A DNA stretch of 64,000 nucleotides, taken from IMG/VR virus record IMGVR_UViG_3300001525_000584, positions 153,630-217,629 of that record, one strand, 5' to 3'. The notes under the pieces were generated by a model, which did no database searches, had not been told where the DNA came from, and saw only the letters and a list, made by a program, of their open reading frames with translations. Position numbers and translations under genes: made by a program. Origin of the DNA: a virus (Duplodnaviria; Caudoviricetes). How positions within the stretch are numbered: the first letter of the stretch is position 1; each line of letters starts with the position of its first letter. Positions 1 to 64,000 of the stretch are shown in pieces.

Positions 1-159
1 AGAATGTCAAAACTGCTAAAGAATCTAGGAGCCTCTGAAAATATAGAATCCATAGAGTTTGCACCAGAGTTTATGGATGAGATTAATGAAAAGTGTAAAG
101 TTGCAGTTAATGAAGTTTTTAACAAATATTTAGAAGAGGGTGAAGATGCCGCCTCGTAA
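1..159 (+). CDS. 3' end of hypothetical protein (truncated by window edge)
   Basis: Frame 1 open from base 1 to TAA at 157-159. Confidence 0.5.
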   Translation, partial: RMSKLLKNLGASENIESIEFAPEFMDEINEKCKVAVNEVFNKYLEEGEDAAS

Positions 160-167
160 AATTTTTT

Positions 168-175
168 GCTAAATT
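168..175 (+). promoter_or_regulatory. GCTAAATT motif, putative phage late promoter
   Basis: Recurrent intergenic 8-mer upstream of gene starts. Confidence 0.6.
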
Positions 176-191
176 ATGCAAATTTTATGAG

Positions 192-1286
192 ATGAGGATT
201 TTATTGTATATGATGGATATTTTAGAAGAGATCATTTATTCAGATAAATCAGGCAACTCGTTAACACAGTATGCGTTGCCTGGCGGAACTAAATTTTCTT
301 ATTCTGTATATGATGCGAATGATAATCTTTTAGGCTCCTGGCTCGGAGATGAAGACTTAGGACTTTTGTCTCTTAGAGATTTTAAAAATAGCATTTATTT
401 TGATCGTTTTATAGATTTAGTCAGCGGTGATTTTATAGATGTTGAGCCCAGATCAAAAAAGATTACTGCATCTACATCAAATGCCCGTAAGCCAAAGATT
501 AATCTTTTTAATTTTAAAGATTATGCAAAGGATTATAAGCCACAGGTAAATCATCTTAATATAGAAGATTATACTAGATCAAATACTTTAGTTTTTCATA
601 TGACTGATCCTTCTACTGTTATGTTAAAGCAGATTTATGAAGGCAAAGGCTTTGACGTCGTTACTCAGAGCTCTGTTGCAAAAGAAGATGTTCATAAATT
701 AATGGAGGCTCATGATCGAATTATCTGTTTAGGACATGGAACTTCTTATGGTTTAATAGGTGGGAACATTGGACCAGAAGAAGGCCCCTATTTTAAGAAT
801 AAAAATCTTTTTGTTATTTGGTGTAACGCGGATAGTTACTTTAAGAAAAATTGCCCTGAAGCAAGAGGTAAATTCATCACAGGTAACATGCCTTCTGAAT
901 CCTGGGAGTGTGCATCCGCAGGTTGCGGACATATCTCTGCAGAATTAATGTTGGAAAATATCACATACTGGTCTAAACTTTGTGCTGAAGCTTCTGAACA
1001 GGCTTTAGCAGGAGATGTAGAAGGCGCTGTAGATTATATTAGAAAAAATTATTTGGAACAGTATGGAAACCATCCTGTAACTATTTATAATGCAGAACGC
1101 ACCTCAGGGCTGGGCATGAATAAACCTTTGCCCGAATATGAATTTAAAGGAAAACCTTTAACGCCAAAAGATTTTCCATATCCAGGATTTAATGAAGAAG
1201 AATTTTTGAAGAATCCTGTGCCTTATTCAAAGGGCGGTAAAATGAGCTATTATGAAGAGCTTAATAGTTGGTTGGAAACTTTATGA
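192..1286 (+). CDS. hypothetical protein with possible caspase/CHAT-like (His-Cys) peptidase domain
   Basis: 364-aa ORF; IICLGHG ... FVIWC resembles a caspase-hemoglobinase-fold dyad; true start may be 210. Confidence 0.45.
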   Translation: MRILLYMMDILEEIIYSDKSGNSLTQYALPGGTKFSYSVYDANDNLLGSWLGDEDLGLLSLRDFKNSIYFDRFIDLVSGDFIDVEPRSKKITASTSNARKPKINLFNFKDYAKDYKPQVNHLNIEDYTRSNTLVFHMTDPSTVMLKQIYEGKGFDVVTQSSVAKEDVHKLMEAHDRIICLGHGTSYGLIGGNIGPEEGPYFKNKNLFVIWCNADSYFKKNCPEARGKFITGNMPSESWECASAGCGHISAELMLENITYWSKLCAEASEQALAGDVEGAVDYIRKNYLEQYGNHPVTIYNAERTSGLGMNKPLPEYEFKGKPLTPKDFPYPGFNEEEFLKNPVPYSKGGKMSYYEELNSWLETL

Positions 1287-1534
1287 GTAGAAAATTGTAT
1301 GTTGAGATGTCTGAAGAAGAGTTCTTCGAATACAAACAAAATAATGTACCTTTATTAAAAAGAAGCCCCGAAGAATTAGCTATAGCTTTATTTGATGTGT
1401 TGCGCAACTTAGGAGCTACTGAAACAGCGGGCGTAGAGACTTATTCTGGGCGTGAAGTAACAAAAGCACGTCTTAGAACAGCCCGAGGATATGATATAGA
1501 TTTGTCTATTGTAAAACCAACAAAAGAGGCTTAA
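1283..1534 (+). CDS. hypothetical protein
   Basis: ATG overlaps upstream stop (ATGA). Confidence 0.6.
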   Translation: MSRKLYVEMSEEEFFEYKQNNVPLLKRSPEELAIALFDVLRNLGATETAGVETYSGREVTKARLRTARGYDIDLSIVKPTKEA

Positions 1535-1595
1535 CAGGTACATTATTATTGTATTATATAGATGAAACGTTAAAACAGGGAGGAGGTGATAAAAA

Positions 1596-1811
1596 ATGGC
1601 TATCGTTTATAACAAAGATAAAAATGGTAACACCCTCTCCGTAGACGAGATGATTCGAAAGTTTAAGAAGAAGGTTCAGCAGGAGGGTATTCTGTTGGAA
1701 CTGAAGAAGCGTGAATGTTTCGTTCCGAAGTCTGTAGAAAAGCGAGAAAAGAAGGCAGCAGCGCAGAGACGCACAAAGCTGCAGCAAAGTAAACAGAATA
1801 AGAATCGGTAA
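1596..1811 (+). CDS. rpsU: ribosomal protein bS21
   Basis: 71 aa, basic; SVDEMIRKFKKKVQQEGILLELKKRECFVPKSVEKREKKAAAQRR matches the S21 pattern; strong GGAGGTG SD. Confidence 0.9.
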   Translation: MAIVYNKDKNGNTLSVDEMIRKFKKKVQQEGILLELKKRECFVPKSVEKREKKAAAQRRTKLQQSKQNKNR

Positions 1812-1820
1812 AAGATTCAC

Positions 1821-1853
1821 AGAGGTCGGTAGATAAAAATACCGACCTCCTTT
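1821..1853 (+). terminator. intrinsic terminator after rpsU
   Basis: GAGGTCGGTA...TACCGACCTC hairpin plus short T run. Confidence 0.65.
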
Positions 1854-1881
1854 ACAGAAAATTTTCGAAAGGATTTTTTAT

Positions 1882-2268
1882 ATGACTGACGCAGAACTTT
1901 TTAAACAAATCGTCACGGATATGGCAGAGCTATATGCAAAGAAGAATGCAAATTACGGAAACAGCTTTACAAAGCTTTATGAAGATCTAGGTCCTGTAGC
2001 GGGACTAGTTCCTCTGCATAATAAACTCGATCGGGCAACAAATCTGGTAAAGGGTGGAAAAAATGATTTTGAATCATTAGAAGATACTTTTATCGATTTA
2101 GCAAATTATGCTATTATGAATGTTATCGAGTTGAAGCGTGCTGAGAAGGATACGGCAACGACAACACCTCCGAGGTCTTTTCCTTTTAATGATATGGACG
2201 TGCTTAAGATCAAAAATGGAAAAGTTATCATTAATGAAGATAAGATAACTCTTAAAGCAGAGGGGTGA
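1882..2268 (+). CDS. DUF1599 / nucleotide-modification-associated domain protein
   Basis: KKNANYGNSF ... KLDR ... ESLEDTFIDLANYA motifs. Confidence 0.75.
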   Translation: MTDAELFKQIVTDMAELYAKKNANYGNSFTKLYEDLGPVAGLVPLHNKLDRATNLVKGGKNDFESLEDTFIDLANYAIMNVIELKRAEKDTATTTPPRSFPFNDMDVLKIKNGKVIINEDKITLKAEG

Positions 2269-2271
2269 TTT

Positions 2272-2799
2272 ATGAACGTTTATTTAGCTGGACCTATTTT
2301 TACTGAACGTGATCGGATGTATTTAGATTATCTCTATGAGCATCTGGTCTCTATTCTCCCCGAAGACACTTCTATTTATGTACCGCATCGTAATAAATCT
2401 ATTAATGATAAGACGAAGTGCGCAACTTCATACGACGTATACTGGGGTGATTATAATAGATTAAAGGAAACAGATCTTTTAATCGCAGTAGTCAGTGGTG
2501 ACATGCCTCCGATCGGAACAACTTGCGAAATTGGGATCTTTACCCAGATGATTGATGCAGATCCGCATAAAAAACTTTTCTGCCTTTATGATGATTGCAG
2601 AGAAGGTTATATGACATGTCAGGGCGATGTGGGGCAACAGAAACTTGCAGCTATGCAAAAAGAACCTGGAGAAAATCAGATGAGTTATATCAACATTTTC
2701 TTAACAGGAGCTATTAAGACACATGGCAAACTGGCCTGCACCAGTGAAGAACTCTTTAAGATGTTGGCAGAAGAATATAGGAGTAACTATGGCAAATAA
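2272..2799 (+). CDS. nucleoside 2-deoxyribosyltransferase / nucleotide N-glycosidase family protein
   Basis: VYLAGPIF, YVPH, D...L..D, GTTCEIG motifs. Confidence 0.8.
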   Translation: MNVYLAGPIFTERDRMYLDYLYEHLVSILPEDTSIYVPHRNKSINDKTKCATSYDVYWGDYNRLKETDLLIAVVSGDMPPIGTTCEIGIFTQMIDADPHKKLFCLYDDCREGYMTCQGDVGQQKLAAMQKEPGENQMSYINIFLTGAIKTHGKLACTSEELFKMLAEEYRSNYGK

Positions 2800-4063
2800 T
2801 AAGTTACTCTATGATATTAATGATAAGCCTAAAAAGTGGTATGAATGGATTATTTATCCGCTGCAACAGGTTTTTGCAGTATTCGTAGCAACTGTATTAA
2901 TCTCTAATATTTGTGGTACGCCAGTCAGTTCTTGTTTATTTGGAGCAGGTTTAGGAACCATTATTTATCAGATTATCACCGGCTTTAAATCACCTATGTT
3001 CATCAGTTCGTGTGGAGCTACGGTGAGCGCTGTTTGCGGTGCTTTGGCTTTAAATGAAACAGGTGATAATTATTTAATGGTGTGCTGCGGCGGACTTATT
3101 ATTTTACTTATCTATGCTATTTTCGCTTTTGTCGTAAAGAAGCTGGGCATGGAGGCTCTTAATAAGATTTTCCCTCCTTCGATCGTTGGTGCTGTGACGA
3201 TGGTCATCGGATTAAATCTAGCCACTTTTATTTTCAGTTATGTAAACGGCGATTCAGCATCGGGCACTGTTCCTGTAGTACCAACTTTAATAGCTATTTT
3301 CACCATGTTAATAGCAGCGTTAACTGCACATTATGGAAAAGGCTTTTTGAAGAATATCCCTTTTCTTATTGCTTTAATTGCAGGATATATTTTGGCTCTA
3401 TGTTGCGGTAAAGTTTCTTTTGATGCTTTTTCTAATTTACAGTGGTATCCTGACTTTACTTTTCTAAAGTGGTCCACTGAGGACTGGTCTTTAGTTAACT
3501 TAGGTAAAACAACACTATATTTTGTTCCGGTAGCTGTTTGTGCTTTATTAGAGCATTATAGTGATCATAAAGTTTTATCTAATATTATTGGAACAGATTT
3601 AACAAAAACACCTGGGCTGCATAAAACGCTTTTAGGTGATGGTGTGGCTTCAGCTGTAGGCGCTGCAGTATGTGGTTTGCCAAACACTTCTTATGGCGAA
3701 AGCATTGCAACAACAGGATTTTCTAGAGTGGCTTCAACAGCTGTTATCACAGTAGCTGCTTTAATTATTATGGCATTATCTTTTATAGCACCTGTTGGAG
3801 CTTTTATTCAAACCATCCCGTCCTGTGTCTTTGGTGGATGTGCTATGATTTTATATGGTTATATCGCATCATCGGGACTGAAGACATTAGTAAATAATAA
3901 AATCGATTTAGAGAACACAAAAAATCTAATTATCGTATCTGTAGTATTAACTGTAGGCGTTAGTGGTATTTATTTATTTGATGCAGCTTTTGCTGGAGTT
4001 TCTTTAGCCATGGTATTAGGCATGATTCTAAATCTGATTCTAAGAGATAAAAAGACTGTATAA
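2789..4063 (+). CDS. uracil/xanthine permease (NCS2/UraA family)
   Basis: Multi-TM protein; LQQVFA, FPPSIVGAV, LLGDG, PNTSYGES signature; start reassigned to ATG 2789 after AGGAG. Confidence 0.88.
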   Translation: MANNKLLYDINDKPKKWYEWIIYPLQQVFAVFVATVLISNICGTPVSSCLFGAGLGTIIYQIITGFKSPMFISSCGATVSAVCGALALNETGDNYLMVCCGGLIILLIYAIFAFVVKKLGMEALNKIFPPSIVGAVTMVIGLNLATFIFSYVNGDSASGTVPVVPTLIAIFTMLIAALTAHYGKGFLKNIPFLIALIAGYILALCCGKVSFDAFSNLQWYPDFTFLKWSTEDWSLVNLGKTTLYFVPVAVCALLEHYSDHKVLSNIIGTDLTKTPGLHKTLLGDGVASAVGAAVCGLPNTSYGESIATTGFSRVASTAVITVAALIIMALSFIAPVGAFIQTIPSCVFGGCAMILYGYIASSGLKTLVNNKIDLENTKNLIIVSVVLTVGVSGIYLFDAAFAGVSLAMVLGMILNLILRDKKTV

Positions 4064-4077
4064 AATTTTATAAAAAT

Positions 4078-4110
4078 AGACCGGCTCTGATAATAGGAGC
4101 GGGTCTTTTT
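4078..4110 (+). terminator. intrinsic terminator
   Basis: AGACCGGCTC/GAGCGGGTCT hairpin followed by T tract. Confidence 0.7.
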
Positions 4111-4115
4111 TGTTT

Positions 4116-4123
4116 GCTAAATT
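4116..4123 (+). promoter_or_regulatory. GCTAAATT putative late promoter
   Basis: Directly after terminator, before structural block. Confidence 0.65.
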
Positions 4124-4154
4124 AGTCATATTAAAGGGTTACGAGGTGTAAAAA

Positions 4155-4640
4155 ATGTCAAAAGACATGTTTTATAATTATGACAACGAATATCTCAGAA
4201 ACAAAAAAGAATACCCTGAAGCTCCTACCATAAATACACCCTACACCTTAAATAGCCCGAGCAGCGCTGCTATTATAAAGGATGTCAGAGGAGATGAAAC
4301 AGGTATTAGAGCTTATGCCGGACAAAATATAGATTTATATTTTCATATAATGGGAACTATAATAGATGAAGACGGAGATGTATTAAGTCCTGCAGATTAT
4401 TTTCAACAGGGCACTTTTCTTTTCAAACTTTTAGATTCATCTAATAGAGTGATGTATACTTTAGAAGTTCCTGGCGATGCTATAGATGATTGCGGAGTGC
4501 TATGTATTAGTTTGTCTGGAAAAGATTTAATAGAAAAAGAGATTAAAAAAGATATATATAGAATTAGAGTTGAGGCTGTATCCGATGAAGAGTCCTGCCC
4601 TATTTTTTATGAAAATGATTCTTTTATCAACTTCATCTAA
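4155..4640 (+). CDS. hypothetical, probable virion/baseplate accessory protein
   Basis: ORF with SD; acidic, beta-rich; position in structural block. Confidence 0.5.
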   Translation: MSKDMFYNYDNEYLRNKKEYPEAPTINTPYTLNSPSSAAIIKDVRGDETGIRAYAGQNIDLYFHIMGTIIDEDGDVLSPADYFQQGTFLFKLLDSSNRVMYTLEVPGDAIDDCGVLCISLSGKDLIEKEIKKDIYRIRVEAVSDEESCPIFYENDSFINFI

Positions 4641-4658
4641 AAGGAGAAAAAATAGTAT

Positions 4659-5159
4659 ATGGCAAAACAGTTTAAATTAAATACAGCTTTATCTTTAGAA
4701 TATCCTGATAATATAATCCCTATAGGATCCTGTATTAAAAGAGGGGAAACTTTTGAATACTCTTTATCTGATTTTGATTTTGATAAATTAACGCAGTTAT
4801 CGATCTCTGTGGGACAAAATGGTATCGTTAATAGATATGATTTATATAATGCAGAAGGCGCTTTGGATAATGTGCATTTTTATCAAAAAGGAGATGAATG
4901 GTATTTTTATCTAAAAGCTTCTGAAACGTCTTCTTTTATAGCTTCTGAAGGTTATGAAGAGATGGTAACTTTAGAGATCGCAGAAACATCTAATAATGAA
5001 TATGGAAAAGAACAGGTAAATATTTTTGATCCTATAGCTTTTTGGATCTTCGACAGTTTATATAGTAGCAAAGCCTCTGCTGGTGGTGGAACTGTAACAC
5101 AGAATGCTATAGTTTCTGAAGTATTATACTGTTCTGATAATTTGGTTTGTCAGGAGTAA
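4659..5159 (+). CDS. hypothetical, probable structural protein (BppU-like start IKRGETF)
   Basis: ORF with SD; context. Confidence 0.45.
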   Translation: MAKQFKLNTALSLEYPDNIIPIGSCIKRGETFEYSLSDFDFDKLTQLSISVGQNGIVNRYDLYNAEGALDNVHFYQKGDEWYFYLKASETSSFIASEGYEEMVTLEIAETSNNEYGKEQVNIFDPIAFWIFDSLYSSKASAGGGTVTQNAIVSEVLYCSDNLVCQE

Positions 5160-5183
5160 AGAGAAAAAGGGGAGGAGTTTTTC

Positions 5184-7040
5184 ATGGCCTATACAAAGAC
5201 AACGTGGAAAAATAATACAACAAAATTAAATGCCACTAACATGAATCACATAGAACAGGGCATTGCAGATGCTTTTGCAGAGATAAATAAAAATACAGCT
5301 GCTATAGAGAAGAAACAGGATTTAACAACCTTTAAAACTATTAATGGAGAAGTCGTCACGGGCACAGGAGATATAAAGACTTTAGATGCAGATGCTTTAT
5401 CAAATTATTATGATAAAGAAGAAGTAAATAGTCTTTTAAAGTCTGAAGAACCTTTTACTGTTAATGGCGAAGAAGTTGTAGGACCTGAGGTTAGATTAAA
5501 TGCAAACGCAGCTTATGAATTATCCGGAGTGCTGCATGGGCATATTATTATAACAGGCGCAGACAAAGAAAACACACAGATTATTTTTAATAATGTAACT
5601 ATTAAATCTGATGTTGCTCAGGCTTTTTATTGTGATCAGGCAAAATCACGAACTGTTATCACTTTATTTGAAAACACTAAAAACTATATAGAAACGCCTG
5701 CTATAGAATGTTCTGCAGATAATTCCGAAGGTGCTTTACAGGCTGAAGATAAACTGATTATAGTTTCTGGAGAAAATTCTGAGTTGCATGTAAAAGCTCC
5801 GGGTCTAAATCAACATGCTATTAAGGGCAGTAAACTTTTGTTAAATGGTGTCGGCAGTATTTTTGTAGAAGCAGGGCATGACGGTTTTCATGGTGGAAAA
5901 TTATTAAGAATCGATTCAGGTAATTATTTTGTCATTAGTGCTGCAGTAGATGCTATAGAAGCAAAGCTGGTTCAGATTTTAGGTGGAAACATTCGTGTAT
6001 ATAAATATGGAAAAACAGGCAACGCGATTAGCTCAAAAGAATCTGAAGGTTTAATAGCCGGCAGTCCTATTTTTGATTTAGTAGGAGATGAAGTACAGGC
6101 TATGCAGCATTTTAATAACATGAAGTGCTTAGACATAGTAGAAAATGCTCCTGAGAACTGTCCTAAAGTTACCTGTGAAGAATATTTTGGTGTTGCAGAA
6201 GTTTATGAATCCGCACAAAAAGTTAATAAAGATACAGAGTACGGCGACTCTGATGGTTTCCCTACGCAGGGTTGGTTTGACAGCTCTAAAACTGCAAAAT
6301 TAGAACCTGACGCAAGCGGTAACTACACGTGCACAAAACAGTATATATATACAAAAGGATATGTACCTGGGTGTATTATAGCAACTGTGGCAAAAACTAA
6401 ATATTATTTAGATAACACTTATATTAAAGGTGGTAGCGTCGAGTTGCCTGAAACTTCTGAAATTGTTAACGTAGGTGTTTGGTATCATCCTGATTCTTTA
6501 TCTGGTAAATTAGAAGTAAAGGGTAAAGAAAATTCTGTTAACTATTTTGAAGGTTCTGATTATGGTATGTTATCTGATCGAGCTATAGGAGTGCAGGAGG
6601 ATGCGAATTATATCTTCAGCAGTCCTGCAACAGCTGTAAAGACGAGCCGTTTAACAAATAGCTATATCTTTACAAAAGGTGATGGTTGTAAAATCTTTAA
6701 TGGTAAAGTTGCTATAGATTCTGCAGAGATTTTCTTTAGTACAGATGGATTAGATGATGAAGATTTACCTAATGTATTTGAGATCGATCCTATTATAGCT
6801 AAAGGCACTTTAAAAGCAAATAAGGCCATTTATATACCCTATTCGCAAATAGGTGCATGCATTTTAGATACTTATGATACACGGGATTTGATTAAATTTG
6901 ATTTACCTGGCTTTATAACAACACAGCCTGAAAAAGCACAGGTTATTATAGAAAATAAAAAAGAATTATTAAATAGTCTTAGAGAAAAAATCTATGAATT
7001 ATCTGATACTTTAGATAAATTTATGGCAAATAAATCATAA
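5184..7040 (+). CDS. tail-associated protein with beta-helical carbohydrate-binding domain
   Basis: N-terminal MAYTKTTW...LNATNMNHIEQGI phage fibre anchor motif; later beta-helix-like repeats (YELSGVLHGHIII, IIFNNVTI, GHDGFHG). Confidence 0.6.
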   Translation: MAYTKTTWKNNTTKLNATNMNHIEQGIADAFAEINKNTAAIEKKQDLTTFKTINGEVVTGTGDIKTLDADALSNYYDKEEVNSLLKSEEPFTVNGEEVVGPEVRLNANAAYELSGVLHGHIIITGADKENTQIIFNNVTIKSDVAQAFYCDQAKSRTVITLFENTKNYIETPAIECSADNSEGALQAEDKLIIVSGENSELHVKAPGLNQHAIKGSKLLLNGVGSIFVEAGHDGFHGGKLLRIDSGNYFVISAAVDAIEAKLVQILGGNIRVYKYGKTGNAISSKESEGLIAGSPIFDLVGDEVQAMQHFNNMKCLDIVENAPENCPKVTCEEYFGVAEVYESAQKVNKDTEYGDSDGFPTQGWFDSSKTAKLEPDASGNYTCTKQYIYTKGYVPGCIIATVAKTKYYLDNTYIKGGSVELPETSEIVNVGVWYHPDSLSGKLEVKGKENSVNYFEGSDYGMLSDRAIGVQEDANYIFSSPATAVKTSRLTNSYIFTKGDGCKIFNGKVAIDSAEIFFSTDGLDDEDLPNVFEIDPIIAKGTLKANKAIYIPYSQIGACILDTYDTRDLIKFDLPGFITTQPEKAQVIIENKKELLNSLREKIYELSDTLDKFMANKS

Positions 7041-7115
7041 TTTATAAATACTGTTTTCCTTTAAAGCTGGGGTCTTTTGCAACCCCAGCGATTTTTTTAC
7101 CTATAAAATCCCTTT

Positions 7116-7123
7116 GCTAAATT
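7116..7123 (+). promoter_or_regulatory. GCTAAATT putative late promoter
   Basis: Follows hairpin terminator at 7066-7098. Confidence 0.65.
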
Positions 7124-7154
7124 AGAAAAATTAACGATGTAGGAGGCAGAATAA

Positions 7155-7523
7155 ATGCCTGCAAATATAATCGCGATAAATAGAGGTGATACATACGCCT
7201 TTAATTTGACCATTAATGATGACAGCGCAGAGGACGGTATTTATAGATTAGTGGAGAATGATGCAGTTTATTTTGGCTTAATGGACCCTGGTCAACCCTT
7301 TGAAGAGGCATTAGTTAAAAAGAAGTTAACTGCAGAATCTCCTGAAGTAGATGAATCTGGAAACATTATCTTTATGATAAATCCTGAAGATACTTTAGAT
7401 CTACTGCCTGGGCGATATTTTTATATGATAAAGTTAAAAATGGATCACTATGATGAAGATTCAAATCCAGTAAAGGAGGTTAGAACGATCGTAAATAAAA
7501 CAAAATTTGTTATTTATGATTAA
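7155..7523 (+). CDS. BppU-like baseplate/fibre attachment protein
   Basis: INRGDT...INPEDTLDLLPGRYFY pattern. Confidence 0.55.
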   Translation: MPANIIAINRGDTYAFNLTINDDSAEDGIYRLVENDAVYFGLMDPGQPFEEALVKKKLTAESPEVDESGNIIFMINPEDTLDLLPGRYFYMIKLKMDHYDEDSNPVKEVRTIVNKTKFVIYD

Positions 7524-7531
7524 AGAAGTTT

Positions 7532-10500
7532 ATGGCGAATATACCAAATAAATTTCCTAATATATCCGGCAGTATTTCGAGCCACGGCAGTGTTACTGGG
7601 TCTATATCTTCAGGTGGGGGCACTAGTGACCACAACAGGCTAAAAAATAGAGATTTAGCCGATCAGCACCCTATAGAAGCTATAACAGGCTTACAGGATT
7701 TATTAGACAGTAAAGTATCTGAAGATGAGATTTTACCTCTTATTAACGATGCAGCAAAAAGTAAAGCGCGGGGCTTATACTATGATGCGCGTGGAGAATT
7801 ATCCAGAGATAAAAAATCATACTGGTATTTAACTTCTGATATAGATGCTATTACGAAGCAGGGAACTAAAGAATCTGTTATCTCAGGCCCTTATAACTTA
7901 GGAGCAGGCGGTGGTGGATCGAGCCCGAGCATCACAACAGTTACTTTAACTAAAGTTACCTGGCCTACTAATGTATCTGTAGGCGGAGAATGTATCGTTA
8001 CTATAAACTGGACTTCTATTAGAGATGATCAGCCTACAGGTCGTGGTACTATTCAGTGTTTTAATAATGGAAAACTTATTGAAACAAAAACCGCAGCTCA
8101 GGGAAACGTTTCTTTTGATTTAACCTCTTCTATTATATCTGGTGAAAATAAAATCGAATTCAAAGTAACGGATGCTTATGGCAGCTCTAAAAACTTAATA
8201 GATATCATTACAGGCATCTCTTTACTTTTAACATCTTATTTTGATGCTAATGCAGAGTTTTCAGGCCCTATAGCCTATATCTATACACCTTTTGGTGATA
8301 TAGCAAAAACGATGCATTTTATTTTAGACGGCGCAGAGTTACCGGGTTCAGAGATTATCACAGCTTCTGGTGAACAGCAAACAAAAATTATATCTGCACA
8401 AGCACATGGCAGTCACACTTTACAGGTATATTTTACAGTAACTATAGAAGGTGAAGAGATTAAATCTAATGAGCTATATTATGATTTAATTTGCTTTGAA
8501 GAAGGTGATTTAACACCTATAATCGCATCTACTTTTATTAACGACTCTGAACATGAACAGTATATACCCTTTAACGTAGTGTATAGAGTTTATACGCCAG
8601 GACAAAATAATTCTAATGTTTATTTGTATGTAGATGGTGTTCCTGTTTATACAGATGAATATGGAAACCCCTCTTATATCAACGTAGATAAAAATGAGCA
8701 GAGCTGGGAGGTTTCTTCAGATGTTATAGGAAACCACACTCTGCAAATAGTTTCAGGCAGTGCTGAAAAATCATTTACTTTTCATATTTATAAAAGTACC
8801 GTAGATGTAACCCCGGTAACGGATTCTTTGGAACTTTATTTAGGAACAGAAAATCGTAACAACCAGGAGCCCTTAGAAAAAAGAAAACAGTGGAACTATA
8901 CAGGAACTAGTGGTACCATAGAAGGCTCTTTAGAGAATTTTAACTGGCAGTCAAATGGCTGGGTTCTAGATGATGAAAATAAAACTGTTTTGAGATTATC
9001 CGGGGATGCTCGGGCAACTATTCATTTTAAACCTTTTTCAAAAGATTTTACAAACACAGGTAAAACTATAGAATTTGAGATTGCAACACGCGATGTAAAA
9101 GATTATGAAGAACGAATCATCAGTTGTTTGGATGGTGCAGATTCTATAAGTCATTCTATAAACTATGCAGGAGAAGATACACGTACTAAAAAGTTTATAG
9201 TAACAAATATATCTTTAGATTCTTTTGCAGAAGCTGTTCAAAGCACTAAAGGCACTTATGCGTTTATTTATAATAATGGTCAGTGGAACCTAAATGATGA
9301 TTATTATAGTACAGAAGATTTAACATCTGTTTTTGGCATCTCTATAGAAACGCAGGACTTAGACCCCGATAATACAACTGAAACAGAATACTTTTTAGAT
9401 AATGATCGTATTTTAATTTATTATGTTGTTTCAGGACGTGGTTTTTATATCACGCCACAAATAGCACGTTTACAGTCTCAGGCAGCTTCTTTATCGACGC
9501 AGTATAAAGAAGATGATAAAGTGCGTATCTCTTATGTTGTTGAAAAGTCAACTTATGGGACACGCCTGATGTTCATGTATATTAACGGCATTTTATCTGG
9601 TGTCAGTAGATACAGTGAAACAGATTCATTTGCACAAACACCTGCACAGGAGATCGTATTAGGATCAAACAAAGCGACTTTAGATGTATATAATATCAGA
9701 ATTTATAATAACGATTTAACGCGTAGACAAATAGTTAATAACTGGATCGCAGATACAAAAGATGCAGCTCTAAAAGCTCAGAGATATAGGCATAACGATG
9801 TTTATAATAATGAAACAGGACAAATCACTAAAGAGAAAATTTTAGCTATAGGTAACATCCCTTATTTAACTTTAGAAGGTGATGATTTACCGAAGCAGAA
9901 AAAAGATCGTAAATGGATGAGTATCTCTTATGTGGATCCAGTATATTCAGATCGAAGCTTTACAGCAGATGATGCACGTGTAGATGTGCAAGGAACTTCT
10001 TCACAGTATTATTATAAAAAGAATTTTAAAATTAAATATGAAAATGGTTTCTATGATAATAATCTGAACTGGTCTGAACATTATAAGCTCAGAGGTGAGG
10101 ATTCTAAAAAAGAGAAAACATTTACCTATAAAGCCGATGTTGCTTCTTCAGAAGGTGCTAATAACGTTGTACTGGTTCGTTATTTTGAAGATTCTAAAAA
10201 CTGGTTTTCACCGCCAGAGATGGAACCCGATGAAGATTTAGGTACTTCTGATTCTAAAAAGAGAATTAGAGTTGGTATAGACGGTTTACCTATAGTTGCG
10301 TTCCACCAGGATAAGTTCTATGGTAAAATGAACTTTAACAACGATAAAGGAAACAGTCGTACTTATGGCTTTACAGACGGAGATGAGTGCTGGGAGTTTT
10401 TGCATAACTCTTCAAACTTAGTATTATTTAAAACGGATGATTTAGAGTCTATAAATCCTGCAACAGGTAAAAAGATGTGGGAGGAGTCCTTCGAATCTCG

Positions 10501-13500
10501 TTATCCTGAAGAAGCAGGTTCTGATGATCACCCCTATGGACAAAATCCTGGAGAGTTAGATCGACTGAAAAAAGTATTAACTTATGTTTCTTCTACGTAT
10601 AGAAACGATACAGACTCTGCAGAATTAAAACAGGCAAAGTTAAATAAATTCAGAGCTCTATTCATGGATGATCCTTCAGTGGATGCCGATATTCATTTTG
10701 ATTTAACTTCAACACTTTTCTATTATCTTTATACAGAGTTATTCTTAATGGTTGACTCCCGAGCTAAAAATGCTATGTTATGTTGGTATACAGAGCGTAC
10801 AGGCGGAGACGGTAGAAAATATGGAAACAAATGGTACTGGATCCCCTACGATATGGATACAGCGCTAGGCATTAATAACGAAGGCTTATTAGTATATAAC
10901 TATGATAAAGAAGATACAGACCTTCAGGAGGGCATGTATATCTTCAACGGTCAGGATTCAGCATTCTGGCAAAACGTCAGAGATGCCTTCACTACTGAGT
11001 TATTTGCTATGTATAGTGATTTACGTAGTAACAACGTAGGTCGTGAGATTTGGAGCTTTGATGTTGCAGAAAAGTATTTTGAAGATCATCAGGCTATTTG
11101 GAGTGAAAATATTTTCAACGAAGATGCTTATACAAAATACTTAGAGCCTTATGTGTTAAATAAAGACGCAACTTATTTAGGTATGGCTCAGGGCTCTAAA
11201 ATGCAACAACGTAGATGGTGGATGTATAACAGATTTAAATATCTGGATTCTAAATATCGTTCAGGCGATGTAAAGAATAATGCGATCACCATTCGCGCAT
11301 ATAATACAGTAGGACAAAAATTTGAGATAGTACCTTATACAAACTGTTATATGACGGGTAACTTCTGGGAGATACCTGTTACTAAAAAAGCCGAAAAGGG
11401 TAAAGTCGTAGAGATCGAGTCACCCAGTGCTGCAACAGGTACAGATGCTGTTATTAACGTATATCCTGCTGACTGGATTCAGGATTTAGGTGATATATCA
11501 TCTTTTATGCCGGGCTATGCAGATTTTTCAAAAGCTACAAAGTTGCAGAGACTGATTATAGGTAACGCTTCACCCACGTTTCAAAATGGTAACTTAAAAG
11601 GTTTGAATGTCGGTGCAAATAAATTATTAACCTATTTAGATGCTAGAAACTGCCAAAACCTAGGTACCACAGAAGGATCCGAGGCAACACCTACTATAGA
11701 CTTAAAAGAATGTTTAAGCATCGAAGAAGTTTATTTTGAAGGTACACAGATAAAGGGTGTAACGTTTCCGAATGGTGGTAACTTAAAAGTAGTACATTTA
11801 CCCAACACTATAACACAGTTAACTATTCGAAACCATCCCAACCTAAAAGAAGTTAGTATAGCAGGAACTCAGAATTTAACGAGTTTGTGGCTAGAAGATA
11901 TACCTTCTTCTGTAGTTAATCCTTATAAATATATTATGAACATGCCTGATGGATCTCGTATTCGTTTGATAAATGTTCAGGATACTTTTAAGAGTATAGA
12001 CGGAAAAACTGCAGCAGACCAAATCAGTGAATTTTATGATAAGCTCGATAAAATGGTTGGTTATGATGCCAGAGGCGCTAGTGTTGATAAAGCTCAGATC
12101 ACAGGTACTTTATATGTAGATTTTATGAACTATAAAGACTGGTCTATATTATCTGTACGTTATCCTGAGGTTGTTATTAAATCTATTAGTGGTAAAGATA
12201 TTATATGCACTGTTAAGTTTTATAATTATGTGTCGGGTGAAACAGATGATTTTACTCTTTATACATCCCGTCAGTGTTCTTTAGATACTATTTTGTCTGG
12301 AGAACCTGTTGAAGATCCTGCAAGAAAATCTTCTATAGCTTTAGATTATCATTTTGAACGTTGGTATGTTATAGAAGATGGCCGCCAGGTTACTTTCGAT
12401 CCTAGGGCAACTGTTATAACAAAAGATTTTGATGTATATCCTGAATATTCAACCACAGCACGCCAGTACACAGTTAAATTTGAAAAGCAAACTGATATAG
12501 CTTCTATAGTAGTAACGCCTGAAGAAGAAGTTGTAGATTATAATACTTTAATCACAGAACCTGCTGTAACAGGCGTTCCAGAAGATTTGAAGTTCCATGG
12601 TTGGCATACAGTTGAAGGTACGCACTGGTATTTTGATAAAGACAAAATCCTTAAAGATATGGTTTTATATGCATACTGGGAGGAAACAAACGTTCCTACA
12701 GTAGACCTTAGTACTATAATTAATTGCAACACTTTTGAAGCGCACTGTACGGATAATGTAGGTATAACAGGATGGGCTGTAACACATTCTGAAGAAGAAC
12801 CTACATCATGGAACTTAATAGTACCGGCGCAAAGAGTATTTGTAAAACAGTATAGTATCACAACACCTGAATTATATTATTTTTGGGTCAGAGATAATGC
12901 ATCACCTGAGTATAAAAAAGCTTTTGCCCATGTTCAGGGATTATCACTTACGAAGCAACCAGGCACAGGAGTAGATAATATAACACTGTATTATAAGAAT
13001 CCCGATGATACTTTTGAGCCTGTTGATACTACCGCAGTATTCTTTAATTCAACAGTTAAGATAAAATCCACTTTAGATTCACATTATGAAAACTTAACTC
13101 TATATTTAAATGATCGTGTTATAGAAAATGATTCTGAACAGGTTATTATAGAGAATACTGTTATTAAAGCTGTTTGCACACCTAAAAATTATACCGTAAA
13201 ATTTGATTTAGGTGAGTTCTGGGAAAAGAACATACCTGATCAAATTCGACCTTATAAAACATTAGTTGAAGAACCTGAAAAGCAAATAGTAGGTGGATTT
13301 GTTGTAGAAGGTTGGTATAAAGTTAAAGATGGAGATACTTATACAGGTAAATGGGATTTTGCAAAAGATGTAGTTGAAGGTGATACTATTCTTTATGCAA
13401 GATGGACTGATACTGTAGGGTCAACCACTTTGGATATAGACGTTGCAGAAGATTCTACAGAAGTTACTCTGAGTTATTATCAGAGTGTTTCAAATGGCAT

Positions 13501-14824
13501 CACTGTTAACTGGGGCGATGGAGCAAGAGAAACTTCTGAAGAAAAAGGCAATTTATCTTTAACACATACTTATTCAGCAGCAGGCAGTTATATTATATCT
13601 TTTGAATATAGTAGCGGACTTTACTGGCTGGGTATAGATAATGCAAATATACCTGTATTACAACCTATAACATTATTAAAGAATGTAACTTTTGCTAACA
13701 ACACAACGGCTACGGGTGCTTATGCATTTAAAGGTGCGACGGGATTAACGCAGGTTACTTTATCCCCTTATATGAGAAGAGTTGCTGCAGGAGCCTTTTT
13801 CGACTGTATAAATTTACAAAAGATCACTATGTACTATGGTATCACTTCTATAGAAGTTGGTTCTTTTGCTGGATGTACTTCTTTAAGAGATGTGGCTTTA
13901 CCTGAAGGTTTATATAGTATAGGCAACGAAGCATTTTCAGGATGTTTGAACCTTAATATAACTTCATGGCCAAAGAGCTTGAGGCGTATAGAGGGAAAAG
14001 CATTTTTGTCATGTGATCGTATAGAAGAACTAACTTTAGATGATTTTGATAACTTAGGTCCTTCTGCTTTTGCAGGATGCGACGCTCTAAAGAAGGTTAC
14101 TTTAAGCAACATCAGATCTATGGAGGAAAAAGTTTTTGTTAACTGCTCCGCCTTAGAAAAAGTCATTATATTAGACGATACAGTACAACCTAAGTTTGCT
14201 TTTGAGGACTGTCCTAAGTTAATAACTGCGGGACCTTTAAATAGTGGTTGTAACATAGAGTTTAATTGGTTCAAGAAAATCCCTGCAGATGCCTTTGCAT
14301 GTTCTTATGGAGCTTTGAGTGCGGTAACAACAGTTACTTTACCTGATAATATAACAGAATTAGACTCTGGAGTATTTTCAAATAGTAACATTCAAAATGT
14401 AAATTTGGATAATATTATCACATGGGGCGTTGGAGTATTTTCAGGCTGTAAAAAGTTTAATCTTAATAGTTTCCCAAAGAAAATGACTTATATACCTACT
14501 AATACTTTTAGTAGATGTACAGCTTTAAGAGGCTGGGATCTAAATGATGGATTAGGCTATAGAATAGTTATACCTGCAACAGTTAGTTCCATAGGTAACA
14601 ACGCATTTTCACACTGCGGTTCTTTAGTAACTTTACATGTACGTACACAAAACAGCGATAATAAAATTAACTCTTTTGATAATGCATGGGCATATATGGG
14701 CAACCCTGATATGACTATTCACGTACACAGTAACTTAGAAGATGTCACAGAAGCTTACGGACCCTATTTTAACTACTGGAACGCAGAAGATTCACGTCAA
14801 CTAAAAGTTATAAAAGATTTATAA
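7532..14824 (+). CDS. giant multidomain virion/adhesin protein (LamG-like, CotH-kinase-like, InlB-B repeats, PKD, BspA-type LRR)
   Basis: 2430 aa; DVYNIRIYNNDL (LamG-like); DSRAKN...WYWIPYDMDTALG (CotH-like); EEP...FVVEGWY...WDF...DTILYARW (InlB-B); VNWGDG...HTYSAAGSY (PKD); AFSGC/IPAT..SIGNNAF (LRR_5). Confidence 0.7.
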   Translation: MANIPNKFPNISGSISSHGSVTGSISSGGGTSDHNRLKNRDLADQHPIEAITGLQDLLDSKVSEDEILPLINDAAKSKARGLYYDARGELSRDKKSYWYLTSDIDAITKQGTKESVISGPYNLGAGGGGSSPSITTVTLTKVTWPTNVSVGGECIVTINWTSIRDDQPTGRGTIQCFNNGKLIETKTAAQGNVSFDLTSSIISGENKIEFKVTDAYGSSKNLIDIITGISLLLTSYFDANAEFSGPIAYIYTPFGDIAKTMHFILDGAELPGSEIITASGEQQTKIISAQAHGSHTLQVYFTVTIEGEEIKSNELYYDLICFEEGDLTPIIASTFINDSEHEQYIPFNVVYRVYTPGQNNSNVYLYVDGVPVYTDEYGNPSYINVDKNEQSWEVSSDVIGNHTLQIVSGSAEKSFTFHIYKSTVDVTPVTDSLELYLGTENRNNQEPLEKRKQWNYTGTSGTIEGSLENFNWQSNGWVLDDENKTVLRLSGDARATIHFKPFSKDFTNTGKTIEFEIATRDVKDYEERIISCLDGADSISHSINYAGEDTRTKKFIVTNISLDSFAEAVQSTKGTYAFIYNNGQWNLNDDYYSTEDLTSVFGISIETQDLDPDNTTETEYFLDNDRILIYYVVSGRGFYITPQIARLQSQAASLSTQYKEDDKVRISYVVEKSTYGTRLMFMYINGILSGVSRYSETDSFAQTPAQEIVLGSNKATLDVYNIRIYNNDLTRRQIVNNWIADTKDAALKAQRYRHNDVYNNETGQITKEKILAIGNIPYLTLEGDDLPKQKKDRKWMSISYVDPVYSDRSFTADDARVDVQGTSSQYYYKKNFKIKYENGFYDNNLNWSEHYKLRGEDSKKEKTFTYKADVASSEGANNVVLVRYFEDSKNWFSPPEMEPDEDLGTSDSKKRIRVGIDGLPIVAFHQDKFYGKMNFNNDKGNSRTYGFTDGDECWEFLHNSSNLVLFKTDDLESINPATGKKMWEESFESRYPEEAGSDDHPYGQNPGELDRLKKVLTYVSSTYRNDTDSAELKQAKLNKFRALFMDDPSVDADIHFDLTSTLFYYLYTELFLMVDSRAKNAMLCWYTERTGGDGRKYGNKWYWIPYDMDTALGINNEGLLVYNYDKEDTDLQEGMYIFNGQDSAFWQNVRDAFTTELFAMYSDLRSNNVGREIWSFDVAEKYFEDHQAIWSENIFNEDAYTKYLEPYVLNKDATYLGMAQGSKMQQRRWWMYNRFKYLDSKYRSGDVKNNAITIRAYNTVGQKFEIVPYTNCYMTGNFWEIPVTKKAEKGKVVEIESPSAATGTDAVINVYPADWIQDLGDISSFMPGYADFSKATKLQRLIIGNASPTFQNGNLKGLNVGANKLLTYLDARNCQNLGTTEGSEATPTIDLKECLSIEEVYFEGTQIKGVTFPNGGNLKVVHLPNTITQLTIRNHPNLKEVSIAGTQNLTSLWLEDIPSSVVNPYKYIMNMPDGSRIRLINVQDTFKSIDGKTAADQISEFYDKLDKMVGYDARGASVDKAQITGTLYVDFMNYKDWSILSVRYPEVVIKSISGKDIICTVKFYNYVSGETDDFTLYTSRQCSLDTILSGEPVEDPARKSSIALDYHFERWYVIEDGRQVTFDPRATVITKDFDVYPEYSTTARQYTVKFEKQTDIASIVVTPEEEVVDYNTLITEPAVTGVPEDLKFHGWHTVEGTHWYFDKDKILKDMVLYAYWEETNVPTVDLSTIINCNTFEAHCTDNVGITGWAVTHSEEEPTSWNLIVPAQRVFVKQYSITTPELYYFWVRDNASPEYKKAFAHVQGLSLTKQPGTGVDNITLYYKNPDDTFEPVDTTAVFFNSTVKIKSTLDSHYENLTLYLNDRVIENDSEQVIIENTVIKAVCTPKNYTVKFDLGEFWEKNIPDQIRPYKTLVEEPEKQIVGGFVVEGWYKVKDGDTYTGKWDFAKDVVEGDTILYARWTDTVGSTTLDIDVAEDSTEVTLSYYQSVSNGITVNWGDGARETSEEKGNLSLTHTYSAAGSYIISFEYSSGLYWLGIDNANIPVLQPITLLKNVTFANNTTATGAYAFKGATGLTQVTLSPYMRRVAAGAFFDCINLQKITMYYGITSIEVGSFAGCTSLRDVALPEGLYSIGNEAFSGCLNLNITSWPKSLRRIEGKAFLSCDRIEELTLDDFDNLGPSAFAGCDALKKVTLSNIRSMEEKVFVNCSALEKVIILDDTVQPKFAFEDCPKLITAGPLNSGCNIEFNWFKKIPADAFACSYGALSAVTTVTLPDNITELDSGVFSNSNIQNVNLDNIITWGVGVFSGCKKFNLNSFPKKMTYIPTNTFSRCTALRGWDLNDGLGYRIVIPATVSSIGNNAFSHCGSLVTLHVRTQNSDNKINSFDNAWAYMGNPDMTIHVHSNLEDVTEAYGPYFNYWNAEDSRQLKVIKDL

Positions 14825-14832
14825 ATATTTTT

Positions 14833-14872
14833 AATAGAGATGGTTGAGGCGACTTAATCATCTCTATTCTTT
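14833..14872 (+). terminator. intrinsic terminator
   Basis: AATAGAGATGGTTGAG-GCGA-CTTAATCATCTCTATT hairpin. Confidence 0.7.
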
Positions 14873-14880
14873 GCTAAATT
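14873..14880 (+). promoter_or_regulatory. GCTAAATT putative late promoter
   Basis: Recurrent motif after terminator. Confidence 0.65.
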
Positions 14881-14915
14881 CAGTATAAAAATGCAAAGCA
14901 AAGGAGGTCGAACTT

Positions 14916-15596
14916 TTGACTATTAATCTTATTCAGTTCAAAAGGGGTTCGAAGGCTGCCCTAGAGCGGGAGCTTCAGGGAGTTAATAATAAGCGTCCTG
15001 CTTCTGGCGAACCTATTTTTGAGATCGACTCTGGTAGCTTAAAAATAGGTGATGGGGTTCATGATTATAAAGATCTGAAGTATATCGGCGGTAACGGAGG
15101 TTCTTCTGGCGGCGATGATAACAGATTTATTATTCAGGATCCTGTAGCAGGGCAAATTTTAATATATGATGATAATAGTGGTAAATGGATAAATAAATCT
15201 TTAGCAGATGAAACTACTATAACGTATTTATCTGAAAAGGGTATAACTCTAAAGAATTATGAAAATGCCACTAATGGTCAGATGCTGGTAAAAGATTCTG
15301 TACAGGGTTTGAGATGGTTGGATCCGGTATCAACAGAACTTTTAGATGCTAAAGTGCTTCAGGCAGAGCAGGCACGTACAGATGCACAAACATATGCTAA
15401 TACAGCCAGTAACAAAGCCGTAGAAGCTTCTATGGCAGCGTCTGATGCAAATACAGCAGCTTATAATGCCCAACATATAATAGATTATGAATTACCTGAA
15501 GCTATAGATAAAAAAATGCAGTTCATGCCTATATCCGAATATAATGCTATGACTACTATAGTTAAAGACTGCTTTTATTTTCTCACTTTAGAGTGA
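14916..15596 (+). CDS. tail fibre protein with Mtd-N/hyaluronidase-N-like domain
   Basis: IQFKRG...GEPIFEIDSGSLKIGDGVHDYKDLKY. Confidence 0.65.
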   Translation: MTINLIQFKRGSKAALERELQGVNNKRPASGEPIFEIDSGSLKIGDGVHDYKDLKYIGGNGGSSGGDDNRFIIQDPVAGQILIYDDNSGKWINKSLADETTITYLSEKGITLKNYENATNGQMLVKDSVQGLRWLDPVSTELLDAKVLQAEQARTDAQTYANTASNKAVEASMAASDANTAAYNAQHIIDYELPEAIDKKMQFMPISEYNAMTTIVKDCFYFLTLE

Positions 15597-15609
15597 AGAG
15601 GAGCTTTTT

Positions 15610-15822
15610 ATGTCAAACACTCCTAAAAATGAGATTATGATAAATGGAAAAAAAGTAGTTTCAGTGATTAATTTACAAAAGATCACCAAAGGTGTTCAAA
15701 CAGAATCTGGAGAAGTTCAGGGAGAAACTATTTGGGATGCTTCACAAATGAAACATTCTGCGTGGTTCATTTTGGATTTAGAAACAGGTTCTCGAGGATG
15801 GTACCCAGGTAAAAAAGAATGA
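15610..15822 (+). CDS. small hypothetical protein
   Basis: ORF with GAGGAG SD. Confidence 0.55.
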   Translation: MSNTPKNEIMINGKKVVSVINLQKITKGVQTESGEVQGETIWDASQMKHSAWFILDLETGSRGWYPGKKE

Positions 15823-15858
15823 TTTATAAATTAAAAAATAAAATAAGGAGATTATATA

Positions 15859-18729
15859 ATGGCCGCAAATAATAACCATTTTGGGTTGACTCTAGATACA
15901 GTTGCCCCTAAAGGCGGTATATCTGCACAGGCTTCATATAATGCACAGGGTAAAGTTACTATAACTTATGACGCTGATGCAAGCCAGATGAAGGTTTGGT
16001 ATACCTCCACTCAGGCAGGTTCAAAGAGCGATTCAAATTATCCAACCGAATGGGAGGCTGTAGCAAAAGAAAAGAATACGGCCTTTACCTCCGATGGAAC
16101 ATATTATTATCATGTAGTGTTTAAAGATTCTGTAGCGAATGAGTCTGAAGTATTTAACTCAGATGCTATAGTTTATGAAACTAAAGGTGTTACAATAAAT
16201 ACTGTAGCTATTAATGACGATGCTGCATACACCACAAATCTAGAAAATAATAAAATCGTATTTACTTTTACTAATAATACCGTATCTGCCATTTCTTCTG
16301 GTACTATAACCGGTAACATCGTAGGCAGCCCCATAGCTATTAATTTAAATTCTGAAGAACTTGCAGCAGGTTCTGCAGAACGCACCTTTAGTTTTAATAC
16401 AGGAGTTCAGGGGAAACAGGAGGTCACTGTTACTTTAACTACAGCTGCTGGAAACTCTTCATCTGCAAGTGATACCATCACAGTTGATACTACACCGGCT
16501 GCAGGCGTTTTAACACTTCGCAACAGTGCTAATACAGCTAACCTCCCGCTATATATTAATTATGTAGATGTGGGTGTACGCATCGACTGCTCCGCCACGG
16601 ACTGGGCATCCTGTTCGATCTCAGGCCCCTTTGCCAACAGCCCGCTTAATATCACTGTATCTGCTGACGATCGCAAAAATGGTTATGTCTTTAGTCAGAT
16701 TAAATTAAATACTGGCGATGGCCTTAAAAACATCACTGCAAAGATTTATGATACTGCAGGCAACGTAAATACTGAAACGATGGCTGCATCTGTTACTTTA
16801 GACCAGACTGCACCTGTAATTAGTATCACGCCGAATAGAACTACTATTAGTAGACAAACAGGTTATAATTCAGCGACGCTAACTTTAGCCGTTACTGAAG
16901 ACGCAAAAGCTTCTGGTCAGGACGCTTATCGTATTTATTTAGATGATAATACTTCTCAGTCCTTTACTTCAGGTACTTTACCCGCATCTTATGTTGTGAA
17001 TGCAGATGTTTTTACAGACACTTTAGACGCTGAGCATGTAGTGCATGTAGAAGTGCGCGATAAAGCCGGCAACACAGGTACTAAAACCATTGCCATTAAA
17101 TTAGATATTACTGCACCCGCAGTTACAAAGCCTACGATCACTAATTATAAAGGCTATGTTGGCGGTAACTTAGTGGACACTGCTGCCGGGTTTGTACGAT
17201 TTAATCAAATCTCAGTAACTTCTGGTGCTGAAGATGCATCTGCTATAGCATACAGCTATTGTTGGATTAATAATAAAGTTACAGATACTTCTTTACCTGA
17301 AGCCGCTAAAAAAACTGGTCTCAAAGCCACTTTTGCATACGGGGATCTTTTAGCTACAAGCATTAGCGAAGGCGATACCAACTACGTGCATGTAGCTTAT
17401 GTAGATGAAGTTGGTAACACTGCTTTTGGCCATAGTGCTGGAGTTATTTTCGATTCAACAGCCCCTGAGGCAGGCGCTATTGATGGGCTACCTGATATTT
17501 GCCATAAAATAACTAATGTTGTTTCTCTTGTGCCGAAGGATACAAACATCAGTGAGAACCATGGCTGGTATAAACTTTGGGGAGATATAAAAGTTGGTGA
17601 AAATGCCGTAAGTACTGAAGCCATGGCGGTTTGGACTACTTATGAAAATCCCGTTATATCTATTACGTTTACTGGGGCTGATTCGGTTGCAAGCGTCACA
17701 AAAACGGTTTACTTAAAGTGGCGGGATGCCGCGGGTAACGTACAGACTGCCGATGCATTCTCCAAAACTGTGCAGCTCGACACCTCTAAGCCTCAGGCAT
17801 CCTTAACACTTGTAGATACTAATAACGCCACTAATATAGGCAACAGTAAACGCGCGCTTAATACTTTTAAGGCCCGCATTTCTGGCGGTGATGACGGGCT
17901 TACTGGAACAGCTTCTGCATATGTTCTTTATGGTAACATTAAAATAGGTAGCACAACATACCCTACATCTTTAAAGACATATAATGCTTCTACGGCTTAT
18001 GCAGCAGGTGATTTTGTAACCTATACACCACCAAAGGATTCTGAAGGTCAGGCGGAGCCTGAACAGATTCGTAAAATAACAACCGCAGGTACTTATGCGA
18101 CCTGGACAGCTTTAACGGCTGCTTCTGGTGATGCCTTCACACCTTTAACTTATAATACACCTAGTGGCTCGCCTACATATTATTTAACTGATACCATCAC
18201 AGGTACTGTTACTCAGGGCGCTAACCCTGTATATTTAAAAGTTAGAGATGATGCAGGAAACGTTTCTGATGTAGTTACACAGTCCTTCATTTATGATACT
18301 ACCGCTCCTGTAGCAACTGTAGGAAACGTGGATCGAGCTATTATCAGTAAAGTTCACGAAAAATTAGAAACAAAAACTTCTTATATCTCTAATGATGCAA
18401 CAGCTAAAGATAAAGAAGGATATGCAGATTATGTTGCATTTAACTTTACCGCCAGCGAAAAGGTCATTGCGTGGAAAGTTTGTGCATATTTAACCGAAGA
18501 GGCTGCAGGAAACGGCAGTGCAAGTGATGCAGCTATACCCACAACTAATGGTTCTATTAACACTTCTGGTGCAGGCATCGAAGCAGATGCATCTATAGCA
18601 GTTCTTATTAATGGTGCTGACTATGAAGCAGCTTTAGGAGAAGTCGGAAAAGTAGATGGAGCTCATGTCGTTGTTGTATATGTGCAGGACGAAGCAGGAA
18701 CCTGGTCTGGAAAAGCTGTATTTGCATAA
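15859..18729 (+). CDS. Ig-like repeat virion protein
   Basis: Repeated D.AGN...DT(T)AP modules; YNASTAYAAGDFVTY resembles CBM5/12. Confidence 0.65.
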   Translation: MAANNNHFGLTLDTVAPKGGISAQASYNAQGKVTITYDADASQMKVWYTSTQAGSKSDSNYPTEWEAVAKEKNTAFTSDGTYYYHVVFKDSVANESEVFNSDAIVYETKGVTINTVAINDDAAYTTNLENNKIVFTFTNNTVSAISSGTITGNIVGSPIAINLNSEELAAGSAERTFSFNTGVQGKQEVTVTLTTAAGNSSSASDTITVDTTPAAGVLTLRNSANTANLPLYINYVDVGVRIDCSATDWASCSISGPFANSPLNITVSADDRKNGYVFSQIKLNTGDGLKNITAKIYDTAGNVNTETMAASVTLDQTAPVISITPNRTTISRQTGYNSATLTLAVTEDAKASGQDAYRIYLDDNTSQSFTSGTLPASYVVNADVFTDTLDAEHVVHVEVRDKAGNTGTKTIAIKLDITAPAVTKPTITNYKGYVGGNLVDTAAGFVRFNQISVTSGAEDASAIAYSYCWINNKVTDTSLPEAAKKTGLKATFAYGDLLATSISEGDTNYVHVAYVDEVGNTAFGHSAGVIFDSTAPEAGAIDGLPDICHKITNVVSLVPKDTNISENHGWYKLWGDIKVGENAVSTEAMAVWTTYENPVISITFTGADSVASVTKTVYLKWRDAAGNVQTADAFSKTVQLDTSKPQASLTLVDTNNATNIGNSKRALNTFKARISGGDDGLTGTASAYVLYGNIKIGSTTYPTSLKTYNASTAYAAGDFVTYTPPKDSEGQAEPEQIRKITTAGTYATWTALTAASGDAFTPLTYNTPSGSPTYYLTDTITGTVTQGANPVYLKVRDDAGNVSDVVTQSFIYDTTAPVATVGNVDRAIISKVHEKLETKTSYISNDATAKDKEGYADYVAFNFTASEKVIAWKVCAYLTEEAAGNGSASDAAIPTTNGSINTSGAGIEADASIAVLINGADYEAALGEVGKVDGAHVVVVYVQDEAGTWSGKAVFA

Positions 18730-18766
18730 ATAAAAAGAAAAAAGTTTTATTTAATGGAGGTATAAA

Positions 18767-19234
18767 ATGTCTCGTAACGTTACAGGATATAATCCGCCTC
18801 AGGTAGATTATAAAGCTTTAACTGTAAATGGGGTAAATTATTTAACTTCAAATGCTGTAAAAGTTTCTTTTGTACCTCCTTATAATACTGTTTCTATAAC
18901 GTTTAGACCTAATGTTCTTTTAAATAGATATATAGTAAATGCAACTTATGGAGATGCTGCATATGATATAGATGTAGGTAAAAGATTAGTTGCAGCACCC
19001 GGAGGTTCTATAACGAGTATACCATCGACTCAGGATACTACAGTTTCTTTTGAAGTAAATTCAACTAATTTTGATCAGGGTGATGGATTATATAGAATTA
19101 GTTTATATGCGCAGTCCGCAGTAGATTATTCATGGGATGTATCTTATATTTTATTAACAGTATCAAATGATACTTTTGTACCTTCTGATGGAGGAACTTT
19201 TGAAGTATTAACCACCAAAATTATTAATTCGTAG
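18767..19234 (+). CDS. hypothetical structural protein (Ig-like)
   Basis: ORF with SD; resembles the C-terminal domain of the upstream gene. Confidence 0.5.
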   Translation: MSRNVTGYNPPQVDYKALTVNGVNYLTSNAVKVSFVPPYNTVSITFRPNVLLNRYIVNATYGDAAYDIDVGKRLVAAPGGSITSIPSTQDTTVSFEVNSTNFDQGDGLYRISLYAQSAVDYSWDVSYILLTVSNDTFVPSDGGTFEVLTTKIINS

Positions 19235-19250
19235 GAGGAAAAAATAATTT

Positions 19251-19553
19251 ATGGCATTTACGTCCAGTCATACTGGGGCTCAAATAGAGCAGTCAGTCAC
19301 TAATGCCTTAGCTTTGGCCAGCACTTTAACTACAGTAGTGATAAGTGGTCAAACATATAATGTGCTCTGGGAGATCGCTCCTACGTCTTCTAATCAGGTG
19401 TATGGGCTCTCTGTAAATCCCAGCACAGGAAAATTATATAGGATTTACAACAACAAAGGTACTTATTCAGCAGAAGCATATTCACCAAACAGTTATATAC
19501 CTAGTGTTTCTGATACAACTTTACAGTTTACTTTAGGTAACACTAATAGCTAA
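19251..19553 (+). CDS. hypothetical fibre-associated protein
   Basis: N-terminal FTSSHTGAQIE motif typical of phage fibre proteins. Confidence 0.5.
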   Translation: MAFTSSHTGAQIEQSVTNALALASTLTTVVISGQTYNVLWEIAPTSSNQVYGLSVNPSTGKLYRIYNNKGTYSAEAYSPNSYIPSVSDTTLQFTLGNTNS

Positions 19554-19625
19554 ATATATTTTGAAGGGTTAACTTTTTATTTTAGAGTTGACTCTTTTTG
19601 CGTGCTGTTCTAAAGACAAATTTAG

Positions 19626-19633
19626 GCTAAATT
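19626..19633 (+). promoter_or_regulatory. GCTAAATT putative late promoter
   Basis: After hairpin at 19563-19599. Confidence 0.65.
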
Positions 19634-19666
19634 ATCATGTAAAAAAGAAACAGAGGAGGTAAATAT

Positions 19667-20182
19667 ATGCCGAGAATGCCAAAACAGAACTGCGGCACAA
19701 CTGTTATTTGTTATAGTAACAAAAGCAGTACAAAAGACCTCGAAAATAGACTTAAAAAATTAGAAGATGCTTTATTAGATAAAGACCCTTCTGAAAATCC
19801 TGATTTACCTAATGTTCCTGACACTCCTGAACAGCCAGAACCTGAAGTAGAGATGGTTGATATTTATTTTTATGATGGTTTTCTTTTGCCAAATGCTAAC
19901 AGTGCACAGGGCTGGATTAAAGAAACGGTGCTTGCATCTATTAGAAAAGAAGGCATAACTCATACATATGATCCTGCAGAAGAATTTTATCCTGCTATAG
20001 CATATCCTGAATCCTGGGGCGAATTAGCACATATTTATCAGGGTGGTTCTACTGCTTTTGATCTAATAACTGTATTCGAAAAAGAGATCATCACTAAAGA
20101 TGGTAAAAAGTACTGGCATTATTATTTTCCAGACAGCGTTGTCGCTTCAAAAACTGTGCTCACTTTTCTTTGGGCAGCTTAA
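19667..20182 (+). CDS. hypothetical structural protein
   Basis: Pro-rich linker plus C-terminal beta domain (PAIAYPESWGEL). Confidence 0.5.
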   Translation: MPRMPKQNCGTTVICYSNKSSTKDLENRLKKLEDALLDKDPSENPDLPNVPDTPEQPEPEVEMVDIYFYDGFLLPNANSAQGWIKETVLASIRKEGITHTYDPAEEFYPAIAYPESWGELAHIYQGGSTAFDLITVFEKEIITKDGKKYWHYYFPDSVVASKTVLTFLWAA

Positions 20183-20207
20183 ATAGATTAAAGGAGATTT
20201 TATATAA

Positions 20208-20666
20208 ATGGCTCGTTATACATCGTTCTTAGCCGGGATGGAGATCACTTCAGCCTCTGCCATAGATAAGCGCCTTATTCTGACTAAAGAAGAGATGCGT
20301 ACTCTGGTGTTTGAAGATTCTAAAAAAGCTTTTAAAATACCTACGCACACACTTCATACCACAGAAGCCGATAAAACTTATCTAGCTATTTGTGCAGAAG
20401 ATAAAATGATTTACATCTATGATGAATCTGTAGGATATGATGAAACAACAGGACATTTTCATCCTTTAGCTTCTTTATTAGATTTTACAGAAGGTGGCGC
20501 AGGTTTATCAGAAAATTTGGAAAATGCCATTAAAGCATCTACAACAGTTTCAGATATAGAGAAGATTTTATCAGGTACAGAAGAAGAACCCGGATTAACT
20601 AAACAGGTAGAAGATATTCAAAAACAAATAGATGAGATCACCATGAATGGTGGCGAAATCGTTTAA
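20208..20666 (+). CDS. hypothetical fibre subunit
   Basis: AIDKR N-terminal motif, coiled coil, C-terminal MNGG. Confidence 0.5.
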   Translation: MARYTSFLAGMEITSASAIDKRLILTKEEMRTLVFEDSKKAFKIPTHTLHTTEADKTYLAICAEDKMIYIYDESVGYDETTGHFHPLASLLDFTEGGAGLSENLENAIKASTTVSDIEKILSGTEEEPGLTKQVEDIQKQIDEITMNGGEIV

Positions 20667-20677
20667 GGAGGCTTTTC

Positions 20678-21043
20678 GTGGCTGTTATAACTAGTATTCA
20701 GTTTAAAAGAGGCCGTGAAGAGGCTCTTGATAAATGGACCGCAATACCATTGGCTGGGGAACCTATTTTCGATTTAGATAACTCTATATTAAAAATAGGA
20801 GATGGCATTCACACTTATAGAGAATTAAAAGCTATAGGCGGTGAGGGTGGTGGCGGTTTACAGCAAATAGTTTTTGATACTTATTTTAATTTTCCTAGTG
20901 TGGGAAAAATAAATATTCTATATATAGCTAAAGACAAACAAATGGCTTATATATGGGATGATTCAGACAGCTCTAATGCTAAATATGTAGAGATCGGTTT
21001 TGCCGGTGATTCTATAGATGGCGGCGGAGCAGCTTCATTTTAA
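20678..21043 (+). CDS. Mtd-N-like fibre protein
   Basis: IQFKRG...GEPIFD...LKIGDG; C-terminal IDGG. Confidence 0.6.
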   Translation: MAVITSIQFKRGREEALDKWTAIPLAGEPIFDLDNSILKIGDGIHTYRELKAIGGEGGGGLQQIVFDTYFNFPSVGKINILYIAKDKQMAYIWDDSDSSNAKYVEIGFAGDSIDGGGAASF

Positions 21044-21113
21044 CGCGTGTTGATTCTTATAAAAAAGAATTAATACATATACGCAATGCATTTTTTATAA
21101 AAGGAGATCTATA

Positions 21114-22370
21114 ATGGCAGAGTCAAAAAAGACGAGAATAATTCTGCGAAATGATTCTACCGGTGCATGGGCTGCAGTAGCAGATAGTGCTATTTTATTA
21201 AAGGGTGAAATTGGTATTGAATTTGATCCTAATGCAGACAGCGCCCATAAAGTTCGAATGAAAATAGGTGATGGTAAATCCGCCTGGGGTGCACTAGAAT
21301 ATTTCGGTGAATCCGCAGATCAGAGATTTGCTAAGACATATCAGGTTGATATCGAAGCGGGTGCTGATAAGGTAGCTGCCATCACAACTGCTGTAGGTTC
21401 TGATGAACTTAAGGCAGGCGACATCGCTGTAGTTAGAGAAGCTATTCACGGCGATGACAAAAAGCAATATACAGCATTTGTATATAACGGCACTGCATGG
21501 GCTGCCATGGATGGCAACTATAATGCAGAGAATGTATATTTTGCAAATGACTTTACATACACAGCTGCAATCGGTGTTTTAGATAAGCCTGCTAGCGGTA
21601 ATGCAACTTTAGCAGCAGCCGGTAAAAATATTAAAGAAGTTTTAGCAAGTATTTTAGCAAAGCAACAGAATCCTTCTGTTACTCAGCCTTCTGCTTCTAT
21701 TACTTTAAATCAGGCGACAGCTTATGAAGTTGGTGCAAAAGTAACTCCTACTTATACAGCTAAACTGAATGCAGGCTCATATACATATGGTCCGGCAACT
21801 GGTATCGTTGCATCAACTTATAGTGTTACTGATGGTGTTGAGGGTCACGATGCACAAACAGGCGCTACGGGCTCGTTCCCTGAGATGCAGGTCGTTGATG
21901 GAACAAATTATAAGTTAACTGCAACCATCTCCTACGAGCAAGGTGCCATCCCGAAGGATAACTTAGGTTCTGAAGTTCCTGCTCTAAGAATTGCAGCAGG
22001 TAGTAAATCTGCAACCTCCGGAGCCATCACAGGTTATCGTTCTATCTTCGCAGGTGCTTCTGTAACGCCTATTGCAATCGACAGTACAAATATTCGTGCA
22101 CTAACTGGTAAAAAGGGTGCATATACAGCATCATTTAATCTCGCGATCCCGGATGGTTGTACTCAGGTTGTTATTGCGCTGCCTAATGGCCATACTGTAA
22201 AGACTGTCGAGGATACAGGTGCTTTTGGTACAGATATTTTCTCTGTATTTACTTCTCAAAAAGCTCAGGTTGAAGGTCTGAATGGTTATACTGCAGCTGA
22301 ATATAATGTGTATGTTTACACTCCTGCATCTGCGCTCGGCTCTAATACCTATAAAATCACTTGTGCATAA
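21114..22370 (+). CDS. Mtd-N-like tail fibre protein
   Basis: RIILRND...LLKGEIG...MKIGDG..AW..LEY. Confidence 0.6.
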   Translation: MAESKKTRIILRNDSTGAWAAVADSAILLKGEIGIEFDPNADSAHKVRMKIGDGKSAWGALEYFGESADQRFAKTYQVDIEAGADKVAAITTAVGSDELKAGDIAVVREAIHGDDKKQYTAFVYNGTAWAAMDGNYNAENVYFANDFTYTAAIGVLDKPASGNATLAAAGKNIKEVLASILAKQQNPSVTQPSASITLNQATAYEVGAKVTPTYTAKLNAGSYTYGPATGIVASTYSVTDGVEGHDAQTGATGSFPEMQVVDGTNYKLTATISYEQGAIPKDNLGSEVPALRIAAGSKSATSGAITGYRSIFAGASVTPIAIDSTNIRALTGKKGAYTASFNLAIPDGCTQVVIALPNGHTVKTVEDTGAFGTDIFSVFTSQKAQVEGLNGYTAAEYNVYVYTPASALGSNTYKITCA

Positions 22371-22384
22371 GGAGAAAATAAATA

Positions 22385-24196
22385 ATGGCATACATAGATA
22401 ATTTTAGTAAACTAGACTGGGCGTTAGAGTTTAATAGAACAGGTAAGTTCCCCCTCGACCGCTCATCCATGTTTGGATCCTATGCTGATGCATTAGCTTA
22501 TGCAAAGCAGGATGGTTCCGACTCTAGAAAAATCGGTGGTACTTCTTATGTCGGTCAAATAGTTTCTGTATTTGGTCCTGGTGCTGATGGTGCTACTGAT
22601 GAGATCGCAGCATATATTATCACGGCAGTTGGTGCTGGTGCAAGCTTAATGAAGTTTGCTCAGAGTTCTGCAAGTGGTGACGTCGAAGAAGAGATTCAGG
22701 CATTAGGTGCGCGAATCACTACTATAGAGGACAAATTAAAGGTTGCTACAACAGAAGCTGATGGTTTTCTTAGTAAAGAAGATTTTGCAAAGTTAGCAGC
22801 TATTGAAGAGAATGCCCAGGTCAACAAAATTGAAGTTATTCAGGTTGACGGTACTGCACTGCCTATTGGCAATAACAAAAATGTTAACATCGACTTAGCA
22901 GGTGCTCTTGAGCCTTATGCAAAGTCTGCAGATGTTACTACGGAGCTGGGTAAAAAGGCTGATGCATCCACTGTTACAGCCCTCGAAGGCAAAGTAACAA
23001 AGAACACTGAAGACATCAGTACCATTAACACTAAGTTAACTGGCCTGACGGGTGCTATGCACTTTGTCGGCACCTCCACTACAGATCCTATGGGTGAGAG
23101 TGGTGCTACTGTTGAAGGTCATGAGACTTTTGAGTCTGGCGATGTTTGTCTCTTCGGTAACAAAGAGTTTGTATATAATGGCGCAGCATGGGTTGAGCTC
23201 GGCGACGAGGGTTCCCATTTAACTAAGACCGAAGCTGCTGAAACATATCTAAAGAAGACCGATGCAGCTAATACCTATATCACAGCAGATAAAGCTGCTG
23301 AAGATATTGCAGCTGCAAAGCAGGAGGCCATCACAGAGGCTGGTACTGCAGCAGATGGTAAAATCACTGAAGCATTAAAAGATTATACTAAGACAACTGA
23401 TCTGAATACTGCGCTCGATGCTAAGGCTGCAAAGTCTGACCTCGAAACAACTGAAGCGAAAGCTACGGCAAACGCTGCGGCAATTAAGGTGCTACAGGAT
23501 GTAGGTGCAGAGAAGAATGTTGTTCAAACAGTTTCTGAAGAGTTTGAACTCAGTGCTGAGCGCGAGTTATCTGTTAAAGCTATTGATAAGTCCAAAGTTA
23601 CGGGCTTAGAGACCGCTTTAGATAATAAAGTTGATAAAGCTAATGGCCAGCGTTTAATCACTGCTGATGAAGCCACTAAGCTCGGTAAGTTAACTCTTAA
23701 AGATGATGGCAGCATGGAGGTCGATGGCACCATCTCTTCTGATAATGTTGAAGAGATCGATACATGGATCGAACAGAACCGTGATACCGTTGCAGGTCTT
23801 TATAAAGCTGCTGATGAAACAAAGTTAGCAGGTATCGCTGCAGGTGCTCAGGTCAACGTCATCGAAAAGATTAAGGTTAATGGCGCTGACTTAACTCCTG
23901 ATGCGGAGAAGCGTGTTGACCTCGGTAGCCTGGCTACTACTACTGCTGTTGAAGCAGCTAAGCAGGCTGCGGATGATGCTGCTACCGCTGCTGCTGAAGC
24001 TAAGGCCGCTGTTGAAACAGAACGTGAGCGGGCAACTGGTGTTGAAGCTACTCTGGCTGTGAAGGCAGATGTTGATGAAGCTTTAGCAAAGAAGCAGGAT
24101 ACGCTTACTAAAGGCGCAGGCATTAACATCGCAGAGAATGTGATTAGCATCGATCTGTCTGAGATTATTCTCGACGGTGGTTCCGCAAGCATTTAA
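22385..24196 (+). CDS. tail fibre protein, coiled-coil with repeats
   Basis: PLD N-terminal motif; KLAGIAAGAQVN repeats; AMHFVG; C-terminal LDGG. Confidence 0.6.
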   Translation: MAYIDNFSKLDWALEFNRTGKFPLDRSSMFGSYADALAYAKQDGSDSRKIGGTSYVGQIVSVFGPGADGATDEIAAYIITAVGAGASLMKFAQSSASGDVEEEIQALGARITTIEDKLKVATTEADGFLSKEDFAKLAAIEENAQVNKIEVIQVDGTALPIGNNKNVNIDLAGALEPYAKSADVTTELGKKADASTVTALEGKVTKNTEDISTINTKLTGLTGAMHFVGTSTTDPMGESGATVEGHETFESGDVCLFGNKEFVYNGAAWVELGDEGSHLTKTEAAETYLKKTDAANTYITADKAAEDIAAAKQEAITEAGTAADGKITEALKDYTKTTDLNTALDAKAAKSDLETTEAKATANAAAIKVLQDVGAEKNVVQTVSEEFELSAERELSVKAIDKSKVTGLETALDNKVDKANGQRLITADEATKLGKLTLKDDGSMEVDGTISSDNVEEIDTWIEQNRDTVAGLYKAADETKLAGIAAGAQVNVIEKIKVNGADLTPDAEKRVDLGSLATTTAVEAAKQAADDAATAAAEAKAAVETERERATGVEATLAVKADVDEALAKKQDTLTKGAGINIAENVISIDLSEIILDGGSASI

Positions 24197-24223
24197 AAAA
24201 TTTATTAACTTAGAGGATATAGT

Positions 24224-24754
24224 ATGAGTACAACAGTCTTAACTACGATAAAGCTTCGTAAAGACAGCGAAGTTAATTATGATAAAATTGCAAGTACTTT
24301 TGTACCTCGGAACGGCGAAGTTTGCCTCGTCGATACTACATCCACTGGTCTAAGAGCAAAAGTGGGGGATGGCAAAACATTTTTTGCCTCCCTCCCCTAC
24401 AGCGATAATGATAACAGTTTTAAGTTGCCGGTTGTATTAGGTTATTATAAAGAAAATGCTTTTTATTCAGATGCAACCTTTACTACGACTGTTAATTTAT
24501 ATACACATCAGCTCTACGCAGATAAGACATCTCATAGTTTATATTATTATGATGGGGCTGACCTAATTTGCACCACAGCAGATATCCCGAATGCTTCAAG
24601 TACTACAGCAGGGCTTATGAAACTGTATAGTACAAAGGGTGATAACACAGATGGCACTGTTACTCAACAGTTTTTCACATCGAGCATAGACGACATCACT
24701 TTTGGCATAGATGTAGATGATGATGAATGCTTAGTTCTAAATAAACCCTGGTAA
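24224..24754 (+). CDS. Mtd-N-like fibre protein
   Basis: IKLRKD...PRNGEVC...KVGDG...LPY; ASSTTAGLMKL repeat. Confidence 0.6.
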   Translation: MSTTVLTTIKLRKDSEVNYDKIASTFVPRNGEVCLVDTTSTGLRAKVGDGKTFFASLPYSDNDNSFKLPVVLGYYKENAFYSDATFTTTVNLYTHQLYADKTSHSLYYYDGADLICTTADIPNASSTTAGLMKLYSTKGDNTDGTVTQQFFTSSIDDITFGIDVDDDECLVLNKPW

Positions 24755-24773
24755 AATACATATTTACTAGGAG

Positions 24774-25118
24774 ATGGGATTTATAATGGCCAACAATAGA
24801 ATTAAAAAAATAAAATTAAGTAACGGTACAGTCTATTCGATTTTTGATGATGGTGCTCTACGATTAAATGATGAAGGCATTTTAATTACTGGTAACGCCG
24901 TTGTAGATCAGGTCATCCTGCAGGGTGGCTTAACCATAGCAGAAGTGGATGATGTAGACGTTAATAAATTAGAATATACAAAAGTATTAGTACAGGATTC
25001 TACAACAGGCAAAGTTGTAGGAAAAGCTAAAAATAAATTATTAGAAGATATCGGAGGTATATCCTATAGTATGGATGAATCTGATGGTATCTTATCTTTT
25101 AAGTTTGGCGCACAATAA
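24774..25118 (+). CDS. hypothetical fibre-associated protein
   Basis: IKKIKLSNGTVYSI N-terminus, similar to the starts of 25139 and 31877. Confidence 0.5.
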   Translation: MGFIMANNRIKKIKLSNGTVYSIFDDGALRLNDEGILITGNAVVDQVILQGGLTIAEVDDVDVNKLEYTKVLVQDSTTGKVVGKAKNKLLEDIGGISYSMDESDGILSFKFGAQ

Positions 25119-25138
25119 AAAAGAAAAGGGTAAAATTT

Positions 25139-27127
25139 ATGGCAAAGATTATTAAGCAAATTAACCTGGGTACAGCTTCTAATCCCGATCTTTATGATAT
25201 TTATGACGCTTATGCACGTAGGCGTTTAGAGGGTGCTGGTACTGTATATAGTATCAGTCATGCTGCTCGGTTTAATTCTGCCCACACTTATTTTGATGTC
25301 ACTACACAGGCTGTTGTTACATTAACAGCTGATCTCGTGGCAAACGCTTCTTTTAATAGCTATAATACAGATGTCAGTGTTGCAGCTACAAAATATTTAA
25401 TCACATTAAATCAAACCGCTACAGCAAATCAGTATTATGTTATTAAGGTTGCTAATTTAACCATCGGTGATTCTGTATTCGTAAAAGAGTCTGGTGTTTC
25501 TGACCGTTGGATCTCTGCATTAACTGCAGATAATGGTACATTTAGTAAGTTAGAGGAAAAGATCGATCTTAGTTCCTATGCCACTAAGTCTGTTGCAGGT
25601 AAAGCAGGTACTTATGCTACTGCTGCAGCTACAGGCTCCACGGGTTCTGCAGGCGAACAAACCGCAACAGGTTCTGCGTCTGTAACTTATTCAAAGGCAG
25701 CTACTGCAACTGGTTCTGCAGGCGGCGCTACAGTAACCACGACCGCTGTTACCGGCTCTACAGCAGCTAATACAGGAACTGCGGGCGGAGCAACTGTTAA
25801 TGGTTCTAACTTCACATTTACCGGTACTGCAGCTACGTTGACTATGGAGGCTGAAGCCGCTACTATTGATGATCACACCTTCACACCCGCCGGTACTGTG
25901 TCTACGGTTTCCGCAGCTTCTCATACACATACAGTCACATTAAACACAGGTACTTTAACAGTTGTTACAGGTGTTGATGCTGCTACAGGCAACACAGGCG
26001 CACACACGCACAGCGTAACAGGTAAAGTTACTGCTGCAGGCTCTATTAGTGCAGGTACTGTTACTGCAGATGCGCCGGCTAACTATACCCCCGCAGGTAG
26101 CATCTCTGCTGTTACTGCTTCTGCACACAGTCACACTGTTAATGCTGCTACCTCTTCTCAGACTGTTGTAACTGGTGTTAATAATGCAGCTTCTGCAGGT
26201 GCACACAGTCACACTGTTGCATCCCATAATCACGGAACGAATGTAACTGCTGTCACAGGTTATTCAAAGTTCAGTGGTGGTTCATTAACCGGTACAAAGA
26301 CATTCGTCACAGGATATGCGAACTTTAGTGGTGGTTCTTTAACAGGTACAAAAACCTTCGTCACTGCTGCTACTGTATCTTCTGATGGCGTATTATCCTG
26401 GAACACAGGCACAGTTGGATTTACTGCAGCTTCTTTAGGAACTGCTTCTACTGGAACTGTTGGATTTACTGCTGCCTCTTTGGGTGCTGCTGATACGGCT
26501 ACTGTTGCTGCTGCTCCTGCTGCTGCTACGCTTACGACCGCTTCTGCTGGTGCACATACACACACCGTTGGTGCTTCTGGAACTGCTACGATCACTTATA
26601 TGACTGGTGCAACTCTCAGTACTGCAGGCGCTATTAATGTAACTCCTACATTTACTGGTACTGCAGCTCGTCTGAACTTCACAGGTTCCGAAGTTTCTCT
26701 GGCAAGTGGCACTGCGGCTTCTGCTGGATCACACACCCACAGCGTCGGCAAAACCACAGCTACTCTGACCTATGCAACAGGCGTTAAGAGTGTATCTTCT
26801 AACGGTGCATTCTCTGTAACTCCTACGTTCTTAGGTACGGCAGCTACTCTGGCACACGCATTTACAGATGCCGATGATGGACTATCTCTGACAACCAACT
26901 TCACTCCTGCAGGTTCTATCGGCGGTTCTCAGACCATCGCGGCGCACAGCCACTCCTACAACGCTCCTGCATCCCACAGCCACTCTGTTACGATTAGCGG
27001 CCACACTCACAGCATTACGCTTACGGATGCAACTGCTACTGGTACTGCTTCTGTTGCTGTCAGTGCACACACCCACAGCCTGGGCAACCATACGCACAAC
27101 GTTACTATTCCGAACTGTGCAGCCTAA
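25139..27127 (+). CDS. Thr/Ala/Ser-rich tail fibre with 12 HxH motifs
   Basis: HTH/HSH/HNH motifs and FTPAG/FTG repeats as in metal-binding needle fibres. Confidence 0.7.
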   Translation: MAKIIKQINLGTASNPDLYDIYDAYARRRLEGAGTVYSISHAARFNSAHTYFDVTTQAVVTLTADLVANASFNSYNTDVSVAATKYLITLNQTATANQYYVIKVANLTIGDSVFVKESGVSDRWISALTADNGTFSKLEEKIDLSSYATKSVAGKAGTYATAAATGSTGSAGEQTATGSASVTYSKAATATGSAGGATVTTTAVTGSTAANTGTAGGATVNGSNFTFTGTAATLTMEAEAATIDDHTFTPAGTVSTVSAASHTHTVTLNTGTLTVVTGVDAATGNTGAHTHSVTGKVTAAGSISAGTVTADAPANYTPAGSISAVTASAHSHTVNAATSSQTVVTGVNNAASAGAHSHTVASHNHGTNVTAVTGYSKFSGGSLTGTKTFVTGYANFSGGSLTGTKTFVTAATVSSDGVLSWNTGTVGFTAASLGTASTGTVGFTAASLGAADTATVAAAPAAATLTTASAGAHTHTVGASGTATITYMTGATLSTAGAINVTPTFTGTAARLNFTGSEVSLASGTAASAGSHTHSVGKTTATLTYATGVKSVSSNGAFSVTPTFLGTAATLAHAFTDADDGLSLTTNFTPAGSIGGSQTIAAHSHSYNAPASHSHSVTISGHTHSITLTDATATGTASVAVSAHTHSLGNHTHNVTIPNCAA

Positions 27128-27144
27128 GTTAATAGAGGTGATTT

Positions 27145-27222
27145 ATGAGTAAAGTGATTATTACGGATAAGGGTAAAAATGTTAAAGGTGGAACTAAACC
27201 ATTAACCATTAAAACCAAATAA
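27145..27222 (+). CDS. 25-aa basic peptide (not in ORF track)
   Basis: GAGGTG SD, then MSKVIITDKGKNVKGGTKPLTIKTK, stop, terminator. Confidence 0.45.
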   Translation: MSKVIITDKGKNVKGGTKPLTIKTK

Positions 27223-27249
27223 GGTATTTAGTCCTTTTGAATAAAACGG

Positions 27250-27278
27250 AAAAGACGGCGGTAAAATGCCGTCTTTTC
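27250..27278 (+). terminator. intrinsic terminator
   Basis: AAAAGACGGC...GCCGTCTTTT hairpin. Confidence 0.75.
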
Positions 27279-27330
27279 TAATTGTATATATTTATGATGA
27301 AGAATAGATCTATGGCAAAGGAGATTATAC

Positions 27331-28509
27331 ATGAAGTTTACCTACGCAACCCTATTAACGTCAGATAATTATTTACCTGGCGTAGCCTTATTAAAAGCTT
27401 CTTTAGAGCGTGTAGAAGCGCAGTATCCTCTATTAGTTTTAACTACGGGTAACTTATCTGAAAAGACTATGGAGGAACTGGAAAAGTTAAATGTTGAAGT
27501 AAGAGAAGTTCCACAAATTCATATACAGAAAATAGAAGAGCATAATAATAAAATAAATCCTACTATGGCAGCAGTTTGGGCAGATGTGCTAGCAAAGTTT
27601 AATGTATGGACGCTAATAGATTATAAAAAAATTATTATGTGCGACTGTGATTTAATGTTTATCAAAAATGTAGATCACTGTATTGATTTACCTAATATGA
27701 CTGCAGCCTTAGATGGAGAATACTTTAATCTTTGGGCTAACTGGCCTCATTTTAATTCAGGATTTTTTGTTCTCGAACCAAACATGGATACTTTTAATGA
27801 TATTATGACTTTTGCAAATGAATTAGATCCTACAGTGTTAAGAGATCATTTAGGTCGTCCTTATGTCGTAGCAGACCAGGAGATTTTAAATCTTTATTAT
27901 AAAGACTGGATAAATAAACCTGAGTTACATCTAAATAAATATTATAATGTTTTTGCCCCACATATTCACAAAGCAACATTAAAAGATCTTTTAGATAATG
28001 CCTACTTTTTCCATTATACCGGCAGTAAGCCCTGGACCACTTTAACAGATGCGGTTCCTGCATGCGATGAATGGATCCCTGAATATCCTTATGCGTTAGC
28101 TCGGGCACTTCTCGTTCTGTATAGTGAAAACGATCACAAACTGACAAATATACAGGACTGGATGATCGAAGCAGAAGCTCTTAGACAACTAATAACTTAT
28201 TATTCTAACTTTGAAGAAGCTTATGATATTTTACATTTACTACCTAATGAAAATATCTCAGAGTATCTAAAAAAAGATATAGAAGAGTTACATTATAAAG
28301 AACATTTATTTAAATTAATGCTACCTGTTCTTAAAAAGACTTATGAAGATAAAGCTTTAGAAGGGGATATCACTGTAGAAAATTATTCAAAGATGTACTA
28401 CTGGGAAAATTATAAAAAGCTTTTCTATGAAGAACGGGTAAATGTTTTAAATGACATATTAAACATGTATAATACTTTATCCAACTATATTTATGATGAA
28501 GGACGGTGA
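27331..28509 (+). CDS. glycosyltransferase family 8 (glycogenin-like)
   Basis: YATLLTSDNYLPG, DCD, FNSG, DQEILN, HYTGSKPW motifs. Confidence 0.85.
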   Translation: MKFTYATLLTSDNYLPGVALLKASLERVEAQYPLLVLTTGNLSEKTMEELEKLNVEVREVPQIHIQKIEEHNNKINPTMAAVWADVLAKFNVWTLIDYKKIIMCDCDLMFIKNVDHCIDLPNMTAALDGEYFNLWANWPHFNSGFFVLEPNMDTFNDIMTFANELDPTVLRDHLGRPYVVADQEILNLYYKDWINKPELHLNKYYNVFAPHIHKATLKDLLDNAYFFHYTGSKPWTTLTDAVPACDEWIPEYPYALARALLVLYSENDHKLTNIQDWMIEAEALRQLITYYSNFEEAYDILHLLPNENISEYLKKDIEELHYKEHLFKLMLPVLKKTYEDKALEGDITVENYSKMYYWENYKKLFYEERVNVLNDILNMYNTLSNYIYDEGR

Positions 28510-29630
28510 ACATGTCTGTAAAAATTTGTGTATATGCGATTTGTAAAAATGAAGCGAAGTTTGTGCAGAAGTGGCTCGATAATATGTCTGAGGCTGATTA
28601 TATCACAGTTTTAGATACAGGGTCAACAGATAACACAGTAGAACTTTTAAAGGCAGATCCTCGGGTAACTCGTGTTGAGGTAAAAGAGATAAGCCCCTGG
28701 AGATTTGACGTGGCTCGAAACGAATCTATGAAACTAGTGCCCGATGATGCGGATGTATTAGTGTGTACAGATTTGGATGAATTATTTGTTCCCGGTTGGG
28801 CTCAGGTGATTAGAGATAACTGGAACGGAGACTTTAATAGATTCTTTTATACCTATGCCTGGAGTCATTCAGAAACAGGGGAACCTACAGATGTATTTAA
28901 ATATGATAAAATTCATAATCGGGAGTTTCACTGGCATTTTCCTGTACATGAAGTATTATGGCCGAATGATGATAATGTACAGTTAAAATTCTTCGATGCT
29001 GAAGATGCTATTTATTTGCATCATTATCCGGATAAAGAAAAGTCACGTTCTTATTATTTTGATCTGTTAAAATTAGCCGTAGAAGAAAATCCTGATGATT
29101 CACATGAACAGATGCTATTAGCTCGTGAATATCTATTAGCAGATGATCATAAAAATGCTTTGGAAAATTATCTTAAAGTTCTGCATATGCCTGATGTAGA
29201 TACAGAAGAAAAAAGATTAGTTCTTTTAGAGAGTCTAGGCAGAGTTGCAGACTGCTATAGATTTTTAAGAAACTATGATGAAGCTATTTGGTATTATCAG
29301 GAGTGGATAAAAGAAGATCGTACTTATAGAGAACCATATTTAGGCTTAGCAGAGATTTATAATGATATGCACATGTATAGTCTTGCAGAAGCTATGGCTT
29401 TAGCCGCTGTTAAAAATGGTACTAGAAAATATACCTGGGTGGAGCGTGCTGATTCATGGGTTTCACAACCTGAAGATGTTTTAGCAGTTGCTTTATTTAA
29501 CTTAGGTGATTATGAACAGGCTTTATCTTATGCAGATATTTGTCTGACACATCATCCGGATGATCCGCGACTCTTAAAAAATTATCATCTTATATCGCAG
29601 GCCTGTAAAGCTCAAAAAGCTGGGGGCTGA
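28506..29630 (+). CDS. glycosyltransferase family 2 with TPR repeats
   Basis: VYAICKNE, LDTGSTD, FDVARN, DLDE, VHE motifs; helical TPR C-terminus. Confidence 0.85.
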   Translation: MNMSVKICVYAICKNEAKFVQKWLDNMSEADYITVLDTGSTDNTVELLKADPRVTRVEVKEISPWRFDVARNESMKLVPDDADVLVCTDLDELFVPGWAQVIRDNWNGDFNRFFYTYAWSHSETGEPTDVFKYDKIHNREFHWHFPVHEVLWPNDDNVQLKFFDAEDAIYLHHYPDKEKSRSYYFDLLKLAVEENPDDSHEQMLLAREYLLADDHKNALENYLKVLHMPDVDTEEKRLVLLESLGRVADCYRFLRNYDEAIWYYQEWIKEDRTYREPYLGLAEIYNDMHMYSLAEAMALAAVKNGTRKYTWVERADSWVSQPEDVLAVALFNLGDYEQALSYADICLTHHPDDPRLLKNYHLISQACKAQKAGG

Positions 29631-29730
29631 AAAATGTAGAAAAATGTAGAAAAAGGGGCTGAGATATTAAATCAGCCTCTTTTAAAATTTTTTATGACGT
29701 GTCTCTTCATCGCTATATCATACAAAGGGG

Positions 29731-29850
29731 ATAAATAAATTCGTTTGGGACTTATCGACGGATATGTTTGGCCGATGTATCATGTTGTATAAGCCGCCAA
29801 AAACGCGTTTATTTGAATGTTCTGTGTTAAGGCGGGCATAAACACAGCCG
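29731..29850 (+). ncRNA. candidate structured RNA leader
   Basis: Long G-U-containing hairpin (29733-29814), second hairpin (29822-29847), complementary CCGCC/GGCGG. Confidence 0.35.
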
Positions 29851-29919
29851 GCGTGCAAATGTTTGTTAAAACGCAAAATATTCGCTCTATAACTAAATTT
29901 AATAAAGGAGAATCACGGT

Positions 29920-30438
29920 ATGATTATTGATGGTCACAACGTAGCAAGTACTGGCACAACTGCTTTAGGTATCATTGGTACTACTTTAGGCGGCGCAGCC
30001 CTGGCGTTCAACAACGGCGCTCTTGGCAACATCCTCGGCGCACGGCAGACAGCAGCATCCACTCCTTATTATGAGGCCAGCACTGTTTGCATGCATGACT
30101 TAGACATGGCAAAACAGCTTTATGAAAAGGACAGTGAGCTTTCCCAGTTAAAATCCGAACAGTATACCAACGGTGTAGCCAACGATCTGCGTAACTATGT
30201 AGATCGGCTTTTCTATAATGGCTACAAAGAAGTAAAATCTGATCTCAGCGGAGTTAATGATAAGATTAACGAAGCGGCTACCGCACAGGCAGTTATTAAT
30301 GCTACTGTAAATAGTGGTTTGTCTGCGCTCACAGCTCAGGCGGCTCAAACAGCTGCTGTGGTTGCTAACATCACTAAGACAGCAGTTCCCAGAACCGCGA
30401 TTTGTAACTTTGGTTGCAACTGCTCAAGCGATGATTAA
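29920..30438 (+). CDS. hypothetical protein with Gly-rich hydrophobic N-terminus and coiled coil
   Basis: TALGIIGTTLGG segment; Cys-rich tail. Confidence 0.6.
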   Translation: MIIDGHNVASTGTTALGIIGTTLGGAALAFNNGALGNILGARQTAASTPYYEASTVCMHDLDMAKQLYEKDSELSQLKSEQYTNGVANDLRNYVDRLFYNGYKEVKSDLSGVNDKINEAATAQAVINATVNSGLSALTAQAAQTAAVVANITKTAVPRTAICNFGCNCSSDD

Positions 30439-30470
30439 TTAACATCTCAACTTTATAGGAGGTGTTGATT

Positions 30471-30905
30471 ATGAAGTTTGTTCAGTACACGAATAGTAGC
30501 ATAGGGGCTGTAGCAGCCTCTACTGCGATGCCGCTAGGTATAGTAACGCAAAAGACCATGTGTGATGGTTGTGCTAAACCTACATTTAGTGGCACTACTA
30601 CGAATATCGACGTAGTAAATCTGAATGAAACAGGAAAATATAGAATCACCTATAGCGCTTCTGTACAGGCTGCCGCGGCTGGCAACGCAGTCTTTTCACT
30701 AATAGTGAATAATGTAGTAGTTGATTCTACTACGATCACTACTACAGCGAGCGGCTATTCAGATGTGTCTTTAGATTATGTAGTTAGAGTTTGCAACAAC
30801 TGCTCTTCTATAACTACGAATTTCCCTGCAACAGTTCAGGTTAAGTTGGACACGGTAGCTTTGACGGGCGGAAATTCTAATTTAATAATTAAGAAAATCG
30901 CATAA
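30471..30905 (+). CDS. BclA-C/C1q-like beta-sandwich protein
   Basis: ETGKYRITYSASV...NLIIKKIA; start at ATG after AGGAGGTG. Confidence 0.5.
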   Translation: MKFVQYTNSSIGAVAASTAMPLGIVTQKTMCDGCAKPTFSGTTTNIDVVNLNETGKYRITYSASVQAAAAGNAVFSLIVNNVVVDSTTITTTASGYSDVSLDYVVRVCNNCSSITTNFPATVQVKLDTVALTGGNSNLIIKKIA

Positions 30906-30996
30906 TATAGCTAAGTAGAGTGTCGGGGGTGATTAGTAGTAAATATATTAGTCACCCCTTTTCTAATACTATTTTATAGGGGGTTTTCCTTTGGAT

Positions 30997-31326
30997 ATGG
31001 TTGTTACAAAAGATCAGTTTATAAAAGGTGTTGTAAACTTTGTTGATTGCGAAATAGGCAAAAAAGTTTCCGGACTAAAAAAATTTGAAATTTATTTTAT
31101 GTTACCTTCACTTAATAAAATATTATCAGAAAAAATAGATATGCTGGCTGCAAGGTCAGAGTTATGTGAATTTTTTGATGAAGCGGGTAACATACGTTTA
31201 GATACAGTTGCAAATAGAGCAAAAGAGGCTATGCAGAAAACTATAAGATTAGACATACCTTTAATTGCAGTAACATTAGAAGAAGCAGATGTAGATGTTA
31301 TAAAGAATTATATTCAAAAAGCTTAA
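30997..31326 (+). CDS. hypothetical protein
   Basis: ORF followed by terminator at 31351-31385. Confidence 0.55.
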   Translation: MVVTKDQFIKGVVNFVDCEIGKKVSGLKKFEIYFMLPSLNKILSEKIDMLAARSELCEFFDEAGNIRLDTVANRAKEAMQKTIRLDIPLIAVTLEEADVDVIKNYIQKA

Positions 31327-31451
31327 TAATCTTAAATATATTTTTTATTTAAAAGTCATTCATATCTGGATGGCTTTTCTTTTTTGTTGCAAAATTTTTT
31401 ATGGGTAAATTGTATAAAATAGCGTAAACTTTTAGAAGGAGGCATATAATT

Positions 31452-31694
31452 TTGGCAGAACATTCTCCGATAAGGCATGATACTGAAGAGAACTGGGCAA
31501 AGGCTAAAAACTTTGTTCCACCTGCAGGTGTTATGATTATCTACGATGGCGTTTTAGAGAACGGTGTGTATAAAAAGTTGCCTAAAATAAAATTAGGCGA
31601 TGGAACTACTTTAGTGAATGATTTACCGTTTTTTGGTTTACAACCACTACAACCAAAGTTCACTACTGAAGAGAGCACACTCATTATCAATTAA
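31452..31694 (+). CDS. stand-alone Mtd-N-like domain protein
   Basis: RHDTEENWAKA.NFVP..G...KIKLGDGTTLVNDLPF. Confidence 0.6.
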   Translation: MAEHSPIRHDTEENWAKAKNFVPPAGVMIIYDGVLENGVYKKLPKIKLGDGTTLVNDLPFFGLQPLQPKFTTEESTLIIN

Positions 31695-31712
31695 ATGTAC
31701 CACAAATATTTG

Positions 31713-31720
31713 GCTAAATT
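31713..31720 (+). promoter_or_regulatory. GCTAAATT putative late promoter
   Basis: Recurrent motif. Confidence 0.55.
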
Positions 31721-31876
31721 CTTTATAAAAAGGAGCTGAAAAGGATGCTCTTTATATGCTAATTCATCTCTATTTGAAAATGATAATAGAGGAGCTAGCC
31801 TTTATAAATCATGGTGGAGATGTTATTAGCTAAAAGTGTTTTTAGCTAATTTTTTATTTTATAGAAGGAGGCGACG

Positions 31877-32488
31877 ATGCCCGAGATCACAAAAATTCGA
31901 GTAGCTTCGACTGATTATGACGTTCGAGATACTAGTAAATTAGAAAAGATAACCTATGAATATAATAAAGAAGTAACTGTTGGTACTTCTGCGAGTACTA
32001 TTTGTATAGGCAAGTTTCCGTGTGCTACAACTAATATCGCTGTAGATATAGATATGGTCGGTGGTAGTACTGTTTATCAGGGAACTTTAGTTGTTGCTGC
32101 AAATGGTGTTAATACTTCAGCAGGCGGTAGTGTTACAGCACAGCTGGAGGGTGACGCTAAAAATAATTTAACATCAAACATTTATTATCATTATGTTTCA
32201 GGCAGCAACGTTATCCCGATTTATTTAACAGCTCCTGCAAATGCCAGAGTAATTTTACATATTAAATGTGTGTCTCCAGCTTCTGCACCTACTGCGATCG
32301 CAACAACAGAAACTAAGCCCTCTACTGCGACTAAGAATCCAACCAGAGCTTTATCTTCCGCCAGTGTGAGTTATGCTAATTCTGCAGGTACTGCCACTAA
32401 GATTCAAAGCAAAACGATCACATTTAAAGATCTAGTCATCACAGACGGATCTACTACAACTACATACAGCGTTGCATGTGCTAGCTAA
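31877..32488 (+). CDS. tail fibre-associated protein
   Basis: ITKIRV...YDVRD start; ANSAGTATK repeat. Confidence 0.55.
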   Translation: MPEITKIRVASTDYDVRDTSKLEKITYEYNKEVTVGTSASTICIGKFPCATTNIAVDIDMVGGSTVYQGTLVVAANGVNTSAGGSVTAQLEGDAKNNLTSNIYYHYVSGSNVIPIYLTAPANARVILHIKCVSPASAPTAIATTETKPSTATKNPTRALSSASVSYANSAGTATKIQSKTITFKDLVITDGSTTTTYSVACAS

Positions 32489-32508
32489 AGAAGGGAAAAG
32501 AATAGTAT

Positions 32509-35500
32509 ATGGCAATTAAAAAAATAGAATTTGATGGAAAAACTTTAATAGATTTAACCTCAGATACTGTTACTGCAGAAAAAATGCGCAAAGATACAAC
32601 TGCGCATGATGCCAACGGTAACATAATCACAGGTACTATGGCTGATGGTACTATTTCAGCTTCTGATTCATCTATATCTGGAGGTTCATTTACCCCTACA
32701 TTAACTTATAATTCTTCTACGGGAAAATATGATTTTAGTGGTAGTAAAACTGTTTCAGGTACAGCTCATGCAAAAGTTACTACCGGTGGTTATATCGACA
32801 GCAGTAAAAATACTTCTAAAGCTTTGTCTGCAACTGTTTCCGCAACAGGTTCAGTAAATGCCACTACATGCAGCCATAGTGGTGGCGGATTAACTGCAAG
32901 TACGCCCACTGGCGGAGGATTATCTCAGGGTACAGCCTCTGGCGGAGGATTATCTGGCGGTGATGTCACTGGAGGCTCTTTAGGTGGCGGTGGACTAACG
33001 GCAGGAGCCGGCGTAGCCGCAGCCACTTCAAAAAACATGTCCTTAACAGCTACTACAGCAGGCTATACAGGTTACTTATTAACTGCGACAGGGTCAGGAT
33101 CTGTTACTAAGGCTACAATTACTCGTTCGGCTATTACGCGCGCAGCAGTGACACGAGCTACATTTACAAGACCTGTAACAAAAGCTGCATATTCTCGTAC
33201 AGTTACAAAAGCTACTATAACCTGTACTCATACTAAAGGGTATACTGAAGGTGGTACAGATTATATTCAGGGTGCTTCTACAACCATCTCTGAGTCTGCA
33301 GCTTCTTCTACTGTAACATTAGCAGCAGGATCTTTAGCAGCAAAAACCTATGATGCAGAAGCTTCTGCAGGAGAAACCAAATCTTCTAATACAGCAACTA
33401 AATATTATGCAGTTCCTGCAGCAAGTTGTACAGTCGCAGGAGGTGGATTAACTCAGGGTGCTGCAAGCGGTGGGGGCGTTTCAGGAGGTGATATCTCCGG
33501 AGGCACTTTAACAGCTAGTACAGGTTTTGCTACGCTTACTGTACAACCTCAGGTAACGCCTAGCATCGGAGGTACAGGTGTTGCTAGTGCTGCACAAACC
33601 AGCTATGGTCTTACTACAACAAAACCTTCAGGAACAGACGGAACCGATTATTTAACTTTTGATCCGGGTGCTACTTTTACACAACAGGCTAAGGCAAAGG
33701 GCAGAGGCTATGTATCTAGAGGTACTCTAACTCGTACAGCTATCAGTACAGCTGATGTCAGTAAAAATGTCAGCCGAGCAGCAGTAACAGATACACATAC
33801 AGAAGGATATTTACCTGCAAAGGCCGCTTCGGCAGTTATTAATGCTGCTACTATAACCGTTACTTTAAATGCAGGTTCAAAAGCTGCAGAAGTTAGTGCA
33901 TCCGCTGTAGCATCTTCTAACTGGTCTGCTGAGGTCACTTCTTCTGGCACCGTGAATTCCGGAACAAATTATTATGTACCTGTAGCAAAAGCTTCTGCAA
34001 CAAATGGTACAGCTTCTATTAAAACTCAGCCTACTGCAACAGCTACAACCACGGCAAGTTCTGCTTCTATATCTTCAACAGGTATTAAAACAGCAACTAG
34101 TGATACAGGATATTCTGTAACAGCTTCTGCTACTTCTGGTTCAGCAAGTGCTTCGGCTAATTCAGGTAACTCTACTGCAACGGGAGGTTCTGCTTCTGTT
34201 GGTAAAGGTATCACTGCAGGTGCTTCCGCTTCTGGTACTACAGCGACTTCAACAGCAGTAACTAAAGAAGCCTCTTCTGCAGCTAAAACAGCCTCTACTG
34301 TTATCTATATCCAAAAAGCAACTTTAAATAAAACAAATGGTACAGCTTCTGCAACAGCAAATGCAGGAACAGCTTCTATAGCTAAAACACCTACAGCTTC
34401 TGCTTCTGCTTCTCAGAGTGGTATGACAGCAGGTGTATCAGAAACAACAACTTCTTATTATTTTAAGAGTAGTGCTTCTGCAGCATCAGGTTATTCAACG
34501 GCAACTGGAGGTTCTGCAAGAGCTTATGTAACAGCTTCTTCTATAACGGTAACAGAAGGTTATACGGCAGCAGGATCTGTCTCGACAACAGCTTCTGATA
34601 CAGGAACAAAAACAGGCAGCAGTGCCACTTCAACAGAAAAAACAGCTTCTGATTCTTCTACTATTTATTTAAAAGCTTCGTCCTGTTCTCATACCGGTGG
34701 AGGTTTGACACAAGGAACTGCATCAGGAGGAACTTTATCGCAGGGAACTGCTGATGGAGGCGGATTATCTGGCGGAGACATCTCAGGTGGATCCATATCA
34801 GGAGGTGGATTAACTGTTTCTAGTTCTGCTTCTATGACATCTTCTAAAGTCTCTGTAGCAGAAACCACATCTGGTTATACAGGTTACTTATTAACTGTAA
34901 CAGGATCAGGATCTGCAACCAGAGCAACCATCACGAGAAGTGCTATTACGAGGGCTGCTGTTACTAGAGCAACATTTACACGCCCAGTAAATATGTCTGC
35001 ATTTTCTCAAACTGTTACAAAAGCCACAGTAACATGTACGCACACTGCTGGATATAGACCGGCTGGATCTGATTATATGACTAGCGGTACTTCTACTGTA
35101 TCTCATTCTGCAGCTTCTTCTACTGTAACATTAGCTGCAGGATCTTTAGCTTCCTCAACAGGTTCTGCAGCATATTCAAACAGTACTTCTGATTCATCTA
35201 CTTCTACAAAGTATTATAAAATAGATAGCGCGTCACATGCTTATAAAGGCGGTGATTTATCACAAGGACCTATATCCGGCGGTACGTTGACCATAAGCTG
35301 TACTGGCGGTGGCATAAGTGGTTCAGGCGGTGGTGGTGGCGCCCTGGCTGGAGGTACTTTAACAGCAGGTTCAGGATATGCTTCCGCCACAGCAGCTAAT
35401 GGTATATCTATTTCTGCAACTACCGCGGGATATACAGGGTATAGATTAACAGTGCAAGGATATGGTTCGGTCACCCGGAGTACTATTACGAGAAGTGCTA

Positions 35501-36807
35501 TAACGGCACCTGATGTAACATATGCTACACTGAATATAACGGCCAATTCTTCGGCTTTTTCTCAAACTGTTACGAAGAGCACTTTAACACGTACAGGCTA
35601 TGCCGGTTATGCTTCAGGTGGTTCTGAATATCGCGTAAGTGAGTCATCTACAGTTAGCAAGGTCGCAGAAACTAAAACTCTTATAGTTCCTGCGGAAACA
35701 TCCGCAGGAGGCACAATAGAATCCGCAGCATATATAAAATCAGAGTCCAAAACTTCTAGCACCGCCACGGCGTATTATGCGGTAACAGTTCCGAGTGCAA
35801 CATGGGCTTCTACTGTGGTCACAACTACTACGTCTGGATATGTTCCTTTAGTTACATCTGCTGGGTACACTGCTGCAGTATCTTTGCAAACTCTTGAAGT
35901 GCCTAACTCAAAGATGCTTTCTGAGCTTAATATTTATGGCAGCATCACCTCGGCTTCTATTGAGGGCAGTAGTTCTTCGGCTGGCTATATAAGTATTTTC
36001 ACAAATGGTAACACTACTACAACTAGTTACCCTGCGAGAATAGGTACTTTTAATAACCATGGAGGTTATTATGGCTTAGGCGTCATAGATACCCTGGAGA
36101 ATGGCCAGGCTACACATACTGTAGGCAACTCTGGAAACATAACAACTCTTAATAATCATAACTGCGGAAAAATTGCCACTTTAAATAATGGCGATACAAC
36201 CACGGGAACGTATTATGGTACTATTTCGCAACTAAATAATCAGGCAGGCGGAAAAATTACTGCGCTTTCGAATAGTGGCACCATTTCTACGCTTTCGAAT
36301 AGTGGTACTATAACCAGCTTATCTAATACTTCTGGTACAGTGCACATAACAAGTGCATCGGCTTCCAGCTCGGCCCAAGTCTATGTAACTGCCAAGCTTG
36401 CTGGGTATGCGCTGCCAGAGAAATTAGTAGTTTCCGGGGCTACCTGGTCGCGTTCGCCTACATCTACCTGTTCAAACGCGACATCTAGCGCTGATGTTAT
36501 TAAAGGGGGACAATATGTATTCATAAAATACGGGGGTAATGTAGCACCTTATTATTGGTCATCTAGTTCATGGTCTCGTATGAGTACCAGCGGCACTTAT
36601 GTACAATACATGTCCGTAGGCTCCTCATATAGTATACCTATATATGTTACGGATTCTGCGTCCTCGATTTACTTAGGCGGTGGTGTAAGTAGCTCGTATA
36701 CACCTAGTACCTGGACATCTTCGATAACCCCCAGCATCGGAGTATTCTTTTTAAATGTACATGTCCTAAGTACCTCTAATAGTGTTATATGGCTATCTCA
36801 AGGTTAA
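32509..36807 (+). CDS. 1432-aa Ser/Thr/Gly/Ala-rich repetitive tail fibre/adhesin
   Basis: GKTLIDLTSDTVT...TAHDANGNIITGTM phage fibre N-terminus; four internal modules; beta-helix-like C-terminus. Confidence 0.7.
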   Translation: MAIKKIEFDGKTLIDLTSDTVTAEKMRKDTTAHDANGNIITGTMADGTISASDSSISGGSFTPTLTYNSSTGKYDFSGSKTVSGTAHAKVTTGGYIDSSKNTSKALSATVSATGSVNATTCSHSGGGLTASTPTGGGLSQGTASGGGLSGGDVTGGSLGGGGLTAGAGVAAATSKNMSLTATTAGYTGYLLTATGSGSVTKATITRSAITRAAVTRATFTRPVTKAAYSRTVTKATITCTHTKGYTEGGTDYIQGASTTISESAASSTVTLAAGSLAAKTYDAEASAGETKSSNTATKYYAVPAASCTVAGGGLTQGAASGGGVSGGDISGGTLTASTGFATLTVQPQVTPSIGGTGVASAAQTSYGLTTTKPSGTDGTDYLTFDPGATFTQQAKAKGRGYVSRGTLTRTAISTADVSKNVSRAAVTDTHTEGYLPAKAASAVINAATITVTLNAGSKAAEVSASAVASSNWSAEVTSSGTVNSGTNYYVPVAKASATNGTASIKTQPTATATTTASSASISSTGIKTATSDTGYSVTASATSGSASASANSGNSTATGGSASVGKGITAGASASGTTATSTAVTKEASSAAKTASTVIYIQKATLNKTNGTASATANAGTASIAKTPTASASASQSGMTAGVSETTTSYYFKSSASAASGYSTATGGSARAYVTASSITVTEGYTAAGSVSTTASDTGTKTGSSATSTEKTASDSSTIYLKASSCSHTGGGLTQGTASGGTLSQGTADGGGLSGGDISGGSISGGGLTVSSSASMTSSKVSVAETTSGYTGYLLTVTGSGSATRATITRSAITRAAVTRATFTRPVNMSAFSQTVTKATVTCTHTAGYRPAGSDYMTSGTSTVSHSAASSTVTLAAGSLASSTGSAAYSNSTSDSSTSTKYYKIDSASHAYKGGDLSQGPISGGTLTISCTGGGISGSGGGGGALAGGTLTAGSGYASATAANGISISATTAGYTGYRLTVQGYGSVTRSTITRSAITAPDVTYATLNITANSSAFSQTVTKSTLTRTGYAGYASGGSEYRVSESSTVSKVAETKTLIVPAETSAGGTIESAAYIKSESKTSSTATAYYAVTVPSATWASTVVTTTTSGYVPLVTSAGYTAAVSLQTLEVPNSKMLSELNIYGSITSASIEGSSSSAGYISIFTNGNTTTTSYPARIGTFNNHGGYYGLGVIDTLENGQATHTVGNSGNITTLNNHNCGKIATLNNGDTTTGTYYGTISQLNNQAGGKITALSNSGTISTLSNSGTITSLSNTSGTVHITSASASSSAQVYVTAKLAGYALPEKLVVSGATWSRSPTSTCSNATSSADVIKGGQYVFIKYGGNVAPYYWSSSSWSRMSTSGTYVQYMSVGSSYSIPIYVTDSASSIYLGGGVSSSYTPSTWTSSITPSIGVFFLNVHVLSTSNSVIWLSQG

Positions 36808-36827
36808 ACAACATAAATTTAACTAAA

Positions 36828-36870
36828 ATAAAAAATACCTGATCTTCTCCTCGATCAGGTATTTTTTTAT
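36828..36870. terminator. bidirectional terminator between convergent blocks
   Basis: AAAAAATACCTGATC...GATCAGGTATTTTTT. Confidence 0.8.
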
Positions 36871-36883
36871 TCAAAACTTTAAA

Positions 36884-38023
36884 TTATTCAACAACTTTAC
36901 AGTCTATAACAGTAGTTTGCATTTCGCCTTTATAATCAGCAATTTTCTTAATAGTACCTTCGAGCTTTAAACCTTCTTCTAATTCAAATCCTGTAGAACA
37001 CGACCAAATAAAAACTTTACCATCCATACCTATTATTTTATAAACAGGATATGCAGGAGAATAATAACTATTTATATTTTTTAAATATAAAACTCTAAAA
37101 TCTTTAATAGTAAAAGTAACTTTATCTCCAACTGTTCCTAAAGAAGTTTGATTTACATTATTTTGAAGAGCCTGCTCTTTAGTTCTTTGTTGTACCAACC
37201 GCTGTTCATTTTTAAAATAAGAATAAATAGCAGATGTGATTAATCCTCCATCACGGGCTTCAAAAGATCTTTTACTCCATGCGGCCCATGCATTTGATAT
37301 ATAAGCAGAATTTTCAGCGTTTTCCAAATAATTAGTAACTTGTGCTACTTCTTCATCAGTTGCTTCAGGTAAATCAGCACCTCTAAAAACAGCCATGCTA
37401 AAAGCTAAGCCTGTAACACTGGACTGATAGCCATTATCTTTAACATATAGATAAGCTTTTCTTTTTACAACATCCATGGGCTCTACATAAGAATCAACAG
37501 GAACTTTTTCTAAGTTAAATATACCGTGATTTACATCATTATTTAACTTCTCTACTTCATTCATAACAGAAACTAAAGAAGTACATGCTTCTGCATTTAA
37601 TCCCTGTGTATATCCCTGAAGACATGTTTTTCCAACCTGTTCCCATTCATGCGTTGTTTCATTATAAATTAAATAAGTATCGTTTCGGTCTCTTTTAATA
37701 TGACAGTGTTCACATTCTTTATCCGCAGTTCTATAAATAATAGGGATATTATTTTCTAAAGTTTTATTAGCAACTCTGATAATATTTTGTTCAGGGCCAT
37801 GTTCTATGGTTGCAACAAATATCCATCCATTAATTTTATATTCACCCGAAACTTCTATTTTATCACATTTAATGTATTGAGTTGTATGAGCATTATCCTG
37901 ATATTTAACAGGTATGCCCTGCTCTAAAACATCGAAGATGACATGAGCTCCCTTATTTGTTATCCGCTTTACTTTTTTACGTAAATCCGAGACATAATAC
38001 TCAGGGATTAAATACTCAGCCAT
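36884..38023 (-). CDS. phage hypothetical protein with CxHC motif and C-terminal OB-fold-like region
   Basis: CEHC...R.R..TY...QVGKTC; start reassigned to ATG 38023 because TTG 38071 lies within the promoter motif. Confidence 0.6.
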   Translation of the reverse strand: MAEYLIPEYYVSDLRKKVKRITNKGAHVIFDVLEQGIPVKYQDNAHTTQYIKCDKIEVSGEYKINGWIFVATIEHGPEQNIIRVANKTLENNIPIIYRTADKECEHCHIKRDRNDTYLIYNETTHEWEQVGKTCLQGYTQGLNAEACTSLVSVMNEVEKLNNDVNHGIFNLEKVPVDSYVEPMDVVKRKAYLYVKDNGYQSSVTGLAFSMAVFRGADLPEATDEEVAQVTNYLENAENSAYISNAWAAWSKRSFEARDGGLITSAIYSYFKNEQRLVQQRTKEQALQNNVNQTSLGTVGDKVTFTIKDFRVLYLKNINSYYSPAYPVYKIIGMDGKVFIWSCSTGFELEEGLKLEGTIKKIADYKGEMQTTVIDCKVVE

Positions 38024-38061
38024 TATTTTGTGAAACTCCTTTGCAAATATTTTATTCGCAT

Positions 38062-38069
38062 AATTTAGC
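38062..38069 (-). promoter_or_regulatory. GCTAAATT putative late promoter
   Basis: Recurrent motif. Confidence 0.6.
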
Positions 38070-38288
38070 AAGGATTTTTAAGAACTTGCCCTTTACAACC
38101 TTTTATACAGCTTTAAGTAAAGAAAAAGGCCTATATTTTTAAGACCTTCATATTTGCTCTATAACGCGATTAAATTTGGGGGTATATATTTACTCGCCGG
38201 TACAAACAAAATCGCATAGAACTCAAATTTGCATGCTTAGAAACAAAAATAAACAAAAGGATGACCTTTTATGATCATCCTTTTCTTT

Positions 38289-38807
38289 TTAAACTATATA
38301 ACGTTGCAGATTATTCACAGGATCTTTTCTAAAAGCATCTGTTATATTAATCAGGTTATCCCCAACTCTTTTAAACATGACCTGATTAGAAAAAGGAAAA
38401 TTCAGAGGACCACAACTCTTTTTATGCCAGGTTGTTTGATCTCCTTCTGGTTTTCTCCAGCCACCTATTTTATAATAATCTAATACAGAAGCTAATTTTA
38501 AATCTAAGAAGTCTCTGCCTGAATACATACCAACTTTTAAATTATAAGTATTCTGAACAAACTTAGTTAAGTGATAAATGGTTTCATGATCATTATCACC
38601 GCCCATAAATCCTACTAAAGTTATACCTTCATTCTCTTTAATTAGTTTATGTAAAACTTCTGTGGTTAATTCTGTTCCTATGTCCTGAGCCAGATAAGAC
38701 TGAGAACACCCAGGACATTTATTAGGACAGTTAGATATATTTAAACACAAAGAGATCTCATCCGGGAACTCTGCAAATGTTACACTAGATTCTACTATTT
38801 TAATCAT
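38289..38807 (-). CDS. nrdG: anaerobic ribonucleotide reductase activase
   Basis: CPNKCPGC radical-SAM motif, EFPDEISL, MGGD; adjacent to nrdD. Confidence 0.9.
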   Translation of the reverse strand: MIKIVESSVTFAEFPDEISLCLNISNCPNKCPGCSQSYLAQDIGTELTTEVLHKLIKENEGITLVGFMGGDNDHETIYHLTKFVQNTYNLKVGMYSGRDFLDLKLASVLDYYKIGGWRKPEGDQTTWHKKSCGPLNFPFSNQVMFKRVGDNLINITDAFRKDPVNNLQRYIV

Positions 38808-39837
38808 TGAATTTTTCTGACTTTGTATCTGCATAGTATCTTCTGCGTGCTTCTATTTGCCGGGCTTCAGTAAAGTTAGAGACCCTCTTGATGTACCCCA
38901 CGATGCGCGTAATCCAATCTATATTATCCGTACCGCACACAGGGCATTCTTTTAAATATCTTTTATCGATATGACCACACTCGTTACAACACGTATTAGG
39001 GATATTAAAAGTAAAATAAGAACAGCCTTCTTTTGCTGCAACATCTAACAGTGCTCTATACTGAGCCTGACTTAGATGTGCATCGAGATTTGCATGCAGC
39101 GCACTGCCGCCATCGAGATTTTTAATGAATTTATCGCCGTGTAGTTTAATCTTATCTAATACGCTGTATGTTGGATCTTCAACAGGATAAAAATAAGAAT
39201 TATATAGGTTTCTATTTTTAGGTACCCAGTAACCATCTTTTTTATCCCAGTTATATAGCTTGGTGGAGCAATTTTCCCCCGGGACCATTTCTGAATTATA
39301 TTTAATGCCTTCAGTACGATCCTCTATATTAATCTGTTTGATCTTTGATAAAATATTATCAACAAAAGTTGCATATTCTTCGTTATTAGCTTTAGGTTCG
39401 ATCTTTAGATATTCAGCAGCTTCGAGTAAACCATTTAATCCTACAGTTAAGTACTGATCTTCTAATGCGATATATCCTGCAGAATAAACAGTTAATATGC
39501 CTGCTTCATAAAGTTCTTTTAACCAACCGTTCCATGCTAAAAGATATTTATGAACTCTTCTAACGATGTTTCCGATATAATCTTCTAAAGGTTGTTGTCT
39601 GCCTGCACGATCCCAGTCCTGCGTGATTCTATTTAAGTTGAGCGTAATAACTTTTTTAGAACCTGTTCTTAAGCCTCCAGCACCTAAAGTATAACTGAAT
39701 ACATTATTTTCTATGCCATTTTTTAATCTGCAATTATGTGTTAAAATGTTATTGGCAAAGAAAAAATGATTTTTGGATAATTCTATGTCGTACACTTTAC
39801 CACAGTCTTTTACTACTTTTATATTTTTAATTTTCAT
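38800..39837 (-). CDS. nrdD: split intein C-half (35 aa) plus NrdD C-terminal half
   Basis: VYDIEL...FFANNILTHN/CRL; glycyl-radical loop TRIVGY; two CxxC Zn motifs. Confidence 0.92.
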   Translation of the reverse strand: MKIKNIKVVKDCGKVYDIELSKNHFFFANNILTHNCRLKNGIENNVFSYTLGAGGLRTGSKKVITLNLNRITQDWDRAGRQQPLEDYIGNIVRRVHKYLLAWNGWLKELYEAGILTVYSAGYIALEDQYLTVGLNGLLEAAEYLKIEPKANNEEYATFVDNILSKIKQINIEDRTEGIKYNSEMVPGENCSTKLYNWDKKDGYWVPKNRNLYNSYFYPVEDPTYSVLDKIKLHGDKFIKNLDGGSALHANLDAHLSQAQYRALLDVAAKEGCSYFTFNIPNTCCNECGHIDKRYLKECPVCGTDNIDWITRIVGYIKRVSNFTEARQIEARRRYYADTKSEKFND

Positions 39838-41080
39838 ATAAAGTTTCCGCCTCCATGTCCTTGCGGACTTCTAATTCTTTATAATCTATATTTTTATGAT
39901 TTTTATATTCAGGAGTTATATTATGCAATATGCGGCTACGCCGATTCGCAGGCATTAAGCATGATATATGCATTTTGTCTTCAAGCAGCTGTTGCCTACA
40001 AAAATCATAAAGCACCTCGTCTGGTACTTCTTTTATATGCAGATAAAGACATAAACCTTTATAATCGGTTATGCGTAACTGTTTGTGCTGTACCGCCAGG
40101 CTCTTTTTTAGGTTTGTATACTTCTCTACATCTACTTGCTTTTTGTTTGCCTTTATTTCGAAAAGTTCTTGTGGATTTTGATCCAATATAAAATCCGGAA
40201 TATAACTGGCTTTAGCGCCTTCAAATAATTTTACAACTTCAGGCTCATACAAAAACCCTATATTATTTATATACAAAGTGTATGCAACTTTAAATTCTGT
40301 AAAGCTTCTAAAATGCTTATGCACCCCTAGGGTATCGCAGCGTATATGCAATCCTCGAGGACCTAAAAAGTTATTATCCGCGCGTGTCCAATATTTTGCC
40401 TGCGCGTAGCTGATTTTCTGGCGTACCTCAGCACTTTTTGAAGGATTATTTTCTCCGGCAACTCTTTTGGATATTTGCATTTTATTTGCATAGCCTGCCT
40501 CTGATGCATAAAAAAGTTTTTTACTCTGGGCTACTTTTTTATTGTGGGCCTCTGAGTGTACGGCCTTTAATGTTACATCCCAGCCAAACTCTGTACAATA
40601 ATTCTCCCACGCATATTTATGACTGCGAGTCACGTGATCTTTTAAATTACTGTAAAATTTGGAGCAAATTTGACACTTAAGTATTTTTGGATTTATTACT
40701 CGTGGCGCCTTTGCGCCGGATGTTTTTTGCTGCCTGCATCTTTTAAGTGTTATGGGGATTTTTGGAAACATCTGCCTGAATGTTGTTGATGAATATCCAT
40801 GCACATCTTTTATATGACGATACAGCGTATGCGAATACACCTTATTGCATAAGGGGCATGTGATATGGTCAGCAAGCCGCGCTTGCTCGTAAATCTTTAA
40901 TAGATCCTGGTACTCTTTTTCTATATCCCTGTGTGCCTGACTAATATGTTGTTGTAAGGACTGCTCCTGAAAAGTTTTCCTGTATCGCTGACCGCAAAGG
41001 GGACATACTGGAGCCCCCTCATGCTTTTCTGTATCAAATTTTCTGTATAATAGTTGGTACTCCTGTTGCGTCGTTAACAT
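39827..41080 (-). CDS. free-standing putative homing endonuclease (C2H2 zinc fingers, NUMOD3-like, PD-(D/E)xK domain)
   Basis: Three CxxC...HxxxxH fingers; YEP...YIPDF...FEIKA nuclease motif. Confidence 0.75.
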   Translation of the reverse strand: MLTTQQEYQLLYRKFDTEKHEGAPVCPLCGQRYRKTFQEQSLQQHISQAHRDIEKEYQDLLKIYEQARLADHITCPLCNKVYSHTLYRHIKDVHGYSSTTFRQMFPKIPITLKRCRQQKTSGAKAPRVINPKILKCQICSKFYSNLKDHVTRSHKYAWENYCTEFGWDVTLKAVHSEAHNKKVAQSKKLFYASEAGYANKMQISKRVAGENNPSKSAEVRQKISYAQAKYWTRADNNFLGPRGLHIRCDTLGVHKHFRSFTEFKVAYTLYINNIGFLYEPEVVKLFEGAKASYIPDFILDQNPQELFEIKANKKQVDVEKYTNLKKSLAVQHKQLRITDYKGLCLYLHIKEVPDEVLYDFCRQQLLEDKMHISCLMPANRRSRILHNITPEYKNHKNIDYKELEVRKDMEAETLYEN

Positions 41081-41231
41081 TATTAACCCCTTCTTTAAAA
41101 TATTGGGTGATAATGTAACGAATTTCCGCTGTTATGTTTCGGCACTCTTTTTGTGCCGCTTCACAAACGCGTAAATATAATGATTCGGGCAATGCTATTG
41201 TTTTAATAATAATCTTCTCTTTTTCAGCCAT
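41034..41231 (-). CDS. ribbon-helix-helix (Arc/CopG-like) DNA-binding protein
   Basis: KTIALPESLYLRVCEAAQKECRNITAEIRYII pattern; GAGGTG SD. Confidence 0.75.
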   Translation of the reverse strand: MAEKEKIIIKTIALPESLYLRVCEAAQKECRNITAEIRYIITQYFKEGVNNVNDATGVPTIIQKI

Positions 41232-41246
41232 TTTATCACCTCAGTT

Positions 41247-41254
41247 AATTTAGC
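41247..41254 (-). promoter_or_regulatory. GCTAAATT promoter inside nrdD cassette
   Basis: Motif 15 nt upstream of RHH start. Confidence 0.65.
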
Positions 41255-41260
41255 ATTGAT

Positions 41261-41290
41261 TTTTAATTATTTTCAATTATTTTTAATTAA
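41261..41290. repeat. 3x 10-bp tandem repeat (TTTTAATTAT/TTTCAATTAT/TTTTAATTAA), candidate RHH operator
   Basis: Read directly; spans nrdD-N stop, next to promoter. Confidence 0.5.
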
Positions 41291-42562
41291 CTCGTAACGC
41301 GAAGGATCCTGCAGTAATTCTTTGGCAGTTTTTTCTATGCGAAGACCTGTAGATACATCTAATACTAAAAATATATGCTCGGGGGTAACTGTTAAAAGAG
41401 TTCCATCTTCTGCTTCGATTTCGATCATATTAGGATGCTCATTATTCTTAATAAGGGTTCCTGTGATGTCAGCATATTCAAAAATATCCTTTTCTACATT
41501 ATAAGATACTATAGAATAATTCGAATAATCCTGATCATGCAGCACACAAAAATCTTTAATGCTCATGGTTTCATACATGCCTGTATCTTTATGCTTTACT
41601 GTGATGAGTTCTGAGCCTTCAAAGCAGCAGCTACTGAGTGAATCCGCCGAGCTTGAATTATAAACAAAAAAAGAATGGCCCTTAGACCACATATAACTGC
41701 ACCAGTCAGCCATATCTGAATCTACAAACTGTTTATTTTCATCATAAAGAAGATTTGCGGTTTCCACAGGAAAAGTTAATACAGCTTTTGTACGTTCCTG
41801 ATTAAACCACTCCATGAACATCTTCTGAAGAGCTTTAGTGGATTCATAATTGGGTTCATCACCGTCTGGGAAAACAAAATCTTTGAAAATAGCTTCGAAG
41901 TATCCCTTATCAAAATATGCGATATTTGTAAAAGGACTTTGATAACCTCTAGCACCGGCAGGTTGATTAATACAGTAAACAAACTGCTGGAAAAGATTTT
42001 CAATACGGTTTCTTAAAGTGCCTTTTCTGTTTCCAAAAGATTCGATAACATCATCCAAATGTTCTGTATAATCTTCACCATAGTCAACTCTTAAAAAGTG
42101 ATCTAAATAAGGTAAAGTTTCCGGTACCGCTACAGCTCCAGCAAACTGCCCCGCAATTAGGAAAACTAGGTTAACAAGACCTCCGATAAAAGCTTCGGCA
42201 TGTTTCGGAGCACCTGATGTACCACCCAGAGGCTTTAATCCATCCAGAAGATAAGGATATAATGATACAGCAACACAGTAGGGATAAATAGAAGTCTCGT
42301 CATGGCTATAAATACGATGTTTCTTTAGATCCTCTTCAAACATAGGGATTAAATCTTCTTCACCCATTTTCGCGAGATATTCTTTTACTATAGCTCTATT
42401 TAGTTCGATCATATCTCTTTTCGGGATCTCTGCACACATAGTAGCAACATTCTTAGACGTTACATTTGCGTTGCTATCTACTTCACTGCCTGTTGCAGCA
42501 TTAGAGGCAGCTATATAATTTCGAATAAATTTTAGTTTTGCTTCTACGCTCTCTTTACTCAT
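41273..42562 (-). CDS. nrdD: NrdD N-terminal half plus split intein N-half
   Basis: VDSNANV, IYSHDE, PYCVAV, TFPVET, SLSSC/CFEG intein junction. Confidence 0.92.
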   Translation of the reverse strand: MSKESVEAKLKFIRNYIAASNAATGSEVDSNANVTSKNVATMCAEIPKRDMIELNRAIVKEYLAKMGEEDLIPMFEEDLKKHRIYSHDETSIYPYCVAVSLYPYLLDGLKPLGGTSGAPKHAEAFIGGLVNLVFLIAGQFAGAVAVPETLPYLDHFLRVDYGEDYTEHLDDVIESFGNRKGTLRNRIENLFQQFVYCINQPAGARGYQSPFTNIAYFDKGYFEAIFKDFVFPDGDEPNYESTKALQKMFMEWFNQERTKAVLTFPVETANLLYDENKQFVDSDMADWCSYMWSKGHSFFVYNSSSADSLSSCCFEGSELITVKHKDTGMYETMSIKDFCVLHDQDYSNYSIVSYNVEKDIFEYADITGTLIKNNEHPNMIEIEAEDGTLLTVTPEHIFLVLDVSTGLRIEKTAKELLQDPSRYELIKNN

Positions 42563-42577
42563 AACTATGGTATCTCC

Positions 42578-42781
42578 TTAGGTTGCTGACTTTATATAAT
42601 CGATCAGAGCTTTGCCCTGAATTATTTGCCCATTTACATTTGCCGCAGGCGTATGATTCACACCTACTTTTTTCATCTCTTCTATATCCTGACATTCGGT
42701 ATACTGTATATTTTTCTTCTTATCCAGAAGCATATGAATCATTCGGCACTGTGGACAGTTCTGTTGTGTATAAAGTATCAT
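42578..42781 (-). CDS. glutaredoxin / NrdH-like redoxin
   Basis: LYT...CPQC; TP motif. Confidence 0.8.
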   Translation of the reverse strand: MILYTQQNCPQCRMIHMLLDKKKNIQYTECQDIEEMKKVGVNHTPAANVNGQIIQGKALIDYIKSAT

Positions 42782-42876
42782 ACCCTCAAAATCCTTTCTT
42801 TTTCTACATTATTATACAATTTTAGATATGTATAGGCCCTGCTTAATCTACAGAGCCTATAACTTTTTTGGTGGTT

Positions 42877-42884
42877 AATTTAGC
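42877..42884 (-). promoter_or_regulatory. GCTAAATT motif upstream of redoxin/nrdD
   Basis: Recurrent motif; ATTGTATA also present at 42813-42820. Confidence 0.5.
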
Positions 42885-42920
42885 CACATTTAAAAATTCA
42901 GGATCCGGGGTAAAATGCTC

Positions 42921-44603
42921 TTATAAATCTTCTATATAAGACTTTAAAAGATTTACAGTAGATTCTTCTATTTTATCATCTACTAAATAATCTCCCATAG
43001 CCTGTTTCAAATTTACGATCTCTGCTACACGTTCATCTACAGTGTTTGCACATATTAATCTATATATAAACGCCGCACCTTTATTATCTACTCTATGTAT
43101 GCGATCGAATACCTGCTGACATTCAGCCGCAGTCCAGGGCGTATCCAAACAAATCATATAAGTTGCAGCATTTAAAGTCAAACCTGTACCAGATTTTTGC
43201 GTGGTACCCAACCAAACTTTATATTTAGGATCAGTTTGAAACAACTCTTTATTCTTTTCGAAAGTACCATCATCTACATCGCCTGTACCCAGTAAAGGAT
43301 AGTACTGTTTTAAAGATTCGTTTAAAATCCTTAAAGGTTCTTTTATAGTAGACATGATAACCACTTTGTTACCATTTTCTATAATCTCTTCAGCTAATTC
43401 TATAGCGCGTTCTATTTTACTAGCTTTTATAGGTTCGGATGTTAATAAAGAAGGACATGTTGCAGCCTGAATTAATCTAATAGTCATGGCTAAAACATTT
43501 TCTTTATTTAAATCTATTTTATCACACTGTTCTTTGACACCATCTTTTACATTTTCATAGAACTGTTTGTGATCGTCATTCATCTCTACAAGTTCATCTA
43601 CTACAAATTTAGGCGGCAAACCTTCTATAATATCTTTTGTGCGTCTCAAAGAACATGTATCTAATTCTTCTTTTAGCAGCTTTAAATTTTTATACCCTAT
43701 AACCTGATGGCCACCAAAACCACCATAAATACAGTATAAAGCTTTAAAATTAGTTAAATTAGATTTTTCCACTCCAATCCATTTTAATGGTACATAGGCA
43801 TCTAAAGGCTTTGACTGAATTAATGTCCCGGTCAAACCTAATCGATGTTTTGACTGAGTTAATTTTAATAGTCCAGCAGCCTGCGCAGCTTGAGAGCCTT
43901 TACATTTGTGGCATTCGTCCAGGACAACCATATCTATATTATTTTTACTAGTTTTGATCGCCTGTATAATCTCTGCTGAACGTAAGCACTCTACATTAAT
44001 TATATAGAAAAAAGCATCTAAAGGATTATGTAACTCTACTGCACGTTCTTTAGTATTTGCATAATAGATTTTTCCACTTTTACTGACTTTTTTCCCTATA
44101 ATTCTACAGGATAAATTAGAATGCTTTTTGATCTCAGCCTCCCAGTTACCCTTTAATGAATTAATGCCACATATAATTAAACAGTGTTCTAATCCCTTTT
44201 GCTCTTTTAATTCTTCTGCCAGATGTATTATAGAAGCTGTTTTACCTAATCCTGGAGCATCTAATAATAAACCGCAGTCCTGATTTAAACCCCATTCTAT
44301 AGCTTCTAACTGATGTTTAAAAGGAGGTATTTTATAAGTATCGACCAGCTTAGGATAAAAATGAACTTTGTCAGAGTCTTCTGTTTTTAATGTTAATGTG
44401 ATATCATCTAAATAAGTTAATTCATTTAAAAGATACGCCAGAGAAGTAACAGGCAGTTCCCATCCATGCGTATTTTTGTCATAAAAATACTTTTCAGAAC
44501 TTTGCTTTAAAACATTAACAACATTTATATTAAAATCAAAAGAGATATGTAAAGAGGTTAATCCTGAACATTTTATCGAGGGCTTTTCTTCTATTCTAAT
44601 CAT
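42921..44603 (-). CDS. SNF2-family helicase
   Basis: DAPGLGKT, LDECH, LTGT, GTGLTL, DRIHR motifs. Confidence 0.9.
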   Translation of the reverse strand: MIRIEEKPSIKCSGLTSLHISFDFNINVVNVLKQSSEKYFYDKNTHGWELPVTSLAYLLNELTYLDDITLTLKTEDSDKVHFYPKLVDTYKIPPFKHQLEAIEWGLNQDCGLLLDAPGLGKTASIIHLAEELKEQKGLEHCLIICGINSLKGNWEAEIKKHSNLSCRIIGKKVSKSGKIYYANTKERAVELHNPLDAFFYIINVECLRSAEIIQAIKTSKNNIDMVVLDECHKCKGSQAAQAAGLLKLTQSKHRLGLTGTLIQSKPLDAYVPLKWIGVEKSNLTNFKALYCIYGGFGGHQVIGYKNLKLLKEELDTCSLRRTKDIIEGLPPKFVVDELVEMNDDHKQFYENVKDGVKEQCDKIDLNKENVLAMTIRLIQAATCPSLLTSEPIKASKIERAIELAEEIIENGNKVVIMSTIKEPLRILNESLKQYYPLLGTGDVDDGTFEKNKELFQTDPKYKVWLGTTQKSGTGLTLNAATYMICLDTPWTAAECQQVFDRIHRVDNKGAAFIYRLICANTVDERVAEIVNLKQAMGDYLVDDKIEESTVNLLKSYIEDL

Positions 44604-44869
44604 TAAAAGGCATCCTGTTCATTGAAAATATCAACTACAGGAAAAGATCTAAAAGAAACAGTTGCTTCTACTGCAAATAGTTTTCCACAACCGTCACATG
44701 TATAGGTTTCGCAAAGATTCATATCTTCTCCATTAAAACCTAAAATGCCTCCTTTATCATCTCTAATAATATCCCTGGGACATCCGATAAAAGACTTAGG
44801 ATATAGAATCTCCGCCGGTAAATATTCTCTGCCACAGCAGGGACATTTAATAGAACTTTTCTTAGACAT
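44603..44869 (-). CDS. small zinc-ribbon protein
   Basis: CPCC and CDGC motifs. Confidence 0.65.
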   Translation of the reverse strand: MSKKSSIKCPCCGREYLPAEILYPKSFIGCPRDIIRDDKGGILGFNGEDMNLCETYTCDGCGKLFAVEATVSFRSFPVVDIFNEQDAF

Positions 44870-44882
44870 TTATTTACTCTCC

Positions 44883-45629
44883 TTAGAATACTTCATCACT
44901 GATACTGTTGGTGGTTTTTTGTGTATTAACCTGAGTAAAGTTACCTGATCTATTATTAGGAACACCCTTTTTCAAAACATCACGTTCATACAAACTAATA
45001 GCCCACTGACAGTCTATATAGCCATGAATAGTGGCTATCTCTATAATCTTTAATGCAGCTTTTTTATCTCCGTTACAATACTCATCCAGCTTATCTTTAA
45101 AGTATCTTACCTGAATTTTAGAAAGCCCTTTACCCTGACCAAATAAAGAATCAACCCAACCCTTTAATGCAAATAAAATATCTATATCTCTACACTCTAT
45201 AGAATCTTTTATTGTGTTAATAGAATGTTGCTTATCAGCCTGAACAACACCTTTAGGAGAAGTGCGCTTAGCAACTTTAGAAACCTTTTCCAAAATCTTT
45301 ATATCTTCAGAGGATAATAGTGATGCATAGGCTTCTATATCTAATCTAATAGTGTCGGGGTCTTCATCATCAAAGCGACTAATGACACCAATTTTAGATA
45401 AATTAATATCACATTTTAACTGGGATTTAACATCTAATGATGTTCTTTGCTCTATAAATTCTCGATCTACTTTAAAATAAGTGTCCTGGATAAGCTTATG
45501 CTTAAGATATGCCTTTTTATATATATTCAATAATTCAGCACAGTATACTGCTGTGTTTAATCCAAAAATGTTTATGGCATCTATACTAACCATAATATAG
45601 TTTTGAGAATTTAACAAATCTATAAGCAT
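44883..45629 (-). CDS. hypothetical, possible replication initiator (winged-helix-like N-terminus)
   Basis: FGLNTAVYCAEL...YFKVDREFIEQRTSL pattern; replication context. Confidence 0.45.
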   Translation of the reverse strand: MLIDLLNSQNYIMVSIDAINIFGLNTAVYCAELLNIYKKAYLKHKLIQDTYFKVDREFIEQRTSLDVKSQLKCDINLSKIGVISRFDDEDPDTIRLDIEAYASLLSSEDIKILEKVSKVAKRTSPKGVVQADKQHSINTIKDSIECRDIDILFALKGWVDSLFGQGKGLSKIQVRYFKDKLDEYCNGDKKAALKIIEIATIHGYIDCQWAISLYERDVLKKGVPNNRSGNFTQVNTQKTTNSISDEVF

Positions 45630-45652
45630 AAGCTGTATCTCCTTTTATATTT

Positions 45653-46777
45653 TTACGCGTTTCTAACTACGACCTGCGGGATAACATTTTTAACGCTACC
45701 TCGAACAACCACACAACATGCGTGATCAGAGCCAAAATTAATGGTTGCATACTGCTCAGTGCAGTTATCGATGACCTTCTTAAAATGCGTCAAATCAACC
45801 TTCATGGTATACTCTTCATCAAAAGTTACGGCGTTCTGATAACGTACAAATTCTGTGTTTTCTTCTTTTGTATCATATACCGTAACGCCTTCTGAAGCGA
45901 ACTTAAAGGCACTATAAGGACGGGTATTATTTTTATCAGTATTAAACAGAAGTAGTCTATTTAATGCAGCAGACAGTTCTTTTACATTAAAAACAACCTT
46001 ATATTCATAGTCTTTGTTCGCCCTGTTTCTAATAGGTCCTACAGGTACCTGAGACAGCAGTGAATCGTCGCAGCCTGTTACTGCAGTAAGCATAATATTA
46101 TCAGTAACAAAAGAAACTTTTGTTTGCATAATCTTATCACTTAAAGCATCATAGCCCAGGGTAAAATTAACCATTTCGCCCTTAAAAAGCTTAAAGAGAT
46201 TTACCAGTCGCGCATTCAGCAAAACCTTAATAGGCTGAGGCAGCTGAAAATTATTTACACATGCACCAGAAGTAAAAGTGATACAACCTTCATTATCTAA
46301 ATAGAAAAGCTTCTGTACAGGCTGCACTGCGTTACCCATAGTCAACTGTTTACTATTAAAGTTTACGATGCTATCCAAAACAGAACCAGAGATGGACATA
46401 TTCACTGTAGGATTCTGAATAGTGATTGCAGGTACAGTCATCATATGATCATTTTCAAAAATCAGAGGGATCTTATAGTTGCCATTCGCTTTAACATTCA
46501 TGTAGGTATCATGTAAAGTGATCTCAACTGTTTCTGAAGTGATGGCTGCAATAAGCTTTAAAAACAGATTTGCATTAACAGATGCATGAAACTCTTCTAC
46601 ACCAGGCAGAGGAAACTTTACTCTGGCATAATATTCTCCATTTGTTGTGCTAAGATATAATGCATCGCCCGAAGTCTGAAGTTCGAGGGTCTCTGTTAAC
46701 GTGGATAACTCTGAAGTATCTGTAGCTGCCAAAACTGTTTTACAAACTTCTTGAAACTCTTTAATATCAATAATCAT
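45653..46777 (-). CDS. dnaN: DNA polymerase III beta-type sliding clamp
   Basis: 374 aa, clamp-like three-domain pattern; replication context. Confidence 0.65.
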   Translation of the reverse strand: MIIDIKEFQEVCKTVLAATDTSELSTLTETLELQTSGDALYLSTTNGEYYARVKFPLPGVEEFHASVNANLFLKLIAAITSETVEITLHDTYMNVKANGNYKIPLIFENDHMMTVPAITIQNPTVNMSISGSVLDSIVNFNSKQLTMGNAVQPVQKLFYLDNEGCITFTSGACVNNFQLPQPIKVLLNARLVNLFKLFKGEMVNFTLGYDALSDKIMQTKVSFVTDNIMLTAVTGCDDSLLSQVPVGPIRNRANKDYEYKVVFNVKELSAALNRLLLFNTDKNNTRPYSAFKFASEGVTVYDTKEENTEFVRYQNAVTFDEEYTMKVDLTHFKKVIDNCTEQYATINFGSDHACCVVVRGSVKNVIPQVVVRNA

Positions 46778-46792
46778 CTATTTTTCCTCCTA

Positions 46793-47539
46793 TTATCTCT
46801 GAACATCTAATAGTTTCTGTTCAAAATCCATAATAAAATTAGTATAAGATTCTTCAGTTAATTCTGGATAAACCTTTTCCAAATCTATAGTTCCGTTTCG
46901 GTCAGTGAAAAAGTCTATGTTCTGAATGACATCTAAAGCAAAAAGACATGTATCACAACTTCTGACTCTGCGATACACCTTTTTAGGCATGGTCAAAAGT
47001 TCTCCGAGTTGATACCAGCTACCTAAAAAATGAATCTCTTTATCACCTTCTTTAAAGATATCGTATAGAGAAGCTCTGCTACGTCCAGCAACCCAGTCAA
47101 AAGAACTCATGACCTTCGGGATACCAATAACATCAATCTCAGGCATACCATTTAGAGCATCAAAGCACTTTTTAAAAGCTTCTTGCGTAGTACCATGGCA
47201 AACAGCCATAAGTTTATAATCACCTAATCTATTATGATCTTTTAACCACTGAATAGCTTCTTTAGTAGATTTAATAGTTGCCTCCCCGTCCCTAAACACA
47301 TCCGGCAAAATAATCTCATCTGCTTTTATCTTATCTGCAGCAGCCATTAGTCGCTCCATAGATAAAGCACCACCGAGCTCGATAAGACTGTTATCCAAAA
47401 TTTTATAAGCCTCAGAATGCTCTAAAGCTAATTCGGCATACTGCGAATCTTTTTCAACCAGGTGTGTTAAAAGCATAACTATAGGTTCTTCATACATTAG
47501 ATGATAGGTGCCTTTTGGCATAATAGAACAAACATACAT
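46793..47539 (-). CDS. TGT-fold DpdA-like transglycosylase (putative 7-deazaguanine DNA insertion)
   Basis: ILDNS, ILPDV, MAVCHG, IHFLG, RSCDT motifs in TGT order; next to que genes. Confidence 0.6.
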   Translation of the reverse strand: MYVCSIMPKGTYHLMYEEPIVMLLTHLVEKDSQYAELALEHSEAYKILDNSLIELGGALSMERLMAAADKIKADEIILPDVFRDGEATIKSTKEAIQWLKDHNRLGDYKLMAVCHGTTQEAFKKCFDALNGMPEIDVIGIPKVMSSFDWVAGRSRASLYDIFKEGDKEIHFLGSWYQLGELLTMPKKVYRRVRSCDTCLFALDVIQNIDFFTDRNGTIDLEKVYPELTEESYTNFIMDFEQKLLDVQR

Positions 47540-47565
47540 AAGACTTTTTCAACCTCCTTTTACTT

Positions 47566-48117
47566 TTAAACTAACTTAGATACAGTTGCTCCGCCTTGCC
47601 ACTGACCATTATAAAGATCAGTCTTTTCATTTTCAGGAACGATCAACTGACATACTCGGGCATTTTCTTCGAGATAAAATCCCTCCACATTATGCACAGT
47701 GATTCTAATGCTCATAGGATAAATACCTTCTTCAGAGTTACTGGTATAACCAGGATCCCAAACAGCTGATACGATGTCTACGCCGGATCTATTCAGGGAA
47801 CTTCTCAGAAAAATAAGTCCTGTGGTGTTTTCAGCAAAGCTACAACCTTCATTTAGTTTAATAATATAAGATCCTGTTCCGATGTGCCAGCCTCGATGTT
47901 CTTTTCCGGCAGGATCAGTAAAAGTAACTTTTTCCAGCGATGCAGAAGGCGCTGCGTATGTTTTATCCTTCAGAGTATAACCAGGTCCTGTAAACACTTC
48001 AACATCTTTGATACTCAGGTCAACGCCAACCTGAGCCTTTTTACAGTACTTCTTAGTGGTGTGTACTTCGTCTGCAATGATAATATTATTATAAATATAG
48101 TCTGCACTCTTCAGCAT
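47566..48117 (-). CDS. trimeric dUTPase / dCTP deaminase family protein
   Basis: GVDLS, RSSLNRSG, WDPGY, ARVCQL, YNGQWQ. Confidence 0.82.
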   Translation of the reverse strand: MLKSADYIYNNIIIADEVHTTKKYCKKAQVGVDLSIKDVEVFTGPGYTLKDKTYAAPSASLEKVTFTDPAGKEHRGWHIGTGSYIIKLNEGCSFAENTTGLIFLRSSLNRSGVDIVSAVWDPGYTSNSEEGIYPMSIRITVHNVEGFYLEENARVCQLIVPENEKTDLYNGQWQGGATVSKLV

Positions 48118-48228
48118 TCTTTAATCATCTCCTATTTGTTGATATAAATCTATACAATAGCTAGGACTTTTATCAGCCCTTTTGCATAAAAAAAGGTCCT
48201 TTTTTCAGAACCTTTTTTACTAATATTT

Positions 48229-48999
48229 TTAAGCAACCTGTGCAGCTTCATACTTCTTTAGTTTAGTTACTATTTTATAAGTTACTGGCGAAATAATAAT
48301 CTCATACACAGTTTTAATAGTTACCTGAATTAAAATGATGCAGAGCAGCTGCCAAAAGTTTTTAATAGTTTTTCCGAACTGATTTGTGAATAGATAAAGC
48401 AGCGGGATGAAAATCATGCTATCGATTAATTCGCCTGCAAAAGAGGATAAAATAGCTCTTAGGCAAAATTTACCTGCTTTATCATTATCTCCGGTTTTAG
48501 CAGTCCATTTACGGATAACTTCAAATACCAAATCATCGATCCAAGAACCCACACAAAATGCTAGCAAAGAGGCACATAGAATACCTAAAGAGCCCCAGTT
48601 ACCAGAAACAAAATCAAATCCAAAACCTGTTTCCAAACCTTTTCCTACAACATCCTGATAATAAGGATTTGCTCCAGGGATAATAATCGTCAAAATAATG
48701 ATAATATCTGTAAATAGGTTAAGTGCAAAACCTAGCCAGGTAACTCTTCTCGATGCACTATAACCATATACTTCACTCATAACATCTGAGATAATATATG
48801 TGATGGGAAAACAAAGTACGCCACAGGTTAATACGAGTTCAGCACCACCAATAGACCAACCAAAAACAGAAAAGGATTTACCTGCTGCGATATTAGAGGC
48901 AATAAGCGCTACAGAAGAGATCGCTACGAGTAAAACAAACATAGCTGATCCACCTTTTAGCTTTTCATCACCCCAAAGTAGAGACTTTAACTTCTTCAT
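48229..48999 (-). CDS. yhhQ: queuosine precursor transporter (YhhQ/VUT family)
   Basis: SNIAAGK, FPITYIISDVMSEVYG, ASLLAF, GELIDSMIF, K..YE motifs. Confidence 0.88.
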   Translation of the reverse strand: MKKLKSLLWGDEKLKGGSAMFVLLVAISSVALIASNIAAGKSFSVFGWSIGGAELVLTCGVLCFPITYIISDVMSEVYGYSASRRVTWLGFALNLFTDIIIILTIIIPGANPYYQDVVGKGLETGFGFDFVSGNWGSLGILCASLLAFCVGSWIDDLVFEVIRKWTAKTGDNDKAGKFCLRAILSSFAGELIDSMIFIPLLYLFTNQFGKTIKNFWQLLCIILIQVTIKTVYEIIISPVTYKIVTKLKKYEAAQVA

Positions 49000-49056
49000 T
49001 TAATACCTCTTTTAGTTTGTTATTTAGCGTCGCCATTAATAGAAACACACGACGAT
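49000..49056 (-). ncRNA. candidate pseudoknot riboswitch leader, copy B (transporter)
   Basis: CGUCGU-GUGUUUCUAUUAAUG-GCGACG, A-rich tail AAAUAACAAACUA, SD AGAGG. Confidence 0.6.
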
Positions 49057-49073
49057 ATATAAAGATACATTAA

Positions 49074-49868
49074 TCAGTTTTGAAAAATGCCGCCTTTGAA
49101 TTCAGTTGTCAAATTACCGTTCTTAGAACATGCACCTCTAAAACGTTCACAACCATGCACTACACCCTCTAATCTGACATATACATCTTCTGTGTCTGCA
49201 ATTCTTTGAATAGTGTGCCCGATATATTTTGTTAAATCTTCTTGCAGCCAAAATCTTCGTGAAGCCCAGTCTACAAAACGCTGCAACTTACTGATACCAA
49301 TTAGATATTTACCAGGCTTATAACTGATAATAGCTTTACCACCATCAAAGGTACTAAAAGGTAAAAAGTGATGTGAACAACAGGACACTACATCTACTTC
49401 TTTTGTGATAATATCGGTTTTACCGTCATTAGGGAAAAATGATACAAAAGGTTCCTTGCACCATCTGCCGCTGCCTAGTTCAGTCATATCATTAGGATCT
49501 GCCCCCACCCATATTTTAGCCAAGCGCCCCGGGGTCCCTTTTCCGAGGCTCTGCGCAGCTACATTCTCATCGGTCAAATCTACCTTCATAGCTTTAAAAG
49601 CTTCAGTAAGATAATACTGCGTTAAACTGCGCATAATCCAGTGCACTTCAGGCTTTACAGAATCGCTTTTAATGTATTCACATTCGCCTTCATCCAGAGC
49701 ATGTCGATCACTATAGTCTGTAGAGATCTCATGAATATTTTCACAGGCTTTAAAATCAGGTATTTGTAGATATAAATTAAAGTTCTCTTCAAAAGTATCT
49801 AAAGAGCCAAACTTTTTTTCATACATGTCCTTAATAAAAGACACAGCTTCTTCAGTGATATTAAACAT
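49074..49868 (-). CDS. folE: GTP cyclohydrolase I
   Basis: TPGRLAK, SCCSHHFLPF, GISKLQR, LQEDLT, HGC..RG motifs. Confidence 0.9.
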   Translation of the reverse strand: MFNITEEAVSFIKDMYEKKFGSLDTFEENFNLYLQIPDFKACENIHEISTDYSDRHALDEGECEYIKSDSVKPEVHWIMRSLTQYYLTEAFKAMKVDLTDENVAAQSLGKGTPGRLAKIWVGADPNDMTELGSGRWCKEPFVSFFPNDGKTDIITKEVDVVSCCSHHFLPFSTFDGGKAIISYKPGKYLIGISKLQRFVDWASRRFWLQEDLTKYIGHTIQRIADTEDVYVRLEGVVHGCERFRGACSKNGNLTTEFKGGIFQN

Positions 49869-49901
49869 ATATTATAACCTCTTTTCGTGTTCTACACTTA
49901 T

Positions 49902-51512
49902 TTAATCTACATACTCCCAGGTATAACCCCCGAGCATTTTATTTTTTCTACGGCCCGTGCAAATTCTACCCAGGGTATTTTTATTTATATTAAAGTGTGC
50001 TGCAGCATCCTTCTGAGAAGGAAAAATAATATTCAGCTCAATACATCTAACTCTCTTTTGATTTTTTAGAGTTGCTGGACGCTCTTCTAGACGCGGTTTG
50101 CCCACAAAAGCTTTCAACGCCTGTATCATTTCTTGATCTTTTATACGCGCCCAATGATATCCTCCTCCATAACCTCCTTTATGAGCTGCTGCGCTTATAC
50201 AACTCGCATTCATATGCAGTTGCTCCGCTGCTTCTGATGCAGAATTAAAAATTTGCTGCGTCTCTATGCATATAACCTGACTTAACTGTTTCTCTATCCG
50301 ATTCTGCTGAGCCTTTAAAGAGGCTTTTTTTGCAGAGGACAATGCGCATCTGGGTTTTCCTATAAAACTTTTTAAAGATTCTTGTTTCAAAGTATCATGC
50401 AAGAAAGCCCAGTGATAACCATCACAGGTTTCTACACGGCCAGTTAATGCACTACTAAGAGCTCCTGCAGACAGAGGAGGATTATGTGTCTGGCAGGCTT
50501 CTTTCGCAGATTTATAAACTCGCTGCGTTTCTATACATATTATGCTTTTACTACTACGATCACTCAGCGCTTTTCTATATTCTTCTGAATATACTCGACC
50601 TACAGCGGCTTTTTTCCGAGACTCTGATAGTCTTTTGCTGCGCTCTTCTTTAGATTCGGGGGGCTTTCCTACAAAATCTTGTAGTTGCTTTTGTAACTCC
50701 GCATCATCTAAATAGGCAAAATGATAACCCCTGAATCTCTCACCATCATAGAGGACATGTTGCAAACTGTTTTCAAGACAGTTCAAAGTCTGTGCACATT
50801 GTTTTATCGATGCAAAAGTTTGTTGTGTTTCTATGCAAATAATAGGGCGGGCGCGCAGCTCTTTTTGTAAATAAGGTGGTTTACCTATAAAAAAAGCTAA
50901 GGCCTTTATTTTCTCCGTATCACTACTATATGCAAAATGATACCCACGAGCCGTGGCCTTATAATTCAATAAAACTTCTCTTTGGAGTTTAGTACCAATA
51001 AAATGAGAAGCTTCTTTAACAGAATTAAAAACTTGCTGAGTTTCTATGCATATAACACTTTTAAATTCGCATGCCTTTGCTTGCTCATACATTTTTTGAT
51101 AGTTTTCCAGGCCGTTTTCCTTTATAAGTTGCTCTATCTGCTCTAAAGATCTTTTTTGTTTATTATTAGGGTCTCCACGAAGCTGCTTATCTAAGGCATT
51201 AAATAATCCTGGGAACAATACGTCTAAACAGCATCGGCATAAATAATAATGAACTTTGATATGGTCCTGAAAATATAAATTAATTTTAAAATTTTTTGGG
51301 TCGCCGTTAGCCTGTGCTAATGCTTCTTTTCTGGGTACTTCATAGGCCTTTTTATAATAACATACAGGTATAACATGATGGCGCTGTGTTCTACCGGGCT
51401 GATTTGCTAAGCCCTCATTAAGAGCTATGCAGGCGCAATATTTATCTAAAAATTCATTATCAATAAAATAATTCGTATCTAATAGAGTCTCTTTTATTGT
51501 AGAAGCTTCCAT
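49902..51512 (-). CDS. free-standing HNH homing endonuclease with 5 NUMOD1-like repeats
   Basis: RHHVIP...INL...DHIKVH; five (I/R)CIE repeats. Confidence 0.78.
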   Translation of the reverse strand: MEASTIKETLLDTNYFIDNEFLDKYCACIALNEGLANQPGRTQRHHVIPVCYYKKAYEVPRKEALAQANGDPKNFKINLYFQDHIKVHYYLCRCCLDVLFPGLFNALDKQLRGDPNNKQKRSLEQIEQLIKENGLENYQKMYEQAKACEFKSVICIETQQVFNSVKEASHFIGTKLQREVLLNYKATARGYHFAYSSDTEKIKALAFFIGKPPYLQKELRARPIICIETQQTFASIKQCAQTLNCLENSLQHVLYDGERFRGYHFAYLDDAELQKQLQDFVGKPPESKEERSKRLSESRKKAAVGRVYSEEYRKALSDRSSKSIICIETQRVYKSAKEACQTHNPPLSAGALSSALTGRVETCDGYHWAFLHDTLKQESLKSFIGKPRCALSSAKKASLKAQQNRIEKQLSQVICIETQQIFNSASEAAEQLHMNASCISAAAHKGGYGGGYHWARIKDQEMIQALKAFVGKPRLEERPATLKNQKRVRCIELNIIFPSQKDAAAHFNINKNTLGRICTGRRKNKMLGGYTWEYVD

Positions 51513-51547
51513 AAATAGCTAAAATCCCTTCTTCAAAAATTATAGGG

Positions 51548-51555
51548 AATTTAGC
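51548..51555 (-). promoter_or_regulatory. GCTAAATT promoter upstream of HNH gene
   Basis: Recurrent motif. Confidence 0.6.
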
Positions 51556-51598
51556 TATAATAACCGTGGGCTACACTCTTAAATCCGTACAAACATCA

Positions 51599-53200
51599 TT
51601 AAACATCCTTCTGATTAAAATCATAGAAGATTTTATGTGTTTGAATTTGTGCTCGTAAATTTGCTTCAGGATGCTCCTGAATAAACTCAGGTATTCTATG
51701 CATAGTTACATTATTAAAACAAGGACTTATATAAATAGGGGCTCTACTCTTTAATGTTATTAATCGCTCTAATTCAGCCCAGTCTCGAGGATCATCAGTC
51801 ATAACTACTTTAATAAGGTCAGAGCCTGATAAAATCTTTAAATTACTCTCCAGCATTTTTGAAGTCATATTACTTGCGGGCATTTTCCAATCCATTGCTA
51901 AATAAACGCCGCAGCGATGTCCTGTGATATCCTGATTATATGCATCTCCGAAGGCTTCTTTATAAGGTTCATAGTCTATAGTGCCGTTTGTCTCTATATC
52001 TACACTATATAAAGCCTTTACGAATAGAGGTATTAATTCTTTAATCATAAAAGTTTCATTTTCAGGCATTAGAGGTTCCCCGCCGGTTAGACATATGGAT
52101 TTTTGAGGCCAGTCTTTTTCTATAGATTCAACTTCATTAAAAATCTCCGCCGCAGTATACCACTTAACGGCATTTTCCAAAGTACCTCGCTCTGGATATA
52201 ACTGTAGAAGTTTCTCGAGTGTCCAACTTTCACGGGTATCACAATTATGTACTAAAATATTACTGCCTACGAGGCTGCTTTTTACATAATAGCTATGTGC
52301 ATCTGTTTCTATATTTATAACAGTGCTACCAAATCTTTTATTTGTTCTACGACGATGATTAGCAGTCACTTCAATTAACGTCTCATCATGCCTCTTACTA
52401 AAATTATTACCTCGTGCGTGCAGCTGATCATGAAGCTTCTTTGGGATCACCACTAAGTTATTTAAATCATCGTTATGGGGGTTTTTATCTATATGGTGCA
52501 CCACCAAATTTTTAGTTCCCCAAACCTCCGCAAAGGGATAATTCGTATGATCCATCTCTTGCAGACCATTTTTAGCATATGTAAAGTTCCGCGCGTCAAA
52601 GGCTTCTTTATACATGCCGTTTTTGGAATTAAAGTTATTACGATCCTGATGATTATTTACATATGTATCAACGGCAGCTTTAGTATAGTTTACCAGTTCA
52701 TCTCTATAGAGTTTCTCGACTAGATATCTTACTAATGTTGCATTAGTGGTTCTCTTTACATAATCACCTATGTTTATATCTTTGATGGCTTGCCAGCCCT
52801 TTGCTGTATAAAAAGGATGCTCACTAGTTACATTAAAATTATCTCGCAAAGTTTTGCCCAGAGATACTTTACGTATACTTGGAGGATCTACATCTCTTTT
52901 TAGAACATTCGTTACAGTAGTTACGTAGGGTTCATTATTTTCCGGGTTCAACGTCATGATTCGATCACCCACCCTGACATCAGACATGTTAAGAAGTTGC
53001 CCGTATGCATCCACCACATAAGGATAATGACCACTTTGATCAGGAGCAAAACACCACGGGCAGCGAGCATTACAGTACATAGTACGTACAAAAACGGTCT
53101 TAAAATTTTGTTCAGGGCCTTCACCTTGCACGGCTCTGAAAATATTAATCAGAGCAATTTCATGAGCCTGTTTTTCAACATTATACCGAATCATTCTCAA
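51599..53200 (-). CDS. queE: 7-carboxy-7-deazaguanine synthase, intein-containing
   Basis: IFRAVQGEG, FVR, CNARCPW|C, LTGGEP, IETNG, QTHK. Confidence 0.9.
   Translation of the reverse strand: MRMIRYNVEKQAHEIALINIFRAVQGEGPEQNFKTVFVRTMYCNARCPWCFAPDQSGHYPYVVDAYGQLLNMSDVRVGDRIMTLNPENNEPYVTTVTNVLKRDVDPPSIRKVSLGKTLRDNFNVTSEHPFYTAKGWQAIKDINIGDYVKRTTNATLVRYLVEKLYRDELVNYTKAAVDTYVNNHQDRNNFNSKNGMYKEAFDARNFTYAKNGLQEMDHTNYPFAEVWGTKNLVVHHIDKNPHNDDLNNLVVIPKKLHDQLHARGNNFSKRHDETLIEVTANHRRRTNKRFGSTVINIETDAHSYYVKSSLVGSNILVHNCDTRESWTLEKLLQLYPERGTLENAVKWYTAAEIFNEVESIEKDWPQKSICLTGGEPLMPENETFMIKELIPLFVKALYSVDIETNGTIDYEPYKEAFGDAYNQDITGHRCGVYLAMDWKMPASNMTSKMLESNLKILSGSDLIKVVMTDDPRDWAELERLITLKSRAPIYISPCFNNVTMHRIPEFIQEHPEANLRAQIQTHKIFYDFNQKDV
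52244..53053 (-). mobile_element. 270-aa intein with HNH endonuclease in QueE
   Basis: Starts CFAP; block B VTSEHPF; HHIDKN..N..NNL....H...H; ends ILVHN/C. Confidence 0.88.
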
Positions 53201-53697
53201 TTCTCCTCATAAGTAACACTATTATTAGAAGTTTCTTCTACAGTAACAGACATCTTTTCAACTGTCAAACCTTCATCACAAAATTTTTCCTTAAAGACAT
53301 GATACCAAATAAATGCCATATATTCAGCTGTAGGAGCTTCAGGCCAGATAAACACTCTAGAATCTTTTATATCAACGTTCCTATCTTTAAAACCTTTGAT
53401 ATAAAAATCAATAAGTTCATCCCCTTCTTTTAGGATAAGAGAATGATCATAAGGATCTAAGACTTCGTGAATGATTTTCTTTACTTTTTTAAAGTCCATA
53501 ACCATATAATCACCATCCGTGTTATTAGCTGAAACTTTAATAGTGATATTATAATTATGTCCATGAACACAACCAAAAGTATCTGCAGGATACATAACAG
53601 TACCGTTTTGAGATACGTTACCCACACAGAGCCCAGAATAGGCACTGGGCAGTCTGTGTGCGATGGGGAGCTCTATATGTGTGCTTAATGTAAACAT
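53197..53697 (-). CDS. queD: 6-carboxytetrahydropterin synthase
   Basis: AHRL, C, HGHNY, VMDF, DH, PTAE, VEET motifs. Confidence 0.9.
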   Translation of the reverse strand: MFTLSTHIELPIAHRLPSAYSGLCVGNVSQNGTVMYPADTFGCVHGHNYNITIKVSANNTDGDYMVMDFKKVKKIIHEVLDPYDHSLILKEGDELIDFYIKGFKDRNVDIKDSRVFIWPEAPTAEYMAFIWYHVFKEKFCDEGLTVEKMSVTVEETSNNSVTYEEN

Positions 53698-53715
53698 ATT
53701 AAACCCCTTTTCCTA

Positions 53716-54534
53716 TTAATCCAAATACTTCTGATAATAAGGATTTTGAATAAATTTTGTATAGAGCTCGTTATTAGTTTCTCTAAGGACTTCGAGAGCT
53801 TTTTTAGTTGCCGCAGCTACGTCGAGGCAAGTTGCGCAGTTTAAGCACTCCTCTGCTTCACCATTTTCATCGATAATAGGATCATAGCAACTGAAACACA
53901 TCTCATAAGGTACAGGCTTTTTCAGTTCCATACCACATTTAATAAGTTCCCATTTATGATTCTTTACAAAGGGTGCTTCATAATGTACATGTCCAACGGA
54001 GCTGATTCTTACGACTTCTTCGAAGGCTTTAGTGAATAGGGGCGAGCAATCGGGGTAACACGATTTGGTTTCATCCTGATGTTCCACACCATTTTCATCT
54101 ACATAATAGCACGAATCATCTGCGTGCTGACCGAGCATAATAGTTACATCATCATTAAACTGCTGCGAAATGCTTTCTGCACGAGCTGCTACATATGCAG
54201 AGAAAAGACCATTTCTAAAAGGTACATAGGTATCAACTTTGCCTTCTTTTTCGGCAAGAATTTCAGCATAGGTTTTTCCCTTCTGAATTTCTTTAGTAGA
54301 GCCCTTCAACATAGTACATGTAGAACCCTTAAAGATGGCTGGATCAATAGTAACAATCTGATAAGGAACACCATAATAGTCTGCAATCTTCTGGGCACTT
54401 TTCAGTTCCTGTGGATGAGTACTGCCATACTCAAAACCCATAGCATAAACATTTTCAGCGCCATAACGATCAACAGCCAGACCTAGACATGTTGCACTAT
54501 CTCTGCCACCACTTAAACTAACGATACACTTCAT
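53716..54534 (-). CDS. queC: 7-cyano-7-deazaguanine synthase
   Basis: SGGRDS, YVPFRN, YPDC, SCY...C..C..C motifs. Confidence 0.93.
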   Translation of the reverse strand: MKCIVSLSGGRDSATCLGLAVDRYGAENVYAMGFEYGSTHPQELKSAQKIADYYGVPYQIVTIDPAIFKGSTCTMLKGSTKEIQKGKTYAEILAEKEGKVDTYVPFRNGLFSAYVAARAESISQQFNDDVTIMLGQHADDSCYYVDENGVEHQDETKSCYPDCSPLFTKAFEEVVRISSVGHVHYEAPFVKNHKWELIKCGMELKKPVPYEMCFSCYDPIIDENGEAEECLNCATCLDVAAATKKALEVLRETNNELYTKFIQNPYYQKYLD

Positions 54535-54597
54535 TTTAAAATTCTCCTTTTATAGTTTGCTTATTTATAGTCGCGATTAATAAGGACACACGACTCA
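54535..54597 (-). ncRNA. candidate pseudoknot riboswitch leader, copy A (queC)
   Basis: AGUCGUG-UGUCCUUAUUAAU-CGCGACU, tail AAAUAAGCAAACUA, SD AAGGAG. Confidence 0.6.
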
Positions 54598-54605
54598 TAA
54601 TTATA

Positions 54606-54613
54606 TATACAAT
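54606..54613 (-). promoter_or_regulatory. ATTGTATA motif, putative early/middle promoter
   Basis: Recurrent intergenic motif; 10 nt upstream of the leader stem. Confidence 0.55.
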
Positions 54614-54616
54614 AGA

Positions 54617-54865
54617 TCATTTTAATTTTTTATGATCCCTGTATTCTTTAATTAACCAAAATATATTTAATAGTAGCCCGCAGACATTTGTAACCCCTGT
54701 TGCATAAGCATTGGTGCATACAAATCCATATATAATGAAAAGTAAACTGCCTAAAGCATTAATCGTTCTCATTAACATGGTACCTTTATATGTGGTGGTT
54801 TTGAATGTCATAGAGGCTACTATAAATATAGAGGATAATATACCTATTATCTCTTTAATAGGCAT
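54617..54865 (-). CDS. small membrane protein (YgjV-like, 3 TM)
   Basis: IIGILSSIFIVASM...MRTINALGSLLFIIYG. Confidence 0.6.
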   Translation of the reverse strand: MPIKEIIGILSSIFIVASMTFKTTTYKGTMLMRTINALGSLLFIIYGFVCTNAYATGVTNVCGLLLNIFWLIKEYRDHKKLK

Positions 54866-55408
54866 TTAAGGTTCCTTCACATTAAGAATCTTTTTCATAG
54901 CCTTCAGCCGTTCATCTACAGTACCTGTTAATCTGACTACTGTGATGCTAAAGTCTTTGATAAGTTCTTCGAAAATCTGTACGATCTCATCTCTGAATTT
55001 ATCGTCTGTACTACGTGTACCATCCGGGATAATATCGAATTCGGGTGACAAATAAAAGATAACATCATACTTCATAATATAATCCAAGAAATTTTTATAA
55101 ACGATATGATACGTGTTTCTCGAGATCTTATGATGTCTCCACATCCAAATAGTATAAGCCATGCAGTCCAAAACACAACGATCCACTAAAACATCGCCTT
55201 TAAGCTCTGCATTAGTCATGTGTTCCTGAAGAATAGCTCTTTGTGTTTCATCTGTACCTGCTTCATTAATCTTAAAGCCTTTTTTCTGTAGCGTTCTTAC
55301 GATCTCATCTACAAAGGTAAATTTACCGCAAAAAGTTTTATCATTTTTAAGAGCATTAAGCAAAGTAGTTTTTCCTGTGCACTGAGCCCCTGATAAAGCA
55401 ACAAGCAT
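54866..55408 (-). CDS. P-loop nucleotide kinase (NadR/AAA_28-like)
   Basis: GAQCTGKTT, DRCVLD, YDVIFY, DGTR. Confidence 0.78.
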   Translation of the reverse strand: MLVALSGAQCTGKTTLLNALKNDKTFCGKFTFVDEIVRTLQKKGFKINEAGTDETQRAILQEHMTNAELKGDVLVDRCVLDCMAYTIWMWRHHKISRNTYHIVYKNFLDYIMKYDVIFYLSPEFDIIPDGTRSTDDKFRDEIVQIFEELIKDFSITVVRLTGTVDERLKAMKKILNVKEP

Positions 55409-55466
55409 AAATTCTATAAACCTCTTTTCTCAAACATTTTTACATTTATGATATACAATTTCACAT

Positions 55467-55474
55467 GCTAAATT
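55467..55474 (+). promoter_or_regulatory. GCTAAATT promoter, back-to-back with - strand ATTGTATA at 55452-55459
   Basis: Recurrent motifs at a divergent junction. Confidence 0.6.
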
Positions 55475-55536
55475 AAACATAAATAAAGGGTGCTATAAAA
55501 GATTTACATTAAAAAAATTATTAAGGAGTTTTATAT

Positions 55537-55854
55537 ATGAGTAAAGGTCTTACTTTACAAGAGGCTCTTCAAGAGCTTAGAGTCACTAAAAAAGTTGATA
55601 AAAAAGCTCTTAAAGAAGATTTAAATGTTGCAGAGACTGATAATATGGAGGAAACCATCACTGAGCTTCTATTAGATAATGGTGATCGTGTTTCTGTTAA
55701 TCCCTGCGCACTTTTTGCAAACATGATCGCTAATAACTATGAGCGCATGAGCGCAGATGTAAACGAGCTCGAGGCAGTTGTTAACAGATATCTTGAAGCT
55801 GAGGGCACAGATCTTCGGGTTGTTTTCATGCCTGCTAGCGAATATGAAGACTAA
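55537..55854 (+). CDS. hypothetical acidic protein (lone + strand gene)
   Basis: AAGGAG SD, own promoter motif and terminator. Confidence 0.7.
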   Translation: MSKGLTLQEALQELRVTKKVDKKALKEDLNVAETDNMEETITELLLDNGDRVSVNPCALFANMIANNYERMSADVNELEAVVNRYLEAEGTDLRVVFMPASEYED

Positions 55855-55866
55855 TTAAAGTACAAT

Positions 55867-55901
55867 TAAAAGGACCTTAAAAATTAAGGTCCTTTATTTT
55901 T
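55867..55901. terminator. bidirectional terminator
   Basis: AAAGGACCTTAA...TTAAGGTCCTTT. Confidence 0.75.
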
Positions 55902-56915
55902 TTACCCATTTAAAGCTTCTAATTCTTCTTCTGTCATCTCTTCTATATTATCATCTTCATAAGCTTCAGGAGGTAAAATATCAGAAGCATCACCCAGATT
56001 TTTAATTATATCATAAATCTCTGATTCAAGCATCTCAGCATGTCCCTGCACCAATTTTTCATAAGCTTCTCTATTAGATAAGCCTTTGCCCACGCACTTT
56101 TTATATTCTTCTTCGAGGGCATTTTGCTGCTCGTCTTCGTACCATCTTTTAACTACGTACGCGTCGCAGGACATGGGACAATTTATATACTTCGCTGCTG
56201 TATCGATCATAATTCGGGGTAAAATCTCTGCAACAGCTTCTGCATTTTCTTCAGGGCACTGACCTATTAATTCATCATGTACTGTGATAAGCAACTCAAA
56301 GCCTAATTTATTTAACTCGGGATCATTATCAACATTTACCATAGCCATTTTAGTTAAAGTAGAAGAACCGCCCTGAATAATAGCATTCACTGACTGCCGC
56401 TCTGCCTGAGCTATAAAACCGCCATTATTATGAATTTCGATGCCTTCTTTTGCAGCCTCCATTTTAATTTTGTCAACTGCTTTTAAAGATTTACTCTCTT
56501 CTAATAGTTGCCTATATTTATTTAAGAGCTTATTTGAATTTTCATCTATTCTATCTGAACATCCTATAAAAGGATTAAAAGCCCCAGAACCCTGGTTAGG
56601 ATCTTTAAAATTTAATTCAAAACGAGGTAACTGAATGTCCGGTAAACGTCTTCTTCTGCCATACCAGTCTTCTACATATCCTGTGTTATGAGCTTTTTCA
56701 TGAGTGTCATCGATCCACTTTTTAACTACAGGATAAGCTTTAAAGAAACGATCTACGATGTCCTGAGCTTCAGCGACTGTTTTCTTTGTTTGTTCGGCAA
56801 TAGATGCCACGCCACGACCATAGAGCAAGCCGATCAAAACGGCCTTGGCTGATTGCCTTCTTGCTTTACCCTCTTTATTTAAAAGTTGTGGGGGCGATTT
56901 AATAGTAAATTGCAT
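55902..56915 (-). CDS. polA: DNA polymerase A, C-terminal fragment
   Basis: Motif B RQSAKAVLIGLLYG, AERQSVNAIIQG, motif C VHDE. Confidence 0.92.
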   Translation of the reverse strand: MQFTIKSPPQLLNKEGKARRQSAKAVLIGLLYGRGVASIAEQTKKTVAEAQDIVDRFFKAYPVVKKWIDDTHEKAHNTGYVEDWYGRRRRLPDIQLPRFELNFKDPNQGSGAFNPFIGCSDRIDENSNKLLNKYRQLLEESKSLKAVDKIKMEAAKEGIEIHNNGGFIAQAERQSVNAIIQGGSSTLTKMAMVNVDNDPELNKLGFELLITVHDELIGQCPEENAEAVAEILPRIMIDTAAKYINCPMSCDAYVVKRWYEDEQQNALEEEYKKCVGKGLSNREAYEKLVQGHAEMLESEIYDIIKNLGDASDILPPEAYEDDNIEEMTEEELEALNG

Positions 56916-57945
56916 TTTCCTTCCTACTTTTCAAATATTTACTTAACAATCTATTAAAATAACGTGGACTTAAATCATAATGTATGCAGGCTGCCTCTAA
57001 CCCATGGGCGGAATAATACAGATAAAGAGGAGTAAAATCCTGGTTTGCAATATTCCTGACTTTGCGTACATTATAACGTCGGGCGAGTTCTTCGACGCGC
57101 GTTTGACTAATGTTAAAATATATCGTCGTCTCACCTATGGTATGTCCTTTATAATACGCTATAAAGATTTCTGGAGCTATATCTGAGGAGTTATAATCAC
57201 CGCGTTTGGCATGCCTGTATTTATTTTTATACAATTTGTGTTTTTTTACATAATTCCGCACATAGGAGCCGCTGACATCAAAATGCTCTGCCGTTTCTTT
57301 TATGGTATGCCGCTGCACTAGATAATAATCAGTAAAAGCACTTAAGGACATTTCCACGCTTGCATTTAGATGTCTTCTTATATTTTTAAAGCATTTAAAT
57401 TTATGAGCAAAATTCCTTACGCAGCTTTTTGATATATAAAAGTGCCTTGCCGTCTCGGTATTGCTATGCGTCGAATAATATCCTATAAAAGTCTCTGCGT
57501 CTAAGGTTAATTGCAGGTTGTCATAATATGTTGTAAGTTGTTCAAAAGTTTCTCGGCACAAATCGGAAATTTTATAATGAGAAGTATCTGCTTTTTTACA
57601 GATATTCAGCATGCATTGCACAGCCCTTTGCATAGATTTTCTAAAAGGTCCTTGAGCACATTTATAAAGATAATAATGCGCGCATACATGATCCCCATAA
57701 GTCAAATTTATCAAATGCTCCCGGGCTTCAGGTTCCTGTAAGAGCCTAGACAGACTTCTCGGAATTATGTGATGACATTCCACATACCCTGGATGATTAT
57801 AGCCAGATGCTTCTTTTAATAAATTTAAATAATCCTGCAGTGCTTCGTTATCTGCTATATACTGCGTATTTAGCAATATTTTTTTAATATTTTCAAGATA
57901 GCTTTGTGTGTATTCATGATTAGTTATTTTTGGATTGGTGGGCAT
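56899..57945 (-). CDS. HNH homing endonuclease with repeated HTH-like units
   Basis: ECHHIIPRS...INL...DHVCAH; repeated YY..H...ET..HF.IS units. Confidence 0.75.
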   Translation of the reverse strand: MPTNPKITNHEYTQSYLENIKKILLNTQYIADNEALQDYLNLLKEASGYNHPGYVECHHIIPRSLSRLLQEPEAREHLINLTYGDHVCAHYYLYKCAQGPFRKSMQRAVQCMLNICKKADTSHYKISDLCRETFEQLTTYYDNLQLTLDAETFIGYYSTHSNTETARHFYISKSCVRNFAHKFKCFKNIRRHLNASVEMSLSAFTDYYLVQRHTIKETAEHFDVSGSYVRNYVKKHKLYKNKYRHAKRGDYNSSDIAPEIFIAYYKGHTIGETTIYFNISQTRVEELARRYNVRKVRNIANQDFTPLYLYYSAHGLEAACIHYDLSPRYFNRLLSKYLKSRKENAIYY

Positions 57946-58084
57946 TAAAATAGTTGTTTAATATTTGCCTAACTACCTCAGATACGCTTAAATCACTTTT
58001 GAAAGCTTCTTCTCGAAGTTGCCTACGTAAATTTATCGAAATCTCTAAGGTCAAGATACATTTTTTTATTTTATCTTTTTGCAA
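57920..58084 (-). CDS. ribbon-helix-helix (CopG/Arc-like) protein, 54 aa, missing from ORF track
   Basis: GAAGGGAG SD plus TTG; MQKDKIKKCILTLEISINLRRQLREEAFKSDLSVSEVVRQILNNYFNAHQSKNN. Confidence 0.75.
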   Translation of the reverse strand: MQKDKIKKCILTLEISINLRRQLREEAFKSDLSVSEVVRQILNNYFNAHQSKNN

Positions 58085-58103
58085 TATATTACTCCCTTCA
58101 TTT

Positions 58104-58111
58104 AATTTAGC
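58104..58111 (-). promoter_or_regulatory. GCTAAATT promoter inside polA cassette
   Basis: 19 nt upstream of RHH start. Confidence 0.65.
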
Positions 58112-58121
58112 ATTAAATAAG

Positions 58122-58145
58122 TTATTAAATTATTAAATTATTAAA
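58122..58145. repeat. 3x perfect 8-bp tandem repeat TTATTAAA, candidate RHH operator
   Basis: Read directly; spans polA-N stop, next to promoter. Confidence 0.5.
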
Positions 58146-60096
58146 AAGTAATAGTAGTTTGCTTTCCTACTGTACTTAGGCTTTTAATAATTTGAGGTGC
58201 ACCATCATCGGGTTGCAATGCATCACCTACGTGCAAATCTTTGGCCATAACCCAGTCAGCAGAAGTTCTAAGCATTTTATAATAAGGTACTGTAAAAGTC
58301 TGTCCAGACACTTGCATTGCTTCACTTTTGCCAGTGCCACATATTACGTTTCTTCCTTCAAAGGTTATTTCTGTACCCTCCTCATAAAATTCTCTATTGT
58401 CGCTATAATCATTATCATACATATTAGAAGCGACAACTGCATATAGATCTTTTCCATCTTTATATGCCTGAATCATATTTTGGTCCTGAGTCATAAATGC
58501 AGTCATGCGTACTTCTTGAGCACTGAAGTCAGAACCTACGAGCCGCATACCTTCAGGAGCTTTAAATTGCATTCTTAATTCTTTTTGCCCTGCCGGTATA
58601 TTTTGCATATTTACTGAGGATATTTCGCAGTTTCGTCCTTCATCATCCATATAACGCACTTTACCCCCGGAACTAAAACGTCCAGTTTTTGCACCATACT
58701 GCCTAAAATGCGTATGAACATGCCTATCAGGCCAGAAGTTAACTAATACTGGGATGTTATCTATATAAGTAGATAATAGCTTAACTAGGCCTCTTCGTTC
58801 TATAAGAAGGTTGCAAATAGGTAACTGCGTCTTTTCTGCTAAAGCTTCTAATGCATCTTCTCCGGTGGCCCTGGGTTGTTTTTTGTCTACTACAGGTGCT
58901 TTGAGAATATTATAAAGAAGAATAGCCAGCTGAACCGGAGAGCCTAAATTTATCTCTTCAGGCAACTGTTCTACTAAGGCTTTGCCTACTTTATATCTCA
59001 TGCCTTTTTCATCTACAAAAGGATACTGTGCTGCAATCTCGTCATCTTTTTTCTTTGATTTTTTAGGTGCATAAGCTCGAGATGCTTCATTCGCTTCTTT
59101 AGATAAACGCCAGGCATTAATCATGGGCTTTAGCTTCTCTAGCTCTTCTGCAATAGCTGCATCACAAACAGTTAACTTATTATTATATTTTTCACTAAGT
59201 CTTCTATTATATTCTTCGTCTACTGCAACGCCACGCATCTCCATTTTTGCAACAACAGGCATGACAGCCATCTCAACATCTCTAAAAACTCTATACAGTT
59301 TTACATTATCAGGCTTTGCAAATTCATTAACCTGCCATTCATATAATGCATCAGTCATTTTAGAGTCTGTTGCTGCATAAAAGGCAAATACATCAGGATC
59401 CACATCGGCATAATGAACACCTTCAAATAGATCATTAATTTTATACTTTTCCTGATCAGGATCTATTTTTGCTATATACTGTTCCTTTAGAGATGCAGGT
59501 TCATTTTCATTTAATACCTGAGCTGCTAACATAGTATCCCAAAACACGGGTAAATCTATGCCACATGTATAATGAATGACCTGATAATCGAAGTCTGCAT
59601 GATGCATAATAATATGTGTTCCTGCATCAACTATTCTCTGAAAAGCATCATGCATGTCCTGTTCGGTTAATTGATTAGGTAACTTTTCTTTTGTTTCAGG
59701 GTCTCTGTGATTAATAGGTATATATACCTGCTTTTCTCCAGGGGTATATAAACAGGGGCCCATTAATTTACATGTATGCGTATCTGTAGTATTATTAGTC
59801 TCAGTATCTATAGCGATTCGACCAACTTTAATAGCTTTAGAGATATAATCATTTAAAGTTTCTTTATCTCTAATGCACATAACGTTATCTGCCTGTTTAC
59901 CTAATACTCTGAGTACTTCAGCTTTAATCAAAATCATCTTTTCTTTTATAGAAACTTTTTTTGATTTAACCTGTTTTTCTATAGATGCCTCAGTAGTTTT
60001 AGGCTTAGATAACTTTTCTTTTATTTTTTTAGTTTTGACTTTTTCATCAGGGAGTTTAAAATCATCGCCCCAAAGACTCTCTTCAATCTCTGGCAT
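58141..60096 (-). CDS. polA: DNA polymerase A, N-terminal fragment (3'-5' exonuclease, motif A) with degenerate intein-like tail
   Basis: IAIDTET, DTMLAA, YAATD, TGRFSS, NMQNIP, SDFSAQE, DLY. Confidence 0.92.
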   Translation of the reverse strand: MPEIEESLWGDDFKLPDEKVKTKKIKEKLSKPKTTEASIEKQVKSKKVSIKEKMILIKAEVLRVLGKQADNVMCIRDKETLNDYISKAIKVGRIAIDTETNNTTDTHTCKLMGPCLYTPGEKQVYIPINHRDPETKEKLPNQLTEQDMHDAFQRIVDAGTHIIMHHADFDYQVIHYTCGIDLPVFWDTMLAAQVLNENEPASLKEQYIAKIDPDQEKYKINDLFEGVHYADVDPDVFAFYAATDSKMTDALYEWQVNEFAKPDNVKLYRVFRDVEMAVMPVVAKMEMRGVAVDEEYNRRLSEKYNNKLTVCDAAIAEELEKLKPMINAWRLSKEANEASRAYAPKKSKKKDDEIAAQYPFVDEKGMRYKVGKALVEQLPEEINLGSPVQLAILLYNILKAPVVDKKQPRATGEDALEALAEKTQLPICNLLIERRGLVKLLSTYIDNIPVLVNFWPDRHVHTHFRQYGAKTGRFSSGGKVRYMDDEGRNCEISSVNMQNIPAGQKELRMQFKAPEGMRLVGSDFSAQEVRMTAFMTQDQNMIQAYKDGKDLYAVVASNMYDNDYSDNREFYEEGTEITFEGRNVICGTGKSEAMQVSGQTFTVPYYKMLRTSADWVMAKDLHVGDALQPDDGAPQIIKSLSTVGKQTTITF

Positions 60097-60145
60097 ACTT
60101 CTCCTCCTTTACTTTTACTTTACACATAAATATACAATTTCATAT

Positions 60146-60177
60146 AGAAAAAGCCCTCTATGTAAAGGGCTTTTTTC
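60146..60177 (-). terminator. terminator after SSB gene, followed by ATTGTATA (60131-60138)
   Basis: AAAAAGCCCT...AGGGCTTTTT hairpin. Confidence 0.7.
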
Positions 60178-60183
60178 ACTGTT

Positions 60184-61059
60184 TTAGAATTTATAAGTGA
60201 CCTGTCTGCGCGGAGGTGTCTGAGTACTAGGTGTTGCTGTAGCAGGTTCTTCAGGTTGCGTATTAAAAGTAGGAGGTGCTGTAAACGTTGCTGGAGCACT
60301 ATATGCAGGTTGTGCAGTTTCCGGAGTATTATATGTTGGCTGCGGAGGTGTGTATGTCTGGGGCGCATAAGCAGGCGTTACAGGAGCGCCTGATACAGCA
60401 TCGCTATGAGTTTCGGCAGGTTTTTGTGTTGCTGCCTGATTCTTACGTGCTTCTGCAAGTTCAGGATGCAGCATCTCCTGATACTGCTGCTGAGACTTCG
60501 TCAGAATAAAAACGGGATCGACCTGATTAAGCTCAGAAAAGTCGGCAACATAAAGCGTATCAGGATAAACATCTTTATTAATAATGGGCTGAATGTTATA
60601 ACGTGTACCTGTACCCGTACCACTTCTCTTAATCTTAAAGAGTAGAGTAGAGATGTCTCCATATTCATCAAAAAGGCTCTTCATATCGATATCTGCAAAA
60701 GCTGCAGGGCGATCCCATACAACGTTATTAAGTACCACTGTATTATTAGCATTAACAGTATATACGAGGAACTTAACAAATACTCTAATATCGGTAGCCA
60801 TGCCTTCTTCGCAAAGCTGGCAAGGGTGTTCTTCGTCGCATTTTACTCTAGCACCAAATCTGCGGCCCGGCCAATCCACTTGATGCGTAGGTACAAATAA
60901 AAGATCATCCATAGAATGATATGGAAAACGTACCACTACAGAGGAACCGTCTGTCCCCAAAAATTCACTTGCAAAATGTACCTCAGGTCTGTCTCCCGAG
61001 CCTCCTCCATTGGCAGGTCTACGACCAGCCTGCGTTGCCTTATAAGCCGCGTAATTCAT
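60184..61059 (-). CDS. single-stranded DNA-binding protein (gp32-like) with Pro/Thr-rich tail
   Basis: VVRF, H, C....C..C, KIKRSG.G..TRY.I pattern; between primase and polymerase. Confidence 0.65.
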   Translation of the reverse strand: MNYAAYKATQAGRRPANGGGSGDRPEVHFASEFLGTDGSSVVVRFPYHSMDDLLFVPTHQVDWPGRRFGARVKCDEEHPCQLCEEGMATDIRVFVKFLVYTVNANNTVVLNNVVWDRPAAFADIDMKSLFDEYGDISTLLFKIKRSGTGTGTRYNIQPIINKDVYPDTLYVADFSELNQVDPVFILTKSQQQYQEMLHPELAEARKNQAATQKPAETHSDAVSGAPVTPAYAPQTYTPPQPTYNTPETAQPAYSAPATFTAPPTFNTQPEEPATATPSTQTPPRRQVTYKF

Positions 61060-61134
61060 CTTTTTTACTCTCCTTAGTTACATCGTTAATAGTTACATCT
61101 TTGAAAAACTTAAAAATAAATGCTTCTTCACCTA

Positions 61135-62097
61135 TTATATACATTTTTCTTCTGCATAATGTACGCAGTTCCAAAATTCTTCTTTTGTTAAGTCATTAAT
61201 ATCTTTTTTACCTGCTGTTATAATAGGTACACATATAGGAAAAATACCAGGCTTTAATCTGCTTAATAATTTGTTTTTAAATTTATTCCCGTAAAAATCT
61301 CCATCAAACATTAAATATAAAATTCTGACGCCTGAATTATTTATTAAATCTATTTGATGATCTGATATAGCACCTATAGTAGCAACACAGGGCATACCAA
61401 AACCATAAGCTGAAACGGCATCTATTTGCCCTTCAGCAATCATAAACTTAGTAGGACTGTCCTGCAAAACATAATTTAATAGATATAAAGGTTTCTCTAC
61501 ATCTTTATCTATAATAAATTTTTTTTCTTTTACGCTGCGTCGAGTCAGCATAACTAAATCACCTTTTTCATCGCGCACAGGAAAAACTATGCATTCTGTA
61601 CCTGGATCATATTTTATTTGGAACCTTTTGCATAAATCTAAAGATAATTTTCGAGTATTCATATAAGGATGAAAACTCTGATAATTTTTTAATACATATT
61701 CTCTTAAAACTTTTTTAGGTTGCCTGTTTAAAGTTATTTTAGGTAAATCTATTAAATAATCTAAAGAGCCGTCTGAATAGTTTTCTATTAACCATCTTTT
61801 AGCCGTTTCATCAGAACACTCTAAGCATAGGGCAACAAAATGTTCAAAAGGACCTCTGGCATCGCAGGTAAAACAGTGAAAAAACCCTGGTTTTATTTTA
61901 TCCGTAGCTTCACCTATATAAATACCCGCCGATGCTTTTGTCTCTTTACCGCCTTTATGATCTTTATTAGGGCATGTGACCTGAATATTGTTACCTAAAT
62001 TTTTAACTGTAGATAATTTTCCCGGGCACATTCTTTGCAATTCTTTAATAATATCTATAATAGGGGTATTAATAACTTTGTTTCCCACTTTAAGCAT
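61135..62097 (-). CDS. DNA primase
   Basis: CP..H...C..C zinc finger; IVFPVRD; AEGQIDA; FDGD; KDIND (Toprim). Confidence 0.9.
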   Translation of the reverse strand: MLKVGNKVINTPIIDIIKELQRMCPGKLSTVKNLGNNIQVTCPNKDHKGGKETKASAGIYIGEATDKIKPGFFHCFTCDARGPFEHFVALCLECSDETAKRWLIENYSDGSLDYLIDLPKITLNRQPKKVLREYVLKNYQSFHPYMNTRKLSLDLCKRFQIKYDPGTECIVFPVRDEKGDLVMLTRRSVKEKKFIIDKDVEKPLYLLNYVLQDSPTKFMIAEGQIDAVSAYGFGMPCVATIGAISDHQIDLINNSGVRILYLMFDGDFYGNKFKNKLLSRLKPGIFPICVPIITAGKKDINDLTKEEFWNCVHYAEEKCI

Positions 62098-64000
62098 TAA
62101 AATACATCCTCTTCTGAATATGTATTACCGTTGCCATCCATAATAGGTGCCTCAGAATCTCCTTCAACTATAGGCTGCCAAATACCCTGGTTAAGATCAA
62201 TTTTATAAGTTAGAATTTGCCCAGAACCAGATTGCCGAGATTTAACTAAATGAAGTTTCATTAAATCATCTTTACGCTCTAGGAAAATTATAACGGAGCT
62301 GTCCTGCGCGATTCGGTCAGACTGTGCAATTTGTGTGGTATCAAAAGTCTTGCCTTCTTCTAATTTTTCTCTGTTCTGCTGCGAAACAGATATAATAGGT
62401 ATTCTCTTTACAGTTTGCAAAAGTTTTAACTGCTTAGAGATGTTACTAGCTTTTTCTACAGGATTTTTTGCCCCTGATTCATCCTCCAGCAAAGAATGCT
62501 GGTCAATAAACAAAACCTCTAACTTATATTTTTCAATAAAAGCTCTGAGTGCCGTTACTGTAGCAGGACCATTAATTTGTTTAGGCGTTAATACGTACAG
62601 TTTTCCAGGGATATTTTGAGACAACTTTTCTAGATAATTTTTATACTGATTTTTAATACTGCCGCTGCCATGGACCAAAGCCCCGTTGCTGATATGTCCT
62701 AAAATACTGTCGATACGATAACCTACGGTGTCTTCGGACATTTCGCCGGAGTAAACCCCCACTACTTTACCCTGTTCAGCAGCTGCCGCAGCACATTTTA
62801 GTGCAATCCAACTGTTATGTACTAAAGTATTATCTGCAAGTAAAAATCTATGGTCGCCGCCGCACTGAAAACCATAATATTCGATCTCATCTAATTCTTC
62901 TATGGTAAAAGGTGTAGTGACAGGTTTTCTTATAGCAGCTTTAGTGAGGTTTTTACCATAAATAATAACATCGCAGCATCTTTGTTCTACTGCAAAGCCT
63001 AAGCCTCGGACCAGCTGAGCAGTTTGTGCAGCAACAACCTCTGAGTGTAAATGGATGTTACATTTGTTATGCTTAATACGGCCACCTGTTTTAATAATAC
63101 CTTTAAGAAGACTAAAACGATACACAGCGGGCGCGGTTAAATAATTTAAAGGTATGCTGGCTGTTAAGTCATTAACAACAGAACAACCTAAAGTAAAAGG
63201 ATCGCGCTCTATAGGCTTCTCAGCATATCGAACTCCAGGTTTGTACAACTGATATTTATTTTTATCATGTTTGCTCAACCTTTTACATAAAGCCATATAC
63301 TGTTCGATGGTGATATCAAAAAGTTGCCAGAAATCTGTATTTACCAGCGTAAGAATATGTTGAGCAGACACAACAAAAGGCTCGCCGAGTTTAGGTATAA
63401 TTTTATAACCTTTAGCTTTACCATTATGACATGCCTCTACTGTATTAACGCCTTTTTCAGACTGCACCTTATCTCCGGGCTTAATATCTTCGATTTTTTT
63501 AATAGTGCCATCTGCCATTAAGCATTTAGTACCTTTTTCAAAACACTTACCTAAGCCATTCCGCGCTACTATAGTTACCAAATCTTCGTTAACATCCCAG
63601 CCGCCTAAAATATTATCTAGCTCTGCAAAACCTGTTTTAATAAAGTACTTATCAGGATTATTTACTTTATCTTCATAAGAATCAAAACGAGATTTATCTT
63701 CTATAAGGTCTGTTGCCTGTAAACTAATGAAACTAGTGGATTCTTCTGCAGCGTCCTGAAGTAAAGACATAGCTTTTTCAGATTCGCCATTCATGATATA
63801 ATCACGAACTTTAGTATAGTTGTTTACTAAGAATCTCTGCGTTTTATCCTTCATTAATTCTTCGAGTAAATAGTTTACAGGTTCATTTACCTGCATAATA
63901 TCAAAATCAGGAAAAACACTTAAAAAAGTTTCTTTGTCTGGTATAATAGAATACTGCTGTAAATGAGTCTTTATAAAATCAAATTCTTTTACATAGTCTG
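62097..64000 (-). CDS. dnaB: DnaB-like replicative helicase, intein-containing, 5'-truncated by window edge
   Basis: TGF.ELD, ARNGLGK|S Walker A, SGEM, FIDQ, SQQNR, QSDRIAQD, KSR; frame open upstream of 63896. Confidence 0.9.
   Translation of the reverse strand, partial: DYVKEFDFIKTHLQQYSIIPDKETFLSVFPDFDIMQVNEPVNYLLEELMKDKTQRFLVNNYTKVRDYIMNGESEKAMSLLQDAAEESTSFISLQATDLIEDKSRFDSYEDKVNNPDKYFIKTGFAELDNILGGWDVNEDLVTIVARNGLGKCFEKGTKCLMADGTIKKIEDIKPGDKVQSEKGVNTVEACHNGKAKGYKIIPKLGEPFVVSAQHILTLVNTDFWQLFDITIEQYMALCKRLSKHDKNKYQLYKPGVRYAEKPIERDPFTLGCSVVNDLTASIPLNYLTAPAVYRFSLLKGIIKTGGRIKHNKCNIHLHSEVVAAQTAQLVRGLGFAVEQRCCDVIIYGKNLTKAAIRKPVTTPFTIEELDEIEYYGFQCGGDHRFLLADNTLVHNSWIALKCAAAAAEQGKVVGVYSGEMSEDTVGYRIDSILGHISNGALVHGSGSIKNQYKNYLEKLSQNIPGKLYVLTPKQINGPATVTALRAFIEKYKLEVLFIDQHSLLEDESGAKNPVEKASNISKQLKLLQTVKRIPIISVSQQNREKLEEGKTFDTTQIAQSDRIAQDSSVIIFLERKDDLMKLHLVKSRQSGSGQILTYKIDLNQGIWQPIVEGDSEAPIMDGNGNTYSEEDVF
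62814..63545 (-). mobile_element. 244-aa intein in DnaB Walker A with degenerate LAGLIDADG remnant
   Basis: CFEKGT start; VSAQHIL; YYGFQ...FLLADNTLVHN/S end. Confidence 0.88.

Follow-up and report, generated by a model that had tools for sequence, protein, structure and literature searches.

Organisation of the two split loci

In this 218-kb phage (217,629 bp), two essential genes on the minus strand, nrdD (anaerobic ribonucleotide reductase) and polA (DNA polymerase), are each split by an endonuclease cassette. Both cassettes follow the same order: the N-half of the host gene, a tandem repeat containing its stop codon, the motif TGCTAAATT, a small ribbon-helix-helix (RHH) gene, an endonuclease gene and the C-half. 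This order had been proposed in a sequence-only reading of the window (the whole stretch of 64,000 nucleotides that was analysed), and every feature claimed there was found in place on the minus strand. Successive genes overlap: RHH1 and the endonuclease gene HEG1 by 47 nt, RHH2 and HEG2 by 26 nt, HEG1 and the nrdD C-half by 11 nt, and HEG2 and the polA C-half by 17 nt. Co-oriented, adjacent halves with a free-standing endonuclease ORF between them constitute the fractured-gene layout, and this is what was found at both nrdD and polA.

The nrdD N-half (41273–42562, minus strand; 429 aa) matches Pfam NRDD at 2.9e-33 over residues 57–313, and the C-half (38800–39837, minus strand; 345 aa) matches it at 2.9e-52. 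The end of the N-half is the N-part of a split intein, starting at the Cys after ..SLSSC, while the C-half starts with a 35-aa intein C-part ending in THN and followed by Cys+1. Intein_splicing matched the N-half at 2.4e-4 (residues 333–416) and the C-half at 3.9e-4 (residues 2–35), both below the Pfam cut-off, and the junctions that mark intein parts are present in both halves (..SSC/CFEGSEL.. and ..THN/CRL, split at the slash).

The polA N-half (58141–60096, minus strand; 651 aa) matches Pfam exonuclease and DNA_pol_A and holds the thumb and motif A; the C-half (55902–56915, minus strand; 337 aa; Pfam DNA_pol_A 8.7e-41) holds motifs B and C. In alignments with phiCTP1 PolA and with the polymerase of a related phage, L024, the last ~60 residues of the N-half (~58141–58340) are not polymerase but a cassette-borne Hint-like tail, whose PT-HINT match is only 0.0095. 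The first 11 codons of the C-half are a leader that derives from the cassette. No intein junction was found there, the 11-residue leader having neither HN nor a nucleophile. The idea that such halves are rejoined by split inteins therefore stands for nrdD, with predicted junctions on both sides, and fails for polA, which has no splice junction.

In L024, which is 89% identical, polA is uninterrupted at this position (site 2). Comparison with this allele, a check that the sequence-only reading had suggested, placed the cassette boundaries at ~56884–58405. The RHH2 unit lies strictly within the inserted DNA, and the tandem repeats of the cassette are missing from the empty allele. An empty site 2 in L024 also speaks for mobility. 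Comparison with relatives further revealed that, within this phage clade, different cassettes interrupt the polymerase gene at three separate positions.

A group I intron-borne endonuclease was considered and rejected at these loci. No Rfam family reached threshold in the 64-kb window, and there is no room for an intron core because the N-half frames continue up to the repeats.

The endonucleases

HEG1 (39827–41080, minus strand; 417 aa) is a homing-type endonuclease encoded by a free-standing gene; it combines a C2H2/Ros-MucR zinc-finger array with a PD-(D/E)xK domain. The HEG1 family profile matches 1m0d (T7 endonuclease I) at 2.7e-6, together with 3cae, 1fzr and 2pfj at up to 5.6e-5, and Pfam Phage_endo_I matches three family members. 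E279, D296, E308 and K310 do not vary across 24 sequences, giving the E...D...ExK pattern which, with this homology, identifies HEG1 as T7 endonuclease I-like. All 10 members whose context was read sit between nrdD halves or nrdD-like flanks.

HEG2 (56899–57945, minus strand; 348 aa) is a free-standing HNH endonuclease with HTH repeats (HTH_28/HTH_23; Pfam HTH_28 1e-9). PHROG matches to HNH (2.1e-10) and homing endonuclease (8.8e-10) families and the motif ..ECHHIIPRS..N..GDH.. place it, from sequence, among the I-HmuI-like HNH homing endonucleases. Its HNH domain resembles that of the polA nuclease of another relative, G001, and that of HEG3 (49902–51512), a third free-standing HNH gene in the window, which has the same promoter motif and no RHH gene. 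The nucleases of the two cassettes are thus unrelated, C2H2 plus PD-(D/E)xK in one and HNH plus HTH repeats in the other, yet the layout is kept within one genome, as had been claimed.

The small RHH genes

RHH1 (41034–41231, minus strand) encodes 65 aa, with a core at residues ~6–48 and a C-terminal tail overprinted on the start of HEG1. Its AF2 model has an extended N-terminus followed by helices at residues 16–28 and 33–48, with core pLDDT of 80–89; this is the N-terminal strand plus two helices (~45 residues) of the RHH fold. In a Foldseek search of the PDB, the best 38 matches were almost all RHH proteins (Arc, AmrZ, CopG, ParG, ParD), with probability up to 0.99 and rmsd mostly 2–3 Å, and the top matches of a PDB profile search were AvtR and FitA. 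Compared with its homologue in phage L001, RHH1 has a dN/dS of 0.13 (dS 0.27, dN 0.034), indicating purifying selection.

RHH2 (57920–58084, minus strand; 54 aa) has a TTG start preceded by GGGAG. It is probably also an RHH protein, as profiles and a language model indicate: its hhalign comparison with the RHH1 family gave a probability of 86% (E 4.6e-6), PHROG matches were to regulator and Arc-like families (2.3e-5 and 1.3e-4), and all the ESM Atlas clusters listed were RHH or RHH-antitoxin families (score 0.92–0.93). Pfam RHH_1 was sub-threshold at 0.018, and a single-sequence model gave a helical hairpin and not beta-alpha-alpha. The small ORFs therefore do appear to be real RHH genes, RHH1 by model and profile and RHH2 by profile and language model.

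RHH2 ends ~6 residues past helix 2, and the RHH1 tail is 11–18 residues long, unconserved and has pLDDT <50. A pure DNA binder is suggested, because the tails are short, poorly conserved and of low pLDDT, and share their DNA with the conserved N-terminus of the HEG.

Tandem repeats and promoter motif

TRF found only 23 arrays in the 64 kb, two of which are those of the cassettes. The nrdD array (41259–41289; period 10, 3.1 copies, 90% match, score 55) has a unit of approximately AATTRAAAAT on the minus strand and holds the nrdD N-half stop codon and a −35-like TTGAAA. The polA array (58118–58145; period 8, 3.5 copies, 95% match, score 49) has the unit TAATAATT on the minus strand and holds the polA N-half stop codon. 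Neither array recurs anywhere else in the 217,629-bp genome at up to 1 mismatch (up to 3 for the nrdD 20-mer), and each is therefore a private target. The two arrays are candidate operators for RHH1 and RHH2 respectively.

The TGCTAAATT motif lies at 41247–41255 (minus strand) in the nrdD cassette, where it is extended −10-like, and at 58104–58112 (minus strand) in the polA cassette, where it is promoter-like. In each case GCTAAATT (41247–41254 and 58104–58111) is found ~4–6 bases downstream of the repeat array, and the exact 12-mer ATGCTAAATTAA is common to both sites. A promoter scan of the nrdD cassette returned TTGAAA-18-TAAATT with TG ahead of the second hexamer; at the polA cassette no −35-like hexamer was found. 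GCTAAATT is a general promoter motif of the phage and not private to the cassettes. It precedes ~30 genes, the nrdD operon itself included; nearly all of its 34 genomic copies are intergenic, it lies 24–88 nt ahead of ~20 of the crudely called genes, and the other GCTAAATT promoters have no comparable repeats. The description of the cassette promoters as 'late' was thus an assumption. Neither cassette has a terminator between the N-half and the RHH gene.

Recurrence in related phages

In four phage lineages, RHH and HEG1 sit together between nrdD halves that carry split-intein parts. The pair with its repeats and promoter, whose recurrence had been set as a check, was recovered between split nrdD halves in L001, G001/L009 and L005-7. 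The whole unit of repeats, promoter, RHH and overlapping HEG is kept in these phages at 35–54% RHH and ~34–39% HEG identity, and so are the three repeats of 10 bp, whose register upstream of GCTAAATT is unchanged; the position and period of the nrdD-cassette repeats were conserved in L001, L009 and L005.

Within the HEG1 family the RHH occurs in a single clade only, which is strongly supported; it is missing in seven family lineages outside that clade and in one inside it. No RHH gene was found beside the polA nucleases of L024 and G001, and the search for relatives of the RHH2 cassette found none anywhere. Being absent from most HEG1-family cassettes, from these polA nucleases and from HEG3, the RHH cannot be kept as a defining part of the element, as it had been presented. 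It is an optional add-on to the known 'fractured gene' kind, not a wholly new kind of element.

A model for the regulatory head

The analysis showed the anatomy, RHH fold, conservation, recurrence and presence/absence polymorphism. On balance, we lean towards a model of two independent homing cassettes with a regulatory head, made up of private repeats, TGCTAAATT and an Arc/CopG-like RHH autorepressor. For this model we infer DNA binding, repression, coupling, cleavage and splicing by the cassette parts, as follows. RHH dimers would bind the repeats, of which there are approximately three; the RHH1 sites would follow one another at each helical turn, and those of RHH2 would be the 8-bp units. 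The bound repeats would cover the region from about −15 to −45 of the cassette promoter, and binding would repress it, giving negative autoregulation. Given the gene overlap and a hairpin over the HEG1 start codon (−16.8 kcal/mol, z −2.6; only partly kept in L001), translation of the nuclease would depend entirely on coupling to the RHH frame, with the consequence that nuclease output would be low and tied to repressor output. The nuclease would cut cassette-free alleles in co-infecting relatives, and repair would copy in the whole cassette. NrdD would be restored by split-intein trans-splicing, while PolA would work as two associated chains.

Some observations count against an autorepressor. 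Transcription that starts at the nrdD and polA promoters further upstream would run on into the nuclease gene, and because of this read-through, with no terminator before the RHH gene, repressing the internal promoter alone may not silence the nuclease. The AT-rich repeats could be an UP-like element. Finally, the RHH is dispensable in most HEG1-family cassettes, in the polA nucleases of relatives and for HEG3.

We think it unlikely that the RHH is instead a positive or biphasic controller, activating at low dose to give a delayed nuclease burst and repressing at high dose. The comparison is with the C proteins of restriction-modification systems, which bind operators at the nuclease promoter and limit or time its expression, the C gene often overlapping R. 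The layout is C-protein-like (promoter repeats, a small DNA-binding gene, an overlapping nuclease gene, a single transcript), three repeats permit graded occupancy, and the polA cassette, having no −35-like hexamer, may need an activator. However, C proteins are HTH proteins (Xre-like, with C-boxes), and with an RHH fold here the resemblance is functional and architectural only. Arc/CopG/Mnt-type RHH proteins of such size are overwhelmingly repressors, and other GCTAAATT promoters in the genome function without such a protein or repeats.

A role as an accessory DNA-binding factor that serves homing or the host gene, marking or protecting the occupied allele or mainly setting the level of the C-half, seems improbable. 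In its favour, the final N-half codons fall within both arrays, and each C-half, overlapping the stop of the nuclease gene, lies downstream of the cassette promoter; nrdD-C and polA-C are predicted to be transcribed from that internal promoter. Against it, the repeats are missing from the empty allele (L024 site 2), and RHH-free cassettes presumably still express their C-halves.

Still less probable is an antitoxin-like inhibitor, as in type II TA systems, that neutralises the nuclease by contact as well as autoregulating. No C-terminal toxin-binding segment was found, RHH2 having only ~6 residues after its last helix and RHH1 an unconserved, overprinted tail, and related nucleases manage without any RHH. 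This weighs against a gene order that is that of RHH-type TA systems (RHH first, nuclease second, overlap, operator repeats at the promoter) and against the antitoxins among the RHH1 Foldseek and profile matches (ParD, TacA, CopA, FitA) and the HicB-type antitoxins among the RHH2 Atlas neighbours.

Least probable of all is that the small ORFs encode hitch-hiking phage regulators with no connection to the nucleases, adjacent by chance and shared descent: RHH genes are common in phages, all RHH plus HEG1 cases lie in one clade and could be one event, and the RHH2 pairing was seen once only, but the same overlapping head is found on both HEG1 and HEG2, which are unrelated, the unit persists through divergence deep enough to saturate dS, the RHH2 unit is strictly inside the DNA inserted at polA, and neither repeat array occurs away from its own promoter.

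Relation to known systems

Several known systems resemble these cassettes; the near analogues of the autorepressor model are Arc in IS605 elements, the C proteins and I-TevI autorepression. For fractured genes with split inteins, a phage late-promoter element upstream of the nuclease has been reported (Dassa 2009, PMC2677866). The nrdD locus has the identical layout, with a nuclease ORF overlapping the C-half start, whereas the polA locus has no functional intein junction. The host genes of that study exclude nrdD (no mentions), its nucleases are Vsr-like and of other types, in contrast to the zinc-finger array and T7-endo-I-like domain of HEG1, and its elements have RNA hairpins and late promoters without a trans-acting regulator gene.

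Aeh1 nrdA, interrupted by the HNH gene mobE, and the split gp43 genes of T4-like phages (Friedrich/Gibb/Edgell; Crona et al., PMC3045599; cited in PMC2677866) are likewise cases of an essential replication or nucleotide-metabolism gene cut by a free-standing HNH gene. There the halves work without splicing and the nuclease is restricted by promoter and translational controls. The mobE control is a cis RNA hairpin containing the late promoter, whereas the present cassettes carry DNA repeats and an RHH gene of their own, with no significant hairpin found in the leader.

Arc, an RHH protein, represses IS605-family nuclease/transposase promoters, and Arc genes adjoining homing endonucleases were noted in the same work (Moon, Zedaveinyte, Wiegand, Sternberg; bioRxiv 10.64898/2026.09.24.754181). 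The earlier remark that such a self-regulating class was not recognised as described therefore holds only in part, Arc-type RHH repression of IS605 nucleases having been shown. Both cases have a tiny RHH gene within a selfish element, with repression predicted here. IS605 elements are transposons with TnpA and TnpB on bacterial chromosomes, often with divergent gene order, whereas the present ones have co-oriented, overlapping genes and are homing cassettes of a phage that divide essential genes; the likeness drawn here is one of arrangement.

RHH1 is similar in fold and size to P22 Arc/Mnt and plasmid CopG/omega (Foldseek TM to target 0.63–0.79 for Arc, by chain, and 0.77–0.81 for CopG), with no significant sequence identity and with different target repeats and regulated genes. 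Members of the RHH superfamily are obligate dimers that place their paired strands in the major groove at repeated operators, and as a rule they bind short tandem or inverted repeats at promoters.

Significance

Homing endonucleases need to be expressed enough to spread and not enough to harm the carrier genome. The known solutions act in cis (late promoters, RNA hairpins) or use the nuclease itself, as with I-TevI, which binds an operator and autorepresses with no separate regulator. If the autorepressor model is right, a dedicated trans-acting repressor with a private operator, travelling in the cassette, would be a third solution. It would parallel Arc in IS605 and would suggest, as a general rule, that small RHH proteins are governors of selfish nucleases.

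The loci could also yield two orthogonal candidate repressor-operator pairs; two candidate site-specific nucleases, whose empty targets can now be identified (polA site 2 from L024); and, at nrdD, a compact natural split intein, predicted from sequence. The polymerase gene broken at three places offers a natural system for the tolerance of an essential enzyme to fragmentation.

More tentatively, the head of repeat operator, promoter and RHH may be a portable platform that recombines onto unrelated homing nucleases, a proposal about which we are doubtful. If true, self-repressed homing elements would form a widespread class that has yet to be formalised, and repression by the head would govern how often essential phage genes are invaded and stay split.

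Anatomy of the two cassettes

The nrdD and polA genes of the window are each split by a cassette, and all of the parts could be located in the same order at both loci, as the sequence-only reading had proposed. At nrdD, the N-half (41273–42562; all eight genes of this paragraph are on the minus strand) ends in an intein N-part, and is followed by the small RHH1 gene (41034–41231), the endonuclease gene HEG1 (39827–41080) and the C-half (38800–39837), which opens with a 35-residue intein C-part ending THN, then Cys. At polA, the N-half (58141–60096) is followed by RHH2 (57920–58084), with a TTG start behind GGGAG, then HEG2 (56899–57945) and the C-half (55902–56915). In both loci the RHH frame overlaps the nuclease start, and the nuclease overlaps the start of the C-half. 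The cassettes carry the promoter-like motif TGCTAAATT.

The stop codon of each N-half had been placed inside a tandem repeat, and it lies there at both nrdD and polA. TRF found 23 arrays in the window, including 3.1 copies of a 10-bp unit on the nrdD side (41259–41289) and 3.5 copies of an 8-bp unit on the polA side (58118–58145). Both cassette arrays are unique genome-wide (≤ 1 mismatch allowed), and each stops a few bases short of a 12-mer common to both cassettes, ATGCTAAATTAA. The sole other exact copy of this 12-mer (55465–55476, plus strand) lies upstream of an acidic 105-aa ORF (55537–55854, plus strand) without a family match. This ORF is convergent with the polA C-half, a bidirectional terminator (55869–55895) being common to both, and the related locus L024 has a 105-aa ORF at the same position and orientation.

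Group I introns were rejected, with no Rfam match. A programmed frameshift fusing RHH to nuclease was also rejected, since the offset of the nuclease frame from that of RHH is +1 in the window and in the related loci L001 and L009, but +2 in L005.

Both small genes encode RHH proteins

The RHH assignment of both small ORFs held, for RHH1 on a structural model and profiles and for RHH2 on profiles and the ESM Atlas. Folded with five relatives, RHH1 was modelled with an extended N-terminus and helices at 16–28 and 33–48 (core pLDDT 80–89). In a Foldseek comparison with the PDB, its best 38 matches were almost all RHH proteins, among them Arc, AmrZ, CopG, ORF56, ParG, NikA, MatP, ParD, TacA and PutA, with TM to target mostly about 0.5–0.8 and rmsd 2–3 Å for most. 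The top PDB matches of the RHH1 profile were AvtR and FitA.

RHH2 aligned with the RHH1 family over 45 columns in hhalign (probability 86%, E = 4.6e-6). It matched PHROG Arc-like and regulator families, with Pfam RHH_1 sub-threshold, and all clusters listed for it in the ESM Atlas were RHH or RHH-antitoxin families. Its single-sequence AF2 model, a helical hairpin, was regarded as uninformative. Searching phages by tblastn with RHH1 and RHH2 gave no useful match, except AvtR at E 0.1 for RHH2.

The two nucleases are unrelated

As originally noted, the nucleases of the two cassettes are of different kinds. HEG1 combines three to four C2H2/Ros-MucR fingers with a C-terminal PD-(D/E)xK domain that has kinship to T7 endonuclease I (PDB profile matches at 2.7e-6); E279, D296, E308 and K310 are invariant in its family. 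HEG2 is a predicted HNH enzyme carrying HTH repeats.

The HEG1 family has 96 representatives at E ≤ 0.001. In all ten genomic contexts that were read, the nuclease gene is flanked by nrdD halves or nrdD-like sequence, and intein parts could be recognised in most; for one homologue, P0018, the gene call joins nuclease and nrdD C-half in a single fusion. HEG1 looks like a member of a homing nuclease family dedicated to the nrdD split-intein site, for which no described counterpart was matched. A tblastn search of phages with HEG1 gave no useful match, and a search with a narrower HEG1 alignment matched only the relative genome G001. Loci related to HEG1, RHH2 and HEG2 were sought in viral contigs and none was found; two metagenome scans and one genome scan also returned no relatives. 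In phages, HEG2 matched Bacillus phage proteins only, and only across their HTH repeats; no RHH was found in the neighbourhoods of these proteins.

RHH at split nrdD genes of other phages

The pairing of RHH and nuclease had been expected to recur at split genes elsewhere, and at nrdD it does, in L001, in L009 (the nrdD locus of G001) and in L005-7, whose nucleases are 87%, 36% and 34% identical to HEG1 respectively. These RHH-bearing relatives share the overlap, the motif and three 10-bp repeats in equal register; the RHH of L005-7 has 55 aa. RHH is absent from L003/4, L008, L010/11, L012, L018/19, L020 and L021, and in the RHH-free lineages the nuclease starts 3–83 nt past the N-half and the motif is absent. 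RHH accompanies four HEG1-family nucleases; most relatives lack it, and it is not obligatory.

A maximum-likelihood tree unites the four RHH-bearing nucleases in a single clade (support 100/100). Since this clade includes the RHH-free L003, sister to L005 (97/96), the simplest history suggested by the tree is one gain and one loss of RHH at nrdD. Between RHH1 and its L001 counterpart, 50 non-overlapping codons give dS 0.27, dN 0.034 and dN/dS 0.13, while with G001 protein identity is 54% and dS is saturated. The HEG N-terminus is conserved with or without an overlapping RHH, indicating that the RHH tail is overprinted; this tail is probably functionless.

Split sites in polA

Neither HEG2 (word-index search and viral contigs) nor RHH2 (viral contigs) had close relatives, and by these searches the RHH2 cassette is a singleton. 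The split position of the window's polA, site 2, lies between motifs A and B. It is intact in L024 (L024:5600–5740), whose flanking DNA is 89% identical to the window and where a single ORF runs from residues just past motif A via ..ICGHKTHLNKEGKARR.. into motif B. The window's polA cassette therefore spans about 56884–58405, and the N-half's final ~60 codons as well as the C-half's initial 11 belong to it.

Across the clade, polA is split at three sites (window 55902–60096; L024:2584–6948; L015:4181–8348, the polA locus of G001): before motif A in L024 and G001, between motifs A and B in the window, and inside motif B in L024 and G001. The L024 break before motif A holds a 358-aa HNH gene without RHH. 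In this locus, the motif A residues seem to be missing from the sequence before the ATG of the short middle polA piece. In G001 the break before motif A has a 53-aa ORF directly after the first polA fragment (L015:6634–6795, minus strand), which by eye looks like an excisionase/MerR-type HTH protein and would be a further small gene of the DNA-binding kind where polA is split. The G001 break inside motif B holds a TAG-recoded HNH gene directly behind the promoter-like motif GCTAAATT, without RHH.

Although split at different sites, the upstream polA fragments all end in a similar tail of ~60 residues (window 58141–58340; L024:4129–4317; L015:6795–7001) with the pattern W..KD[LI]..GD.[LI] ... 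K[LT].[LIF]. It has a partial Hint-fold likeness with the splicing residues absent, appears to travel with nuclease cassettes, and may promote association of the polA fragments. Rejoining by split inteins, as had been suggested, fits nrdD with its intein N- and C-parts, but not polA, which has no His-Asn or nucleophile junction and therefore probably works as two chains, like Aeh1 NrdA.

Genomic setting

The virus record is a single contig of 217,629 bp with direct terminal repeats; its source is a jumbo phage with a G+C content near 36%, and the window is the record's final 64 kb. Megablast of the nrdD and polA loci against 50,697 phage records gave no match; by that measure, deposited phages hold no close relative of the source phage. 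The genes at 36–64 kb are on the minus strand and concern replication, nucleotide metabolism and 7-deazaguanine synthesis, and this region is crowded with selfish elements. A DnaB-like helicase (62097–63896, minus strand) carries an intein (Hom_end_hint 2.4e-17) also found in L024, and QueE, a radical SAM protein (51599–53200, minus strand), carries an HNH-bearing intein. QueE is intein-free in L001 and L024 (224–261 aa). A third free-standing nuclease gene, the HNH/NUMOD gene HEG3 between folE and queE (49902–51512, minus strand), lacks RHH; it is absent from L001 and L024, and is therefore a recent insertion.

Promoter motif and timing of expression

GCTAAATT has 34 genomic copies, nearly all intergenic, typically following a T-run and TG, which gives the look of an extended −10. 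About 20 of the copies have the start of a called gene 24–88 nt downstream. Copies stand upstream of the thioredoxin-nrdD operon (42884), directly before HEG3 (51555), and upstream of genes in the relatives G001, L001, L005 and L003. Because copies precede many genes in both this phage and its relatives, GCTAAATT is best described as a putative general promoter element of the clade, not private to the cassettes. It also precedes large plus-strand genes, which are probably structural. That it is a late promoter stays an assumption, because PHROG annotation gave these genes no names.

The TAG pattern of the G001 nuclease genes is an indirect hint of late expression. In this IMG/VR genome (214,257 bp), the HEG1 homologue (L009:4149–5438) has 11 in-frame TAG codons, one standing opposite a Gln of HEG1, and ends in TAA; the polA HNH gene (L015:5170–6066) has eight. 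The adjoining pieces of nrdD and polA are free of them. G001 has two tRNAs with a CUA anticodon, the window's genome none, and G001 appears to read TAG as sense in a subset of its genes. Its TAG-rich genes are otherwise clustered in a large-gene block (~119–200 kb); further TAG-rich islands hold a reverse transcriptase, BspA-like LRR proteins and a RecU-like gene.

Proposed function of RHH

The most economical reading is that RHH is an Arc/CopG-type autorepressor of the cassette promoter. RHH dimers would occupy the private repeats, at about −15 to −45, as a putative operator; in a promoter scan the nrdD array itself contributes a −35-like TTGAAA. The overlapping nuclease would be made via translational coupling to RHH: the start of HEG1 is base-paired within a hairpin (z −2.6), and HEG2 has no Shine–Dalgarno sequence of its own. 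Leader hairpins of the mobE kind, hiding the RHH ribosome-binding site, were not supported (z −0.04 to −1.6).

Three points weaken the autorepressor reading: RHH is dispensable in most relatives, no terminator was found that would block read-through from upstream promoters, and the RHH2 cassette stands alone. A C-protein-like activator/repressor is an unlikely alternative reading of the same small DNA-binding proteins, and an accessory role in homing or in dosage of the C-half is less probable again. Lower still we place an antitoxin-like inhibitor of the nuclease. Least probable is a hitch-hiker.

Relation to known systems

The window's nrdD locus is a textbook case of the fractured genes in PMC2677866, to which the cassette adds a trans-acting regulator gene undescribed there and, in HEG1, a nuclease type absent from those listed. 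That selfish nucleases are self-limited through small DNA-binding proteins is already known in kind, examples being the C proteins and I-TevI. Arc in IS605 is a further precedent, and its authors report Arc genes beside homing endonucleases (bioRxiv 10.64898/2026.09.24.754181). The claim to an undescribed class of element holds only in part, given the IS605 Arc precedent. RHH-headed cassettes are real and recurrent, but these elements can do without RHH, and precedents exist.

Follow-up and report, generated by a model that had tools for sequence, protein, structure and literature searches.

The window, a stretch of 64,000 nucleotides from the 217.6-kb genome of a gut caudovirus (positions 153,630 to 217,629 of the IMG/VR record IMGVR_UViG_3300001525_000584), carries an operon for the synthesis of queuosine precursors in the order queC, queD, queE (with an intein), a homing endonuclease and folE, whose products display the Pfam domains QueC, PTPS, Radical_SAM and GTP_cyclohydroI. 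Elsewhere in the window lies a gene for a yhhQ-family transporter, which also matches the NCBIfam model TIGR00697 (67.1 bits; cut-off 51). A prior examination of the letters alone (hereafter, the sequence-only reading) had proposed that queC and a queuosine-precursor transporter are each preceded by a structured leader, and the matches to PF06508 and Vut_1/TIGR00697 bear out both gene assignments. It had also reported that queF is absent from the window; we found none there or elsewhere in the genome.

Both leader RNAs (54540-54595 and 49005-49054, minus strand) read as claimed, namely as a hairpin followed by an A-rich tail and a ribosome-binding site, and the two proposed 27-nt stem-loops are present exactly as written (Table 1). 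In the queC leader, the P1 strand AGUCGUG (54595-54589) pairs with CGCGACU (54575-54569) to enclose the loop UGUCCUUAUUAAU (13 nt; 54588-54576), with the tail AUAAAUAAGCAAACUAUAAAAGGAG following it. In the yhhQ leader, GUCGU (49053-49049) pairs with GCGAC (49033-49029) around the loop UGUUUCUAUUAAU (13 nt; 49047-49035), and the tail reads ..UAAAUAACAAACUAAAAGAGG; the top of this hairpin features a G-G mismatch (49048/49034), in contrast to the top G-C pair of the queC hairpin. The promoter-like motif said to precede each hairpin by 9–10 nt is likewise in place. Comparable ATTGTATA-like boxes lie 7–9 nt upstream of three related leaders (L003, L136 queC and L151 queC), and the motif is weakly enriched in the window (12 occurrences versus 6.7 expected). 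A sigma-70 scan detected no -35/-10 pair at the queC leader box.

Table 1. Features of the two leaders and their downstream genes (window coordinates).
Feature	Position	Strand	Basis or remark
ATTGTATA promoter-like box, resembles TG-extended -10	54606..54613	-	read directly; 10 nt upstream of queC leader hairpin
queC leader hairpin, 27 nt (P1 of 7 bp, 13-nt loop)	54569..54595	-	P1 covariation in relatives; model R2 58.9 bits
Loop pyrimidine tract UCCUU, proposed 5' strand of P2 (anti-SD)	54582..54586	-	complements AAGGA at 54549-54545
A-rich linker L3 AUAAAUAAGCAAACUAUAAAA, invariant CUA at 54555-54553	54548..54568	-	
AAGGAG, Shine-Dalgarno (SD), proposed 3' strand of P2	54544..54549	-	queC ATG at 54534-54532
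queC, 272 aa	53716..54534	-	Pfam QueC (PF06508) 1.5e-34
AATGTATC promoter-like box	49064..49071	-	read directly; 9 nt upstream of yhhQ leader hairpin
yhhQ leader hairpin, 27 nt	49028..49054	-	model R2 59.8 bits
Loop tract UUUCU, proposed anti-SD	49041..49045	-	versus AGAGG 49010-49006: 3 Watson-Crick and 2 G-U pairs
A-rich linker ..CUAAAUAACAAACUAAAAG with CUA at 49015-49013, then SD-like AGAGG at 49010-49006	49006..49027	-	
yhhQ-family queuosine-precursor (preQ0/preQ1) transporter, 256 aa, ATG at 48999-48997	48229..48999	-	Pfam Vut_1 4.3e-34

The pattern GTCGTGTGTNNNTATTAATNGCGAC occurs at only two sites in the entire genome, namely the two leaders, and our model R2 likewise identifies two copies. 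A repeat finder recovered them as a 34-nt pair with 82% identity. Both copies are AT-rich. The hairpins by themselves are unexceptional, since the single-strand folding z-scores are only -0.55 and -0.36; the evidence for the leaders lies in comparison with relatives. Given that the genome has only two copies, AT-rich and 82% alike, accidental similarity or a recent, functionless local duplication might be suspected. However, related leaders occupy orthologous positions in many phages and show compensatory changes in P1, and these comparative data effectively refute such an origin.

We identified about 18 related leaders on contigs of uncultured phages, each directly upstream of queC, queF-queC-folE or yhhQ, with the order of the que genes varying among the phages that carry them. 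Across this family, P1 comprises 5–8 bp and the loop 12–17 nt, the 5' strand of P1 ends in G in the window leaders and most relatives, and the CUA motif is found in 18 of 18. The sequence-only reading had suggested that homologues be collected and checked for covariation: homologues exist and their P1 covaries. Among 13 sequences, in an alignment that was fitted to the model, 92% of the P1 cells are paired as opposed to 65% in shuffles, and five of the seven pairs are changed on both sides; covariation scored 0.755 versus 0.23, none of 500 shuffles scored as high, and slid controls stayed at or below 0.15. Model R2 further recovered held-out members (L139 at 38.7 bits, L135 at 28, L003 at 22 and L151 yhhQ at 21). 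Close relatives show no change in hairpin, loop or SD, and the linker takes the substitutions; the three tail positions at which the close relative L228 departs from the queC leader of the window all fall outside UAAAUAA, AAACUA and AAAAGG. These comparisons support the view that the leaders are structured, act in cis and are linked to queuosine-precursor genes. Moreover, the queC leaders of four relatives (L136, L143, L148 and L151) possess a strong intrinsic terminator along with a nascent antiterminator, whose 5' strand starts in the conserved (A)AGG, the proposed P2 strand. An antiterminator beginning in conserved AAGG is a classic riboswitch design, and these platforms speak for a sensor and against a passive hairpin.

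The second helix of the proposed pseudoknot, P2, is plausible but short of statistical demonstration. The sequence-only reading held that the loop bases track each SD, and the complementary tracts UCCUU:AAGGA and UUUCU:AGAGG do exist; however, against composition-preserving loop shuffles their complementarity reaches only p = 0.08 in the queC leader and p = 0.6 in the yhhQ leader, and in a comparison of 14 family members, loops pair barely better with their own tails (-4.8 kcal/mol) than with those of other members (-4.4). Complementary loop-tail tracts of 4–7 bp are present in 15 of the 18 leaders, and the shuffle tests give a Fisher combined p = 0.011 on sequences that are not independent of each other. 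The further claim of a covarying closing pair (A-U versus C-G) fails: ten contigs of close relatives read C...A in place of the outer C-G pair of the yhhQ hairpin (49054/49028), and hence this pair is not maintained.

A scan of the window with the Rfam 15 models (gathering scores: PreQ1 RF00522, 39 bits; SAM-II RF00521, 36; preQ1-II RF01054, 47) yielded no model at threshold for either leader, and RF00522 found no match in 200-nt slices covering the leaders at a cut-off as lenient as E ≤ 10. "Variant", the term used earlier, is apt because the leaders fail every Rfam model. RF00522 itself is insensitive, given that the canonical-looking bacterial leaders used as a control (L166, L167 and L168) score only 19–25.5 bits with it. 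The sole riboswitch model touching two members is SAM_alpha (RF00521), which aligns with P1 and a UAAAnAAg...CUAAAg.AGG tail in the yhhQ leaders of the window (19.7 bits) and L136 (19.3 bits). This likeness, which extends to the proposed H-type pseudoknot plan, could be taken to indicate a SAM-II/SAM-V-like sensor of S-adenosylmethionine tied to the radical-SAM enzyme QueE. Yet, the scores are far under the gathering score, the queC leader has no match, the shared portion is a generic A-rich tail, the leaders have no SAM-II-type conserved loop-tail helix, and they lie before queC and yhhQ rather than before methionine/SAM genes; furthermore, intermediates tie the family to preQ1-I and not to SAM-II, making this highly improbable.

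The family in fact grades from near-canonical preQ1-I (L003 and L136 queC) to the window form, with its 7-bp P1, 13-nt pyrimidine-rich loop, ~20-nt A-rich linker ending in CUA, and AU at the specificity position. The L003 loop UUCGAACUCAAAAUC, of the UU...UC form, aligns to Rfam PreQ1 at 13.5 bits, and the L136 queC loop UUUGUAUCCUUC agrees with the Rfam type I loop consensus UUCGuAAaCcUC at 7–8 of 12 positions, by our count. The window leaders retain the A-rich L3 tail with a conserved C (…ACUA) near the SD (AUAAAUAAGCAAACUA and ..UAAAUAACAAACUA), and canonical preQ1-I sits before more distant bacterial yhhQ genes. A new riboswitch class was rejected, since intermediates bridge the gap between the family and canonical preQ1-I of types I and III.

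Each of the three known preQ1-I types pairs its ligand with the cytosine that immediately precedes the 3' strand of P1 (PMC11625349). Here the family divides: UC stands before the P1 3' strand in L003, L006, L155, L160, L239 and L136 queC, and AC in L139, L148 queC, L151 queC and L172. The specificity cytosine is missing from the window leaders, in which both loops end in AAU and L2 lacks C, and the yhhQ copy features G-G at the place of the pocket-floor G-C pair. AU is shared by five leaders, namely both of the window and the yhhQ leaders of L136, L144 and L151 (the AU subgroup). A C-to-U change at the pairing position is the classic way for purine riboswitches and mutant preQ1-I to acquire a new specificity. 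One might thus consider that the same fold and lineage have changed their ligand recognition, by a different mode, a deliberately weaker affinity, or a shift to another 7-deazapurine or purine. That five independent leaders end in AU as against UC or AC in their sisters is in its favor, as are the lack of QueF, by which preQ1 is not the phage's own product, and the uridine that serves as the specificity base in preQ1 classes II and III (PMC11602147). Further, L136 and L151 each combine a queC leader with C and a terminator and a yhhQ leader with U and an SD platform, suggesting two differently tuned sensors in one phage. Nevertheless, we consider changed recognition unlikely: the register at the top of P1 is ambiguous, the AU subgroup is small and its members related, and the known natural 7-deazaguanine intermediates share a guanine-like face, with no obvious alternative ligand. 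Also unlikely, to about the same degree, is the idea that the AU subgroup, with its 7-bp P1 and ~20-nt linker, is a distinct phage-evolved subtype with a new 7-deazaguanine binding mode or selectivity. Such a subtype might be a low-affinity preQ0 sensor suited to the very high precursor flux that modifying a phage genome requires or, alternatively, a sensor of a different 7-deazapurine, and might act as the partner of a canonical C-type sensor in phages like L136 and L151.

The missing ligand-pairing cytosine, the G-G mismatch of the yhhQ copy and the statistically weak P2 could also point to a ligand-independent element, either a relic of preQ1-I or the operator of a phage RNA-binding protein, in which partial masking of the SD would fix how much or when translation occurs, or place this under the control of a protein. 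The hairpin has decayed in L145-L147, with the tail and SD left behind, indicating that its loss is tolerated. We regard a ligand-independent element as unlikely: hairpin and loop persist among phages whose YhhQ proteins share only 76–79% identity, the elements are confined to que genes with none at other phage operons (R2 has its two copies alone in the phage's own genome), the terminator/antiterminator switches of the relatives need a sensor, and no candidate RNA-binding protein is linked.

Our preferred reading, with a probability of roughly 0.55, is that the two leaders act as translational OFF riboswitches and represent a phage-specific, expanded version of the preQ1-I lineage. Transcription would begin a few nucleotides upstream of P1 (6–7 bp), which would fold first. 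An abundant 7-deazaguanine precursor would then stabilize the H-type pseudoknot, in which the loop pyrimidine tract (UCCUU or UUUCU) would pair with the AAGG/AGAGG of the ribosome-binding site and the long A-rich linker would occupy the P1 minor groove. With the SD hidden, translation of queC, probably together with the operon genes that follow it, and of the transporter would be lowered. P2, the ligand and this direction of regulation we infer. The ligand is probably preQ0 or preQ1, and of these more likely preQ0, which is both the end product of the phage FolE-QueD-QueE-QueC enzymes and a YhhQ substrate; a preQ0-specific ligand is possible because the genome lacks QueF. Gene context is the one line of evidence pointing to either compound, and even their binding is a proposal because the window copies lack the ligand-pairing cytosine.

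By this mechanism, the leaders would probably shut off the queC operon and the transporter when the DNA-modification precursor accumulates. Few riboswitches have been found in phage genomes; a 2017 survey listed examples of the c-di-GMP-I and glutamine kinds alone (PMC5473149). In the present case, a whole set of uncultured phages from gut and rumen appears to place queC/D/E, folE, sometimes queF, and an importer under RNA sensors derived from a host-type preQ1-I riboswitch, implying phage feedback control over the pool of a DNA-hypermodification precursor, one in competition with GTP. These leaders escape standard annotation because Rfam does not score them. The natural series from near-canonical members to those devoid of the ligand-pairing cytosine offers a test bed for the expansion, and perhaps the specificity change, of the smallest riboswitch fold.

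Among named systems, preQ1-II (RF01054) resembles the window leaders in burying the SD wholly in a pseudoknot helix with a hairpin-loop pyrimidine tract, as proposed here, and in its uridine specificity base. However, it requires an embedded P4 hairpin, which provides two pocket adenines, and a U-rich J2-3 with U-A-U triples (PMC11602147). No P4-type hairpin is found in the linker of either window leader, the linker being A-rich and not J2-3-like; RF01054 has no match on them and reaches just 21 bits in L006 (gathering score 47). The genes regulated by preQ1-II are queT genes of Bacillota (Streptococcaceae and relatives).

Types I and II of preQ1-I (RF00522; Carnobacterium, Thermoanaerobacter and B. 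subtilis queC leaders) share with the window leaders an A-rich L3 ending in ACUA beside the SD and also have the H-type pseudoknot plan and the control of a queC operon that are proposed for the window. The B. subtilis version has a terminator/antiterminator like that of the four phage queC leaders, and the type I UU...UC loop form recurs in L003 and L136 queC at 12–15 nt. The window leaders differ in their longer P1 and L3, their loop sequence, the lack of UC/AC before the P1 3' strand, and a 13-nt loop outside the expected ~9–12 nt.

The window layout matches the published type III preQ1-I of E. coli and gamma-proteobacterial yhhQ leaders (PDB 8fza; PMC10622847, PMC11625349). Shared features are a small hairpin with the P1 5' strand topped by G and then U, a pyrimidine-rich loop with a CCU that pairs to AGG within the AAGG SD (the pairing proposed for the window, where the queC tract UCCUU is the counterpart), 4–5 adenines right before AAGG, a variable-length A-rich linker from P1 to the SD, association with yhhQ, and translational control, which is predicted for the window leaders. 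In contrast to type III, the phage family has a P1 of 6–7 bp (4–5 in type III), a loop of 13–16 nt (~9) with an L2 of 6–9 nt replacing N-A-C, AU instead of AC at the specificity position in the window leaders, and an invariant CUA in the linker, and is missed by RF00522. Its carriers are phages of probable Clostridia-type hosts, as judged from the nearest bacterial YhhQ relatives, rather than of Pseudomonadota. The leaders are a phage-borne, previously unannotated offshoot of preQ1-I that is closest to type III.

The two leaders, both on the minus strand, read back exactly as the sequence-only reading had written them. Each consists of a hairpin, an A-rich tail behind it featuring UAAAUAA and AAACUA, and then AAAAGGAG (queC leader) or AAAGAGG (yhhQ leader) ahead of the start codon. 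In the yhhQ copy, a G-G replaces the top G-C pair of the hairpin stem (P1). A repeat finder paired the two leaders at 82% over 34 nt, and a pattern scan together with a covariance-model search recovered just these two copies from the whole phage genome. A sigma-70 scan detected no -35/-10 promoter at either leader. A look-up of sequencing runs listed none for this stretch, and no RNA data containing it.

Coordinates of the leaders, the que cluster and comparison loci (window positions unless a locus is named)
Feature	Position	Strand	Remarks
queC leader hairpin	54569-54595	-	27 nt; 13-nt loop UGUCCUUAUUAAU
yhhQ leader hairpin	49028-49054	-	27 nt; 13-nt loop UGUUUCUAUUAAU
82-aa hydrophobic ORF	54617-54865	-	ends ~20 nt before queC promoter box
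queC	54534-53716	-	first in cluster
queD/PTPS		-	after queC
queE	51599-53200	-	radical SAM; HINT + HNH intein inside radical-SAM region
Homing-endonuclease ORF (I-HmuI/NUMOD)	49902-51512	-	between queE and folE
folE			after homing-endonuclease ORF
yhhQ (queuosine-precursor transporter, Vut_1/TIGR00697)	48999-48229	-	74-nt gap from folE
dCTP-deaminase-like gene			next after yhhQ
248-aa ORF	46793-47539	-	
Paired leader types, L136	1443-1498 and 2342-2450		
Paired leader types, L151	109-190 and 1437-1489		
L143 queC leader	2364-2422		
L145 decayed yhhQ leader	298-342		

The window makes up the final 64 kb of its IMG/VR phage record, which is 217.6 kb long and bears direct terminal repeats. Since the close relative L228 has neither the intein nor the homing endonuclease, its QueE being uninterrupted (261 aa) and directly followed by folE, both selfish elements are recent insertions. 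Neither QueF nor the Pfam TGT/DpdA family (PF01702) had a match anywhere in the 217.6-kb genome; because QueF is missing, the phage pathway would end at preQ0 or a derivative thereof. The 248-aa ORF, with phrog_20335 as its sole match and none in Pfam, NCBIfam or PDB, is found in synteny in L135, L144 and L228, where it follows the dcd-like gene; it may be the base-exchange enzyme that is missing. Small ORFs resembling the 82-aa hydrophobic ORF lie between yhhQ and queC in L006, L139 and L145, with the L006 version showing a weak Imp-YgjV match (22 bits), which points to a small membrane protein that is conserved and associated with the que genes.

Relatives are few in cultured phages and in IMG/VR, and scans anchored on proteins likewise turned up few in IMG/VR and JGI metagenomes. 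Megablast of the region against 50,697 phage records returned no match, and tblastn of YhhQ against these records only relatives at ≤36% identity; the exact hairpin pattern was not found in IMG/VR. A tail-based pattern yielded 113 matches, essentially all chance occurrences in AT-rich sequence, while one group-specific pattern gave 20 matches with a single true new member (L239) and another gave three, all false. In a large protein collection, some 70 YhhQ proteins had an identity of ≥50%. Leaders were taken from the contigs of these YhhQ proteins, mostly Logan/ENA gut and rumen assemblies, and with loci from IMG/VR, JGI and GTDB added, 18 distinct leaders were assembled. Each of the 18 immediately precedes either yhhQ or queC, except that of L003, which precedes a queF-queC-folE operon, and the order of the que genes varies among the phages carrying them. 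The sole member from a "bacterial" MAG (L172, Eggerthellaceae) is located in a module of phage type that includes MazG and DUF3310. The comparative data rule out a chance resemblance of the leaders.

A covariance model made from the two window copies only (R1) was too narrow; a second made from ten leaders (R2) recovered the held-out members L139 (38.7 bits), L135 (28), L003 (22.2) and the yhhQ leader of L151 (21). Searched against the window's genome and four related phage genomes, R2 found nothing beyond the known copies, and against five bacterial genomes and 151 genomes of the class of G007 (the Clostridiales MAG of L170) it gave terminator-like false positives only. In L145, L146 and L147 the yhhQ leader is decayed: only the A-rich tail (AUAAAAUAAAAACUAGAGGAG) remains, behind an upstream ORF, and no P1 partner was found. 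Separately, the bacterial contigs L140-L142, which carry an IS110 transposase, have a yhhQ-queF-acetyltransferase operon whose YhhQ is 61% identical to the phage protein; upstream of it we found neither the leader motif nor an obvious preQ1-I.

The evidence for P1 is good. Across 13 sequences, 92% of its cells are paired as against 65% in shuffles, with changes on both sides in five of the seven pairs; its covariation score, on an alignment fitted to the model, is 0.755 versus 0.23, with 0 of 500 shuffles as high and slid controls at ≤0.15. The closing pair singled out earlier as covarying (A-U versus C-G) does not hold up, as ten close relatives have C...A there. For pairing between the loop and the Shine-Dalgarno (SD) sequence the support is weak: a loop pairs with its own tail scarcely better than with the tails of other members. 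The length of P1 (5-8 bp) loosely tracks that of the linker (Spearman 0.48, p = 0.04, uncorrected for relatedness), as would be needed if an A-rich strand lay along the minor groove of P1. MAFFT did not align all subgroups consistently, and the loops and the proposed pseudoknot helix (P2) were compared by hand in scripts. CUA is invariant in all leaders, with (A)AGG 1-5 nt further on, and nearly all loops have one CC in a pyrimidine tract able to pair with AAGG/GGAG over 4-7 bp. Against composition-preserving shuffles, this pairing gives p = 0.08 and 0.6 for the window copies and 0.02-0.05 for the best members, with a Fisher combination of 0.011 on non-independent sequences. Given this statistical weakness, we rate P2 as a plausible helix only. 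Three other pairings, namely loop UUAUU with tail AAUAA, loop UGU with tail GCA/ACA, and UAG with CUA (as in B. subtilis), were dropped, being present in some members only.

The queC leaders of L136, L143, L148 and L151 differ in their expression platform: the conserved AAGG is not the SD, and a strong intrinsic terminator follows. In the nascent transcript, AAGG is the start of an antiterminator hairpin, and the 3' strand of this hairpin overlaps with the terminator; sequestration of AAGG in P2 would therefore favor termination. L136 and L151 each have both kinds of leader, a terminator/antiterminator version (loop ending UC/AC) at queC and an SD-masking version (loop ending AU) at yhhQ. One aptamer-like module joined to two expression platforms is a hallmark of riboswitches, and argues for a sensor over a passive hairpin; a relic that is ligand-independent or controlled by a protein is rather improbable. 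In L143, the queC leader has a further small hairpin (CGGAGAAAUCCG) inserted just past the 3' strand of P1, at the site of the additional helix in class II/III preQ1 riboswitches.

The strong Rfam match that would have removed the novelty proposed by the sequence-only reading did not appear. The whole window had no match at the gathering threshold, and the PreQ1, preQ1-II and PreQ1-III models were absent even at E ≤ 10 on 200-nt slices. SAM_alpha was the only riboswitch model listed at E ≤ 10 (19.7 bits on the yhhQ leader; gathering score 36), the other such matches being sub-threshold noise. A SAM-II identity is very improbable, for its basis is only two sub-threshold matches to a generic A-rich tail. 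As a control, the textbook-looking preQ1-I leaders of bacterial yhhQ genes (L166-L168) scored 19-25.5 bits, below the gathering score of 39, and the Rfam PreQ1 model is hence insensitive for this tiny motif. In the literature library searched, no report was found of preQ1-I-like variants, phage preQ1 riboswitches, a fourth class of preQ1 riboswitch or a riboswitch for preQ0; according to a 2017 survey (PMC5473149), riboswitches are rare in phage genomes.

The leader family grades into canonical preQ1-I. L003 (loop UUCGAACUCAAAAUC, tail AAUAAAUUAAAACUAAAGGAG) aligned to Rfam PreQ1 at 13.5 bits with two small insertions, and the queC loop of L136 (UUUGUAUCCUUC), with P1 read as GGACGU/AUGUCC, becomes a 12-nt UU...UC loop like that of type I. 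Published descriptions of preQ1-I give it three defining features: P1 is closed by a G, this G is followed by U or UU, and the base immediately 5' of the P1 3' strand is a cytosine that forms a Watson-Crick pair with the ligand. The base ahead of this cytosine is U in type I and A in types II and III. By the same descriptions, type III also has a pyrimidine-rich loop that pairs with AAGG, a run of adenines, an A-rich linker of variable length and control over yhhQ (PMC11625349, PMC10622847). We favor, at a probability of roughly 55%, a reading of the window leaders as riboswitches of preQ1-I lineage that sense preQ0 or preQ1 and turn translation OFF. Like type III, they have a loop tract (U-G-U-C-C-U-U) that would pair with AAGG, AAAA preceding GG, and a long linker rich in A; unlike it, they have a 7-bp P1, an L2 of 6 nt (AUUAAU) rather than N-A-C, and no specificity cytosine, as both loops end in AU. 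This ending is common to five leaders (both window copies and the yhhQ leaders of L136, L144 and L151), and all others end in UC or AC. The missing cytosine is the reason for proposing the same fold with altered ligand recognition, which we consider unlikely as an account of the window leaders. Rather than something categorically new, the element is a structural variant of preQ1-I that is carried by phages and overlooked by current models, with a subgroup whose ligand contact may have changed.
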